From a virus (lineage: Duplodnaviria > Heunggongvirae > Uroviricota > Caudoviricetes): a stretch of DNA of 16,370 bases. Shown here piece by piece: positions 1-16,370 of the stretch. The stretch is taken from the IMG/VR virus record IMGVR_UViG_2724679059_000001. One strand, given 5' to 3'. Numbering within the stretch: position 1 is the stretch's first letter; each line of letters opens with the position of its first letter. Made by a program: the position numbers and the translations under genes. The notes under the pieces are model-generated. The model did no database searches, was not told the origin of the DNA, and was given only the letters and a program-made list of their open reading frames with translations.

Positions 1-342
1 CTACATACGACTCTGCTGCTTCTCCGTATGTACACGTTTGACTATCTTATAAATCCATTGCAGCGTCAGATTATATTTCTTCGCTAATTCGGCGTAGTTG
101 CGCCCATCGCACTCGCTATAGATTTGGTAGTCACGCTCCGATGCTCGTCCGGAGATCCCCTTAGGGAAATAAATGCTTTGTCCGCCCCAGTTACGCATCA
201 TTCGGTCGGCAATGGCAAAACCCACATTTTCTGCCGATGAACTGTCGAGATTGATGCTTTCAATCAGAACTTGCGATGCATGAAAAGCCAGGTCGTTAAT
301 GATCTCCGGTGTCCGGGCCATCTCTTTTGATTTTCGTATCAT
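1..342 (-). CDS. Mor/C-family phage transcriptional activator (Mu middle-operon-regulator-like)
   Basis: Complete 113-aa ORF (ATG at 340-342, stop at 1-3) with a GGAG RBS 7 nt upstream on the - strand. C-terminal half (GGQSIYFPKG...DGRNYAELAKKYNLTLQWIYKIVKR) matches the conserved Mor/C helix-turn-helix region from memory. Divergent from the tail operon. Confidence 0.8.
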   Translation of the reverse strand: MIRKSKEMARTPEIINDLAFHASQVLIESINLDSSSAENVGFAIADRMMRNWGGQSIYFPKGISGRASERDYQIYSECDGRNYAELAKKYNLTLQWIYKIVKRVHTEKQQSRM

Positions 343-562
343 TTTTCATCTCCATATATCTTGCATCCTGAATAAGACCCGATGCGTGTAAAACCACGGA
401 TATACGCTAAGCAGTTGTCATTACTGCTACTCAATACATTCAACAAACAAATAAACAATCACCAGAAATATAAATTCTTAATATTAATGTACGCATAAAT
501 TCACTAAATAAATATATTGTTTGTGTTATGTTTCTTGTCAACAGGAGTATCATTTTACACGA

Positions 563-582
563 TACTGTATGCACATACAGTA
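563..582. promoter_or_regulatory. LexA (SOS) box, TACTGTATGCACATACAGTA
   Basis: Perfect CTGT-N8-ACAG palindrome with TA flanks; matches 16 of 20 positions of the enterobacterial consensus taCTGTatatatatACAGta, including all the most conserved positions. Lies in the divergent intergenic region. A TATTAT -10-like hexamer (581-586) overlaps it on +, and a TTGACA -35 (541-536) lies nearby on -. Confidence 0.7.
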
Positions 583-878
583 TTATTTTTACCTGTAGTG
601 TAAAAAGATCGTTTCCCTCACAGTCGCTGACTTTCTTAAACAAACTTTAAAAATCAAATAACTATCGACTATTCCTACGATCCACCATCATCTTTTCCCT
701 GCATAATGACGCGCTTATTCGCCAGGTCACCGTTTGCTCTTTAATTGCTGAGTCGATTTATTAGCGGGCATGTTCATTTATAGAGAATCTATTTTTTAAA
801 CTTATTTATTAAAGCTTTTTTCATTCTTCACTGGCGGGTTCTGACGACACTAAACGCTCACTTATCAGGAGATATCGT

Positions 879-1166
879 ATGAAAAAAGTCACTTTTCCCC
901 GGCTTTCCGGCTGGCTGGTCGCTTCCGTCGCGCTGTTTGTCGTGATCGGCTGGACCTCTTCAGCACAGATCCCGGTCGTCATTTATAAACTAAGCCTGGT
1001 TTCGCTTTCCGCGGTTCTGGGATACTGGCTCGATCGCAGTTTGTTCCCCTGGGCACGGCCTGACTCTTTTAGCCCCTGGAAGGAACCGCGTTGCTGCGCG
1101 GCGGCAATGATTCGCCGCGCCATCATCGTTGCCGCCGTCTGTCTTTCCGTCGCCTTAGGGCTATAG
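879..1166 (+). CDS. small membrane protein, candidate holin
   Basis: 95-aa ORF with AGGAG RBS 8 nt upstream. Two to three hydrophobic helices (LSGWLVASVALFVVIGW; LSLVSLSAVLGYWL; AIIVAAVCLSVALGL). Sits immediately upstream of, and overlaps, the lysin gene. Holin role is positional inference only. Confidence 0.5.
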   Translation: MKKVTFPRLSGWLVASVALFVVIGWTSSAQIPVVIYKLSLVSLSAVLGYWLDRSLFPWARPDSFSPWKEPRCCAAAMIRRAIIVAAVCLSVALGL

Positions 1167-1168
1167 TG

Positions 1169-1774
1169 ATGTGGCTGAAATATATCGCGTCTATGATTAT
1201 TTTCGTTCTTTTCCCGCTTAACGCCTCTGAACCGCCGCGAGCCTCTCTGGCATGGCGAAACGAACTAATTCGTACAGCTCGAGAAGTCTGGGGGCTGAAT
1301 GCCCCAGTGGCCGACTTTGCCGGGCAATTACACCAGGAGTCCGCCTGGCAGCCAATGGTACGTTCCCCCGTTGGCGCACAAGGTATGGCGCAATTTATGC
1401 CTGCTACTGCGACATGGATAAGCCAGTTGTATCCACAATTGCGTGAAAACAAACCGTATAACCCAACCTGGGCGATTCGCGCGCTGGTGCAATATGACCA
1501 GCATTTGTGGAAAAACATCTCTGCGCAAAATGACTGTCAGCGTATGGCGTTTACCCTAAGCGCCTATAACGGCGGTCAGGGGTGGGTTAACCGGGATAAA
1601 AAACTGGCTGCATCCAAAGGGTTAGATGCCACTCGCTGGTTTGGTCATGTCGAGCAAGTCAACGCCGGGCGCAGCGCCGCGAACTGGCGAGAAAATCGTC
1701 GCTATCCAAAGATGATTCTCTATCAACACGCTGCCCGCTATTTACTCTGGGGACAGGCAAGCTGTCTTCACTAA
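1169..1774 (+). CDS. lytic transglycosylase (SLT domain) endolysin with N-terminal signal peptide or signal-anchor
   Basis: SLT catalytic motifs read directly: HQESAWQP...SPVGAQGMAQFMPATA and AYNGGQG. Hydrophobic N-terminus MWLKYIASMIIFVLFPLNA. The longest ORF starts at TTG 1091 but overlaps the previous gene; ATG 1169 (or GTG 1166) overlapping the upstream stop is the more likely start. Confidence 0.85.
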   Translation: MWLKYIASMIIFVLFPLNASEPPRASLAWRNELIRTAREVWGLNAPVADFAGQLHQESAWQPMVRSPVGAQGMAQFMPATATWISQLYPQLRENKPYNPTWAIRALVQYDQHLWKNISAQNDCQRMAFTLSAYNGGQGWVNRDKKLAASKGLDATRWFGHVEQVNAGRSAANWRENRRYPKMILYQHAARYLLWGQASCLH

Positions 1775-1786
1775 TCAGAGGGGCCG

Positions 1787-2101
1787 ATGAAACTCAGTAT
1801 CGATTTTTGGGAAGTGATCTCCCTTATGCTTTCCTTCGTTGGATTAATGTTTGCTGCCGGAAAACTGCTGTTAGCGCAAATTGAAAAACGACTTAATGAG
1901 CGTTTTGAGTCTCTGGAAAATGCCCGCAGGGAATCAGAAACAAGTTGGTCGAAACTGGAAAGAGAGTTTCTTGAATTTCGTGCCGAGCTTCCGCTGCATT
2001 ATGTCCGCAGAGAAGATTATCTTCGTGGGCAAGCAGTATTAGAAGCAAAGCTGGATGCCTTATATAGCAAAATCGAGCTGTTACAACGTGGCAGTTATTA
2101 A
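1787..2101 (+). CDS. membrane-anchored coiled-coil protein, probable lysis accessory (i-spanin- or releasin-like)
   Basis: 104-aa ORF with GAGGGG RBS. N-terminal transmembrane segment (ISLMLSFVGLMFAAGKLLL) followed by a charged, heptad-like helical region. Last gene before a strong terminator. Confidence 0.5.
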   Translation: MKLSIDFWEVISLMLSFVGLMFAAGKLLLAQIEKRLNERFESLENARRESETSWSKLEREFLEFRAELPLHYVRREDYLRGQAVLEAKLDALYSKIELLQRGSY

Positions 2102-2107
2102 ATACAT

Positions 2108-2140
2108 CCCCACCTTTACGTAAGTGTGGGGATTTTTTAT
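2108..2140 (+). terminator. rho-independent terminator after the lysis cassette
   Basis: GC stem CCCCAC (2108-2113) pairing with GTGGGG (2126-2131), immediately followed by ATTTTTTAT, just after the stop at 2101. Confidence 0.7.
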
Positions 2141-2247
2141 AGCCATTCAATTTTTTCTCTAAATCACATTAAAAGATTCTTCACCTTCACTGCTTCATAA
2201 TACATCTCAACGATAACGAAGTGAGCGGTAATTAAGGTACACCTCAT

Positions 2248-2703
2248 ATGAAAATTTTATCTGCAATGAATTATGTCATGGTCAAATTACGTGATCGGCA
2301 TCCTGAAATGGATATATTTATTTCATCTACGGATGCCCAGAAATATATTCCACAGACACAACAAGTTGCAGTGATTATTAATTATAGCGGTTCTGTCTTT
2401 ACCACACCCGAAAGCAGTGATGCCATCGTGCAACAGCAAATACTCCGCTTAACCGCCACCGTTATTGTTGACAAAAATTGTGACGCGTTAAACGCACTTG
2501 ATTGCATACGCAGCGCATTGGGCGGCCTTCAGCTTCCTGATTGCGATCGTCTGCTTTGGCTTGAAAAAGAAATTAATACGGGTGAGAGCGGCGGTTTCTG
2601 CCGCTACATCCTGGAAATGGCGACCAGCTCGCTGTTTATCGCTGAACAGGAAAGCACGGATCTTCCCCTGCTTACGGAAGTTAACTACGAGGAAACTGAA
2701 TGA
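2248..2703 (+). CDS. phage tail-associated protein (Mu gp37-like, possible tail completion or terminator protein)
   Basis: 151-aa ORF, first gene of the tail block. Its stop overlaps the next start (ATGA at 2700-2703). Family assignment is from gene order and recollection, not a search. Confidence 0.5.
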   Translation: MKILSAMNYVMVKLRDRHPEMDIFISSTDAQKYIPQTQQVAVIINYSGSVFTTPESSDAIVQQQILRLTATVIVDKNCDALNALDCIRSALGGLQLPDCDRLLWLEKEINTGESGGFCRYILEMATSSLFIAEQESTDLPLLTEVNYEETE

Positions 2704-2897
2704 AATACATCTACAACGGCCCGGCAAGCGGCGTCACCCTTGCCGATGGACAAGAAATCTTATTGTGGCCGAACAGTGAAATTGATCTGCCAGAAGACAA
2801 CGAGTGGGTCATGACCATGATTGCCCGCAATCATCTGACTCCTGTCATCACTCAGGAAGAACAAAATAACGTAGAGGAAATTGTACATGGCAGCTAA
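2700..2897 (+). CDS. small conserved phage tail-module protein (Mu gp38-like)
   Basis: 65-aa ORF, translationally coupled on both sides (ATGA overlap upstream; overlaps the sheath start). Acidic protein. Function unknown. Confidence 0.5.
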   Translation: MKYIYNGPASGVTLADGQEILLWPNSEIDLPEDNEWVMTMIARNHLTPVITQEEQNNVEEIVHGS

Positions 2898-4311
2898 TTA
2901 CCTGCACGGTGTAGAAACCATTGAAATTGAAACCGGCCCGCGTCCGGTTAAAGCGGTAAAATCCGCCGTCATCGCTTTAATCGGTACGGCCCCCTGCGGT
3001 CCGGTAAATAAACCAACATTATGCCTTTCTGAAAGCGATGCTGCGCAGTTTGGCTCGACTCAGGCTAACTTTACGATCCCACAGGCACTGAAGGCGATTT
3101 ATGACCACGGTGCCGGTACGGTGGTGGTGATTAACGTGCTGGATCCGGCAAAACATGGCTCCAACATCAGCAATGAGAGTATCACTTTTGACGCTAACAA
3201 CCAGGCGAAGCTCGCTCACCGCAATGTGCGTAACGTGGTACTAAAGCCCTCTTCATCAAATTCATCAACCTTTAACACCGCAGCATTTAGCGTAGATGAA
3301 CAAACAGGCATAATTACCCGTAAAGGAGCCGACATTCCTCCTGGTGCGAAAGTTTGCGCCTATTATTCCTGGTGCGACCCTACAAAGGTCACCGCAGCCG
3401 ATATTATCGGTGCCGTAAATACCGCAGGCGACCGCACGGGGATGAAACTCCTTCAGGACACCTATAACCTGTACGGTTTCTACGCCAAAATCCTGCTTGC
3501 TCCCGTGTTTTGTACGCAAAAATCAGTAACTACTGAGCTGATTGCACAAGCGGAAAAACTCGGTGCGCTTACCTACATTGATGCTCCGATTGGGACGACA
3601 TTCCAGCAGGTATTGGCTGGACGCGGTTCGCAAGGGGCTATCAACTTCAATACCAGCTCTGATCGTGTGCGTTTATGTTACCCACACGTCAAAGTTTACG
3701 ATGGCATCACTAACCAGGAAGTTCTCGAACCACTCTCTTCGCGCGCTGCCGGGCTACGTGCCAAAGTAGACCTCGAAAAAGGTTTCTGGTGGAGCAACTC
3801 AAACCAGGAAATTCAGTGTATTACCGGTATTGAACGTTCGCTTTCTGCAATGATTGATGATCCACAAAGCGAAGTGAATCAGCTCAACGAAAACGGCATT
3901 ACCACTATTTTCAATAGTTACGGTTCTGGTCTGCGCTTGTGGGGCAACCGCACAGCGGCATGGCCTACCGTGACCCATATGCGTAACTTTGAAAACGTTC
4001 GCCGGACAGGCGATGTAATTAATGAGTCAATCCGTTATTTCAGTCAGCAGTATATTGATATGCCGATTAATCAGGCTCTTATTGACGCGCTGACCGAATC
4101 GGTAAATACCTGGGGCCGAAAACTGATTGCCGACGGCGCACTGCTTGGCTTTGAGTGCTGGTACGATCCGGCGCGAAATTCACCGGCTGAACTCAGCGCC
4201 GGGCATTTATTGCTTAGCTATAAATTCACCCCGCCGCCGCCGCTGGAACGTCTGACGTTTGAAACTGAAATTACTTCTGAATATTTAGTCTCTCTGGAGA
4301 GCAATAGCTAA
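2887..4311 (+). CDS. contractile tail sheath protein (P2 FI / Mu L-like)
   Basis: About 474 aa, the size and position expected for a myovirus sheath, immediately before the tube gene. GAGGAAA RBS before ATG 2887; the longest ORF begins at TTG 2881. Confidence 0.85.
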   Translation: MAANYLHGVETIEIETGPRPVKAVKSAVIALIGTAPCGPVNKPTLCLSESDAAQFGSTQANFTIPQALKAIYDHGAGTVVVINVLDPAKHGSNISNESITFDANNQAKLAHRNVRNVVLKPSSSNSSTFNTAAFSVDEQTGIITRKGADIPPGAKVCAYYSWCDPTKVTAADIIGAVNTAGDRTGMKLLQDTYNLYGFYAKILLAPVFCTQKSVTTELIAQAEKLGALTYIDAPIGTTFQQVLAGRGSQGAINFNTSSDRVRLCYPHVKVYDGITNQEVLEPLSSRAAGLRAKVDLEKGFWWSNSNQEIQCITGIERSLSAMIDDPQSEVNQLNENGITTIFNSYGSGLRLWGNRTAAWPTVTHMRNFENVRRTGDVINESIRYFSQQYIDMPINQALIDALTESVNTWGRKLIADGALLGFECWYDPARNSPAELSAGHLLLSYKFTPPPPLERLTFETEITSEYLVSLESNS

Positions 4312-4835
4312 TGGCTGGAAAAATTCAAATTAACCGTATTACCAACGCCAATATTTATCTCGATGGTAATAATCTTTTAGGTCGTGCAACCGAAATTAAA
4401 TTGCCGGATGTCAGTTTAATTATGCAAGAGCATAAAGCACTGGGTATGGTCGGTAAAATCGAACTCCCGGCTGGTTTCGATAAACTGGAGGGGGAAATTA
4501 AATGGAACTCCTTTTATCAGGACGTAATGCGTAAAACGGCAAACCCGTGGCAGGCAGTAGCATTACAGTGCCGCTCCAGTATTGATTGCTATAACTCCCA
4601 GGGGAAAGCGAATCAATTAGCGTTAGTGACACATTTAACCGTGATGTTTAAAAAGAATCCCTTGGGCACATTTAAACAGAATGAAAACCCGGAATTCAGC
4701 AGCGCCTTTGGTTGTACTTATATTAAACAAGTGGTCGATGGTGAAACGCTGCTTGAACTTGATTATATGGCGAATATTTTTCGGGTTAACGGCGTGGATC
4801 AATTAAGTACCTATCGCAATAACATCGGTGGCTAA
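4311..4835 (+). CDS. tail tube protein (P2 FII / Mu M-like)
   Basis: 174-aa ORF; start overlaps the sheath stop (TAATG). Size and position match tube proteins. Confidence 0.8.
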   Translation: MAGKIQINRITNANIYLDGNNLLGRATEIKLPDVSLIMQEHKALGMVGKIELPAGFDKLEGEIKWNSFYQDVMRKTANPWQAVALQCRSSIDCYNSQGKANQLALVTHLTVMFKKNPLGTFKQNENPEFSSAFGCTYIKQVVDGETLLELDYMANIFRVNGVDQLSTYRNNIGG

Positions 4836-4839
4836 ATTA

Positions 4840-4859
4840 TTCGGGGCTACGGCCCCGAA
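4840..4859 (+). other. intra-operon RNA stem-loop after the tube gene
   Basis: Perfect 8-bp stem TTCGGGGC / GCCCCGAA with a 4-nt loop, directly after the tube stop; no U-tract follows. Possible mRNA stabiliser or partial attenuator after the abundant sheath and tube genes. Confidence 0.4.
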
Positions 4860-4885
4860 CTTCGCAACATAAATAAGGATACAAA

Positions 4886-5203
4886 ATGAAAGAGCATTAT
4901 ATCTTACAGTTCCCATTTACGTCGGCAGCAGGAAATACTATCGACTCGCTGCAATTACGTCGCCTGAAAGTAAAAGATATGCGCAACGCGCGCCGGATCA
5001 GCGAAAAACCCGAAGAGTGGGATGAACCGCTAATGGCGGCGATGACCGGACTGGTGCCAGAAGATTTAGCTGAAATGGATTTGCTGGATTACCAGGCATT
5101 GCAGAAACGATTTCAATCCATGCTTACCGTGGTTACAGAATCCTCCCCAGCTATGGCAGGCAATGGCGCTACTGGCGAGATGGTTTCGCTTTCCACCCAG
5201 TGA
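4886..5203 (+). CDS. tail assembly chaperone (P2 gpE-like)
   Basis: 105-aa acidic protein between the tube and tape-measure genes, the canonical chaperone position. AAGGA RBS. Confidence 0.6.
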   Translation: MKEHYILQFPFTSAAGNTIDSLQLRRLKVKDMRNARRISEKPEEWDEPLMAAMTGLVPEDLAEMDLLDYQALQKRFQSMLTVVTESSPAMAGNGATGEMVSLSTQ

Positions 5204-5392
5204 GATAGACGCGCTCACCATAGATGACTTTAGCAACTGGCTGGATGAAGCCAGCGACCAAATAAAGATCGAATATGGCTCGCAGACCTGATGTCTGCGA
5301 GTTCTTCAAAGCCCGCCAGGTTTATTTCTTCCCAGCCCCTTTTTTAGAAAAATAACCAGTGGGCCATTATCAATAATTAAAGAGAAACAATT

Positions 5393-6274
5393 TTGGCCAA
5401 CGATATTATTACCCAGCTTCAGGCGCGTAATGAGACGTTGACGCAGGCAATAGCCCGTTACGGCTCACTCAACGCCAGAACTTTGTTAGCTCTCTCTTCT
5501 CAGCAAGCGACAGTAATCAAACTAACGCAGCAACTTGCCGATTCTGCTCTCCGCCTGGAGGAAAATAGCCGGAACCGCGCTGATCTAATGGAGAAAACCC
5601 AAACATTTGCCGGGCAATTTAGCAAGGTATTCAATGTTGAAGCCCCCGACTGGAAGTTGCCATATGAGTTCCAGGACAACATGGTCAATATGGCGACCAA
5701 AGGTGGGATGAATGCTACAACCCGCGAGACGCTCAGCCTTAATCTGCGCGACTGGAGCATGGATTTTAACCAGCAGCAGACCACCTTACAGAACGCAGCC
5801 CAAACGCTGATCGAAGGCAATTTGTCGTCGATGCAGGATCTCAACCGTTATATGCCGGAGATCGCCAAAGCTGCCACCGCCACGCGCGAAAGTGCTGAAA
5901 CGTGGGCGAATGCCGCGCTCGCGACTCATGATCGATTGAATATTGCCCCGGAAAATTTCCACGCCACGCAAAACATGATGTATGGCATTAGCAAAAGCGG
6001 TGGGCCTGCCGTTGCCGAACAAACGCAGTGGATAGAGAAATTTGCAGGTAAAACCGGCGCTCAGGGTCTGGAAGGTATGGCTGAACTGACCGCCATCATG
6101 CAGATCGCCATGAAAAACGGGGCCAGCGCCAGTGCGGCGGCGGAGAATTTCGACCACTTTCTGCAAACCACCTTTTCGAAAAAACCGATAACTGGTTCGC
6201 CAGCCAGGGCGTTGATCTGCAAGGCTCTCTGCTTGAGCATCAGCAAAACGGTATGGGTGTTAGCGAAGCCATGA
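5393..6274 (+). CDS. tail tape measure protein, N-terminal part (gene apparently frameshifted)
   Basis: Ala/Gln-rich helical protein in the tape-measure position, starting at TTG 5393. The frame ends at 6274 while the continuation runs in another frame from an A6 tract at 6179-6184. Confidence 0.65.
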   Translation: MANDIITQLQARNETLTQAIARYGSLNARTLLALSSQQATVIKLTQQLADSALRLEENSRNRADLMEKTQTFAGQFSKVFNVEAPDWKLPYEFQDNMVNMATKGGMNATTRETLSLNLRDWSMDFNQQQTTLQNAAQTLIEGNLSSMQDLNRYMPEIAKAATATRESAETWANAALATHDRLNIAPENFHATQNMMYGISKSGGPAVAEQTQWIEKFAGKTGAQGLEGMAELTAIMQIAMKNGASASAAAENFDHFLQTTFSKKPITGSPARALICKALCLSISKTVWVLAKP

Positions 6275-7767
6275 CTCATATCGTGCAAATGCAGCTTGAG
6301 AAGATGAATCCGGCGATCCTCGGCACCTTCAAACGCACTATGCAGATTGAAGATTTATCTGCTCGCAGCAATGCGCTGCAATCGATGGTGACGCAATTTA
6401 ATCTGGGCGAAATGTTCGGCGATGCGCAAACTGTGGAATTCCTGGCACCTATGCTGGCGAATATGGAGGAATATCGCCAGTTAAAAGCCTCTGCCATGCA
6501 AGCCAGCAGCAAGAATCTGATTGATGCCGACTTTTCTGCGCAAATGGCCTCGCCCATTGAACAGACTAAAGCGTTACAGCTGGCGTTAAATGATTTATGG
6601 CTCAGCATTGGCTTGCAATTAATGCCGCTGATTGGCGAGCTGGCACAAAGCCTTACGCCGGTTGTTCGCCAGTTCAGCGCCTGGCTACGTGAGCACCCGG
6701 CACTGGTGCAAAACATTGCGAAAATCGTCGGGGCGATTTGGCTGTTTAACGGCGCGCTGAATGTTTTAAAACTGGGCGCGAACTTCATCGCCTCGCCGTT
6801 TATTCGTCTGGTCGATATCTTCCTGAAAGTCAGGGCAAGTCTGGCACTCACAGGCGGGGCAAGTAAGATGCTATCAGCGGTTAAGTCATTGGGTGGCGGT
6901 GCAAAATGGCTAACGCAACTGCTTGGTCGTGGCCTGATTGGCGCACTGAAACAGGCAGGTCAGACCGTCTTCTGGTTGGGTAGGGTTTTATTGATGAATC
7001 CCATTGGTCTGGTCATCACTGCGATTGCGGGCGCTGCTTATCTGATTTATCGCAACTGGGAGCCTATCTCCAGGTTCTTTTCTACCATCTGGCAACGTAT
7101 CACCACGGCCTTTGACGGCGGCATTGCAGAAATTTGTCGGTTAATTCTCGACTGGTCGCCGCTGGAGTTGTTCTATAGCGCCTTTTCCAGTGTGATGAAT
7201 TGGTTTGGTGTTGAAATGCCTGCGAGTTTTAGCGAGTTCGGCAGCAATCTTCTGGCTAGCCTGGCCGACGGCATAATGAATGCCTTCCCCGCTCTGAAAG
7301 GCATTATTGATCAGGTCAAAAACGTCATCCCAGACTGGCTAAAAACCACGATGGGTATTAGTACAGAAGGATCGGCTACAGCTATTACAAGCACGACTAA
7401 TACCGCATCCGTCTCCCCCGCGAGCGTTGTTCCAGGCGTTGCCGGTGCGATTTTAACGCCTCCGGTGGGGAAACAACTCGCGCCATCCAGTAAAACGACA
7501 ACGCCGCCATCGGCACCTGCGGCAAAAAATACAGCCGCCAAACCCGCATTGGCCTCTTTACCTGGTAAATCCGTAACCAAACCGGCGACGCTACCTTCCC
7601 GTTCCTCTGGAAAAGTTCAGGTGAATTTTTCGCCACAGATTACCGTGCAGGGTAACGGACAAAACACCACTAAAGAGATTCAGAACGTGTTGACGATGAG
7701 TAAACGCGAACTTGAAAGAATGATTAACGACGTAATGGCGCAACAACAGCGCCGGGGGTATGCCTGA
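6253..7767 (+). CDS. tail tape measure protein, C-terminal part
   Basis: Frame open from 6085; contains hydrophobic, glycine-containing segments and a Thr/Pro/Ala-rich tail typical of tape measure proteins. Ends with TGATG overlap onto the next gene. Adding one A at 6179-6184 fuses it to the upstream ORF. Confidence 0.65.
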   Translation: MGVSEAMTHIVQMQLEKMNPAILGTFKRTMQIEDLSARSNALQSMVTQFNLGEMFGDAQTVEFLAPMLANMEEYRQLKASAMQASSKNLIDADFSAQMASPIEQTKALQLALNDLWLSIGLQLMPLIGELAQSLTPVVRQFSAWLREHPALVQNIAKIVGAIWLFNGALNVLKLGANFIASPFIRLVDIFLKVRASLALTGGASKMLSAVKSLGGGAKWLTQLLGRGLIGALKQAGQTVFWLGRVLLMNPIGLVITAIAGAAYLIYRNWEPISRFFSTIWQRITTAFDGGIAEICRLILDWSPLELFYSAFSSVMNWFGVEMPASFSEFGSNLLASLADGIMNAFPALKGIIDQVKNVIPDWLKTTMGISTEGSATAITSTTNTASVSPASVVPGVAGAILTPPVGKQLAPSSKTTTPPSAPAAKNTAAKPALASLPGKSVTKPATLPSRSSGKVQVNFSPQITVQGNGQNTTKEIQNVLTMSKRELERMINDVMAQQQRRGYA

Positions 7768-8720
7768 TGTATGCCGTTTTAGGAGAGATTGAATTTAAGG
7801 TTGTCGCATTCTGGGACGGCTTTAAAAGCACAATGGGCGTGGATTACGCCACACATGCCCGTATAGAAGGCAAACCCGGTGTGCAGTTTATTGGCGATAA
7901 GCTGGATATGCTGGCGCTGGAATTTTCCCTGCACAGCCAGTTTTGCCAGCCCACAACAGAGCTTAATCGACTGCGTGAAGCCATGCTTGCTCACAAGGCG
8001 ATGGCACTGGTATTTGGCAATGGCGATTATCGCGGCTGGTTTGTAATTACGGAGCTAACCGCCACCCACCAGCACACCGATCCCTGGGGCAATGTGATTG
8101 CCCAAAACGGAACGATGTCGCTCCAGGAGTACACCGGCGATCCTAAAAATCCACTTTTACCTCCGGCGATTACCACCCAGGAGCCTAACATTGAGGAAAA
8201 GGCGAGCGATTTTCCCGACATGGTGGAGTCCTGGTTTGATCAGATATTAAACGCCATCGAAGAAGGTATGCGTAAGGCCAAAGAGATGCTGGATGAACTG
8301 ACACAAGCCATTGAAGATATTAAAAAAACGGTGGCAAAAGTGAAAGCAATGATTAAAGAGGCCAAAGTGTTAAAAGAAAAGTGTGAAAAGATAATTACGT
8401 CATTGAAAAAGACAATCGACGCCATCGAAACCCTGTTTAAACAGCCAATGGATCTGCAAACGCTGGCAGGACTCCCAAAAGCGTTGTCGGCGCAGATTAA
8501 AACTTTACTGGGTAACATGCCAGGTATCCGGGACTGCGCCAATGACGCCAGTACACTGGTTGACCATGCTCAGGCGCTTTTCGACGACATTACCAGCGAC
8601 ATCGCCGAAGCGACGTTTGATAAAGCCGCAACGTTGGTTGATCAGGCACGAACAACGGTACAACAAACCACTCCCACAGTGAGCCAGCTTGCTGCCGCGA
8701 CCATTACGAGGATCTGGTGA
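7767..8720 (+). CDS. tail protein with P2 gpU-like N-terminal domain and Lys/Glu-rich helical C-terminal extension
   Basis: 317-aa ORF between the tape-measure and gpX/gpD genes, the gpU position in P2-type order. C-terminal ~170 aa is K/E-rich and encoded by a visibly AT-rich stretch (about 8220-8480). Confidence 0.55.
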   Translation: MYAVLGEIEFKVVAFWDGFKSTMGVDYATHARIEGKPGVQFIGDKLDMLALEFSLHSQFCQPTTELNRLREAMLAHKAMALVFGNGDYRGWFVITELTATHQHTDPWGNVIAQNGTMSLQEYTGDPKNPLLPPAITTQEPNIEEKASDFPDMVESWFDQILNAIEEGMRKAKEMLDELTQAIEDIKKTVAKVKAMIKEAKVLKEKCEKIITSLKKTIDAIETLFKQPMDLQTLAGLPKALSAQIKTLLGNMPGIRDCANDASTLVDHAQALFDDITSDIAEATFDKAATLVDQARTTVQQTTPTVSQLAAATITRIW

Positions 8721-8929
8721 TGCGATACCTTGAACATATCACCACCGACGGCGAACGCTGGGATAATCTGGCATGGCATTACTACGGTGATGCGCTGGCT
8801 TATGAACGCATAATCGTCGCCAATCCACATGTCGCCATTTACCCGGTACTGCCTTCCGGTATTCAGCTCATTATTCCGGTCATTTCCGTCAATAAAACCT
8901 TATCGGAGATCCCACCATGGCTGAGATAA
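8720..8929 (+). CDS. tail protein X (P2 gpX-like, LysM-like)
   Basis: About 70 aa with the YYGD...ANP...LP.G pattern typical of gpX; overlaps the flanking genes. Confidence 0.7.
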   Translation: MRYLEHITTDGERWDNLAWHYYGDALAYERIIVANPHVAIYPVLPSGIQLIIPVISVNKTLSEIPPWLR

Positions 8930-9957
8930 GCGTAACTGGTGGCGTCTTTGCCACACTCACGCCCATTTTTACCCTCTGGTATGGGCATAAAGATATCACT
9001 TATGACATCACACCCTATGTCACCAGCATCAGTTACCACGACAGCATCAAAAACGAGTCAGATACCATCGCGATTACACTGGATGACACCGATGGACGCT
9101 GGATAAAAGAGTGGTATCCCGGCAAAGGCGATACGCTGGCGCTGCATATGGGTTATCAGGGGGAAAAGCTGCTCGATTGTGGTCAGTATATTATTGATAA
9201 AATTGATATTTCAGCGCCACCTTCTACGGTAAATATTGATGGCATCGCCACTTCCGTCAATCAGGCGCTGCGTACCCGTAACAGCCAGGGCTTTGAAGAA
9301 ACGACGCTTTCGGCTATCGCCAGCCGTATCGCCCAAACGCACGGTCTGAAACTGGTGGGCAAAATCGAGCCGCTCACCATCGACCGGGTAACGCAGTATG
9401 GTGAAACCGATGTCGGATTTCTCAAGCGCCTGGCCAGCGAATATGGCTATGCGGTAAAGGTGACCACCAAAGAACTGATTTTTTCGCATTTACCCACGCT
9501 GCGCTGCCTGGCGCCGGTAAAAACGATCGACCGCAAAGACGTTTCGCATTTCACCTTCAAAGATACCATTAACCGTATCTACAAAAATGCCACCGTACAG
9601 CATCAAAATAGTAAGAAAAAAGAACTGGTTATCTACACCCACGACAGCCAGCAAAAACCGTCTACCCGTGGAGTCGGCACCAGTGCCGACACGCTAAAAC
9701 TGAACAGTCGGGCGCCGGACGTTGGCGCGGCACAGGCAAAGGCCAACGCCGCGCTCGACAGCCACAACGAATATCAACAAACCGGAACGCTCAGGATGAT
9801 GGGCTGCCCGGAACTGACGGCGGGCAATAAAATTGAACTGACCGATTTTGGCGTGCTTTCCGGTCAGTGGCTGATTGATAAATCGACTCACAGTTTTGTG
9901 CGCAGCGGCTATACCACTGAAATCGACGTGTCACGCGGGCCAGCGACCAGCCAGTAA
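8917..9957 (+). CDS. baseplate hub / tail protein D (P2 gpD-like)
   Basis: 346-aa ORF directly after the gpX-like gene, the conserved X-D order. Size and position fit the hub protein. Confidence 0.8.
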   Translation: MAEISVTGGVFATLTPIFTLWYGHKDITYDITPYVTSISYHDSIKNESDTIAITLDDTDGRWIKEWYPGKGDTLALHMGYQGEKLLDCGQYIIDKIDISAPPSTVNIDGIATSVNQALRTRNSQGFEETTLSAIASRIAQTHGLKLVGKIEPLTIDRVTQYGETDVGFLKRLASEYGYAVKVTTKELIFSHLPTLRCLAPVKTIDRKDVSHFTFKDTINRIYKNATVQHQNSKKKELVIYTHDSQQKPSTRGVGTSADTLKLNSRAPDVGAAQAKANAALDSHNEYQQTGTLRMMGCPELTAGNKIELTDFGVLSGQWLIDKSTHSFVRSGYTTEIDVSRGPATSQ

Positions 9958-9966
9958 GGAGGAAAT

Positions 9967-10668
9967 ATGAAAGGAGTAACCCGTCAAACGGGGATTATCA
10001 GCGATATTGACGAAACCAGCGTTCGGGTGCGAGTCACGCTTCCGGAGTGTGACAATCTGAAGAGCAACTGGCTTGCGGTACTTCAACGCAATTCCCAGGA
10101 CAATAAAGACTACTGGCTACCGGATATGGGCGAGCAAGTGGAAGTTCTGCTGGACAATAACGGTGAAGATGGCGTGGTGCTGGGCGCAGTTTATTCTACG
10201 GTTGACACCGCGCCTGTGGCCTCGCGCGATAAACGTTACGTCCAGTTTTCTGATGGCGCAGCGTTTGAATATGACCGCAGCACCCACCAGCTGACGATTA
10301 ACGGCGGTATCGAGAAAATCGTGATTGAGGTTATCGACAGTACCCGCCTGACATCACCCAACGTTGAGATTAAAGCCCAACAGGTCACCGTGACTTCCGA
10401 TACCGTCGATATTAAAGCGACCGATGTCAGCATCGACGCCACTAAGGTCGATGTTAAAGCGGCAGCAGTGACGGTAGATGCGCCCATGAGCACCTTTACT
10501 GGCAATGTCACGGTAATGAAAAAACTCACCTGGCTTGGCGGGATGGCAGGAAGTGGAGGCATCGGTAACGCCGCCACGATAACTGGCAATGTCAACGTGA
10601 TCGGCAACGTTCAGGCCAGCGGCGCATTGCAGGACAGCGGTGGCAACTCCAACCACCATACACACTGA
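9967..10668 (+). CDS. baseplate central spike (P2 gpV / T4 gp5-like)
   Basis: Perfect AAGGAGG RBS. N-terminal OB-like region followed by beta-helix repeats (VTVTSDTVDIKATDVSIDATKVDVKAAAVTVDAP) and a His-rich C-terminus (NSNHHTH), consistent with a metal-binding spike apex. Confidence 0.85.
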   Translation: MKGVTRQTGIISDIDETSVRVRVTLPECDNLKSNWLAVLQRNSQDNKDYWLPDMGEQVEVLLDNNGEDGVVLGAVYSTVDTAPVASRDKRYVQFSDGAAFEYDRSTHQLTINGGIEKIVIEVIDSTRLTSPNVEIKAQQVTVTSDTVDIKATDVSIDATKVDVKAAAVTVDAPMSTFTGNVTVMKKLTWLGGMAGSGGIGNAATITGNVNVIGNVQASGALQDSGGNSNHHTH

Positions 10669-10673
10669 CGTTT

Positions 10674-10703
10674 AACCCGCCTGATGGCGGGTTTTCTCTT
10701 TTT
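10674..10703 (+). terminator. rho-independent terminator inside the tail cluster, between spike and wedge genes
   Basis: Stem AACCCGCC (10674-10681) / GGCGGGTT (10686-10693) with loop TGAT, followed by the T-rich run TTCTCTTTTT, 6 nt after the spike stop. Confidence 0.6.
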
Positions 10704-10766
10704 AATCAATCAGTTTTCTAAATCGCTTTAATATCGCCACAGCCCGTTCAGGGCGAAAATACCCTC

Positions 10767-11126
10767 ATGAACACAAAAACACGACCCTCAACGCTGCACT
10801 GGCAACCGGCCTTGCAGCGGCCTGAAGAATACGTCTGCGGACTGGATGATATTCACCAGGCAATACACATCATTCTGCGCACACCGCGCGGCAGTGATCC
10901 CCACAGACCGCTGTTTGGCAGCAACTTGTGGCACTACATCGATTACCCCATCGAGCGGGCAATTCCGCATGTGGTACGGGAGTCGGTGGAAGCCATCCGC
11001 CAGTGGGAGCCGCGCTGTCGGTTGCTGAAGGTGACACCAGTAATCGACGGCGAACATCTGACGTTACGTGTGCAATGGCGCGCCGCTGACGGCGTTATCA
11101 ACTCAACGGAGGTGTTATGGCGATAG
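10767..11126 (+). CDS. baseplate wedge protein (GPW / gp25 family)
   Basis: 119-aa ORF with gp25-like motifs (ILRTPRGSDPHRPLFGSNL...WEPR). Confidence 0.85.
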   Translation: MNTKTRPSTLHWQPALQRPEEYVCGLDDIHQAIHIILRTPRGSDPHRPLFGSNLWHYIDYPIERAIPHVVRESVEAIRQWEPRCRLLKVTPVIDGEHLTLRVQWRAADGVINSTEVLWR

Positions 11127-12232
11127 CCGAACCCAATTTTATTGACCGCGATCCTGCGCAAATTACCAGTGAGATGATTGCGCAATACGAAGATGCCAGC
11201 GGTAAAAAACTCTATCCGGCACAGGCTGAGCGGTTGCTCATCGACCTGTTTGCCTATCGTGAAAACCTTGTACGCATCGCCATTCAGGAAGCGGCGAAAC
11301 AGAACCTGGTCGCGTATTCCCGCGCGCCAATGCTGGATTATTTAGGGGAGTTGGTGGGCGTTCACCGTTTGCCTGCGCAGCCGGCAAAAACGACGTTGCA
11401 GTTTTCGGTCGTCAGCGCGTATACCAGCAATATCCTGATTCCCCAGGGAACGCGGGCCAGTGCCTCTGATAGCGTGATGTTCGCCACCGATGAAGATGTT
11501 CTGCTTCCGGCCAGGAGTTTGCATATCGCCGTTCCTGCCACCAGCCTCGCAGCAGGTGAACAGGGTAACGGCTGGCAGCCTGCACAAATTAGCGCACTGG
11601 TCGACAGGATTGGTCATTATGACATCAACGTAACCAACCTGACTGCGTCAACGGGCGGCTGCGGTGAAGAGAGCGATGACGCATTGCGCCAGCGTATCCA
11701 ACTGGCACCAGAAAGCTTTAGTAATGCGGGCAGCTATGGTGCCTACCGCTTTCATACGCTTTCTGTTAGCCAGTCGATTATTGACGTTGCAGTACTGGGG
11801 CCGGACGAGGGATTGCCAGAAGGCTGCGTGGAGATCTACCCGCTAACTCTGAACGGACTGCCGGGAATAGAACTGCTCGCGCAAATTGAACAGGAGGTTA
11901 GCAAGGAGAAAAAACGTCCGCTGACCGACAAAGTGAGTGCGAAATGCGCTCTTCGAGTGCCATATGAGATCCGTGCGCAGCTAACGCTGTTTACCACCGC
12001 CGATCAGGAGACAACGCTGGCTGCAGCGCGTAAAGCGATTAGCCTCTGGACGCAACAGCGGCAGAAACATCTGGGGCAGGACATTGTGCCAAACCAGATA
12101 ATCAAAGTGTTACAGGTCGATGGCGTCTATGACGTTGCGCTGAATATGCCTACAAAACGTATTTTGCAGGCGCATGAGTGGGCGGAATGCACCGCAATAG
12201 ACGTCACGATTGCCGGAGTCAGCGATGGATAA
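11117..12232 (+). CDS. baseplate protein J (P2 gpJ / T4 gp6-like)
   Basis: 371-aa ORF in the W-J-I order; overlaps both neighbours. Confidence 0.85.
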   Translation: MAIAEPNFIDRDPAQITSEMIAQYEDASGKKLYPAQAERLLIDLFAYRENLVRIAIQEAAKQNLVAYSRAPMLDYLGELVGVHRLPAQPAKTTLQFSVVSAYTSNILIPQGTRASASDSVMFATDEDVLLPARSLHIAVPATSLAAGEQGNGWQPAQISALVDRIGHYDINVTNLTASTGGCGEESDDALRQRIQLAPESFSNAGSYGAYRFHTLSVSQSIIDVAVLGPDEGLPEGCVEIYPLTLNGLPGIELLAQIEQEVSKEKKRPLTDKVSAKCALRVPYEIRAQLTLFTTADQETTLAAARKAISLWTQQRQKHLGQDIVPNQIIKVLQVDGVYDVALNMPTKRILQAHEWAECTAIDVTIAGVSDG

Positions 12233-12857
12233 ATTGCTGCCACCGCCGCCGCTTGCCAGCGATGAGCGTTTTTCGATTCTGGCAAATATCGCCGCCGAGC
12301 GTTTTGCCCAACTCGATCTGACGGCGTTGATGGTTTATCTGATCGACCAGGTTGATGCTTCGGCATTACCAGCCCTTGCAGAACAATTTCACGTTCAGGG
12401 GCTGGAAGGTTGGTTATTTACCACCGATGAGCGGGAGAAACGCGAGTTAATTAAACAAGCCATTGAACTGCATAAATATAAAGGAACAATTTGGGCGGTG
12501 CGGCGGGTGCTGGAAATACTCTCATTACCAGGAACTATTTCAGAATGGTTTGAATATGGGGGAAGGGCTTATTTTTTTAAGGTGGATATAGCGCTGGTGG
12601 ATAAAGGCCTGGATGAAAACCTTTTCAATGATTTGGTAGAACTCATTCATGAATATAAAAACACACGTTCAAAACTGGAAGCATTAATCGTCTGGATCAT
12701 TAACCAAAGTGCTATTCCTGTTATTGGCTGTGCACTTTATGGTGGTGAACTGACGACGGTTTTACCTTTCCAGATACGGGAAGTACAGCACAACACATCG
12801 ATTTATTACGGAACAGGGCAATGGAGCCTTGAAATTACATCTATTTACCCGGAGTAA
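12225..12857 (+). CDS. tail protein I (P2 gpI-like)
   Basis: N-terminal LLPPPPLASDERFSILANIAAERF and a KGT motif match the gpI family from memory. ATG 12225 overlaps the J stop; the longest ORF starts at TTG 12210. Confidence 0.8.
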   Translation: MDKLLPPPPLASDERFSILANIAAERFAQLDLTALMVYLIDQVDASALPALAEQFHVQGLEGWLFTTDEREKRELIKQAIELHKYKGTIWAVRRVLEILSLPGTISEWFEYGGRAYFFKVDIALVDKGLDENLFNDLVELIHEYKNTRSKLEALIVWIINQSAIPVIGCALYGGELTTVLPFQIREVQHNTSIYYGTGQWSLEITSIYPE

Positions 12858-12859
12858 TT

Positions 12860-14518
12860 ATGGACAATGAGTTTTATACTCTACTCACCGACAGGGGAAT
12901 GGCAAAAATTGCCAATGCTCTGGCGGATAAAAAACAGCTTCATCTACAAAAAATGGCTGTTGGTGACAGCGGAGGACAATATTATGAACCCACCGTCAGC
13001 CAAACTAAATTACGCCATGAAGTATGGCGCGGTGATTTAAATACATTAACAGTTGCACCCAATAACCCTAACTGGTTAATTGCGGAACTCGTGCTGCCCG
13101 AAAATATCGGCGGCTGGTATGTACGTGAAGTCGGCGTTTTTGATACCGATGGTGAACTCATTGCTATCGGTAAATTCCCGGAGTCGTATAAACCACTATT
13201 ACCCGGCGGCAGCGGTAAGCAAGTTTGCATTCGCCTGATTATGGAAGTTTCCAACACGACTGCGGTAACACTCACCGTTGACCCCAGTATTGTACTGGCA
13301 ACACGGGATTATGTTGATTCACAACTGGATGAACATGAGCGTTCGACTAATCATCCTGATGCTACGTTAACGCAAAAAGGCTTTACACAGTTGAGTAACG
13401 CCACTGACAGTGATGACGAAACCAAAGCGGCTACGCCAAAAGCGGTGAAAGCGGCAATGATTGAGGCTCGAAATCATCGTCATACCTGGAGTCAGATTAC
13501 TGATATACCAGATGGTACGCTGACACAAAAAGGGATTGTGAAGCTTAATAACGCGACAGACAGCAACAGTACGACGGAGGCGGCGACACCGAGCGCGGTG
13601 AAGGCGGCATATGACCTGGCGAATAGTAAGGCTGCGGGAAACCATACTCACCCATGGGGACAGATTACGGGTGTTCCAGACGGCACCCTGTCGCAAAAAG
13701 GGATTGTGAAGCTTAATAACGCGACGGATAGCAACAGTACGACGGAGGCGGCGACACCGAGCGCGGTGAAGGCGGCAATGGATAAGGCAAAAACTGCAGC
13801 TCCAGCTAATCATACCCACACTAGTTTTTATACTACAAATGGAACATTTATAGTTCCTGAGGGCGTAACAATATTATTTGTGGAAATTATGGGCGGCGGA
13901 GGTGGGGGGGCCGGAGGAGCACAATCATCACATTATGAAGCCTGCGGAGGTAATGCAGGAGAATTGATTGTTGATTACTTAAACGTGGCACCAGGCCAGC
14001 ATTTTTCAGTAAAGATCGGAGCTGGAGGTAATGGAGGTCCTTTTTGGAACAATCCACCTGTTTCACAAATAAAGTATTCGTATGATAAAACAGAGACAAC
14101 ACAAAAAAGCTTTGATGGTGGAGACTCTTCGTTTTCTAATCTAACTGCAAAAGGTGGCCATGGAGGATATAACATTTATCACTCTAACACTACGCAGCCT
14201 TATATAAAATTCAGTGACGATCCTAAAGGTACTCCACCAAATGCAATACCGTCATCTGCAGAATTTTATCCTGGAAAGAATGGTGAAAATTCTATATATG
14301 GAAAGGGAGGGGCTTCAGGTACTGTTATTACAGAAAACCTAAGTAATGGTGGAAAAAAAGCAGTAATGGCAAAGCCAACAGCAGCAACAGGTTATGGTTC
14401 TGGAGGAGCTGGGGGATCTTATTTACCTCCTTTTCAATATAAAAATAATGAGTTAACAAATTTAGGCAATACTAGCGGAACAAAAGGTGCCTCTGGCTTC
14501 GTAAAAATATCATGGTAA
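12860..14518 (+). CDS. tail fiber protein: P2 gpH / R-pyocin-fiber-like N-terminus, tandem fiber repeats, glycine-rich C-terminal receptor-binding domain
   Basis: N-terminal ~150 aa (LLTDRGMAKIANALA...MAVGDSGGQ...AELVLPENIGGWYVREVGVFDTDGELIAIGKFPESYKP...ATRDYVDSQL) matches the conserved baseplate-attachment domain of P2 gpH-type fibers. Three fiber repeats (TLTQKGIVKLNNATDS...AATPSAVKAA) follow, then an AT-rich Gly-rich C-terminus. Confidence 0.85.
   Translation: MDNEFYTLLTDRGMAKIANALADKKQLHLQKMAVGDSGGQYYEPTVSQTKLRHEVWRGDLNTLTVAPNNPNWLIAELVLPENIGGWYVREVGVFDTDGELIAIGKFPESYKPLLPGGSGKQVCIRLIMEVSNTTAVTLTVDPSIVLATRDYVDSQLDEHERSTNHPDATLTQKGFTQLSNATDSDDETKAATPKAVKAAMIEARNHRHTWSQITDIPDGTLTQKGIVKLNNATDSNSTTEAATPSAVKAAYDLANSKAAGNHTHPWGQITGVPDGTLSQKGIVKLNNATDSNSTTEAATPSAVKAAMDKAKTAAPANHTHTSFYTTNGTFIVPEGVTILFVEIMGGGGGGAGGAQSSHYEACGGNAGELIVDYLNVAPGQHFSVKIGAGGNGGPFWNNPPVSQIKYSYDKTETTQKSFDGGDSSFSNLTAKGGHGGYNIYHSNTTQPYIKFSDDPKGTPPNAIPSSAEFYPGKNGENSIYGKGGASGTVITENLSNGGKKAVMAKPTAATGYGSGGAGGSYLPPFQYKNNELTNLGNTSGTKGASGFVKISW
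13369..13790 (+). repeat. in-frame tandem repeat array inside the tail fiber gene (3 copies, about 168-bp period)
   Basis: 13526-13609 and 13694-13777 are 82/84 nt identical; a more diverged copy lies at about 13369-13450. Each encodes a T..KG(I/F)..L.NATDS...AATP.AVKAA unit followed by an H-x-H motif. Confidence 0.75.
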
Positions 14519-14524
14519 TTAAAA

Positions 14525-15139
14525 ATGACAAAATATGCTTGTTTTGATCCTGAAACATTTATCGTTCTGGACTGGATCGATACAGAACACTACAACTATC
14601 CTAAAGTAGAACATTTAGTTGAAATAACTGATCAGCAATGGCAGACATATGCGAAAGCTAATATCCCAATTTGGATTAACTGTGAAGATTTATCCTTTAT
14701 CTCTACGCCACCACCAGATAGATTTCACAAACTAAAAAAAGGAGAATGGATAGTTGATACAGATTCAATGCTTAAATTTATTTCAGAAATAAAAGCGGAT
14801 ATAATAAGAAGAATAAAATCCAAACGGGATTACGTCACAACCGATTACATCATCATCAACAACCATCACTTCCACAGTGATACAAACAGCCGTATCCAAC
14901 AGCTCTCACTCACAAAAATGGGAGCGGAGAAAAAAATCCCTCCAGGGTTAATGTGGAAAACTAAAAATAACGGTCTGATCGAGTTAACCAACGAGATCGC
15001 CGCCCAGTTTGAATCGGTAACAATGGATCACGATATGCGCCTGTTCGCCAATGCCCAGCACCATATCGCGGCGGTGGAAGCTCTGGACGATATTCAGGCG
15101 GTGCTCGACTACGATTATTCAACAGGCTGGCAAGCATGA
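14525..15139 (+). CDS. tail fiber assembly protein (P2 gpG / Mu U-like chaperone)
   Basis: 204-aa ORF immediately after the fiber. The C-terminal half (FANAQHHIAAVEALDDIQAVLDYDYSTGW) resembles the conserved Tfa region; the N-terminal half is AT-rich like the fiber tip. Confidence 0.8.
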   Translation: MTKYACFDPETFIVLDWIDTEHYNYPKVEHLVEITDQQWQTYAKANIPIWINCEDLSFISTPPPDRFHKLKKGEWIVDTDSMLKFISEIKADIIRRIKSKRDYVTTDYIIINNHHFHSDTNSRIQQLSLTKMGAEKKIPPGLMWKTKNNGLIELTNEIAAQFESVTMDHDMRLFANAQHHIAAVEALDDIQAVLDYDYSTGWQA

Positions 15140-15591
15140 GTAAAACCACTGTCTGGCTCGCTTGTTATAAGGGCCGAACAGAGCACCGTGGTATTGCCCG
15201 ACTGGCTGACTGGCTTACCCGTAAAATCACGCGCGGTAGTTATTCCCACTGTGAATTAGCCGTTAAGCATGGTGAAAAGAGTTACCTTTGTTACTCTGCA
15301 TCACTGCGCGATCGCGGTGTACGCGGAAAGATAATGCCATTGCCAGCGGATAAGTGGGATATGCTGCCGCTCCAGGCCAGCCTTCAGGACGTGGAAGCGT
15401 TTTTCCATAAACATGATGGCAAAAAATATGATTGGCGCGGCGCGCTTGGAATTATTACCGGTAATAAAGAACAGCGTGAACGCCTGTTTTGCAGCGAATT
15501 TTGTGCCGAATTTCTGCAATTAAAGGAGAGTTGGCGCTATTCCCCAAACCACTTGTACGCTTTAGTCAGTAGCTGGCAATATCAGCCGTAA
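15136..15591 (+). CDS. hypothetical Cys/His-rich protein; cargo gene translationally coupled to the tail-fiber assembly gene
   Basis: 151-aa ORF whose ATG overlaps the Tfa stop (ATGA at 15136-15139). Contains SHCE and FCSEFC motifs; I do not recognise the family with confidence. Confidence 0.5.
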   Translation: MSKTTVWLACYKGRTEHRGIARLADWLTRKITRGSYSHCELAVKHGEKSYLCYSASLRDRGVRGKIMPLPADKWDMLPLQASLQDVEAFFHKHDGKKYDWRGALGIITGNKEQRERLFCSEFCAEFLQLKESWRYSPNHLYALVSSWQYQP

Positions 15592-15596
15592 AATAA

Positions 15597-15617
15597 CGCC
15601 GGGCTTCACGCCCGGCG
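15597..15617. terminator. hairpin terminator shared by the convergent genes
   Basis: Perfect 8-bp stem CGCCGGGC (15597-15604) / GCCCGGCG (15610-15617) with a 5-nt loop. On the - strand it is followed by TTATTTTA, so it reads as an intrinsic terminator for the nucleotidyltransferase gene; it sits 6 nt after the + strand stop at 15591. Confidence 0.55.
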
Positions 15618-16370
15618 CATTACCGTCTGGTACAGTAAACTATCCAGTTCTTTAACGTCCCCTTCCCGGCTGTCTGGTAACAGCGGAGGAATTTCCCCGC
15701 GCGCCAGTTCCGCACGAATAAACGCATGTAACAAAGGACGGCGCAGTCCATATTCCGCTTCACCCGCACGCTGTTTACGCTCCAGCAATTCATCTATTTC
15801 TGCGCGTAATGCCGCATCCAACTCACTTCCCGCCAGCAATTCGGAAAAACGCATTGGCGGTACACCTTTTCCCGCTTCAACCCAACGAACGGCCAGCAGC
15901 GGGCGCAGCACGTAAAAGTATTTTTTCAGTCGAACTTCATCGCCCTGCAAATATCCGCGGAAGTTTTTCTGCGCCATCGAATAGTAATGCCAACGCGCAC
16001 GCAGCGGAGAAAACCACGTTGGGACCATTGCCTTAAGCGCCGTTATCGTTTCTTCATCTTGTTGATAGACCACCGGAGAATCCAGCCATTCTATCAGCGT
16101 CGGGTTCGCGCCTTTCAATAATCCCAGCGCCTTACGCCACTCCCAACCGGAAACATCTAACTCGTCATCGATGGGCAGCTCGATAACATCGCGCGGTGAC
16201 TCTACTCGCAGATACCATTCCAGCGGGTGAACATACAAAAACCGTACATCGTAGTCGCTGTCGGGCGAGGCAAATCCCCAACCGCGACTCCCTGATTCAC
16301 AGGCGTACAATACTTTCACATCATACCGCCGTTCAATTTCTTTTAACTGCTGCGATACCCTTTCGCGCAT
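15606..16370 (-). CDS. nucleotidyltransferase-domain protein (pol-beta superfamily)
   Basis: 254-aa ORF; ATG is the last three bases of the window, stop at 15606-15608. N-terminal G-S-x10-D-x-D motif (CESGSRGWGFASPDSDYDVRF) is the classic pol-beta nucleotidyltransferase signature, followed by a helical C-terminal domain. Confidence 0.75.
   Translation of the reverse strand: MRERVSQQLKEIERRYDVKVLYACESGSRGWGFASPDSDYDVRFLYVHPLEWYLRVESPRDVIELPIDDELDVSGWEWRKALGLLKGANPTLIEWLDSPVVYQQDEETITALKAMVPTWFSPLRARWHYYSMAQKNFRGYLQGDEVRLKKYFYVLRPLLAVRWVEAGKGVPPMRFSELLAGSELDAALRAEIDELLERKQRAGEAEYGLRRPLLHAFIRAELARGEIPPLLPDSREGDVKELDSLLYQTVMRRA

What the first reader, a model, noticed from the sequence alone, without database searches (positions are those of the whole stretch)
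1..15600. Headless contractile-tail cluster with its own lysis cassette and activator: candidate R-type tailocin
Across about 15.6 kb I can assign a full contractile-tail set (sheath, tube, chaperone, tape measure, gpU/X/D hub, gpV spike, gpW/J/I wedge, fiber, Tfa), a lysis cassette (membrane protein, SLT lysin, membrane coiled-coil protein) and a Mor-family activator. No ORF resembles capsid, portal, terminase, protease/scaffold, replication, integrase or transposase. The lysis genes are separated from the first tail gene only by a terminator, where Mu-type phages carry their head genes. This architecture is what defines phage-tail-like bacteriocins (as in Pseudomonas R-pyocins). The alternative is a tail-only remnant of a Mu/P2-type prophage.
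Basis: partly seen in the sequence, partly recalled or inferred. Interest (0 to 1): 0.85.

Follow-up and report, generated by a model that had tools for sequence, protein, structure and literature searches.

The report
Headless Mu-type tailocin cluster in E. coli
This stretch of the E. coli chromosome encodes a complete phage tail without a head, plus its own cell-bursting genes and an activator that appears wired to the DNA-damage alarm. It is a relative of the known plant-pathogen weapon carotovoricin, but in this copy the tail-length ruler gene carries a one-base frameshift.

Summary
Window 1-15591 carries a Mor-family activator, a lysis cassette and a full contractile-tail gene set, with no head, packaging, replication or transposition genes.

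The window is E. coli chromosome. In near-identical genomes the cluster lies between the core genes lysC and yjbD, with housekeeping genes on both sides, so it is not part of a complete prophage.

The cluster derives from a BcepMu-like (Mu-type) phage. The deletion removed exactly terminase-small through the head-tail adaptor gp36 and kept the tail terminator Gp37.

The same headless cluster sits beside lysC in Salmonella (STM4198-4219), Superficieibacter, Phytobacter and Dryocola. Every gene is intact under purifying selection (dN/dS 0.02-0.27). A canonical LexA box is conserved between Mor and the holin.

It belongs to the same kind as carotovoricin, the Mu-type tailocin of Pectobacterium, but forms a separate lineage.

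Caveats:
- In this window the tape-measure gene is split by a 1-bp deletion (A7 to A6). None of 195 complete E. coli genomes carrying this segment has it.
- The "Tfa" is a DUF4376 protein, not a canonical Tfa.
- No outer-membrane spanin was found.

Verdict: a new member of a known kind, of moderate interest.

The parts
1..342 (-). Mor-family late transcriptional activator (113 aa); its stop codon lies 61 bp from the lysC stop codon
   Evidence: Pfam PF08765 E 2.2e-37. PHROG 532 'late transcriptional activator'. 44% identical to the Mor/C protein of phage PhiKM. Position relative to lysC.
563..582 (.). LexA (SOS) box TACTGTATGCACATACAGTA. It overlaps a sigma-70-like + strand promoter (TTTACA 554-559, 16 nt, TACAGT 576-581). 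It also abuts a possible - strand -10 element (TAAAAT, 557-552) facing Mor.
   Evidence: It is the only CTGT-N8-ACAG in the window (expected 0.11) and matches the consensus at 17 of 20 positions, with 0 of 200 shuffles matching as well. A box is present at the same place in all 7 lysC-type loci from 5 genera, and in three further E. coli alleles, with changes only in the central spacer. Promoter scan.
637..681 (+). Candidate Mor-dependent late promoter P1: box TAAACAAACTTTAAAAATC (637-655), a 20-nt gap, then -10-like TACGAT (676-681), with no -35. It faces the lysis genes.
   Evidence: The motif is conserved in E. coli, Salmonella, Phytobacter and Dryocola. The same box type lies upstream of the holin in carotovoricin loci and in L008. 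Function is inferred.
791..814 (+). A/T-rich block ATTTTTTAAACTTATTTATTAAAG, nearly invariant, 65-88 nt upstream of the holin start codon. Its role is unresolved (second activator site or promoter element).
   Evidence: Nearly invariant across five genera in an intergenic region with 61% mean identity.
879..1166 (+). Holin (95 aa, three hydrophobic segments)
   Evidence: PF13272 E 4e-27. PHROG 1528 'holin'. Hydropathy profile.
1169..1774 (+). SLT-domain lytic transglycosylase endolysin with a short N-terminal signal-like segment
   Evidence: PF01464 E 1e-14. PHROG 669 'endolysin' E 1e-61.
1787..2101 (+). Membrane-anchored coiled-coil protein (104 aa), Rz/i-spanin-like. No o-spanin partner was found.
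   Evidence: One N-terminal transmembrane segment. PHROG 462. No lipobox ORF anywhere in 1100-2260.
2106..2133 (+). Intrinsic terminator ending the lysis operon
   Evidence: Hairpin of -15.5 kcal/mol, z -3.76, followed by U6.
2160..2201 (+). Candidate late promoter P2 for the tail operon: box TAAATCACATTAAAAG (2160-2175), a 20-nt gap, then CATAAT (2196-2201)
   Evidence: The box and a -10 element ending in AATAC are conserved upstream of Gp37 in all lysC-type loci. Function is inferred.
2248..2703 (+). Gp37 tail terminator (hexameric cap of tube and sheath)
   Evidence: PF09646 E 1e-32. E 9.5e-54 to PDB 2GJV, the Salmonella orthologue STM4215. 2GJV is listed among tail-terminator hexamers in PMC11784142. 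Mu gp37 is the tail terminator (PMC11915804).
2700..2897 (+). Conserved 65-aa protein of unknown role (position of Mu gp38)
   Evidence: PHROG 895 E 3.5e-35. Present in every relative.
2887..4311 (+). Contractile tail sheath
   Evidence: PF04984 and PF17482. 71-74% identical to Bcepmuvirus sheaths. Best solved homologue is the R2-pyocin sheath PA0622, E 3.5e-44.
4311..4835 (+). Tail tube
   Evidence: PF04985 E 4e-56.
4886..5291 (+). Tail assembly chaperone E (4886-5203) with its frameshift extension E' (5157-5291, in the +1 frame relative to E)
   Evidence: PF10109 E 7.5e-20. The extension peptide LLARWFRFxPSEID...WL..A..QIK is conserved in about 60 relatives. Low dS in E is consistent with dual coding.
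5393..7767 (+). Tape measure gene, interrupted in this window by a 1-bp deletion in an A-run (6173-6178, A6 instead of A7)
   Evidence: ORFs 5393-6274 and 6253-7767. PF10145 and PHROG tape-measure families. Indel mapped. 195 of 195 complete genomes carrying this segment differ from the window there. A7 was read directly in four of the five fetched E. coli alleles; the search pattern did not match in the fifth.
7767..8720 (+). gpU-family tube initiator with a coiled-coil C-terminal extension
   Evidence: PF06995 E 2e-33. PHROG 788 E 1e-130. Role assigned by analogy with Mu gp43 (PMC11915804).
8720..8929 (+). gpX (tail protein X)
   Evidence: PF05489 E 7e-23.
8917..9957 (+). gpD baseplate hub
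   Evidence: PF05954.
9967..10668 (+). gpV spike
   Evidence: PF04717.
10674..10693 (+). Terminator-like hairpin after gpV. This spacer is also where Salmonella carries a gtrABC insertion.
10719..10760 (+). Candidate late promoter P3 for the wedge and fibre genes: box TAAATCGCTTTAATATC (10719-10735), a 19-nt gap, then GAAAAT (10755-10760)
   Evidence: CTTTAATAT is invariant at this position in lysC-type loci, carotovoricin loci and intact phages.
10767..12857 (+). Baseplate wedge proteins gpW (10767-11126), gpJ (11117-12232) and gpI (12225-12857)
   Evidence: PF04965, PF04865 (E 2e-62) and PF09684 (E 1e-33).
12860..14518 (+). Tail fibre (552 aa) with a 168-nt tandem repeat at 13470-13805; variable between strains
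   Evidence: PF12571, PF03406 and PF21722. Repeat found. The fibre is 608 aa in S10 and 526-589 aa in other alleles, with a diverged C-terminal part.
14525..15591 (+). DUF4376 fibre-associated protein (14525-15139) and a conserved 151-aa protein (15136-15591); probable fibre accessory or chaperone genes
   Evidence: PF14301. PHROGs 1807 and 2837, 'tail' category. Orthologues are STM4199 and STM4198 in Salmonella.

Best explanation
The locus is a domesticated, head-less derivative of a BcepMu-like (Mu-type) transposable phage, fixed in the lysC-yjbD spacer of the Enterobacteriaceae chromosome. It works as an SOS-inducible R-type tailocin.

Proposed sequence of events:
1. DNA damage causes LexA to cleave itself and leave the box at 563-582 (inferred).
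2. The Mor-family activator is then made (inferred; which strand the LexA-controlled promoter serves is unresolved).
3. Mor switches on three -35-less late promoters that carry a TAAA..TTTAA box (inferred). P1 drives holin, SLT endolysin and the spanin-like protein. P2 drives terminator, sheath, tube, chaperones, tape measure, tube initiator, hub and spike. P3 drives wedge, fibre and fibre accessory genes.
4. Tails assemble without heads, because the tail terminator is kept while the head-tail adaptor and all head genes are gone (gene content shown).
5. Holin and endolysin burst the producer cell.
6. The released particles bind related cells through the hypervariable fibre, contract and kill (by analogy with carotovoricin and R-pyocins; not testable here).

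In this particular window a 1-bp deletion breaks the tape-measure gene. This copy is therefore either inactive or carries a homopolymer sequencing error.
For: Gene content: assign every ORF. One search finds no head, packaging or transposition homologue in the window.

Context:
- lysC lies on the left. RlaP, slipin and yjbD lie on the right. Housekeeping genes extend for 16 kb on each side.
- K-12 has the empty site, and an 18.2-kb island replaces 121 bp of spacer.

Origin:
- The sheath is 71-74% identical to Bcepmuvirus phages.
- Intact relatives carry TerS through gp36 between the membrane-protein gene and Gp37.
- Gp37 is a tail terminator.

Domestication:
- The same architecture lies beside lysC in Salmonella, Superficieibacter, Phytobacter and Dryocola.
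- All 20 genes are intact, with dN/dS 0.02-0.27 and dS 0.6-2.8, similar to neighbouring lysC at 1.2-1.6.
- Within E. coli, three further alleles are fully intact, with pooled dN/dS 0.13-0.145.

Regulation:
- A consensus LexA box is conserved in every lysC-type locus.
- Late-promoter boxes are conserved upstream of each operon, and terminators delimit the operons.

Precedent: homologous headless clusters in Pectobacterium, with a TolC-like gene upstream, are carotovoricin. Carotovoricin is an experimentally known 'Mu-type tailocin' under SOS control.

Fibre hypervariability with a conserved core is typical of tailocins.
Against: - No experimental evidence of particles or killing exists for the E. 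coli or Salmonella locus in the searched literature.
- The tape-measure gene is frameshifted in this window.
- No o-spanin gene was found, so lysis may be less efficient or use another route.
- The orientation of the LexA-controlled promoter cannot be settled from sequence. The best sigma-70 match points toward the lysis genes rather than Mor.
- The late-promoter motif was derived post hoc.
- dS between genera is saturated, so those dN/dS values are rough.
- The cluster is present in only about 3.5% of complete E. coli genomes (191-199 of 5426), so it is dispensable.
Confidence: 0.72

Rival explanations
1. Inert remnant: a BcepMu-like prophage that lost its head and early genes and is simply decaying, with no present function.
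For: This window's tape-measure gene is frameshifted. One E. coli lineage (H1-H5) has pseudogenised fibre genes. One genome seems to carry an insertion of about 0.8 kb. The locus is absent from about 96% of complete E. coli genomes. Partial carotovoricin clusters show that such loci can degrade (PMC13195805).
Against: All 20 genes are intact in five genera at synonymous saturation, with dN/dS 0.02-0.27. Within E. coli the pooled dN/dS is 0.13-0.145 and four of five sampled alleles are fully intact. Non-coding regulatory elements (LexA box, promoter boxes) are conserved in otherwise diverged spacers. The deletion boundaries fall exactly at the head/tail functional border.
Confidence: 0.1
2. A functional tail-like particle with a role other than killing related bacteria. 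Examples would be SOS-triggered explosive lysis that releases other goods, or a particle aimed at other targets.
For: The lysis cassette and the SOS box would also serve a release function. No receptor or target data exist. The fibre-accessory genes (DUF4376 protein and the 151-aa protein) are uncharacterised.
Against: No toxin or effector cargo genes and no eCIS-type ATPase were found among the ORFs. The fibre has phage-type collar and repeat domains and is hypervariable between strains and serovars, as expected for bacterial surface recognition. The closest characterised homologue, carotovoricin, is bactericidal.
Confidence: 0.1
3. Part of a complete or helper-dependent phage system: the tails are joined to heads encoded elsewhere, by another prophage or a capsid-forming satellite.
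For: The tail terminator, the surface that normally docks the head adaptor, is retained. Related intact BcepMu-like prophages circulate in Enterobacterales.
Against: The cognate adaptor gp36 is deleted, and no head genes lie within 16 kb on either side. Gp37 is the fastest-evolving structural protein here (37-59% identity between genera against 79-84% for the sheath; dN/dS 0.20-0.27), as if the head-docking constraint had been lost. The locus is chromosomally fixed at one site in five genera.
Confidence: 0.04

Closest known systems
Carotovoricin (Ctv) of Pectobacterium, the 'Mu-type tailocin' (Yamada et al. 2006; PMC13195805; PMC13566846)
   Same: Both derive from the same BcepMu-like phage family (sheath 75% identical). 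Gene order is the same: holin, SLT lysin, membrane protein, Gp37, small protein, sheath, tube and onward to the fibre. The same head block is missing. The E' frameshift extension and the TAAA..TTTAA boxes upstream of the holin and gpW are shared. Both are SOS-linked.
   Different: The chromosomal site differs (tolC_2-ybiB against lysC-yjbD). The two form separate clades with intact phages between them (a joint clade had 0% bootstrap support). Ctv loci have no linked Mor gene and no LexA box within 5 kb upstream of the sheath. Ctv has extra genes in its lysis region and often an invertase (ein) for fibre switching; the window has none.
Salmonella enterica STM4198-STM4219 'phage remnant' beside lysC. 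It includes STM4215 (PDB 2GJV) and the fibre gene STM4200 used as a Typhimurium qPCR marker.
   Same: It is the orthologue: same site, same gene order, a Mor gene and a LexA box. Protein identities are 59-97% (sheath 82%), and dS is like that of lysC.
   Different: Salmonella carries a gtrABC O-antigen modification operon inserted between gpV and gpW. Fibre sequences differ. In the searched literature it is treated only as a prophage remnant, a structural-genomics target or a PCR marker, not as a tailocin.
Bcepmuvirus phages (BcepMu, phiE255, Escherichia phage PhiKM, Klebsiella phage KP12)
   Same: Tail and lysis modules and the Mor-type late activator are homologous.
   Different: The phages carry terminase, portal, MuF/MuG, protease, capsid, adaptor gp36, transposase A/B and other early genes. 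All of these are absent here.
R-type pyocins of Pseudomonas aeruginosa (P2-type tailocins)
   Same: Headless contractile tail plus lysis cassette, SOS-inducible through a dedicated activator. The R2 sheath PA0622 is the nearest solved sheath structure.
   Different: R-pyocins descend from P2-like rather than BcepMu-like phages. Their regulators are PrtR/PrtN rather than LexA box plus Mor (regulators from established knowledge, not tested here). Gene order and the terminator family also differ.

Membership tests
R-type tailocin (phage tail-like bacteriocin) | Complete contractile-tail gene set: terminator, sheath, tube, chaperones, tape measure, tube initiator, hub, spike, wedge, fibre | tested here: met
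   All were identified by Pfam, PHROGs or PDB matches. Roles were mapped onto the Mu structure.
R-type tailocin (phage tail-like bacteriocin) | All structural genes intact in this copy | tested here: not met
   The tape measure is split by a 1-bp deletion at 6173-6178. None of the 195 complete genomes carrying this segment shares the deletion. It could be a sequencing error.
R-type tailocin (phage tail-like bacteriocin) | No capsid, portal, terminase, replication, integrase or transposase genes in or next to the locus | tested here: met
   No hits in the window. Flanks in near-identical genomes are core genes for 16 kb on each side.
R-type tailocin (phage tail-like bacteriocin) | Dedicated lysis cassette for release | tested here: met
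   Holin, SLT endolysin and an Rz-like membrane protein. An o-spanin was not found.
R-type tailocin (phage tail-like bacteriocin) | Stress (SOS) inducible expression | tested here: inconclusive
   A consensus LexA box is conserved in five genera next to a Mor activator gene. Binding, induction and promoter orientation were not testable.
R-type tailocin (phage tail-like bacteriocin) | Maintained by selection at a fixed chromosomal site (domestication) | tested here: met
   The same lysC site is used in five genera, with dN/dS 0.02-0.27 between genera and 0.13-0.145 within E. coli.
R-type tailocin (phage tail-like bacteriocin) | Produces headless particles that kill sensitive bacteria | not testable with these tools
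   Needs induction, EM and spot assays. No report was found in the searched literature.
Carotovoricin (Ctv) orthologous lineage | Homologous Mu/BcepMu-type tail and lysis genes in the same order | tested here: met
   Sheath 75% and tube 76% identical; same order.
Carotovoricin (Ctv) orthologous lineage | Located between tolC_2 and ybiB, and monophyletic with the Pectobacterium clusters | tested here: not met
   The window's locus lies at lysC-yjbD. An NJ bootstrap gave 0% support for a joint clade, while each group alone had 100%. The Ctv flank was confirmed by a TolC-like OEP protein.
Complete Bcepmuvirus prophage | Head and packaging module, plus transposase A/B early module | tested here: not met
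   No tblastn hits to TerS, TerL, portal, MuF, MuG, protease, MCP, gp36, MuA or MuB of PhiKM.
R-type pyocin (P2-type) lineage | P2-like ancestry and gene order | tested here: not met
   The closest phages are Bcepmuvirus. P2-like phages (Peduovirus) appear only among distant sheath hits. The Gp37-type terminator and the Mor activator are Mu-type features.
eCIS / T6SS-type contractile injection system | AAA+ ATPase, cargo or effector genes, and no phage lysis cassette | tested here: not met
   No such domains were found in any ORF, and a lysis cassette is present.

The most novel reading that the evidence does not exclude
The lysC-linked cluster would be an ancient tailocin, domesticated independently of carotovoricin from the same Mu-type phage family. 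It would predate or span the Escherichia-Salmonella divergence and be kept functional in at least five Enterobacteriaceae genera. It would be controlled by a minimal circuit not described for tailocins: one LexA box acting directly on a cis-encoded Mor activator, which fires three late promoters. In E. coli it would be a presence/absence-polymorphic, fibre-diversified weapon. In Salmonella it would be near-universal, with a gtr O-antigen-modifying operon embedded in it as possible self-protection.
Probability: 0.45. Interest if true: 0.62.

Novelty: new member of a known kind. Interest (0 to 1): 0.45.

Why it matters
E. coli and Salmonella are the best-studied enteric bacteria, yet I found no paper that treats this conserved, apparently SOS-wired tail cluster as a tailocin. 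If the intact alleles make killing particles, several things would follow:
- It would add a strain-specific weapon to models of gut competition, alongside colicins, which are also SOS-induced.
- It would explain why the fibre gene STM4200 is serovar-specific.
- It would give a native enterobacterial chassis for engineered tailocins.
- It would provide a second, independent case of the same Mu-type phage family being turned into a tailocin, which is useful for asking how repeatable domestication is.

The proposed LexA-Mor-late-promoter circuit is small enough to test directly.

Tried and rejected
- An AlphaFold single-sequence model of Gp37 gave pLDDT 47.9, too poor for a fold search. I used the sequence match to PDB 2GJV and the literature instead.
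- I first took the 9-mer ATTCTTCAC (823 and 2176) for a shared promoter motif. It is not conserved in Salmonella. I dropped it in favour of the TAAA..TTTAA boxes, which are conserved across genera.
- I tried to decide which gene the LexA-overlapped promoter serves, using a six-sequence alignment and a comparison with the Lelliottia relative. This stayed unresolved, because the conserved hexamer reads as a -35 on one strand and a -10 on the other.
- A search for an Rz1-type lipoprotein in all frames of 1100-2260 found none.
- PADLOC found nothing for the RlaP nucleotidyltransferase and slipin genes on the right. They occur in 1632 of 5426 genomes independently of the tail genes, so I excluded them from the element.
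- Rfam and tRNA scans were empty.
- The 'ST131 tailocin' paper (PMC9205054) concerns a different, P2-like prophage.
- Literature searches for STM42xx locus tags, 'Mu-type tailocin' and Salmonella tailocins found no functional study of this locus.


Full report
**What is in the window**

The + strand from 879 to 15591 is one dense run of co-oriented ORFs. A single divergent ORF lies at 1-342.

Profile searches assign them as follows:
- Mor-family late activator, 1-342, - strand
- holin, 879-1166
- SLT lytic transglycosylase, 1169-1774
- membrane-anchored coiled-coil protein, 1787-2101
- Gp37 family protein, 2248-2703
- conserved 65-aa protein, 2700-2897
- sheath, 2887-4311
- tube, 4311-4835
- E-type assembly chaperone, 4886-5203
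- tape measure, 5393-7767
- gpU, gpX, gpD, gpV, 7767-10668
- gpW, gpJ, gpI, 10767-12857
- tail fibre, 12860-14518
- DUF4376 fibre-associated protein, 14525-15139
- conserved 151-aa protein, 15136-15591

The last ORF (15606-16370, - strand, running off the end) is an RlaP-family nucleotidyltransferase and is not part of the element.

A strong hairpin with a U-run separates the lysis genes from Gp37 (2106-2133, -15.5 kcal/mol, z -3.8). A second terminator-like hairpin follows gpV (10674-10693).

**Three corrections**

First, the tape-measure gene is broken in this window. Compared with E. coli strain S10, which is 99.9% identical over 1-13780, one A is missing from an A7 run, leaving A6 at 6173-6178. 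The gene falls into two ORFs, 5393-6274 and 6253-7767. A 61-nt probe across the site matched 195 complete E. coli genomes, all with the one-base difference and none identical. A7 was read directly in four of the five fetched alleles. This is either a strain-specific null mutation or a homopolymer sequencing error.

Second, the "Tfa" is a DUF4376 protein, not a canonical tail-fibre assembly protein.

Third, no lipoprotein spanin partner exists in any frame of 1100-2260.

**Is it really headless?**

The window is E. coli chromosome.

In genomes 98-99.9% identical to it, lysC ends 61 bp to the left of window position 1. To the right come RlaP, a slipin gene, yjbD and rluF. The next 16 kb on each side are housekeeping genes (mal, xylE, pgi, metH, ace).

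K-12 has lysC and yjbD adjacent. The island of 18.2 kb replaces 121 bp of that spacer and begins immediately after the lysC stop codon.

tblastn with the head, packaging and transposition proteins of the related phage PhiKM finds nothing in the window.

RlaP occurs in 1632 of 5426 genomes, against 191-199 for the tail genes. It is an independent neighbour.

**Ancestry**

The nearest phages are Bcepmuvirus: BcepMu, phiE255, Escherichia phage PhiKM and Klebsiella phage KP12, with sheath identity of 71-74%.

A scan of one genome per species gave 74 related loci, which I classified by tblastn.

- Intact prophages have this order: SLT, membrane protein, TerS, TerL, portal, MuF, MuG, protease, capsid, gp36, Gp37, 65-aa protein, sheath.
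- The window has this order: SLT, membrane protein, terminator, Gp37, 65-aa protein, sheath.

The missing block thus runs exactly from the small terminase to gp36.

In phage Mu, gp36 is the head-to-tail adaptor and gp37 is the tail terminator that caps tube and sheath (PMC11915804). The window's Gp37 matches PDB 2GJV at E 9.5e-54. 2GJV is the Salmonella orthologue STM4215 and is listed among tail-terminator hexamers (PMC11784142).

The deletion therefore follows the functional border between head and tail assembly.

The chaperone's out-of-frame extension (5157-5291) is conserved in about 60 relatives.

**Conservation**

The same architecture (lysC, divergent Mor, lysis genes, Gp37 onward) occurs in these genera:
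- Salmonella enterica, as LT2 genes STM4198-4219
- two Superficieibacter species
- Phytobacter massiliensis
- Dryocola

Against each of these, all 20 genes are uninterrupted. dN/dS is 0.02-0.27. dS is 0.6-2.8, comparable to the adjacent core gene lysC at 1.2-1.6 (Nei-Gojobori method, synonymous sites saturated, so the values are rough).

Within E. coli, three further alleles (96.6%, 96.1% and 94.9% identical) are annotated without any pseudogene. Their pooled dN/dS is 0.13-0.145 at an unsaturated dS of 0.12-0.19, against 0.05-0.086 for flanking lysC and pgi.

The fibre and its accessory gene are the variable part:
- fibre lengths range from 526 to 608 aa
- a 168-nt repeat varies in copy number
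- the C-terminal parts are diverged

In Salmonella the fibre gene STM4200 is distinctive enough to serve as a Typhimurium-specific PCR target (PMC6201931).

A conserved core with a diversifying fibre under long-term purifying selection argues against a decaying remnant. Individual copies do decay, however: this window's tape measure, and the fibre pseudogenes in the H1 lineage.

**Regulation (partly shown, mostly inferred)**

The 536-bp spacer between mor and the holin holds the window's only CTGT-N8-ACAG. It is TACTGTATGCACATACAGTA at 563-582, matching the LexA consensus at 17 of 20 positions. No shuffle out of 200 matched as well. From memory, it differs from the E. coli recA operator only in the central four bases.

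A LexA box sits at the equivalent place in all seven lysC-type loci from five genera and in three further E. coli alleles. Substitutions are confined to the central spacer. Carotovoricin loci and the headless relatives that keep early genes have none.

The box overlaps the only sigma-70-like promoter match in the first 3 kb (TTTACA, 16 nt, TACAGT, + strand). The same invariant hexamer reads as a TAAAAT -10 element on the - strand, facing mor. I could not decide the orientation. A single box could also serve both directions.

Three A/T-rich boxes of the form TAAA(C/T)-N2-4-(C/A)TT(T/A)AA were found. Each is followed about 20 nt later by a -10-like hexamer, with no -35:
- 637-681, between the LexA box and the holin
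- 2160-2201, upstream of Gp37
- 10719-10760, upstream of gpW

They are conserved at these positions in the other genera. For the holin and gpW sites, they are also conserved in carotovoricin loci and intact phages.

Activator-dependent, -35-less late promoters are what Mor and C proteins use in Mu (established knowledge). The motif was derived post hoc, so its chance expectation (0.05 per window) is only indicative.

**Comparison with known systems**

The headless relatives in Pectobacterium and Samsonia have a TolC-like gene just upstream of the holin. That is the published left boundary of carotovoricin (PMC13195805).

Carotovoricin is described as a "Mu-type tailocin" under SOS control (PMC13566846). 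The title of Yamada et al. 2006 already states that it shares an ancestor with a "Salmonella typhi prophage", probably this lysC-linked locus.

So the kind of system is known. The lysC-type cluster is nevertheless a distinct lineage:
- in an NJ tree of sheath, tube and gpD it is monophyletic (100% bootstrap)
- its sister is a Lelliottia headless element that still keeps mor, B and the transposase (100%)
- it never groups with carotovoricin (0%), and intact phages lie in between

This suggests independent head loss. The tree is a distance tree on three proteins of a mosaic phage family, so the inference is tentative.

Unlike carotovoricin, the lysC type carries its activator and a LexA box in cis.

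Searches of the paper library found no study of the E. coli or Salmonella locus as a tailocin. The published "ST131 tailocin" is a different, P2-like prophage.

**Verdict**

The locus is best described as a carotovoricin-like, Mu-type R-tailocin cluster of Enterobacteriaceae, present in about 3.5% of complete E. coli genomes. It is probably SOS-induced through LexA and Mor. This copy is possibly disabled.

It is a new member of a known kind. Interest is moderate, because the family and even its Salmonella relative were already noted. The enteric lineage, its regulatory wiring and its activity remain untested.

Noticed in passing
L005 28118-30953 (Salmonella Infantis); corresponds to window spacer 10669-10766: A gtrABC O-antigen glucosylation operon is inserted between gpV and gpW of the orthologous Salmonella cluster, exactly at the window's gpV-gpW spacer. 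If LPS is the receptor, it could act as self-protection for the producer.
   Followed up: no
L008 2476-11416; L011 and L014: Lelliottia wanjuensis and two Brenneria species carry headless BcepMu-like elements that still keep mor, MuB and the transposase. They look like intermediates between prophage and tailocin. The Lelliottia element is sister to the lysC-type lineage (100% bootstrap).
   Followed up: partly
window 4886-5291: The conserved extension of the tail assembly chaperone lies in the +1 frame relative to gene E. The -1 frame stops at 5206. The usual -1 programmed frameshift therefore cannot produce it; a +1 or -2 shift would be needed. The slip site was not identified.
   Followed up: partly
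window 15606-16370 and beyond (L002 23775-25699): A gene pair encoding an RlaP-family nucleotidyltransferase and an SPFH/slipin protein sits at the same lysC-yjbD site in 1632 of 5426 complete E. coli genomes, independently of the tail cluster. It has no PADLOC match and its function is unknown.
   Followed up: partly
window 2248-2703: The tail terminator Gp37 is the fastest-evolving structural protein of the cluster. It is 37-59% identical between genera, against 79-84% for the sheath, with dN/dS 0.20-0.27. This would fit relaxed constraint after loss of its head-side partner gp36.
   Followed up: partly
window 13470-13805: A 168-nt (56-aa) tandem repeat lies inside the fibre gene. The window has two copies. 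The 56-aa longer fibre of strain S10 is consistent with a third copy.
   Followed up: partly
NZ_CM148328.1 4392376-4405953 (hit H59): One E. coli genome matches window 1-12800 at 100% identity, but in two pieces spanning about 778 extra bases. This suggests an IS insertion inside the cluster.
   Followed up: no
window 791-814: A 24-nt A/T-rich block (ATTTTTTAAACTTATTTATTAAAG) upstream of the holin is almost invariant across five genera. It does not have the box-to--10 spacing of the other candidate late promoters, and its role is unexplained.
   Followed up: partly

Follow-up and report, generated by a model that had tools for sequence, protein, structure and literature searches.

A conserved LexA operator most likely switches on the Mor-type activator gene of a headless tail island at lysC in enterobacteria

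In colicin promoters, two overlapping LexA boxes lie just downstream of the -10 element and no intermediate activator takes part. The R- and F-pyocins of Pseudomonas aeruginosa are controlled in two steps, in which the SOS-cleavable repressor PrtR controls the activator gene prtN and PrtN boxes precede the lysis and tail operon; a PrtR1 has reportedly been described in P. protegens. Host LexA boxes also control genes that flip phage elements, as in the case of coliphage 186 tum, the Gifsy antirepressors and, reportedly, GIL01. In phage Mu, on the other hand, mor closes the early operon as its final gene and is not known to be under LexA control. The activator RdgB of Pectobacterium is said to have been recognized as Mor-like by Liu et al. 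in 1994. RdgA represses rdgB in this genus, and RdgB activates both pectin lyase and the Mu-type tailocin carotovoricin, whose gene cluster has no repressor of its own (PMC13566846, citing Liu 1994 and McEvoy 1992).

The locus described here is an Escherichia coli chromosomal island, and the circuit that we propose for it would share the logic of RdgA/RdgB, in that DNA damage would release a Mor-like activator and then lysis and tail functions. However, the sensor in Pectobacterium is the dedicated LexA/cI-like protein RdgA, whereas here a box for host LexA lies at the activator gene. The PrtR-PrtN system is similar in its two steps, from an SOS-cleavable repressor through an activator to lysis and tail genes, but in the island host LexA would be the repressor, and a Mor-family protein stands in place of PrtN as the activator. 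Both known circuits link a dedicated autocleavable repressor to the activator; since the island has no such gene, it is not a member of either. Colicin operons are comparable because LexA represses a suicidal bacteriocin-and-lysis module, though directly, and they carry tandem overlapping boxes on their toxin and lysis genes where the island has one box and an activator step. The 186 tum, Gifsy and GIL01 cases concern antirepressors or early promoters of complete phages, unlike the Mor-type late activator of a headless remnant. Likeness to the Mor/Pm system of Mu lies in an activator of family PF08765 and in a candidate promoter without a -35 but with a dyad upstream of the -10. The Mu dyad itself (AGCCGGTTAATCCGGCT) and the TAAAG...ATTAAAAG motif of the island are different sequences, and the Pm dyad was discarded as a model for that motif for lack of resemblance. 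BcepMu was also discarded as a regulatory parallel: the lysis genes are shared, but the layout differs and there is no mor at that position.

The window, by which we mean the whole stretch of 16,370 nucleotides analyzed, corresponds to an E. coli chromosomal island at lysC. Several E. coli chromosomes match its first 3 kb at 100% identity, and its first 13.8 kb share 99.86% identity with strain S10, where the island is flanked by lysC on one side and yjbD/rluF on the other. The island is carried by 197 of 5426 complete E. coli genomes and is chromosomal in every case. The gene mor (1..342, - strand) encodes a Mor-family transcription activator of 113 amino acids, assigned on the basis of the PF08765 Mor domain with its C-terminal HTH (E = 2e-37, profile positions 2-103 of 107) in agreement with RefSeq, and is the sole regulator gene of the island according to Pfam and RefSeq annotation. 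A lysis cassette follows on the + strand (879..2101), with genes for a holin (879-1166), an SLT lytic transglycosylase (1169-1774) and a membrane protein (1787-2101), as identified by Pfam (Holin_2-3 and SLT) and RefSeq. Next comes a contractile-tail block (2248..15591, + strand) encoding Gp37, sheath, tube, tape measure, P2-type baseplate, fibre and fibre assembly proteins (Pfam; RefSeq of S10). No head, packaging, replication, integrase/integration or repressor genes were found in the island by Pfam or in the RefSeq annotation of S10 from lysC to yjbD, and we therefore regard it as a headless tail-plus-lysis island that is tailocin-like by gene content. A full contractile tail plus lysis genes, with no capsid, packaging, replication or integration genes, is the gene set of R-type tailocins, although the tape-measure gene of the window is frameshifted by 1 nt. 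The literature yielded no report of bactericidal particles from the island.

The frameshift lies at 6172-6178 in the tape-measure gene (5393-7767), where the window has seven A and S10 has eight; this 1-nt deletion splits the 791-aa open reading frame into 5393-6274 and 6253-7767. It may be due to a sequencing error or to phase-variable slippage, or the gene may truly be a pseudogene; if the deletion is real, the tail cluster of this strain would be defective. Relative to S10, the fibre gene (12860-14518) is shortened by 168 nt (552 aa vs 608 aa). The difference maps to 13480-13780, within diverged tandem repeats of about 170 bp whose copies are 88-89% identical, and hence represents a fibre length polymorphism. 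At the right end of the island, an RlaP-type nucleotidyltransferase gene (15606-16370 and beyond, - strand; PF10127, E = 3.5e-96) is accompanied in S10 by a slipin-family gene, and both are cargo unrelated to tail function.

In Salmonella, the lysC site likewise holds an orthologous island whose genes follow the same order and which corresponds to STM4195-STM4219 of LT2. This region is the prophage remnant Def4, alias BTP6, considered ancestral to serovar Typhimurium (PMC5322425); unlike the E. coli island, it spans 20.4 kb and carries gtr cargo genes. Further orthologous lysC islands were found in Dryocola, Phytobacter, two Superficieibacter species, an Enterobacter-labelled lineage and several metagenome lineages. 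The sheath gene STM4213 (STM14_5066) was reported to be induced about 6-fold by indole (PMC3405474) and its protein was seen by proteomics during Dictyostelium infection (PMC5797601), which indicates that the Def4 remnant is expressed under some conditions. Our searches of the literature on STM4195-4219, STM14_50xx, lysC tailocins and Mor together with LexA found no description of the regulation of Def4 or of the E. coli island, or of the box analyzed below, and papers on dam mutants and on indole offered nothing usable as to whether the cluster is under SOS control. A paper on ExPEC endolysins and LexA was set aside since it deals with other prophage endolysins. Three short records of the phage collection from E. 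coli O157:H7 and S. Kentucky (OR845313, OR851449 and OR851641) share 74-78% identity with mor or with the lysis/Gp37-to-sheath region, so related tail clusters do occur among sequences deposited as phages. No intact phage with the control region of the island was found in that collection.

That control region is the 536-bp spacer between mor and the holin gene (343-878), which contains 34% G+C compared with 49% for the window. The preliminary description of this DNA had singled out an AT-rich region between activator and lysis genes and, within it, a perfect CTGT-N8-ACAG palindrome at 563-582 read as a near-consensus LexA box, and all of this was borne out. The palindrome, TACTGTATGCACATACAGTA, matches the 20-bp E. 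coli LexA consensus TACTGTATATATATACAGTA at 17 of 20 positions by mismatch count, with both 8-bp arms perfect and all three mismatches in the central four bases. It also agrees at 18 of 20 positions with the E. coli recA operator TACTGTATGAGCATACAGTA, taken from the E. coli genome record in the context cacTTGATACTGTATGAGCATACAGTATAATtgc. The pattern CTGT-N8-ACAG occurs once in the 16.4-kb window against a chance expectation of 0.11 (at least one occurrence in 22 of 200 shuffles), and TACTGTATGCACATACAGTA is the only 20-mer of the window within three mismatches of the consensus, a match reached in none of 200 shuffles. This single box lies 297 bp from the holin ATG, with a candidate activator-type promoter in between. 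No Rfam family matches the control region.

The position of the box is kept in nine of ten aligned lineages and in 16 IMG/VR loci, with substitutions that follow the LexA information profile, and every box-bearing locus with a readable flank is at lysC. Its distance upstream of mor is about 220-290 bp in Salmonella, Dryocola, Phytobacter, the two Superficieibacter species and several metagenome lineages. Among E. coli lineages it differs only in the central four bases (GCAC, GTAC, GTGC, ACAC, ACAT or ACGT). Elsewhere it reads TACTGTATATATATACAGTT in Salmonella Infantis, TACTGTATGCATATACAGTT in other Salmonella-type loci (the Salmonella boxes come from S. Infantis and IMG/VR loci), TACTGTATGCATATACAGTA in Phytobacter, TACTGTATGCATATACAGTC in Superficieibacter and TACTGTATAAATAAACAGTA in Dryocola. 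Overall, substitutions are confined to positions 9-12 and position 20, and CTGT and ACAG are invariant. Pairwise identity reaches 0.93 in the arms of the box and 0.93 in the adjacent 10-mer (551-560), as opposed to 0.63 in the central four bases and 0.53 in the spacer, which has many indels. Between box-bearing genera, dS of mor is at least 0.75, or else saturated or not computable; where it is computable, dN/dS is 0.02-0.07, which points to strong purifying selection on the activator. Invariant CTGT/ACAG arms around a free centre are the pattern predicted under selection for LexA binding. About 50 distant Mor loci, from Mu-like prophages of Pseudomonas, Pandoraea, Haemophilus and others, have no such box, which makes it specific to this enterobacterial island. 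Taken as sequence evidence, a box kept at one position in at least five genera amid saturated synonymous sites and a diverged spacer, its LexA-profile substitutions and the lack of an island repressor strongly support the direct SOS wiring that had been suggested for the locus.

A few loci depart from this pattern. In one lineage, L062 and L063 (2496-3000), with a Mor protein that bears the name Enterobacter hormaechei in the source record, the island at lysC looks intact and the Mor box before gp37 is kept; the LexA box and TTTACA are gone and block B (see below) is degenerate. The sequence CATTTTA is retained in L062 despite the loss of the box. Three deletion variants (L068, L071 and L072) retain lysC and an orphan or truncated mor, with the tail cluster replaced by a glycosyltransferase or hexapeptide-repeat acetyltransferase gene; in L071 and L072 the box has been replaced too, along with the tail cluster. 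The spacer is not in one piece in 11 of the 197 E. coli genomes, and the four that were tabulated all break at the box, at the same point. In E. coli AR_0013 (L070 1605-3510, equivalent to 569-576 of the window), the ISL3-family element ISEc53, which carries a ClbS/DfsB-family gene, sits at the exact centre of the box with an 8-bp target duplication (ATGTACAT), and disrupts the operator and both candidate promoters described next.

A sliding-window footprint of 343-878 revealed four peaks only: the mor ribosome-binding site (344-359), block A, formed by the 10-mer CATTTTACAC followed by the box (551-582), block B (791-816) and the holin ribosome-binding site (857-874). The conserved 10-mer (551..560) contains hexamers on both strands, a leftward -10 TAAAAT (557..552, - strand) that is conserved and reads TAAAGT in Dryocola, and a rightward -35 TTTACA (554-559, + strand). 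The box overlaps predicted core promoter elements of both strands and, on the leftward side, extends over the -35 and the spacer. On the - strand, the candidate mor promoter combines this -10, across a 17-bp spacer, with a -35 CTGTAT inside the box (580..575) that matches at two of six positions. Beyond it, a T-tract that reads AAAAATAA on the - strand (583..590) resembles the A-tract of an UP element and might act as one at about -38 to -45 of the candidate promoter; T584, T586, T587 and T588 are at least 90% conserved (alignment A2). On the + strand, TTTACA-16-TACAGT (554-581) is the sole sigma-70 match of a promoter scan of 300-920, and it is kept, with a spacing of 16 or 17, in all box-bearing lineages, though TACAGT would be conserved anyway because it is part of a LexA arm.

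Two further hexamers had been put forward in the preliminary description, and both are present but fare less well in the comparison. TATTAT indeed overlaps the right edge of the box on the + strand (581-586) but is not conserved in Salmonella or Superficieibacter; in E. coli it forms an ACGATA-16-TATTAT arrangement around the box that mirrors the TTGATA-box-TATAAT layout of recA. TTGACA does face mor on the - strand (541..536), 21 bp from the box, yet it is not conserved outside the Escherichia lineage, being replaced elsewhere by TTGATA or GTGAAG-like sequences. With TTGACA as the -35, the box would fall at about -53 to -72, a position unsuited to repression, and we rejected this hexamer as the gated -35 on account of its poor conservation and its distance from the box.

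Some 55 bp to the right of the box, block C (TTAAACAAACTTTAAAAATC, 636..655, + strand) is a third, weaker copy of the Mor-box-like dyad described below, conserved in Escherichia, Salmonella, Phytobacter and Dryocola but with no conserved -10. It may serve autoregulation by Mor. A leftward Mor-activated promoter running from block C through the box was considered and dropped, as its -10 is not conserved. The corresponding spot in Superficieibacter resembles a degenerate LexA half-site, CTGT-N8-AGAG. No conserved small open reading frame was found in the spacer, where conservation is poor and broken by indels. GATC (Dam) sites cluster to the right of the box, with three in Salmonella (L002 8600-8640), two in Phytobacter and one in E. 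coli (607-610), in a moderately conserved AAAAAGATCG...TCAC stretch. This cluster recalls the Dam-sensitive control of the mom gene of Mu.

Block B is the strongest footprint of the spacer (identity up to 1.0) and aligns with Mor-adjacent motifs of distant phages. It consists of a dyad-like A/T motif, TTTAAAsTTATTTATTAAAG, with a conserved GAyACT about 31 nt downstream. In the window this yields a candidate lysis promoter on the + strand (791..851) with the Mor-box-like TTTAAACTTATTTATTAAAG (795-814), no -35 and the -10-like GAyACT at 846-851. Just after the lysis cassette, a terminator-like hairpin with a U6 run (2106..2139, + strand; -15.5 kcal/mol, z = -3.87) has equivalents, hairpin plus T-run, in Salmonella, Phytobacter and Superficieibacter. 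Downstream of it lies a candidate tail promoter (2159..2201, + strand), in which the Mor box CTAAATCACATTAAAAGA (2159-2176) is separated by 19 nt from a -10 CATAAT (2196-2201), and in which no sigma-70 -35 was found. The arrangement of TTTTCTnTAAAGnnGATTAAAAGA, 19-20 nt and nAnAAT upstream of gp37 is conserved in seven enterobacterial lineages and is cleaner than block B. The hairpin and the conserved candidate promoter of Mor-box type before gp37 suggest that the lysis and tail genes are separate late transcription units. Motifs of the TTTTCTnTAAAGnnGATTAAAAGA type were also detected in distant loci, both where mor is followed by a holin gene (L040, L041) and where mor diverges from gp37-sheath (L019, L048), so that Mor-box-like promoters are conserved from phage loci of Gallionellaceae and Hydrogenophilales to Enterobacteriaceae. 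In the distant loci the predicted start follows the dyad centre by about 43 bp, the same geometry as that of Mor at the Pm promoter of Mu. By conservation and geometry, the dyads before gp37 (2159-2201) and the holin gene (791-851) are thus candidate Mor boxes.

On the basis of these features, we propose that the palindrome at 563-582 is a functional operator for the host LexA repressor. It would be the sole switch through which signals reach this domesticated island beside lysC, a headless tail cluster of Mu/BcepMu type. In the undamaged cell, a LexA dimer on the box would occlude the leftward mor promoter, composed of the UP-like A-tract (590..583), the weak -35 CTGTAT and the -10 TAAAAT (557..552), with a start near 545. 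Upon DNA damage, RecA-stimulated cleavage of LexA would free this promoter and let Mor accumulate. Mor would then act at two late promoters that lack a -35 and share the conserved dyad TnTAAAG-N3-6-ATTAAA(A)G, one (P_lys) before the holin-SLT lysis cassette (791-851) and the other (P_tail), past the terminator, before gp37-sheath-tube and the remaining tail block (2159-2201), and their activation would lead to tail assembly and lysis. We infer from the sequence comparison that LexA binds the box, that the leftward promoter and its start are placed as stated and that Mor acts at the late promoters. Two arguments tie the operator to mor. Apart from ribosome-binding sites, the only footprints of the spacer are the box block and block B, the latter beside the holin gene, which leaves mor with no other conserved candidate promoter. 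Given that mor needs a promoter, that block A is the only conserved element of this kind on its side and that the holin gene has block B, block A likely serves mor. Moreover, unregulated synthesis of Mor would leave the lysis promoters permanently on, so that mor must itself be controlled, and no operator-like element other than the box is present. The conserved LexA operator therefore most likely switches on the island activator gene mor. The poor -35, with two matches in six, and the rightward orientation of the scanner's sole sigma-70 match speak against a leftward promoter. On balance, we hold the whole model, in which LexA represses mor and Mor turns on two late promoters, to be probable.

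Published expression data from Salmonella bear on the first step. When treated and untreated S. Typhimurium 14028 were compared by RNA-seq, nalidixic acid raised STM14_5073 4.08-fold, from 49.0 to 204.5 TPM (PMC8072944, Dataset S1). By size, strand and position (348 nt, + strand, 4451529-4451876, next to lysC) this gene is the mor ortholog, the STM14 numbering being anchored by yjbD (STM14_5041), the sheath gene STM4213 (STM14_5066) and malE (STM14_5085). The response is modest beside those of recA (36-fold) and sulA (27-fold) in the same data set, and with 1091 genes up and a growth state that also differs between the samples (PMC8072944), the induction of mor is not specific proof of SOS control. 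A basal level of 49 TPM is also not low for a gene behind a near-consensus operator. The differential list contains none of STM14_5042 to STM14_5072, a range that covers the lysis and tail genes (PMC8072944, Dataset S1), and the second step of the cascade was therefore not observed in this data set. The silence of the late genes may mean that stronger damage is needed, that few cells respond and then lyse, or that the genes are silenced. The authors' table of 47 SOS genes omits STM14_5073 (PMC8072944), perhaps, if we may speculate, owing to a small annotated open reading frame between the box and mor. The locus names that we searched for were absent from the supplements of two Salmonella dRNA-seq papers.

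Which promoter is gated had been deemed undecidable from sequence. By sequence alone both strands are indeed possible, but the induction of mor in Salmonella and the footprint logic favour mor. The most serious rival is that the box gates both directions through overlapping, mutually exclusive divergent promoters, such that SOS would free mor together with a rightward leader transcript toward the lysis genes. We keep this reading, although we judge it rather unlikely, because the + strand carries the conserved promoter-like TTTACA-16-TACAGT, which is the only scanner match and is present in all box-bearing lineages, and because in E. coli ACGATA-16-TATTAT has the geometry of the recA promoter; in addition, the 10-mer CATTTTACAC holds both hexamers and is longer than either needs alone. 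On the other hand, the LexA arm accounts for the conservation of TACAGT, TATTAT is lost in Salmonella and Superficieibacter, the 290 nt downstream of the rightward promoter are poorly conserved and the holin ortholog is missing from the nalidixic-acid list. A broader scenario, to which we give similarly little credence, holds that the island is an anciently domesticated tailocin, vertically inherited at lysC since before the split of Escherichia, Salmonella, Phytobacter and their relatives, in which one host LexA operator, set between two overlapping and mutually exclusive divergent promoters, took over from the phage immunity system. Combined with block C as a Mor box near the mor promoter, it would act as a commitment switch that works in both directions and reinforces itself, and this would account for a response of mor to mild damage without expression of the lethal late genes.

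Less probable still, the box could gate the rightward promoter only, with LexA directly repressing a long-leader transcript of the holin and lysis (and tail) genes as in colicins, and with mor independent of it. The position of the best sigma-70 match on the + strand and the recA-like arrangement in E. coli would fit this reading. However, a strongly conserved candidate promoter of activator type already lies 30-90 bp upstream of the holin gene, and a single LexA promoter could not drive the whole island if, as predicted, the terminator and the second Mor-box promoter separate lysis from tail genes. A constitutive mor would, in turn, make the late promoters constitutive and would therefore be lethal, and it is mor and not the holin gene that responds to nalidixic acid in Salmonella. 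It is very unlikely that the palindrome is no working LexA site at all (a relic, a chance AT-rich palindrome, the operator of another protein or a preferred IS target), as might be argued from the lineage that lost the box yet keeps the island, from ISEc53 at its exact centre in some E. coli genomes and from its absence from the published Salmonella SOS list, since CTGT/ACAG arms that are invariant around a free centre, across genera with saturated neutral sites, are what LexA predicts, and neither another regulator gene in the island nor an Rfam match for the region was found.

That the box represents a new case of an already known kind of SOS wiring is well supported and, as such, unsurprising. 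If the model in which LexA controls mor is confirmed, it would extend the SOS regulon of enterobacteria by a conserved target capable of lysis, one that is missing from a published Salmonella SOS catalogue. It would also explain how a remnant with no repressor of its own, such as Def4 or the lysC island present in about 4% of E. coli, is silenced and then fired. Domestication could then be pictured simply, as the exchange of phage immunity for an operator of the host ahead of a Mor-type activator. Quinolones and other DNA-damaging antibiotics might in that case trigger lysis, the release of tail particles or the formation of vesicles in island-bearing strains.

What the first reader, a model, noticed from the sequence alone, without database searches (positions are those of the whole stretch)
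5163..5291. Protein-like +1-frame extension past the chaperone stop (possible recoding)
Immediately past the chaperone stop (TGA 5201-5203) the +1 frame continues for 29 codons as EIDALTIDDFSNWLDEASDQIKIEYGSQT (5202-5288), ending at TGA 5289-5291, which sits in the loop of a hairpin (CGCAGAC / GTCTGCG, 5281-5299). The -1 frame closes within three codons. Tail assembly chaperones of long-tailed phages are the classic site of programmed frameshifting (lambda G/GT, P2 E/E'), but that is normally -1; a +1 shift at the stop would be unusual. It could instead be a small independent ORF from ATG 5163 (42 aa, weak RBS) or chance.
Basis: inference. Interest (0 to 1): 0.45.

Follow-up and report, generated by a model that had tools for sequence, protein, structure and literature searches.

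The report
Tail chaperone +1 frameshift at TTT-C
The open stretch after the tail-chaperone gene is the real, conserved second half of a two-part phage tail-assembly protein; ribosomes most likely reach it by slipping one base forward on a conserved TTT-C about 90 bases upstream of the stop, not at the stop codon.

Summary
The coordinates are correct and the +1-frame stretch is protein-coding. It matches phrog_8286 (E = 4.8e-20), weakly matches Pfam Phage_P2_GpE, and varies mainly at +1-frame third codon positions in relatives.

The +1 frame is already open from 5070. Its conserved peptide (NPxQLWQAMALLARWFRF) starts upstream of the stop. In several relatives the chaperone stop lies upstream of the conserved E' core.

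In 129 related loci (87 unique junctions, from E. coli to Burkholderia, Pseudomonas and Ralstonia), E' is always in the +1 frame. A Phe codon TTT followed by C closes the chaperone domain in 86 of 87 (window 5111-5114). It is never TTC, although other conserved Phe columns mix both codons. The most variable codon position changes frame at this point. In the tightest loci the permitted shift window is about ten codons around it.

Best explanation: a low-level +1 slip of tRNA-Phe (UUU to UUC) gives a 134-aa E+E' fusion, analogous to lambda G/GT and P2 E/E+E'. No stimulatory RNA structure was detected. No experiment supports it yet. It is a direction and site variant of a well-known recoding system, of moderate interest.

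The parts
4311..4835 (+). Tail tube gene (P2 FII-like), immediately upstream of the chaperone
   Evidence: Pfam Phage_tube 3.7e-56. PGAP calls it 'phage major tail tube protein' in the identical E. coli S10 locus.
4886..5203 (+). Tail assembly chaperone gene (P2 gpE / Mu gp41 family), 0 frame, 105 aa, stop TGA 5201-5203. This is the major, unshifted product.
   Evidence: Pfam Phage_TAC_7 7.5e-20, residues 6-80. phrog_166 1.3e-33. PGAP calls it 'phage tail assembly protein'.
5111..5114 (+). Proposed +1 shift site T TTC: the 0-frame Phe76 codon TTT followed by C (context CGA TTT CAA). tRNA-Phe would re-pair from UUU to UUC.
   Evidence: TTT in 86 of 87 unique homologous junctions and never TTC. 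The next base is C in 87 of 87, although the next residue varies (Q, R or L). Other conserved Phe columns of the same gene mix TTT and TTC. The most variable codon position changes frame here. The only region allowed in every locus is about 10 codons around it.
5115..5291 (+). E' coding segment in the +1 frame (58 codons plus TGA 5289-5291): a variable linker NPCLPWLQ, then the conserved core NPPQLWQAMALLARWFRFPPSEIDALTIDDFSNWLDEASDQIK. The predicted fusion is residues 1-76 of E plus these 58 residues, 134 aa in all.
   Evidence: phrog_8286 4.8e-20 and Pfam Phage_P2_GpE 1.2e-3. The E' HMM hits the +1 frame in 129 of 129 loci. +1-frame codon periodicity. Translation.
5070..5291 (+). Full extent of the open +1 frame (73 codons), overlapping the last 45 codons of the chaperone gene
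5163..5291 (+). 42-aa ORF from ATG 5163, which PGAP annotates in relatives as a stand-alone 'GpE family phage tail protein'. It is probably an ORF-calling by-product of the frameshift arrangement.
   Evidence: L002. The start is not conserved: the PhiKM clade has no ATG there, and PGAP uses a GTG 7 codons after the TTT in L135. The only Shine-Dalgarno-like bases (CAGG 5157-5160) lie 2 nt from the ATG.
5277..5303 (+). Hairpin of 11 pairs (5277-5287 with 5293-5303) whose 5-nt loop holds the E' stop codon. Not a canonical intrinsic terminator. Function unknown.
   Evidence: RNAfold gives a -21.6 kcal/mol local fold. 96.8% of cells are paired in 17 distinct relatives, with one G-C to A-U compensatory pair. 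There is no + strand terminator call.
5393..7767 (+). Tape measure gene, the downstream partner of the chaperone. In this window it is split into two frames (5393-6274 and 6253-7767) by a 1-nt shorter A-run (A6 at 6179-6184).
   Evidence: Pfam PhageMin_Tail; phrog_28 and phrog_5690. E. coli S10, 4314 and 02B17CRGN002 have A7 and an intact 2376-nt CDS.

Best explanation
The segment 5115-5288 encodes the E' (lambda 'T'-like) domain of a two-product tail assembly chaperone gene in a BcepMu/P2-type contractile-tail cluster of an E. coli prophage remnant.

Most ribosomes translate 4886-5203 and make the 105-aa chaperone E. A minority are proposed to slip one base forward while tRNA-Phe sits in the P site on UUU (5111-5113). 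[quoted passage not shown] The product is a 134-aa E+E' fusion with the junction ...LQKRF-NPCLPW....

By analogy with lambda G/GT, the shared N-terminal part would bind the tape measure protein. The E' tail would recruit the tube protein, and the low shift rate would set the E : E+E' ratio.

Shown here: E' is coding, it is homologous to P2 E', it is always in the +1 frame, and TTT-C is invariant at the frame switch. Inferred: that the shift is ribosomal, that it is +1 on UUU_C, what its efficiency is, and what the two domains do.
For: 1. Gene order is sheath, tube, chaperone, tape measure, with Pfam Phage_TAC_7 for E.

2. The +1 peptide hits phrog_8286 (4.8e-20) and Pfam Phage_P2_GpE (1.2e-3). 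An HMM that includes P2 E' finds it in the +1 frame in 129 of 129 related loci, which give 87 unique junctions. Hosts are Escherichia, Salmonella, Klebsiella, Ralstonia, Burkholderia and Pseudomonas.

3. With the columns anchored by a protein alignment, the Phe codon is TTT in 86 of 87 and the next base is C in 87 of 87. The flanking codons vary: CGA, GTG, TCC, GCC, TCT or ACC before it, and CAA, CAG, CGG, CGC or CTG after it.

4. Other conserved Phe columns in the same genes are mixed TTT/TTC (26/7, 21/28, 27/52, 6/17). TTT makes up only 27% of Phe codons in the loci with GC of at least 57%, yet all 19 of those keep TTT at the site.

5. The most variable codon position switches at the site. 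Upstream, diversity is 0.33 at 0-frame third positions against about 0.05 at the others. Downstream, +1-frame third positions are the most variable. In 5151-5174, 0-frame third positions do not vary at all.

6. Stop codons bound the site. In 6 unique loci the +1 frame opens only 8 nt before the TTT, and in 6 the 0-frame stop falls 7 codons after it.

7. More distant relatives keep the motif and the +1 frame: Pseudomonas phage Bise (GCA TTT CAA) and Burkholderia vB_HM795 (TCC TTT CGA).

8. [quoted passage not shown] It appears to be the shift site for Yersinia YopN-TyeA. The influenza PA-X cassette is UCC_UUU_CGU, and the BcepMu clade here has TCC TTT CGC. Tail-chaperone frameshifts use -1, -2 or +1 in different phages. 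The lambda G:GT ratio is about 30:1, so a weak site without a stimulator would be enough.
Against: - There is no experimental evidence for a fusion protein in this or any related locus.
- No stimulator was found. There is no conserved RNA structure 3' of the site (z = -0.43; consensus -2.1 kcal/mol) and no Shine-Dalgarno-like sequence upstream in the window. From general knowledge of E. coli codon usage, the 0-frame A-site codon CAA is not rare.
- One unique junction (L123/L124) has TTG in place of TTT, with E' otherwise intact.
- Part of the constraint on the third T could come from dual coding if the shift were 1-3 codons further upstream, though nothing slippery is conserved there.
- In the first 15 nt after the site, both frames vary to a similar degree (0.22 against 0.17). 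The comparative data therefore place the switch within a few codons, not to the exact base.
- An ATG at 5163 exists in this clade, so some independent initiation cannot be excluded.
Confidence: 0.7

Rival explanations
1. One reading: ribosomes shift +1 at the chaperone stop codon (CAG-TGA-G, 5198-5204, similar to prfB) and produce ...SLSTQ-EIDAL....
For: The +1 frame is open across the stop. Stop codons are classic stimulators of +1 shifts (prfB; review).
Against: tRNA-Gln on CAG cannot re-pair with AGU. The conserved E' peptide (NPxQLWQAMALLARWFRFPPSE) begins about 20 codons upstream of the stop, and +1-frame selection is visible from about 5130. In L003, L010, L012, L045/46, L052, L060 and L103-108 the 0-frame stop lies elsewhere, often upstream of the E' core. 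A shift at the stop would delete the most conserved part of E'.
Confidence: 0.02
2. E' is made as a small independent protein (42 aa from ATG 5163), as PGAP annotates it ('GpE family phage tail protein'), with no recoding.
For: ATG 5163 is present throughout the window clade (QAMALLARW). PGAP calls this ORF in L002 and a corresponding one in L003 and L135.
Against: The start is not conserved. The PhiKM/KP12 clade has Q-G-L-L at that position, and PGAP uses a GTG 10 codons further upstream there. Nineteen junctions have only GTG or TTG, and 2 have no start codon at all. The only Shine-Dalgarno-like bases (CAGG) lie 2 nt from the ATG. The +1-frame peptide and its third-position variation are conserved upstream of the ATG, at 5130-5162. 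This model does not explain the invariant TTT-C or the invariant +1 frame relationship. In the homologous P2 system, E' lacks a ribosome binding site and is expressed as E+E'.
Confidence: 0.12
3. The shift into the +1 frame occurs elsewhere in the overlap. One option is a -2 slip of tRNA-Pro on the C-run (TCC TCC CCA, 5141-5149; CCA to CCC), by analogy with the -2 shift of phage Mu on a G-run. Another is a slip 1-3 codons upstream of the TTT.
For: Mu, in the same Pfam family, is reported to use -2. Its +1-frame ORF opens just before CGG GGG CGA. The window has a C4 run and close relatives have C6-C7. Rare database proteins (P0001, P0002) are fused in-frame exactly at this tract.
Against: The C-run is absent from most relatives, even close ones (TCC GCC ACT; TCC GCA GCA), and from all other clades. 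+1-frame constraint is already visible upstream of it. In L103-108 the 0-frame stop precedes the equivalent position. Nothing slippery is conserved in the three codons before the TTT. A -2 slip from TTT itself would land on GAT, CCT or TGT and could not re-pair.
Confidence: 0.08
4. The extension is a chance open frame or decayed, untranslated DNA in a defective prophage.
For: A 73-codon open alternative frame is not by itself very improbable. The tape measure gene of this window carries a frameshift, so this copy of the element may be defective.
Against: The homology E-values reach 4.8e-20. The frame is conserved and codon periodicity is clear across 129 loci in several bacterial orders.
Confidence: 0.01

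Closest known systems
Phage P2 E / E+E' tail chaperone frameshift (Christie et al. 2002, as summarised in PMC3931495 and PMC3091744)
   Same: The proteins are homologous: E matches Pfam Phage_TAC_7 and E' matches Phage_P2_GpE. The position between the tube and tape measure genes is the same. In both, E' overlaps the 3' end of E and has no conserved start or ribosome binding site. The fusion sizes are similar (134 aa here, 142 aa in P2).
   Different: P2 shifts -1 on T TTT TTG, 20 nt before the E stop. Here E' lies in the +1 frame, there is no T6G heptamer, and the conserved motif is TTT-C about 90 nt before the E stop. E' here ends 100 nt before the tape measure start instead of overlapping it.
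Phage Mu gp41 tail chaperone, -2 frameshift (Xu, Hendrix & Duda 2004, cited in PMC2628397 and PMC5009743)
   Same: Pfam describes Phage_TAC_7 as 'E, or 41 or 14', and the second ORF is likewise in the +1 (= -2) frame. The window's element also carries a Mu-type Mor activator.
   Different: In Mu the +1-frame ORF opens just before a G-run (CGG GGG CGA), where a -2 re-pairing is possible. No such run exists here, and a -2 slip from TTT cannot re-pair. The Mu extension gave no hit with the E' HMM used here.
Lambda G / GT
   Same: The logic is the same: two products share an N-terminus, the shift is low-level, the gene sits between the tube and tape measure genes, and a ratio is set by recoding (review).
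   Different: There is no sequence similarity, and lambda shifts -1 on G GGA AAG. Domain functions are known for lambda and only inferred here.
UUU_Ynn +1 shift-prone sites: Yersinia YopN-TyeA, influenza PA-X UCC_UUU_CGU (review PMC5009743)
   Same: The site has the same tetranucleotide (UUU followed by C). The BcepMu clade has TCC TTT CGC, almost the PA-X cassette. No downstream structure is needed.
   Different: The gene and its biological context differ. Frameshifting at this particular site is untested. In E. coli the following codon is CAA or CAG rather than a rare Arg codon.
BcepMu gp41/gp42/gp43 as annotated in NC_005882
   Same: The locus is directly homologous (42% identity for E). 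The record already suspects a G/T-like frameshift here.
   Different: The record pairs gp42 with gp43 through 'ribosomal slippage'. The analysis here shows that gp42 is the P2 E' homologue lying in the +1 frame of gp41, with TCC TTT CGC at the switch.

Membership tests
Tail assembly chaperone with programmed frameshift (lambda G/GT class; Xu et al. 2004) | The gene pair lies between the major tail/tube gene and the tape measure gene. | tested here: met
   Tube 4311-4835, chaperone 4886-5203, tape measure 5393-7767.
Tail assembly chaperone with programmed frameshift (lambda G/GT class; Xu et al. 2004) | A second ORF overlaps the 3' end of the first in another frame and lacks a conserved start codon or ribosome binding site of its own. 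| tested here: met
   The +1 frame is open 5070-5291 and overlaps 45 codons of E. Start codons are not conserved.
Tail assembly chaperone with programmed frameshift (lambda G/GT class; Xu et al. 2004) | A conserved slippery sequence lies in the overlap. | tested here: met
   TTT-C is present in 86 of 87 unique junctions, and codon-usage controls support selection on it. It is a +1-type site, not the usual -1 heptamer.
Tail assembly chaperone with programmed frameshift (lambda G/GT class; Xu et al. 2004) | Two proteins with a common N-terminus are actually produced, in a skewed ratio, and both are needed for tail assembly. | not testable with these tools
   This needs protein analysis and genetics. 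No proteomic or ribosome-profiling data were available.
P2 E/E+E' family (Pfam Phage_TAC_7 + Phage_P2_GpE) | The N-terminal product belongs to Phage_TAC_7. | tested here: met
   7.5e-20, 71.2 bits against a cutoff of 25.
P2 E/E+E' family (Pfam Phage_TAC_7 + Phage_P2_GpE) | The extension belongs to Phage_P2_GpE. | tested here: inconclusive
   18.7 bits, below the 23-bit gathering score (E = 1.2e-3). It is supported by phrog_8286 at 4.8e-20, by the PGAP 'GpE family' label on a 93%-identical ORF, and by an HMM built from P2 E' and six E' peptides of this family, which scores the E' of the related loci at 67-87 bits.
P2 E/E+E' family (Pfam Phage_TAC_7 + Phage_P2_GpE) | A -1 shift on TTTTTTG (or T7G / T7C). 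| tested here: not met
   E' is in the +1 frame in 129 of 129 loci. There is no T6G, and the -1 frame closes at 5206-5208. This is therefore a homologue with a different recoding mode.
UUU_Ynn +1 ribosomal frameshift sites | A 0-frame UUU followed by a pyrimidine, so that tRNA-Phe can re-pair with UUY in the +1 frame. | tested here: met
   CGA TTT CAA at 5108-5116. The following C is invariant in relatives.
UUU_Ynn +1 ribosomal frameshift sites | A slowly decoded 0-frame A-site codon or an upstream Shine-Dalgarno-like stimulator. | tested here: inconclusive
   The A-site codon is CAA or CAG in enterobacteria and CGG, CGC or CGA in other clades. GAG GTG directly precedes the TTT in one clade only (12 junctions). 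Nothing Shine-Dalgarno-like is present in the window.
UUU_Ynn +1 ribosomal frameshift sites | A measured +1 frameshift at the site. | not testable with these tools
   This requires a reporter assay or mass spectrometry.
Mu-type -2 tail chaperone frameshift | A homopolymer run that allows re-pairing two bases back. | tested here: not met
   There is no such run at the conserved switch point. The C4 run at 5145-5148 is not conserved.

The most novel reading that the evidence does not exclude
A whole lineage of BcepMu-type phages and tail-only elements, found from E. coli to Burkholderia and Pseudomonas, makes its E+E' tail chaperone through a +1 ribosomal slip on a bare UUU_C with no stimulator. 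Homologous genes use -1 (P2, a Pasteurella phage) or -2 (Mu). One protein family would then have changed frameshift direction and site several times while keeping the two-product logic. It would also provide a natural bacterial model for UUU_C +1 frameshifting, the same cassette as influenza PA-X.
Probability: 0.6. Interest if true: 0.5.

Novelty: new variant of a known kind. Interest (0 to 1): 0.4.

Why it matters
Frameshifting in tail chaperone genes is one of the most conserved recoding events in viruses, yet annotation pipelines handle only the -1 heptamer type. In this family the second half is annotated as an orphan 42-52 aa 'GpE family' ORF, is omitted altogether (E. coli S10), or is paired with the wrong partner (BcepMu gp42/gp43).

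A defined TTT-C +1 site would allow correct annotation of the fusion in hundreds of prophages. About 194 of 5,426 complete E. coli genomes carry this locus nearly full-length. It would add a clear bacterial case of programmed +1 shifting on UUU_C without a stop codon or a known stimulator. It would also document a switch of frameshift direction among homologous genes.

For engineering tailocins or phages, the site must be preserved when genes are recoded. A 'silent' TTT to TTC change would be predicted to abolish E+E'.

Tried and rejected
- Shift at the stop codon: rejected (see rival explanations).
- -1 frame: closed three codons past the stop and never carries E'.
- Stimulatory RNA structure 3' of the TTT-C: the fold of 5105-5215 is no better than shuffles (z = -0.43). 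The consensus fold of 8 diverse homologues gives -2.1 kcal/mol with no covariation.
- Intrinsic terminator at the hairpin after E': no + strand call.
- Transcriptional slippage: the T-run is only 3 nt long, too short by established knowledge of RNA polymerase slippage.
- NCBIfam for the fusion and for the 42-aa ORF: no hit.
- PDB sequence search for the fusion: nothing meaningful.
- Database search with the predicted fusion, looking for natural in-frame fusions that would reveal the junction. Only singleton proteins were found. They are fused at a poly-C tract (P0001, P0002) or by internal deletions (P0003-5, P0038). These are probably mutations or assembly errors and say nothing about the shift site.
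- The genome-contig scan with the single protein gave only 5 loci.
- The first alignment-based viral scan failed because the alignment had no stretch conserved enough to search with. It was replaced by two clade-specific scans.
- Xu et al. 2004 and Christie et al. 2002 could not be read. Whether they list BcepMu-type phages is therefore unknown.
- Literature searches found no description of a +1 TTT-C site in this family. That is absence of evidence in an open-access library, not proof of novelty.

Full report
**1. Context**

The window is 99.9% identical over its first 13.8 kb to a segment of the E. coli S10 chromosome between lysC and yjbD. That segment carries:
- a Mor-family activator;
- a holin, a lytic transglycosylase and a membrane-protein gene, which form a lysis cassette;
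- a complete contractile-tail gene set of the P2/BcepMu type: Gp37, sheath, tube, chaperone, tape measure, a GpU-like protein, X, D, V, W, J, I and a tail fibre.

No head or transposition genes are present. The finding sits between the tube gene (4311-4835) and the tape measure gene (5393-7767).

**2. The observation**

- The chaperone runs 4886-5203 (105 aa, TGA 5201-5203).
- The +1 frame reads EIDALTIDDFSNWLDEASDQIKIEYGSQT up to TGA 5289-5291.
- The -1 frame closes at 5206-5208.
- A hairpin has the stop codon in its loop.

It overlaps the last 45 codons of the chaperone gene.

**3. The extension is coding and homologous to P2 E'**

- The chaperone is Pfam Phage_TAC_7, described as 'tail assembly chaperone proteins, E, or 41 or 14', at 7.5e-20.
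- The +1 peptide hits phrog_8286 at 4.8e-20 and phrog_10636 at 9e-10.
- It hits Pfam Phage_P2_GpE at 1.2e-3, which is 18.7 bits and below the 23-bit gathering score.
- PGAP labels the equivalent ORF 'GpE family phage tail protein' in some E. coli genomes and omits it in others, including the identical S10 locus.
- In 27 unique sequences of the window's clade, nucleotide diversity past the chaperone stop (5205-5288) is 0.41, 0.16 and 0.09 at +1-frame codon positions 3, 1 and 2.

The substitution pattern is that of coding DNA.

**4. Where the frames switch**

I collected 137 related loci:
- E. coli genomes;
- five other enterobacterial genera;
- named phages, including PhiKM, KP12, Ralstonia YO107_2, BcepMu, Pseudomonas Komp_PAO1_1 and Bise, and Burkholderia vB_HM795;
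- 116 IMG/VR contigs;
- P2, Mu and a Pasteurella phage for comparison.

With HMMs for E and E', 129 loci (87 unique junction sequences) have E' in the +1 frame of E. None has it in the -1 or the 0 frame.

The conserved +1 peptide begins well upstream of the chaperone stop. In enterobacteria it reads NP-x-QLWQAMALLARWFRF-x-P-x-EID. Differences that are synonymous in the +1 frame are non-synonymous in the 0 frame, for example GCGCTACTG against GCACTGCTG.

In many relatives the 0-frame stop lies upstream of the E' core:
- within WFRF in L003 and L010;
- before DEVLLL in BcepMu;
- only 7 codons after the Phe codon in L103-L108.

A shift at the stop codon is therefore excluded.

**5. The candidate site**

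The E proteins were aligned first, so the anchor does not depend on the motif. In the column of Phe76, the codon is TTT in 86 of 87 unique junctions, TTG once and never TTC.

The next codon is CAA, CAG, CGG, CGC or CTG. The residue changes between Q, R and L, but the first base is C in 87 of 87. The preceding codon is free: CGA, CGG, GTG, TCC, GCC, TCT or ACC.

Two controls support selection on the nucleotides themselves.
- Other conserved Phe columns of the same genes are mixed: TTT/TTC counts are 26/7, 21/28, 27/52 and 6/17.
- TTT makes up only 27% of Phe codons in the loci with GC of at least 57%, yet all 19 of them keep TTT at this position.

The phase of greatest variability changes at this codon. 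Upstream, 0-frame third positions have a diversity of 0.33 against about 0.05 for the other positions. From 5115 onward, +1-frame third positions vary most. In 5151-5174 the 0-frame third positions do not vary at all.

Stop codons bound the possible shift region. In six unique loci the +1 frame opens 8 nt before the TTT, and in six the 0-frame stop comes 7 codons after it. TTT-C is the only element conserved inside this window of roughly ten codons.

More distant relatives keep both the motif and the +1 arrangement: Bise has GCA TTT CAA, and vB_HM795 has TCC TTT CGA.

**6. Mechanism**

A forward slip of P-site tRNA-Phe from UUU to UUC keeps full pairing. According to the Atkins et al. [quoted passage not shown] It appears to be the site used for Yersinia YopN-TyeA. 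The influenza PA-X cassette is UCC_UUU_CGU, and the BcepMu clade carries TCC TTT CGC.

A -2 slip from TTT would land on GAT, CCT or TGT and cannot re-pair. A T3 run is too short for transcriptional slippage, by established knowledge.

No stimulatory RNA structure was detected. None is necessarily needed, because lambda needs only about one GT per 30 G.

The predicted product is residues 1-76 of E joined to 5115-5288. It is 134 aa long with the junction ...LQKRF|NPCLPW.... The P2 E+E' fusion is 142 aa.

The domain functions are inferred from lambda. The E part would bind the tape measure protein and E' would recruit the tube protein.

**7. Comparison within the family**

- P2 uses -1 at GGT TTT TTG.
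- Pasteurella phage AFS-2018a has E' in the -1 frame, with G GGA AAG just before the stop.
- In Mu the +1-frame ORF opens just before CGG GGG CGA. This is consistent with the reported -2 shift.

Homologous chaperone genes therefore use three different recoding modes. The window belongs to the +1/TTT-C lineage.

The BcepMu RefSeq record suspects slippage but pairs gp42 with gp43. By homology, gp42 is E' in the +1 frame of gp41.

**8. Rivals**

- Independent initiation at ATG 5163 cannot be excluded for this clade. However, the start is not conserved across clades, the ribosome binding site is poor, the +1 frame is constrained upstream of it, and the model does not explain TTT-C.
- A -2 slip on the C-run at 5145-5148 is possible chemically. 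The run is not conserved, even among close relatives.

**9. Caveats**

- Everything here is comparative. No protein data exist.
- The comparative signal places the switch within a few codons, not to the exact base.
- One junction (L123/L124) has TTG.
- I could not read Xu et al. 2004 or Christie et al. 2002, so prior description of this site in BcepMu-type phages cannot be ruled out. Open-access searches found none.

**10. Verdict**

The feature is real. It is a homologue of the P2 E/E+E' system that uses a different recoding direction and site. It counts as a new variant of a well-known kind and is of moderate interest.

Noticed in passing
window 6179-6184 (tape measure gene 5393-7767): The tape measure gene is split into two frames (5393-6274 and 6253-7767). 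An A-run is A6 here but A7 in E. coli S10, 4314 and 02B17CRGN002, where the CDS is an intact 2376 nt. This is the only difference across the gene. It could be a homopolymer sequencing error, an inactivating mutation or a slippage-prone tract.
   Followed up: partly
window 1-16370; L001 and L138 (E. coli S10, lysC to yjbD): The element is tail-only. It has a Mor activator, a holin, a lytic transglycosylase, a membrane protein, a full contractile-tail set and a tail fibre with its assembly genes. It has no head, transposase or replication genes. The layout resembles an R-type tailocin derived from a BcepMu-like phage. About 194 of 5,426 complete E. coli genomes carry the chaperone region nearly full-length. 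I found no paper describing it.
   Followed up: partly
window 5277-5303: An 11-bp hairpin with the E' stop codon in its loop is conserved in the window clade (96.8% of cells paired in 17 distinct sequences). It has one G-C to A-U compensatory pair and several G-U changes. Other clades have a different hairpin 15-35 nt after the E' stop. It is not a canonical terminator and its role is unknown.
   Followed up: partly
window 5141-5149; L021, L022; proteins P0001, P0002: The C-run in the E/E' overlap varies among close E. coli relatives (C4 in the window, C6-C7 in L021 and L022). Two singleton database proteins of 134 aa are in-frame E-E' fusions joined exactly at this tract. They probably result from homopolymer indels.
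   Followed up: partly
L012 (BcepMu NC_005882, 24602-25363): The RefSeq annotation treats gp42 plus gp43 as the frameshift pair. By homology, gp42 is the P2 E' counterpart in the +1 frame of gp41, with TCC TTT CGC at the switch. gp43 has no counterpart in the window.
   Followed up: partly
L123, L124 (IMG/VR 3300038808_000028 and 3300038809_000038): These are the only junctions with TTG CGG in place of TTT CGG at the proposed shift site. The E' ORF is otherwise intact. They may be a defective copy, an alternative site or a sequencing variant.
   Followed up: no
window 7767-8720: The GpU-like tail protein is 317 aa. Residues 6-123 match Pfam Phage_P2_GpU, and a C-terminal extension of about 190 aa gives many weak coiled-coil-type hits. 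Such an extension is not annotated in P2 gpU (480-nt gene).
   Followed up: no
window 12860-14518 compared with L001 and L138: The tail fibre gene differs from the S10 copy (552 aa against 609 aa), with repeated segments around 13485-13780. This is the only strongly divergent part of the element.
   Followed up: no
L137 (E. coli 02B17CRGN002): In this strain an IS1A element interrupts the tube gene of the otherwise identical cluster, which shows the element is decaying in some lineages.
   Followed up: no
window 15606-16370 (- strand); L138 2998-4922: The element is followed on the opposite strand by a gene for a nucleotidyltransferase-domain protein and a gene for a slipin-family protein, before yjbD. 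This may be cargo or a defence-like pair. It was not examined.
   Followed up: no

Follow-up and report, generated by a model that had tools for sequence, protein, structure and literature searches.

A probable one-base contraction of an adenine run disrupts the tape measure gene of a head-less contractile tail cluster in Escherichia coli

The window analyzed here is a 16,370-nucleotide stretch of DNA (IMG/VR record IMGVR_UViG_2724679059_000001), in which a tape measure gene is divided between two overlapping reading frames at a run of six adenines. Comparison with related loci makes it quite probable that the break is a real mutation, a single-base contraction of an ancestral run of seven adenines that is inherited within a small lineage of E. 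coli, and not a recoding event.

Results

Organization of the interrupted gene

Positions 6172-6190 of the window read CTTTTCG AAAAAA CCGATA, and the A6 run at 6179-6184 (plus strand) is the site of the one-base deletion as judged by alignment to relatives. The first-pass annotation had described two overlapping frames (5393-6274 and 6085-7767) that meet at this run, of which the first looked protein-like only upstream and the second only downstream, and both parts of that description hold. The 5' fragment (5393-6274, plus strand) begins with a TTG start codon, passes through the tract as ACC ACC TTT TCG AAA AAA CCG ATA, and specifies 293 residues; the first 264 are native and end with ...AAAENFDHFLQTTFSKK, and the 29 that follow are out of frame and unrelated to the native protein, with a TGA stop codon at 6272-6274. 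The 3' part (6085-7767, plus strand) lies in the -1 frame relative to the first. It opens directly after a TGA at 6082-6084, but the segment from 6085 to 6178 is merely open and non-coding, and the frame is native from 6184/6185 onward, corresponding to Thr265 through Ala791. Across the junction it reads ...EKTDNWFASQGVDLQGSLLEHQQNGMGVSEAMTH..., and from the adenine run onward TDNWFASQGVDLQGSLLEHQQNGMGVSEAMTH....

Both halves align over their full length to one protein family and are thus not a chance pair of open reading frames. The Pfam match to PF10145 (PhageMin_Tail) covers residues 120-305 of the repaired or intact protein and residues 120-260 of the truncated product, a shortening that places the break within a conserved domain. 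Two antisense open reading frames, at 5786-6166 and 6061-6288, are without support.

The intact gene in E. coli and IMG/VR

In a megablast search with positions 5300-7800, 195 of 5,426 complete E. coli genomes proved to carry the locus, and the top matches, although reported as 100% identical, span 2,502 bases for a query of 2,501. It had been predicted that adding one A would yield a continuous protein of about 790 residues with a particular junction sequence, and E. coli S10 bears this out exactly: it is annotated with one 791-residue 'phage tail tape measure protein' that reads ...TTFSKKTDNWFASQG... over the junction. An A7 run is the sole junction difference between S10 and the window, the flanks are identical, and so is the rest of the gene; over 13.6 kb the two sequences differ only at this tract and by a single nucleotide polymorphism at position 3817. 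The ancestral A7 codons are AAA AAA A-CC, encoding Lys263, Lys264 and the beginning of Thr265.

A 64-base A6 query centred on the tract matches all 195 of the locus-bearing genomes and none of them exactly. The A7 state was scored from the spans of these matches, and in a spread sample of 60 complete genomes every match (60/60) is one base longer than the A6 query. The reciprocal 65-base A7 query returned 107 matches as against 195 for the A6 query, a shortfall that we attribute to low-complexity seed masking, and this count was not used. In all, 194 of the 195 genomes appear to hold the gene as one open reading frame, and E. coli Q5 alone was found with A6. IMG/VR contigs with the same flanks have A7 in three cases of three, among them one (L024) that starts at the window's first base and differs from it only by the tract base and one substitution. 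In a large protein collection the exact intact protein is present on at least 1000 contigs, and the exact 293-residue product on 6 contigs among the matches listed in one look-up and on 11 contigs besides the window in another. The A6 form thus makes up about 1% or less of the observed copies; a metagenome scan for the tract gave no match. An A7 run within a single open reading frame is therefore the state in the sampled E. coli genomes and IMG/VR contigs, which supports the earlier reading of the break as a one-base homopolymer deletion, put forward alongside a slippage-prone tract and a sequencing error.

Homologues in other genera

Homologues of approximately 735-795 residues, each a single protein continuous over the junction, are present in E. 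albertii, E. fergusonii, Salmonella enterica, Citrobacter and Enterobacter, and also in Scandinavium, Dryocola, Phytobacter (Metakosakonia) and Superficieibacter. None is encoded by design as two proteins with the same junction, the arrangement that had been named beforehand as telling against a deletion. Whole-gene dN/dS is 0.18 between S10 and Q5, and 0.17, 0.14 and 0.09 in the comparisons with E. albertii, Salmonella and Citrobacter respectively; the tape measure gene evolves under purifying selection as one open reading frame.

The adenine run is another matter. Among eight species-level loci compared at the DNA level, an A7 run is confined to E. coli, E. albertii and Superficieibacter electus, and in the other five (Salmonella, Citrobacter, Dryocola, Phytobacter and a second Superficieibacter) the run is interrupted and the protein is intact. 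Junction codons elsewhere include AAA GAA ACG, GAA AAG ACG, AAA CAG ACA, AGG AAG ACG and AAA AAG ACC, and the Lys-Lys pair is replaced by KE, EK, KQ, KA or RK in other homologues. Because these codons vary across genera, the run itself is not conserved.

The closest true phages of the cluster are Bcepmuvirus, with a tape measure identity of only 28-35%. The 'split' tape measure of phage PhiKM was considered and set aside, as its split is a sequencing gap and lies at a different place.

Inheritance of the deletion and the possibility of sequencing error

At least ten other runs or assemblies yield contigs that encode precisely this truncated protein. Six A6 assemblies (L005, L006, L008, L009, L012 and L013) contain no other indel and have either no mismatch or one mismatch to the window over 2-13.5 kb, and the clean Logan assemblies derive from separate runs (ERR2223728, SRR29019208, SRR24837532, ERR14005118, SRR15989021 and SRR15989017). 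Where there is a single mismatch it is always at position 3817, and the three clean A6 assemblies that cover this position all have the ancestral G. This suggests a nested pattern of descent, in which the change from A7 to A6 came before the substitution in the window. Two of the assemblies from different runs (L005 and L006) differ at 1 in 4608 bp of their chromosomal flanks and are thus separate isolates; the L005 and S10 flanks have three differences in 1.7 kb. Recurrence of the same A6 allele in several clean and independent assemblies indicates that the deletion is probably real.

The substitution at 3817 is private to the window, which has T where every other compared sequence, whether A6 or A7, has G. 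In the sheath gene it turns codon 313, GGT (Gly), into TGT (Cys), and it is the second non-synonymous change in the cluster besides the frameshift.

The alternative that the strain has A7 and an intact gene, and that one A was lost in homopolymer calling, had been raised by the first-pass annotation, and we regard it as unlikely. Seven-base homopolymers are classic undercall sites for 454, Ion Torrent and Nanopore sequencing, the window resembles an IMG/VR-type provirus excerpt of an isolate genome, with the A7 contig L024 starting at the same base, and no complete RefSeq E. coli genome with the window's allele has A6. Three other A6 assemblies (L007, L010 and L014) also contain several additional homopolymer deletions and are probably noisy data. 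However, the tract is the only indel over 13.6 kb relative to near-identical sequences including S10, the variable fibre region aside, and all other cluster genes except the fibre are the same length as in S10. The window contains five other 7-base runs, and those at 8322 (A7) and 12572 (T7), the only ones in the region where S10 and the clean assemblies align with the window, are the same in all of them. At least six assemblies that show no other error, from several independent runs, moreover share this A6 allele, and the window consists of this haplotype with one private substitution, as descent predicts. An inherited, real deletion is now more likely than a sequencing error given this recurrence, and for the window strain itself we consider such a deletion likely, on the strength of these comparisons.

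Programmed frameshifting at the tract and in the chaperone gene

The first-pass annotation had found no canonical X_XXY_YYZ heptamer in the upstream frame and judged programmed -1 frameshifting unsupported, a view with which we concur. The in-phase heptamer is G_AAA_AAA, which allows only a single-tRNA, fully cognate slip and is not a canonical slippery heptamer. The 80 bases at 6185-6264 fold at -20.2 kcal/mol compared with a shuffle mean of -22.8 (z = +0.82), so that no downstream structure is apparent, and there is no AGGAGG-like or Shine-Dalgarno-like element upstream of the tract. No family was matched in an Rfam search of the window, and scans for promoters and terminators near the junction give no signal above chance. 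The two-frame arrangement is conserved neither in E. coli genomes nor in other genera. Together, the single open reading frames of the relatives, the missing stimulator and the lack of a canonical heptamer refute programmed frameshifting at the adenine tract.

Directly upstream of the tape measure gene is a tail assembly chaperone gene (4886-5203, plus strand; PF10109, P2 E / Mu gp41 type). It is overlapped in its +1/-2 frame by an open reading frame at 5070-5291 (plus strand) whose product (...WQAMALLARWFRFPPSEIDALTIDDFSNWLDEASDQIKIEYGSQT) is conserved in all eight of the loci checked. Mu is reported to use -2 frameshifting at this chaperone gene pair (PMC5009743). The 5070-5291 frame is expected to be a Mu-type programmed frameshift extension of the chaperone, and would then be the real recoding site of the cluster. 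It is missing from the RefSeq annotation of S10.

Predicted consequence of the deletion

Loss of one A from the ancestral A7 run, within the Lys-Lys-Thr codons, would presumably have arisen by replication slippage in the homopolymer, the usual cause of such events. Translation from the normal start would then leave the frame after Lys264, add 29 wrong residues and stop at 6272-6274, and the remaining 527 residues, which are in the -1 frame, would have Met288 or Met294 as their earliest start. Standard decoding should therefore give a 293-residue N-terminal fragment and no full-length tape measure. From what tape measure proteins are known to do, the cluster should have lost most or all of its capacity to assemble tails of normal length, and we infer that the A6 allele has lost tape measure function. 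The deletion appears to be recent, as nothing else is damaged in the gene or the cluster.

The first possible start codon of the second frame is the ATG at 6253 (Met288), which would give a 504-residue product; a search for this product returned only contig-end truncations and was uninformative. The stop codon of the truncated frame overlaps an in-frame ATG (Met294) of the downstream frame in an ATGA at 6271-6274 (plus strand), and it is here that gene callers start a 498-residue product in A6 assemblies. This overlap was made by the frameshift, which is why a separate 498-residue protein is predicted in these assemblies.

Recurrence of the A6 state and alternative roles for the break

The tract is likewise A6 in E. 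coli Q5, whose allele of the locus is clearly different (96.3% identity over 6 kb). The Q5 tape measure gene is labelled 'frameshifted' by PGAP, and it is otherwise free of defects once one A is put back. The presence of A6 both on this distinct allele and in the window lineage indicates that the site has been struck independently at least twice. Two further assemblies (L011 and L014) suggest additional A6 backgrounds, but they are mosaic or noisy. This recurrence fits a mutational hot spot.

Could the interrupted gene nevertheless be functional? A split tape measure, in which the second piece is made by termination and reinitiation at the ATGA and the two pieces assemble together, perhaps into a shorter tail, is favoured by the overlap of the first stop codon with an in-frame ATG and by the 498-residue product that gene callers predict there. 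It is very improbable, however, because the ATGA would not be there but for the frameshift, homologues show no split at the junction, neither ATG (6253 or 6271) is preceded by a Shine-Dalgarno sequence, and the split cuts PF10145 and deletes residues 265-293. We give equally little credence to the idea that the run is kept as a phase-variable contingency tract for reversible A7/A6 switching of tail particle production between ON and OFF states. The occurrence of A6 on at least two allele backgrounds and the A7 run common to E. coli, E. albertii and S. electus would be in keeping with it, but the run is missing, and the protein intact, in the five interrupted species-level loci described above (5/8), and the OFF state is rare, having been identified in 1 of 195 complete genomes (Q5) and in none of the 60 genomes scored by match span. 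Contingency tracts are typically longer than seven bases, and with five other 7-base runs in the window an A7 here is unremarkable. The rarity of A6, at about 1% or less of copies, and the lack of conservation of the tract argue against a maintained phase switch.

It is somewhat less improbable, yet still doubtful, that A6 acts as a leaky 'savior indel' that lowers tape measure output without abolishing it and so throttles a costly, lysis-dependent tail particle. The geometry is suitable, as a -1 slip of tRNA-Lys from AAA (6182-6184) to AAA (6181-6183), followed by ACC, would give ...SKKTD..., identical to the A7 product, and one extra A inserted by RNA polymerase would also give the exact wild-type protein. 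Each tail requires only a few tape measure copies, and independent A6 events number at least two, one in Q5 and one in the window lineage. Compensatory low-level frameshifting is documented at homopolymer indels, for example at the G7 run of herpesvirus thymidine kinase, and A-rich heptamers are shift-prone in E. coli, A_AAA_AAA much less so than A_AAA_AAG (PMC5009743). On the other side, the tract has no stimulatory structure, no upstream Shine-Dalgarno-like element and no canonical in-phase heptamer; A6 at its low frequency is not maintained; and simple mutational bias would predict the recurrence just as well. RNA polymerase is not known to slip appreciably on runs shorter than about eight to nine bases. 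Leakiness at A6 is probably small. A broader version, in which the A7 run is a recurrent mutational 'fuse' whose repeated contractions produce leaky OFF alleles, with rare slippage or stuttering rebuilding the wild-type protein and reversibly damping a costly tail particle, we consider a long shot. A simple loss-of-function deletion remains the preferred reading of the break.

The head-less tail cluster between lysC and rlaP

The tape measure gene belongs to a head-less contractile tail cluster of the Mu/BcepMu type that extends over 1-15591 of the window, as judged by gene content and Pfam matches, on the plus strand with the exception of Mor, which is on the minus strand at 1-342. It comprises Mor, a holin, a lytic transglycosylase (SLT), a gp37-family protein, sheath, tube, chaperone, tape measure, gpU, X, D, V, W, J, I, the tail fibre, a DUF4376 protein and a 151-residue open reading frame. 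The cluster lies between lysC and rlaP, the latter (15606-16370, minus strand; PF10127, an RNA repair pathway nucleotidyltransferase) forming the right-hand chromosomal border. The same genes follow lysC directly and in the same order in S10, E. albertii, C. freundii and Salmonella (L001, L019, L020 and L022). Genes for the capsid, packaging, replication or integration are missing from all of them, as is seen in the interval from lysC to rlaP in S10, C. freundii, E. albertii and the window. The gene content, a complete contractile tail set together with lysis genes, resembles that of R-type tailocin loci. The earlier statement that the deletion would disable tail assembly thus concerns, on gene content, a head-less cluster, either a prophage remnant or a candidate tailocin, and not a complete prophage.

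Several further features of the locus were observed. In C. freundii, rlaP is followed by a Band_7 gene and then rtcR. Variation within the cluster resides in the tail fibre gene (13597-13780 and 12860-14518), which shows clustered substitutions and repeat-like secondary matches; the fibre is 552 residues long in the window, as in the E. albertii locus (L022), and 608 residues in S10. Over its entire length the window has no match of approximately 100% among complete E. coli genomes. In one Salmonella locus (L019), two glycosyltransferase genes (15966-18442; PF00535 and PF19528, GT_STM0557_N) are inserted between baseplate genes V and W and constitute O-antigen-modification cargo within the tail operon.

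A head-less tail cluster with its own activator and lysis genes, found at one site in Escherichia, Salmonella and Citrobacter and under purifying selection, has the appearance of a maintained tailocin-type locus, and we regard it as a candidate enterobacterial tailocin. A literature search found no paper showing particle production or killing by the lysC-rlaP cluster. The 'tailocin' described in ST131 (PMC9205054) was considered in this connection; it is a prophage-borne P2/R2-pyocin-like set, and no link to the lysC-rlaP cluster was established.

Discussion

We have described here what is most likely an ordinary and recent loss-of-function mutation, an event of a kind that is already known. 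The two open reading frames are best annotated as one frameshifted tape measure pseudogene, and not as two genes or as a recoding event. In strains of the small A6 lineage the lysC-rlaP cluster probably no longer yields normal tails. The context is of more interest than the break itself, and natural pairs of A6 and A7 strains would provide ready-made controls for tests of killing particles.

The break closely resembles the homopolymer-indel pseudogenes of prophages and prophage remnants, which PGAP labels 'frameshifted' and in which a one-base change in a run splits a conserved open reading frame that is intact in near-identical relatives. Here too the relatives are one base longer and have an intact frame, the two pieces follow a single protein family in order and the break falls inside a domain; there is no substantive difference from such pseudogenes, and in this case the same site has been struck at least two times independently. 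The tail chaperone frameshifts of lambda (G/GT), P2 (E/E+E') and Mu (-2) share the neighbourhood and the general plan, in which two overlapping frames give one longer product. Their signal, however, is a feature conserved among phages and sits in the chaperone gene, ahead of the tape measure gene, whereas the A6 break is internal to the tape measure gene, lacks a stimulator and is not seen in homologues.

As in the savior-indel cases, such as the G7 run of herpes simplex thymidine kinase, the change is an indel in a 7-base run at which a low-level slip would restore the native protein, although for the A6 tape measure gene such restoration is conjectural. The E. coli A-run sites for -1 frameshifting, dnaX (A_AAA_AAG) and IS1 (A6C), differ from the tract described here in that its in-phase heptamer is G_AAA_AAA and not A_AAA_AAG.

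The cluster as a whole has counterparts at two levels. It has the gene order and lysC-side location of the Salmonella locus, which carries gtr-like glycosyltransferase genes, as described for the Salmonella Typhimurium 'Def4' prophage remnant, and which we take to be Def4; the probable assignment of Def4 to the lysC position also draws on LT2 gene numbering. R-type tailocins of the R-pyocin type have a full contractile tail set accompanied by a holin, a lytic transglycosylase and an activator, and the cluster in the window is likewise equipped.

Follow-up and report, generated by a model that had tools for sequence, protein, structure and literature searches.

A probable two-part specificity cassette, joining fibre tip and chaperone N-terminal domain, in a headless tail cluster beside lysC of Escherichia coli

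The window (the whole 16,370-nt stretch analysed; IMG/VR record IMGVR_UViG_2724679059_000001) carries, upstream of its tail fibre gene, Mor (minus strand, 1-342) and genes for a holin, an SLT lysin, Gp37, sheath, tube, a tail assembly chaperone, a tape measure, and gpU, X, D, V, W, J and I. Pfam analysis reveals a complete set of contractile-tail and lysis genes without genes for head, packaging, replication or integration. In the RefSeq loci lysC abuts Mor, and RlaP, slipin and yjbD lie downstream of orf151, the last gene of the element. Judged by this gene content, the cluster is a putative chromosomal, headless P2/Mu-type contractile tail, R-type tailocin-like, beside lysC of E. coli. Not all of its structural genes are intact in the window: an A6 run at 6179-6184 (A7 elsewhere) breaks the tape-measure gene by a frameshift, and the particle may therefore not be made at all. 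In type A strain S10 (NZ_CP010229), for example, this gene is whole. Searches of NCBIfam and PADLOC gave no useful matches, and the literature yielded nothing on Gly_rich_2 (PF21722) or on a tailocin beside lysC in E. coli. The features discussed below are the following.

1..12857, plus strand: rest of the headless contractile-tail cluster (Pfam; RefSeq annotation of identical loci)
12860..14518, plus strand: tail fibre gene, 552 aa (ORF; Pfam PF12571, PF03406 three times, PF21722)
13470..13805, plus strand: two 168-nt direct repeat units, conserved shaft repeat (...TEAATPSAVKAA...), from a repeat search
13777..13921, plus strand: left junction zone of the cassette (GC3 change-point at 13787; fading nucleotide similarity to allele B)
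13802..14518, plus strand: fibre tip, aa 315-552, predicted TNF-like and glycine-rich receptor-binding domain (GC3 0.22)
14525..14815, plus strand: chaperone N-half, aa 1-97, variable, tip-matched module (GC3 0.24)
14815..14843, plus strand: right junction (allele C is matched again from 14815, allele B from 14843; GC3 change-point at 14819)
14816..15139, plus strand: chaperone C-half, constant DUF4376 domain (GC3 0.58; 90-94% identity across E. coli cassette types)
15136..15591, plus strand: orf151, conserved 151-aa ORF, last gene of the element (PHROG 1128, E 4e-58)

The fibre consists of a collar-fibre N-terminal domain (residues 1-150; PF12571, E 6e-61), three Phage_fiber_2 repeats (PF03406) and a C-terminal Gly_rich_2 tip, matched by PF21722 over residues 325-551 with 45.4 bits, above the gathering cutoff of 24.3. 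The last 168-nt shaft repeat unit stops at the left cassette junction and is the source of homology for recombination there; the junction zone itself covers the conserved start of the glycine-rich domain. A 150-aa ORF on the minus strand (13367-13819) was set aside, being taken for a side effect of the many repeats in the coding strand. The fibre contains all five glycine-rich stretches that the sequence-only reading quoted, and an alignment of nine tips reveals hypervariable segments between conserved glycine motifs. Since a word-indexed protein search with the tip returned 13 matches dominated by glycine words, an exhaustive representative search was used instead. A profile built from 66 tips matched PDB entries 7yfw/7ypx (E 2e-18, positions 22-226), and in the fold test the tip shares the fold of the TNF-like plus glycine-rich fibre tip of the Pam3 gp24 type, to which it is homologous.

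The chaperone (204 aa) starts downstream of the fibre stop codon, across a 6-nt gap. Its predicted structure (pLDDT 92.7) has a beta domain (residues 1-77) followed by helices and hairpins, so that the N-half comprises the beta-rich domain and the beginning of a long helix; the right junction falls inside this predicted helix (residues 79-105). The sequence-only reading called it Tfa. Pfam does not find Caudo_TAP (PF02413) in it, and its sole domain is DUF4376 (PF14301; residues 88-196, 50 bits against a cutoff of 25). It is nevertheless Tfa-like in lying next to the fibre gene and in combining a variable N-domain with a conserved C-domain. The orf151 product, which follows the chaperone in every allele, Salmonella included, has no match in Pfam, NCBIfam or PADLOC.

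The fall in base composition described between 13800 and 14860 is real: GC is 0.378 across that block, compared to 0.501 in the tail genes (2248-12857) and 0.486 over the window as a whole, and the 1061-bp stretch of lowest GC in the window begins at 13927. As proposed, the block encodes the C-terminal domain of the fibre and about the first 97 residues of the chaperone. Most of the signal resides at third codon positions. GC3 is 0.218 for fibre residues 315-552 and 0.237 for chaperone residues 1-97, rising to 0.583 for chaperone residues 98-204, while other tail genes range from 0.42 to 0.66; outside the block, GC3 stays at or above 0.33 in every 97-codon stretch. Maximum-likelihood change-points were placed at nt 13787 (fibre codon 309) and nt 14819 (chaperone codon 98), and neither statistic was reached in any of 5000 permutations. 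The AT-rich block thus spans about 13787-14818, with borders that are sharp in composition and in homology. The right border is moved from the 14860 given earlier to nearer 14815-14843. The description of the flanks as similar to the rest of the cluster holds for the chaperone C-half but only partly for the fibre N-terminus, where residues 1-150, like gpI, have a GC3 of 0.42; the type C alleles show a second break in homology at about 12728.

At this site E. coli has at least four cassette types (A-D), of which the window carries type A. Compared to allele B (L010), nucleotide identity is 95% up to 13777, undetectable from 13921 to 14843, and then 92%; similarity to allele C (L001/L007) is back at 14815. 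Against three other E. coli alleles the flanks are 87-99% (J), 90-94% (chaperone C-half) and 95-97% (orf151) identical, whereas identity to type A for tip and chaperone N-half, respectively, is 33% and 33% for type B, 27% and none for type C, and none for either in type D. The same decoupling was found among 120 database chaperones, in which the E. coli N-halves are 31-33% identical or without similarity and the C-halves 92-94% identical. Searched separately, tip and chaperone N-half therefore have relatives other than those of the flanks, which bears out the view of the block as a mosaic cassette. Tip fold class and chaperone N-class co-vary across the types. In types A and B a Gly_rich_2 tip is paired with the beta N-domain; in type C a Collar/HxH tip accompanies a Caudo_TAP N-part (30.8 bits) fused to DUF4376; and in type D a short 75-aa tip goes with yet another N-domain. 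Every type is AT-rich with low GC3.

The tail cluster is present in 196 of 5426 complete genomes, counted as matches to the sheath/tube query, with cassette A in 40, B in six and C in 149. A larger count of 1632 genomes was rejected, because only the 196 match sheath/tube and the rest lie outside the tail cluster, probably at the RlaP end of the query. Sheath identity is at least 99% in 44 of the 196 and 95-99% in 152; compared as totals and not genome by genome, these classes are close to the cassette counts (40 for A, 155 for B plus C). Cassette type thus correlates with backbone haplotype, and exchange would be infrequent on the time-scale of E. coli strains. A chaperone scan of genome contigs yielded a single locus, on a "Bacillota MAG" contig approximately 99% identical to the window and probably a contaminant.

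We consider it very probable that the block is a two-part specificity cassette of the lysC-proximal tail cluster, fibre tip plus chaperone N-domain, exchanged as a unit. The first part would be the distal receptor-binding domain of the fibre, a TNF-like beta-sandwich with a lattice of glycine-rich strands, whose variable loops may contact the receptor on the target cell. The second, if it works as Pam3 gp25 and Mu Tfa do, would grip its own tip during folding, while the constant DUF4376 domain would trimerise and so align the three fibre chains in register. Because tip and N-domain need to match, they would be inherited and exchanged as one unit, presumably by recombination in the conserved flanks, namely the final Phage_fiber_2 repeat of the shaft and the beginning of DUF4376. 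Physical contact between tip and N-domain and trimerisation through DUF4376 are both suggested by the known complexes; receptor binding, killing activity and an effect on target range are likewise inferred for this module.

The low GC3, far under that of the host-like flanks, and the sharp borders might also indicate that the strain acquired the block recently from a low-GC donor, be it a phage or a bacterium such as Proteus or Providencia. The same cassette with the same borders occurs, however, in an Escherichia-type relative of about 90% identity (L016; GC3 0.24 and 0.20) and, collinear with its flanks, in Salmonella (L013; GC3 0.35 and 0.28), tip identity to the latter being lowest within 13925-14300. 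Synonymous divergence from L016 is similar to that of the flanks (dS 0.23-0.32 in the cassette, 0.28-0.63 in the flanks); the Salmonella comparison is saturated. Cassette A has therefore co-diverged with its flanks and is an old allele in the lineage, and because the alternative cassettes are AT-rich too, AT-richness is no mark of recent import. A tblastn search of 50,697 phage records with tip and chaperone N-half found only a 6-kb "Salmonella phage" fragment (37-41% identity), so that no donor was identified, and the only close relatives in IMG/VR are copies of the same locus. We regard recent import as unlikely.

Slightly less credible still is the absence of any exchange, with an ancestral tip and chaperone N-half evolving very fast in place under diversifying selection. 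The collinearity of type A in L016 and Salmonella agrees with this, as does a dN/dS in the L016 comparison of 0.21-0.30 for the cassette, 3-5 times higher than in the flanks (0.03-0.13) at flank-like dS; types A and B, moreover, are still homologous in both parts. Yet in types C and D neither part has a fold homologous to that of type A, although the flanks are 87-99% identical and the borders sharp to tens of bases, and since divergence cannot switch a fold, evolution in place is already contradicted for A versus C and D.

It is very improbable that the composition dip is a by-product of an amino-acid content rich in Asn, Lys and Ile or in Gly. GC1 (0.41) and GC2 (0.32) are indeed low in the chaperone N-half, but the contrast is greatest at third positions, the tip combines its low GC3 with a GC2 of 0.506 owing to its Gly codons, and the change-points coincide with the homology breakpoints. 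Least credible of all is a switchable host-range system (invertible or shufflon-like, compare the Mu G segment and carotovoricin ein), for although carotovoricin, a related tail cluster, has an invertase (PMC13195805), no ORF of the window holds a recombinase or invertase domain (Pfam), no inverted repeats occur in 12700-15700, the window has no second tip or chaperone copy, and orf151 closes the element, with RlaP coming next. The sequence-only reading had likewise noted no invertase or alternative fibre cassette; without them, each strain has one fixed specificity.

Beyond the two-part cassette, we tentatively raise a more speculative reading, namely that the cluster is a functional, uncharacterised R-type tailocin of E. 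coli and Salmonella, in which at least four plug-in cassettes on a constant DUF4376 domain set the killing spectrum and low GC3 is maintained by exchange or selection. Low GC3 persists, sharply bounded, in all types in spite of the co-divergence of cassette A, and on this reading would be maintained and not a fading trace of foreign origin. It might be upheld by ongoing exchange with an AT-rich reservoir of receptor-binding modules spanning the enterobacteria; alternatively, selection could favour it, for instance through slow translation aiding chaperone-assisted folding or through H-NS control. If the particles are active, the three cassette types, which together occur in about 3.6% of complete E. 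coli genomes, would act as determinants of strain-level competition and ready-made parts for engineered tailocins. The comparison also provides a natural pair of junctions, resolved to the base pair, for swapping P2-type fibre specificity: one where the last shaft repeat ends, the other in a helix just before DUF4376. It indicates that the DUF4376 C-domain can serve very different tips, natural chimeras with a classical Tfa N-part included, and it shows an enterobacterial tail fibre carrying an ALK-like TNF/glycine-rich binding domain.

The co-transfer of a fibre tip with its cognate chaperone domain is a long-established principle. In P2 (gpH/gpG), Mu (S/U) and lambda (Stf/Tfa) the fibre C-terminus and chaperone are swapped jointly between otherwise unrelated backbones, and Mu Tfa is modelled as two domains, a fibre-binding N-domain that is not conserved and a C-domain that is. 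The locus described here resembles these systems in exchanging the fibre C-terminus together with the chaperone and in having a chaperone with variable N and conserved C. It differs in that the chaperone of the window is not of the Caudo_TAP type, only its N-half belongs to the cassette, and an invertible segment is absent; a Caudo_TAP-N::DUF4376 chimera occurs naturally as the type C allele.

In the cryo-EM complex of Pam3 gp24 and gp25 (PDB 7YPX/7YFW), the chaperone's variable N-terminal beta-sandwich binds the TNF-like domain and the glycine-rich one, and the conserved helical C-domain trimerises; Mu Tfa is reported to follow the same modular logic (PMC9608196). In Alteromonas phage V22, experiments have shown that DUF4376 proteins are needed as fibre chaperones, and the N-terminal strands of V22 gp27 and A5 gp9 have been modelled against the fibre head as co-evolving, the authors noting that fibre and chaperone are common to distant phages (PMC7289586, PMC10579305). 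These chaperones share with that of the window DUF4376 in the C-half and the gene position, but their fibres end in knobs and not in a TNF/glycine-rich tip, and no junction within the gene is described for them.

The likeness to gp38-type adhesins suggested earlier survives only as architecture. [quoted passage not shown] Membership was rejected, however: gp38 is a separate adhesin with an N-terminal gp37-attachment domain whereas the tip is the C-terminus of the fibre polypeptide, and neither sequence-profile nor fold search matched the tip to 6F45. The glycine-rich (TG) ligand-binding domain of ALK/LTK (PDB 7LRZ, 7NX3) belongs to the ectodomain of a metazoan receptor; identity is 13-19%, and the two are not linked in function.

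Among tailocins, R-pyocins are known to be retargeted through fibre and chaperone. Recombination at the tail-fibre locus has been described for carotovoricin of Pectobacterium, whose related cluster uses an invertase (PMC13195805), and for kosakonicin (PMC6629978). The present cluster is similar in joining a conserved cluster and fibre N-terminus to variable fibre C-terminal domains kept by homologous recombination, with specificity determined by the tip and its chaperone; it differs in its E. coli/Salmonella host, its single fixed cassette and the position of a junction within the chaperone gene. As one of at least four interchangeable versions at its site, the cassette is therefore a well-documented case of a known host-range module.

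The window corresponds almost exactly to one 16.4-kb chromosomal element of Escherichia coli, in which Pfam scans of the ORFs gave the following gene order.

1-342, minus strand: Mor-family activator
next: holin, SLT lytic transglycosylase and small membrane protein
next: Gp37, sheath, tube, tail assembly chaperone and tape measure
next: gpU, X, D, V, W, J and I
12860-14518: fibre, 552 aa
14525-15139: DUF4376 protein (the fibre chaperone), 204 aa
15136-15591: orf151, a conserved 151-aa ORF

In RefSeq genomes with the same locus, lysC adjoins the Mor gene, and the genes for an RlaP nucleotidyltransferase and slipin, together with yjbD and rluF, lie downstream of orf151. The element lacks head, packaging, replication and integration genes and so is an R-type-tailocin-like cluster encoding a contractile tail without a head. 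Of 5426 complete E. coli genomes, 196 contain the cluster according to a query with sheath plus tube; a wider query including the RlaP gene returned 1632, the additional matches being without the tail cluster. Our literature search found no paper describing an E. coli or Salmonella tail cluster of this kind.

The Mor activator (1-342), a Gp37-family protein (2248-2703; the family is named for Burkholderia phage BcepMu) and the SLT-type lysin hint at derivation from a BcepMu/Mu-like transposable phage and not from P2 itself. An A6 run at 6179-6184, where strain S10 has A7, breaks the tape-measure gene (5393-7767) into ORFs 5393-6274 and 6253-7767. The 86-bp stretch around this run is matched exactly in none of the 195 complete genomes carrying the region. 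Either the homopolymer was misread in sequencing or this strain has an inactivating frameshift of its own.

A sequence-only reading had placed an AT-rich specificity cassette at 13800-14860, and GC there is indeed 0.378 against 0.501 in the tail genes. The contrast is located at third codon positions, GC3 being 0.218 in the fibre tip and 0.237 in chaperone residues 1-97, as compared with 0.583 in residues 98-204 and 0.42-0.66 in the other genes. The likelihood analysis puts the change-points at codon 309 of the fibre (nt 13787) and codon 98 of the chaperone (nt 14819), with statistics reached in none of 5000 permutations. Outside the block, GC3 does not go below 0.33 in any 97-codon stretch of the tail genes. 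Further low-GC patches lie between the Mor and holin genes (343-878; GC 0.34), after the small membrane-protein gene (1950-2400) and in the tube gene (4200-4950; GC3 0.42), where GC3 is never as low as in the cassette.

These composition borders coincide with homology borders, and the block is a mosaic comprising the fibre tip and the N-terminal half of the chaperone, as had been proposed. Against allele B (locus L010), nucleotide identity is 95% to position 13777, fades to 13921, is absent over 13921-14843 and is 92% from there to the window end; against allele C (L001/L007) it is 97-98% to 12728, approximately 71% over the N-terminal part of the fibre, absent over 13818-14815 and then 98.5%. 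The proteins of alleles B, C and D break likewise.

Cassette types at the lysC-proximal site: domain classes, protein identity to the window, and number of complete genomes
Type A (window): Gly_rich_2 tip, beta-rich chaperone N-domain; 40 genomes
Type B: Gly_rich_2 tip (33%), beta-rich N-domain (33%); J 99%, chaperone C-half 94%, orf151 97%; 6 genomes
Type C: Collar/His-x-His tip (27% over 52 residues), Caudo_TAP N-part fused to DUF4376 (none); J 87%, C-half 94%, orf151 97%; 149 genomes
Type D: short 75-aa tip (none), yet another N-domain (none); J 97%, C-half 90%, orf151 95%; 0 genomes

Tip class co-varies with chaperone N-class across the four types. In a set of 120 chaperones from the database, the halves are clearly uncoupled from each other: those from E. 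coli have N-halves that are 31-33% identical or unrelated while the C-halves are 92-94% identical, and those from Salmonella show 52-60% and 75-81%, respectively. The left junction lies immediately after the last 168-nt shaft-repeat unit (repeats 13470-13805), and the right one where DUF4376 begins (Pfam residues 88-196); both sites are conserved in sequence and can serve for homologous recombination.

Several further features of the locus were observed. The window fibre has three Phage_fiber_2 repeats (552 aa) against four (608 aa) at all E. coli type A loci compared, namely S10 and several taken from other assemblies. The difference fits a deletion, in frame, of a single 168-nt unit between near-identical repeats; no complete genome matches 11000-16370 as a single block. 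Some type A genomes, probably including strain MS14386, have IS1 inserted in the chaperone gene. In locus L005 the element (3906-4672) sits precisely at the right cassette junction (window 14808-14816) with a 9-bp target duplication, GAAGAATAA; because IS1 favours AT-rich targets, this position may be a coincidence. Similarity to type C falls at a second, nested border (~12728, the gpI C-terminus); the fibre N-domain is only 64% and gpI 71% identical, and window GC dips to 0.39-0.42 at 12450-13050, which suggests a separate gpI-C/fibre-N attachment module. A 6.7-kb contig labelled "MAG: Bacillota bacterium" (JAEZCC010000043.1), ~99% identical to window 11000-16332, is probably an enterobacterial (E. 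coli-like) sequence that was mis-binned. In E. coli types A-D and Salmonella orf151 is always downstream of the chaperone; it matches PHROG 1128 (labelled "enoyl-CoA hydratase/carnithine racemase-like", moron category) and nothing in Pfam, NCBIfam or PADLOC. In type D loci a further glycosyltransferase gene, of the GT4 family (L018, 6120-7262), separates orf151 from RlaP; it could provide surface modification tied to that fibre type, possibly self-protection.

Recent import does not account for cassette A. One IMG/VR contig (L016) is collinear with the window at ~90% nucleotide identity; its chaperone halves show 88% and 92% identity, as do those of an E. albertii database protein, so an Escherichia source is probable. 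A Salmonella locus (L013) is collinear at ~77%, and both loci possess the same cassette with the same borders. Relative to L016, cassette dS (0.23-0.32) is similar to that of the flanks (0.28-0.63), with dN/dS of 0.21-0.30 versus 0.03-0.13; relative to Salmonella, dS is saturated, with values above 1 throughout, and this comparison establishes collinearity only. GC3 is depressed in all cassette types and the Salmonella orthologue (tips 0.22-0.37, chaperone N-halves 0.20-0.39, flanks 0.5-0.7). Given this co-divergence and the low GC3 common to all types, low GC3 is a lasting trait of the exchangeable modules and does not date their arrival. Apart from copies of the same locus, no close cassette relatives were found in the phage collection or IMG/VR; every one of the nearest tip variants comes from Salmonella, where several distinct Gly_rich_2 tips exist (P0005, P0007, P0014, P0016). 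The L013 locus (Salmonella enterica, GCA_008178425.1) is a remnant with no cluster genes other than W, J, I, fibre, chaperone and orf151; it adjoins a GT_STM0557_N glycosyltransferase gene and lies upstream of yjbD/rluF.

The glycine-rich stretches listed in the sequence-only reading are all present in the fibre, residues 325-551 of which constitute a Gly_rich_2 domain (Pfam). The AlphaFold2 model of the tip (66 homologues) is confident (pLDDT 87.3, pTM 0.85). Its family profile matches Pam3 gp24 (E 2e-18) and Bxb1 gp33 (2e-7) in the PDB, and the tip is therefore homologous to Pam3 gp24, beyond mere resemblance. Pam3 gp24 has a TNF-like domain, and its glycine-rich loops build a layered lattice with a hypervariable distal tip; this glycine-rich domain was likened to that of S16 gp38 (PMC9608196). 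The proposed likeness to gp38-type adhesins holds for architecture only: conserved glycine motifs alternate with variable segments in a nine-tip alignment (those least similar to Salmonella spanning 13925-14300), but gp38 is a separate adhesin whereas our domain is part of the fibre chain, and no search made with the tip recovered gp38. The chaperone had been called Tfa; a Caudo_TAP assignment was rejected, as the protein carries DUF4376 (Pfam). This family includes Alteromonas phage V22 gp27, an experimentally required fibre chaperone, and phage A5 gp9. Models of these proteins pack their N-terminal strands on the fibre head, and the trimer is formed by a helical body similar to intramolecular chaperones (PMC7289586, PMC10579305).

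By analogy with Pam3 gp24-gp25 and Mu Tfa, the constant chaperone C-domain would trimerise, and its three N-domains would grip the TNF/glycine-rich regions of three newly made fibre chains until the tip is in register and has folded, whereupon the variable loops would bind the target-cell receptor. Tip and N-domain would travel together because the latter must fit the former, with the shaft repeats and DUF4376 as constant adaptors. Tip-chaperone contact, receptor binding and killing are inferred. The window contains no recombinase, inverted repeat or second cassette, in agreement with the earlier statement that invertase and alternative cassette are absent; each strain thus has one fixed specificity.

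Once corrected, the sequence-only interpretation is supported. That fibre tip and chaperone are exchanged together is an old observation in P2, Mu and λ. Such co-exchange was recently documented for Pectobacterium tailocin fibre loci (PMC13195805), and Mu Tfa and Pam3 provide a structural rationale (PMC9608196). To these the present case adds an apparently undescribed E. coli/Salmonella tail cluster, a junction within a DUF4376 chaperone, natural Caudo_TAP-N::DUF4376 chimeras, and a P2-type fibre bearing a Pam3/ALK-like tip.
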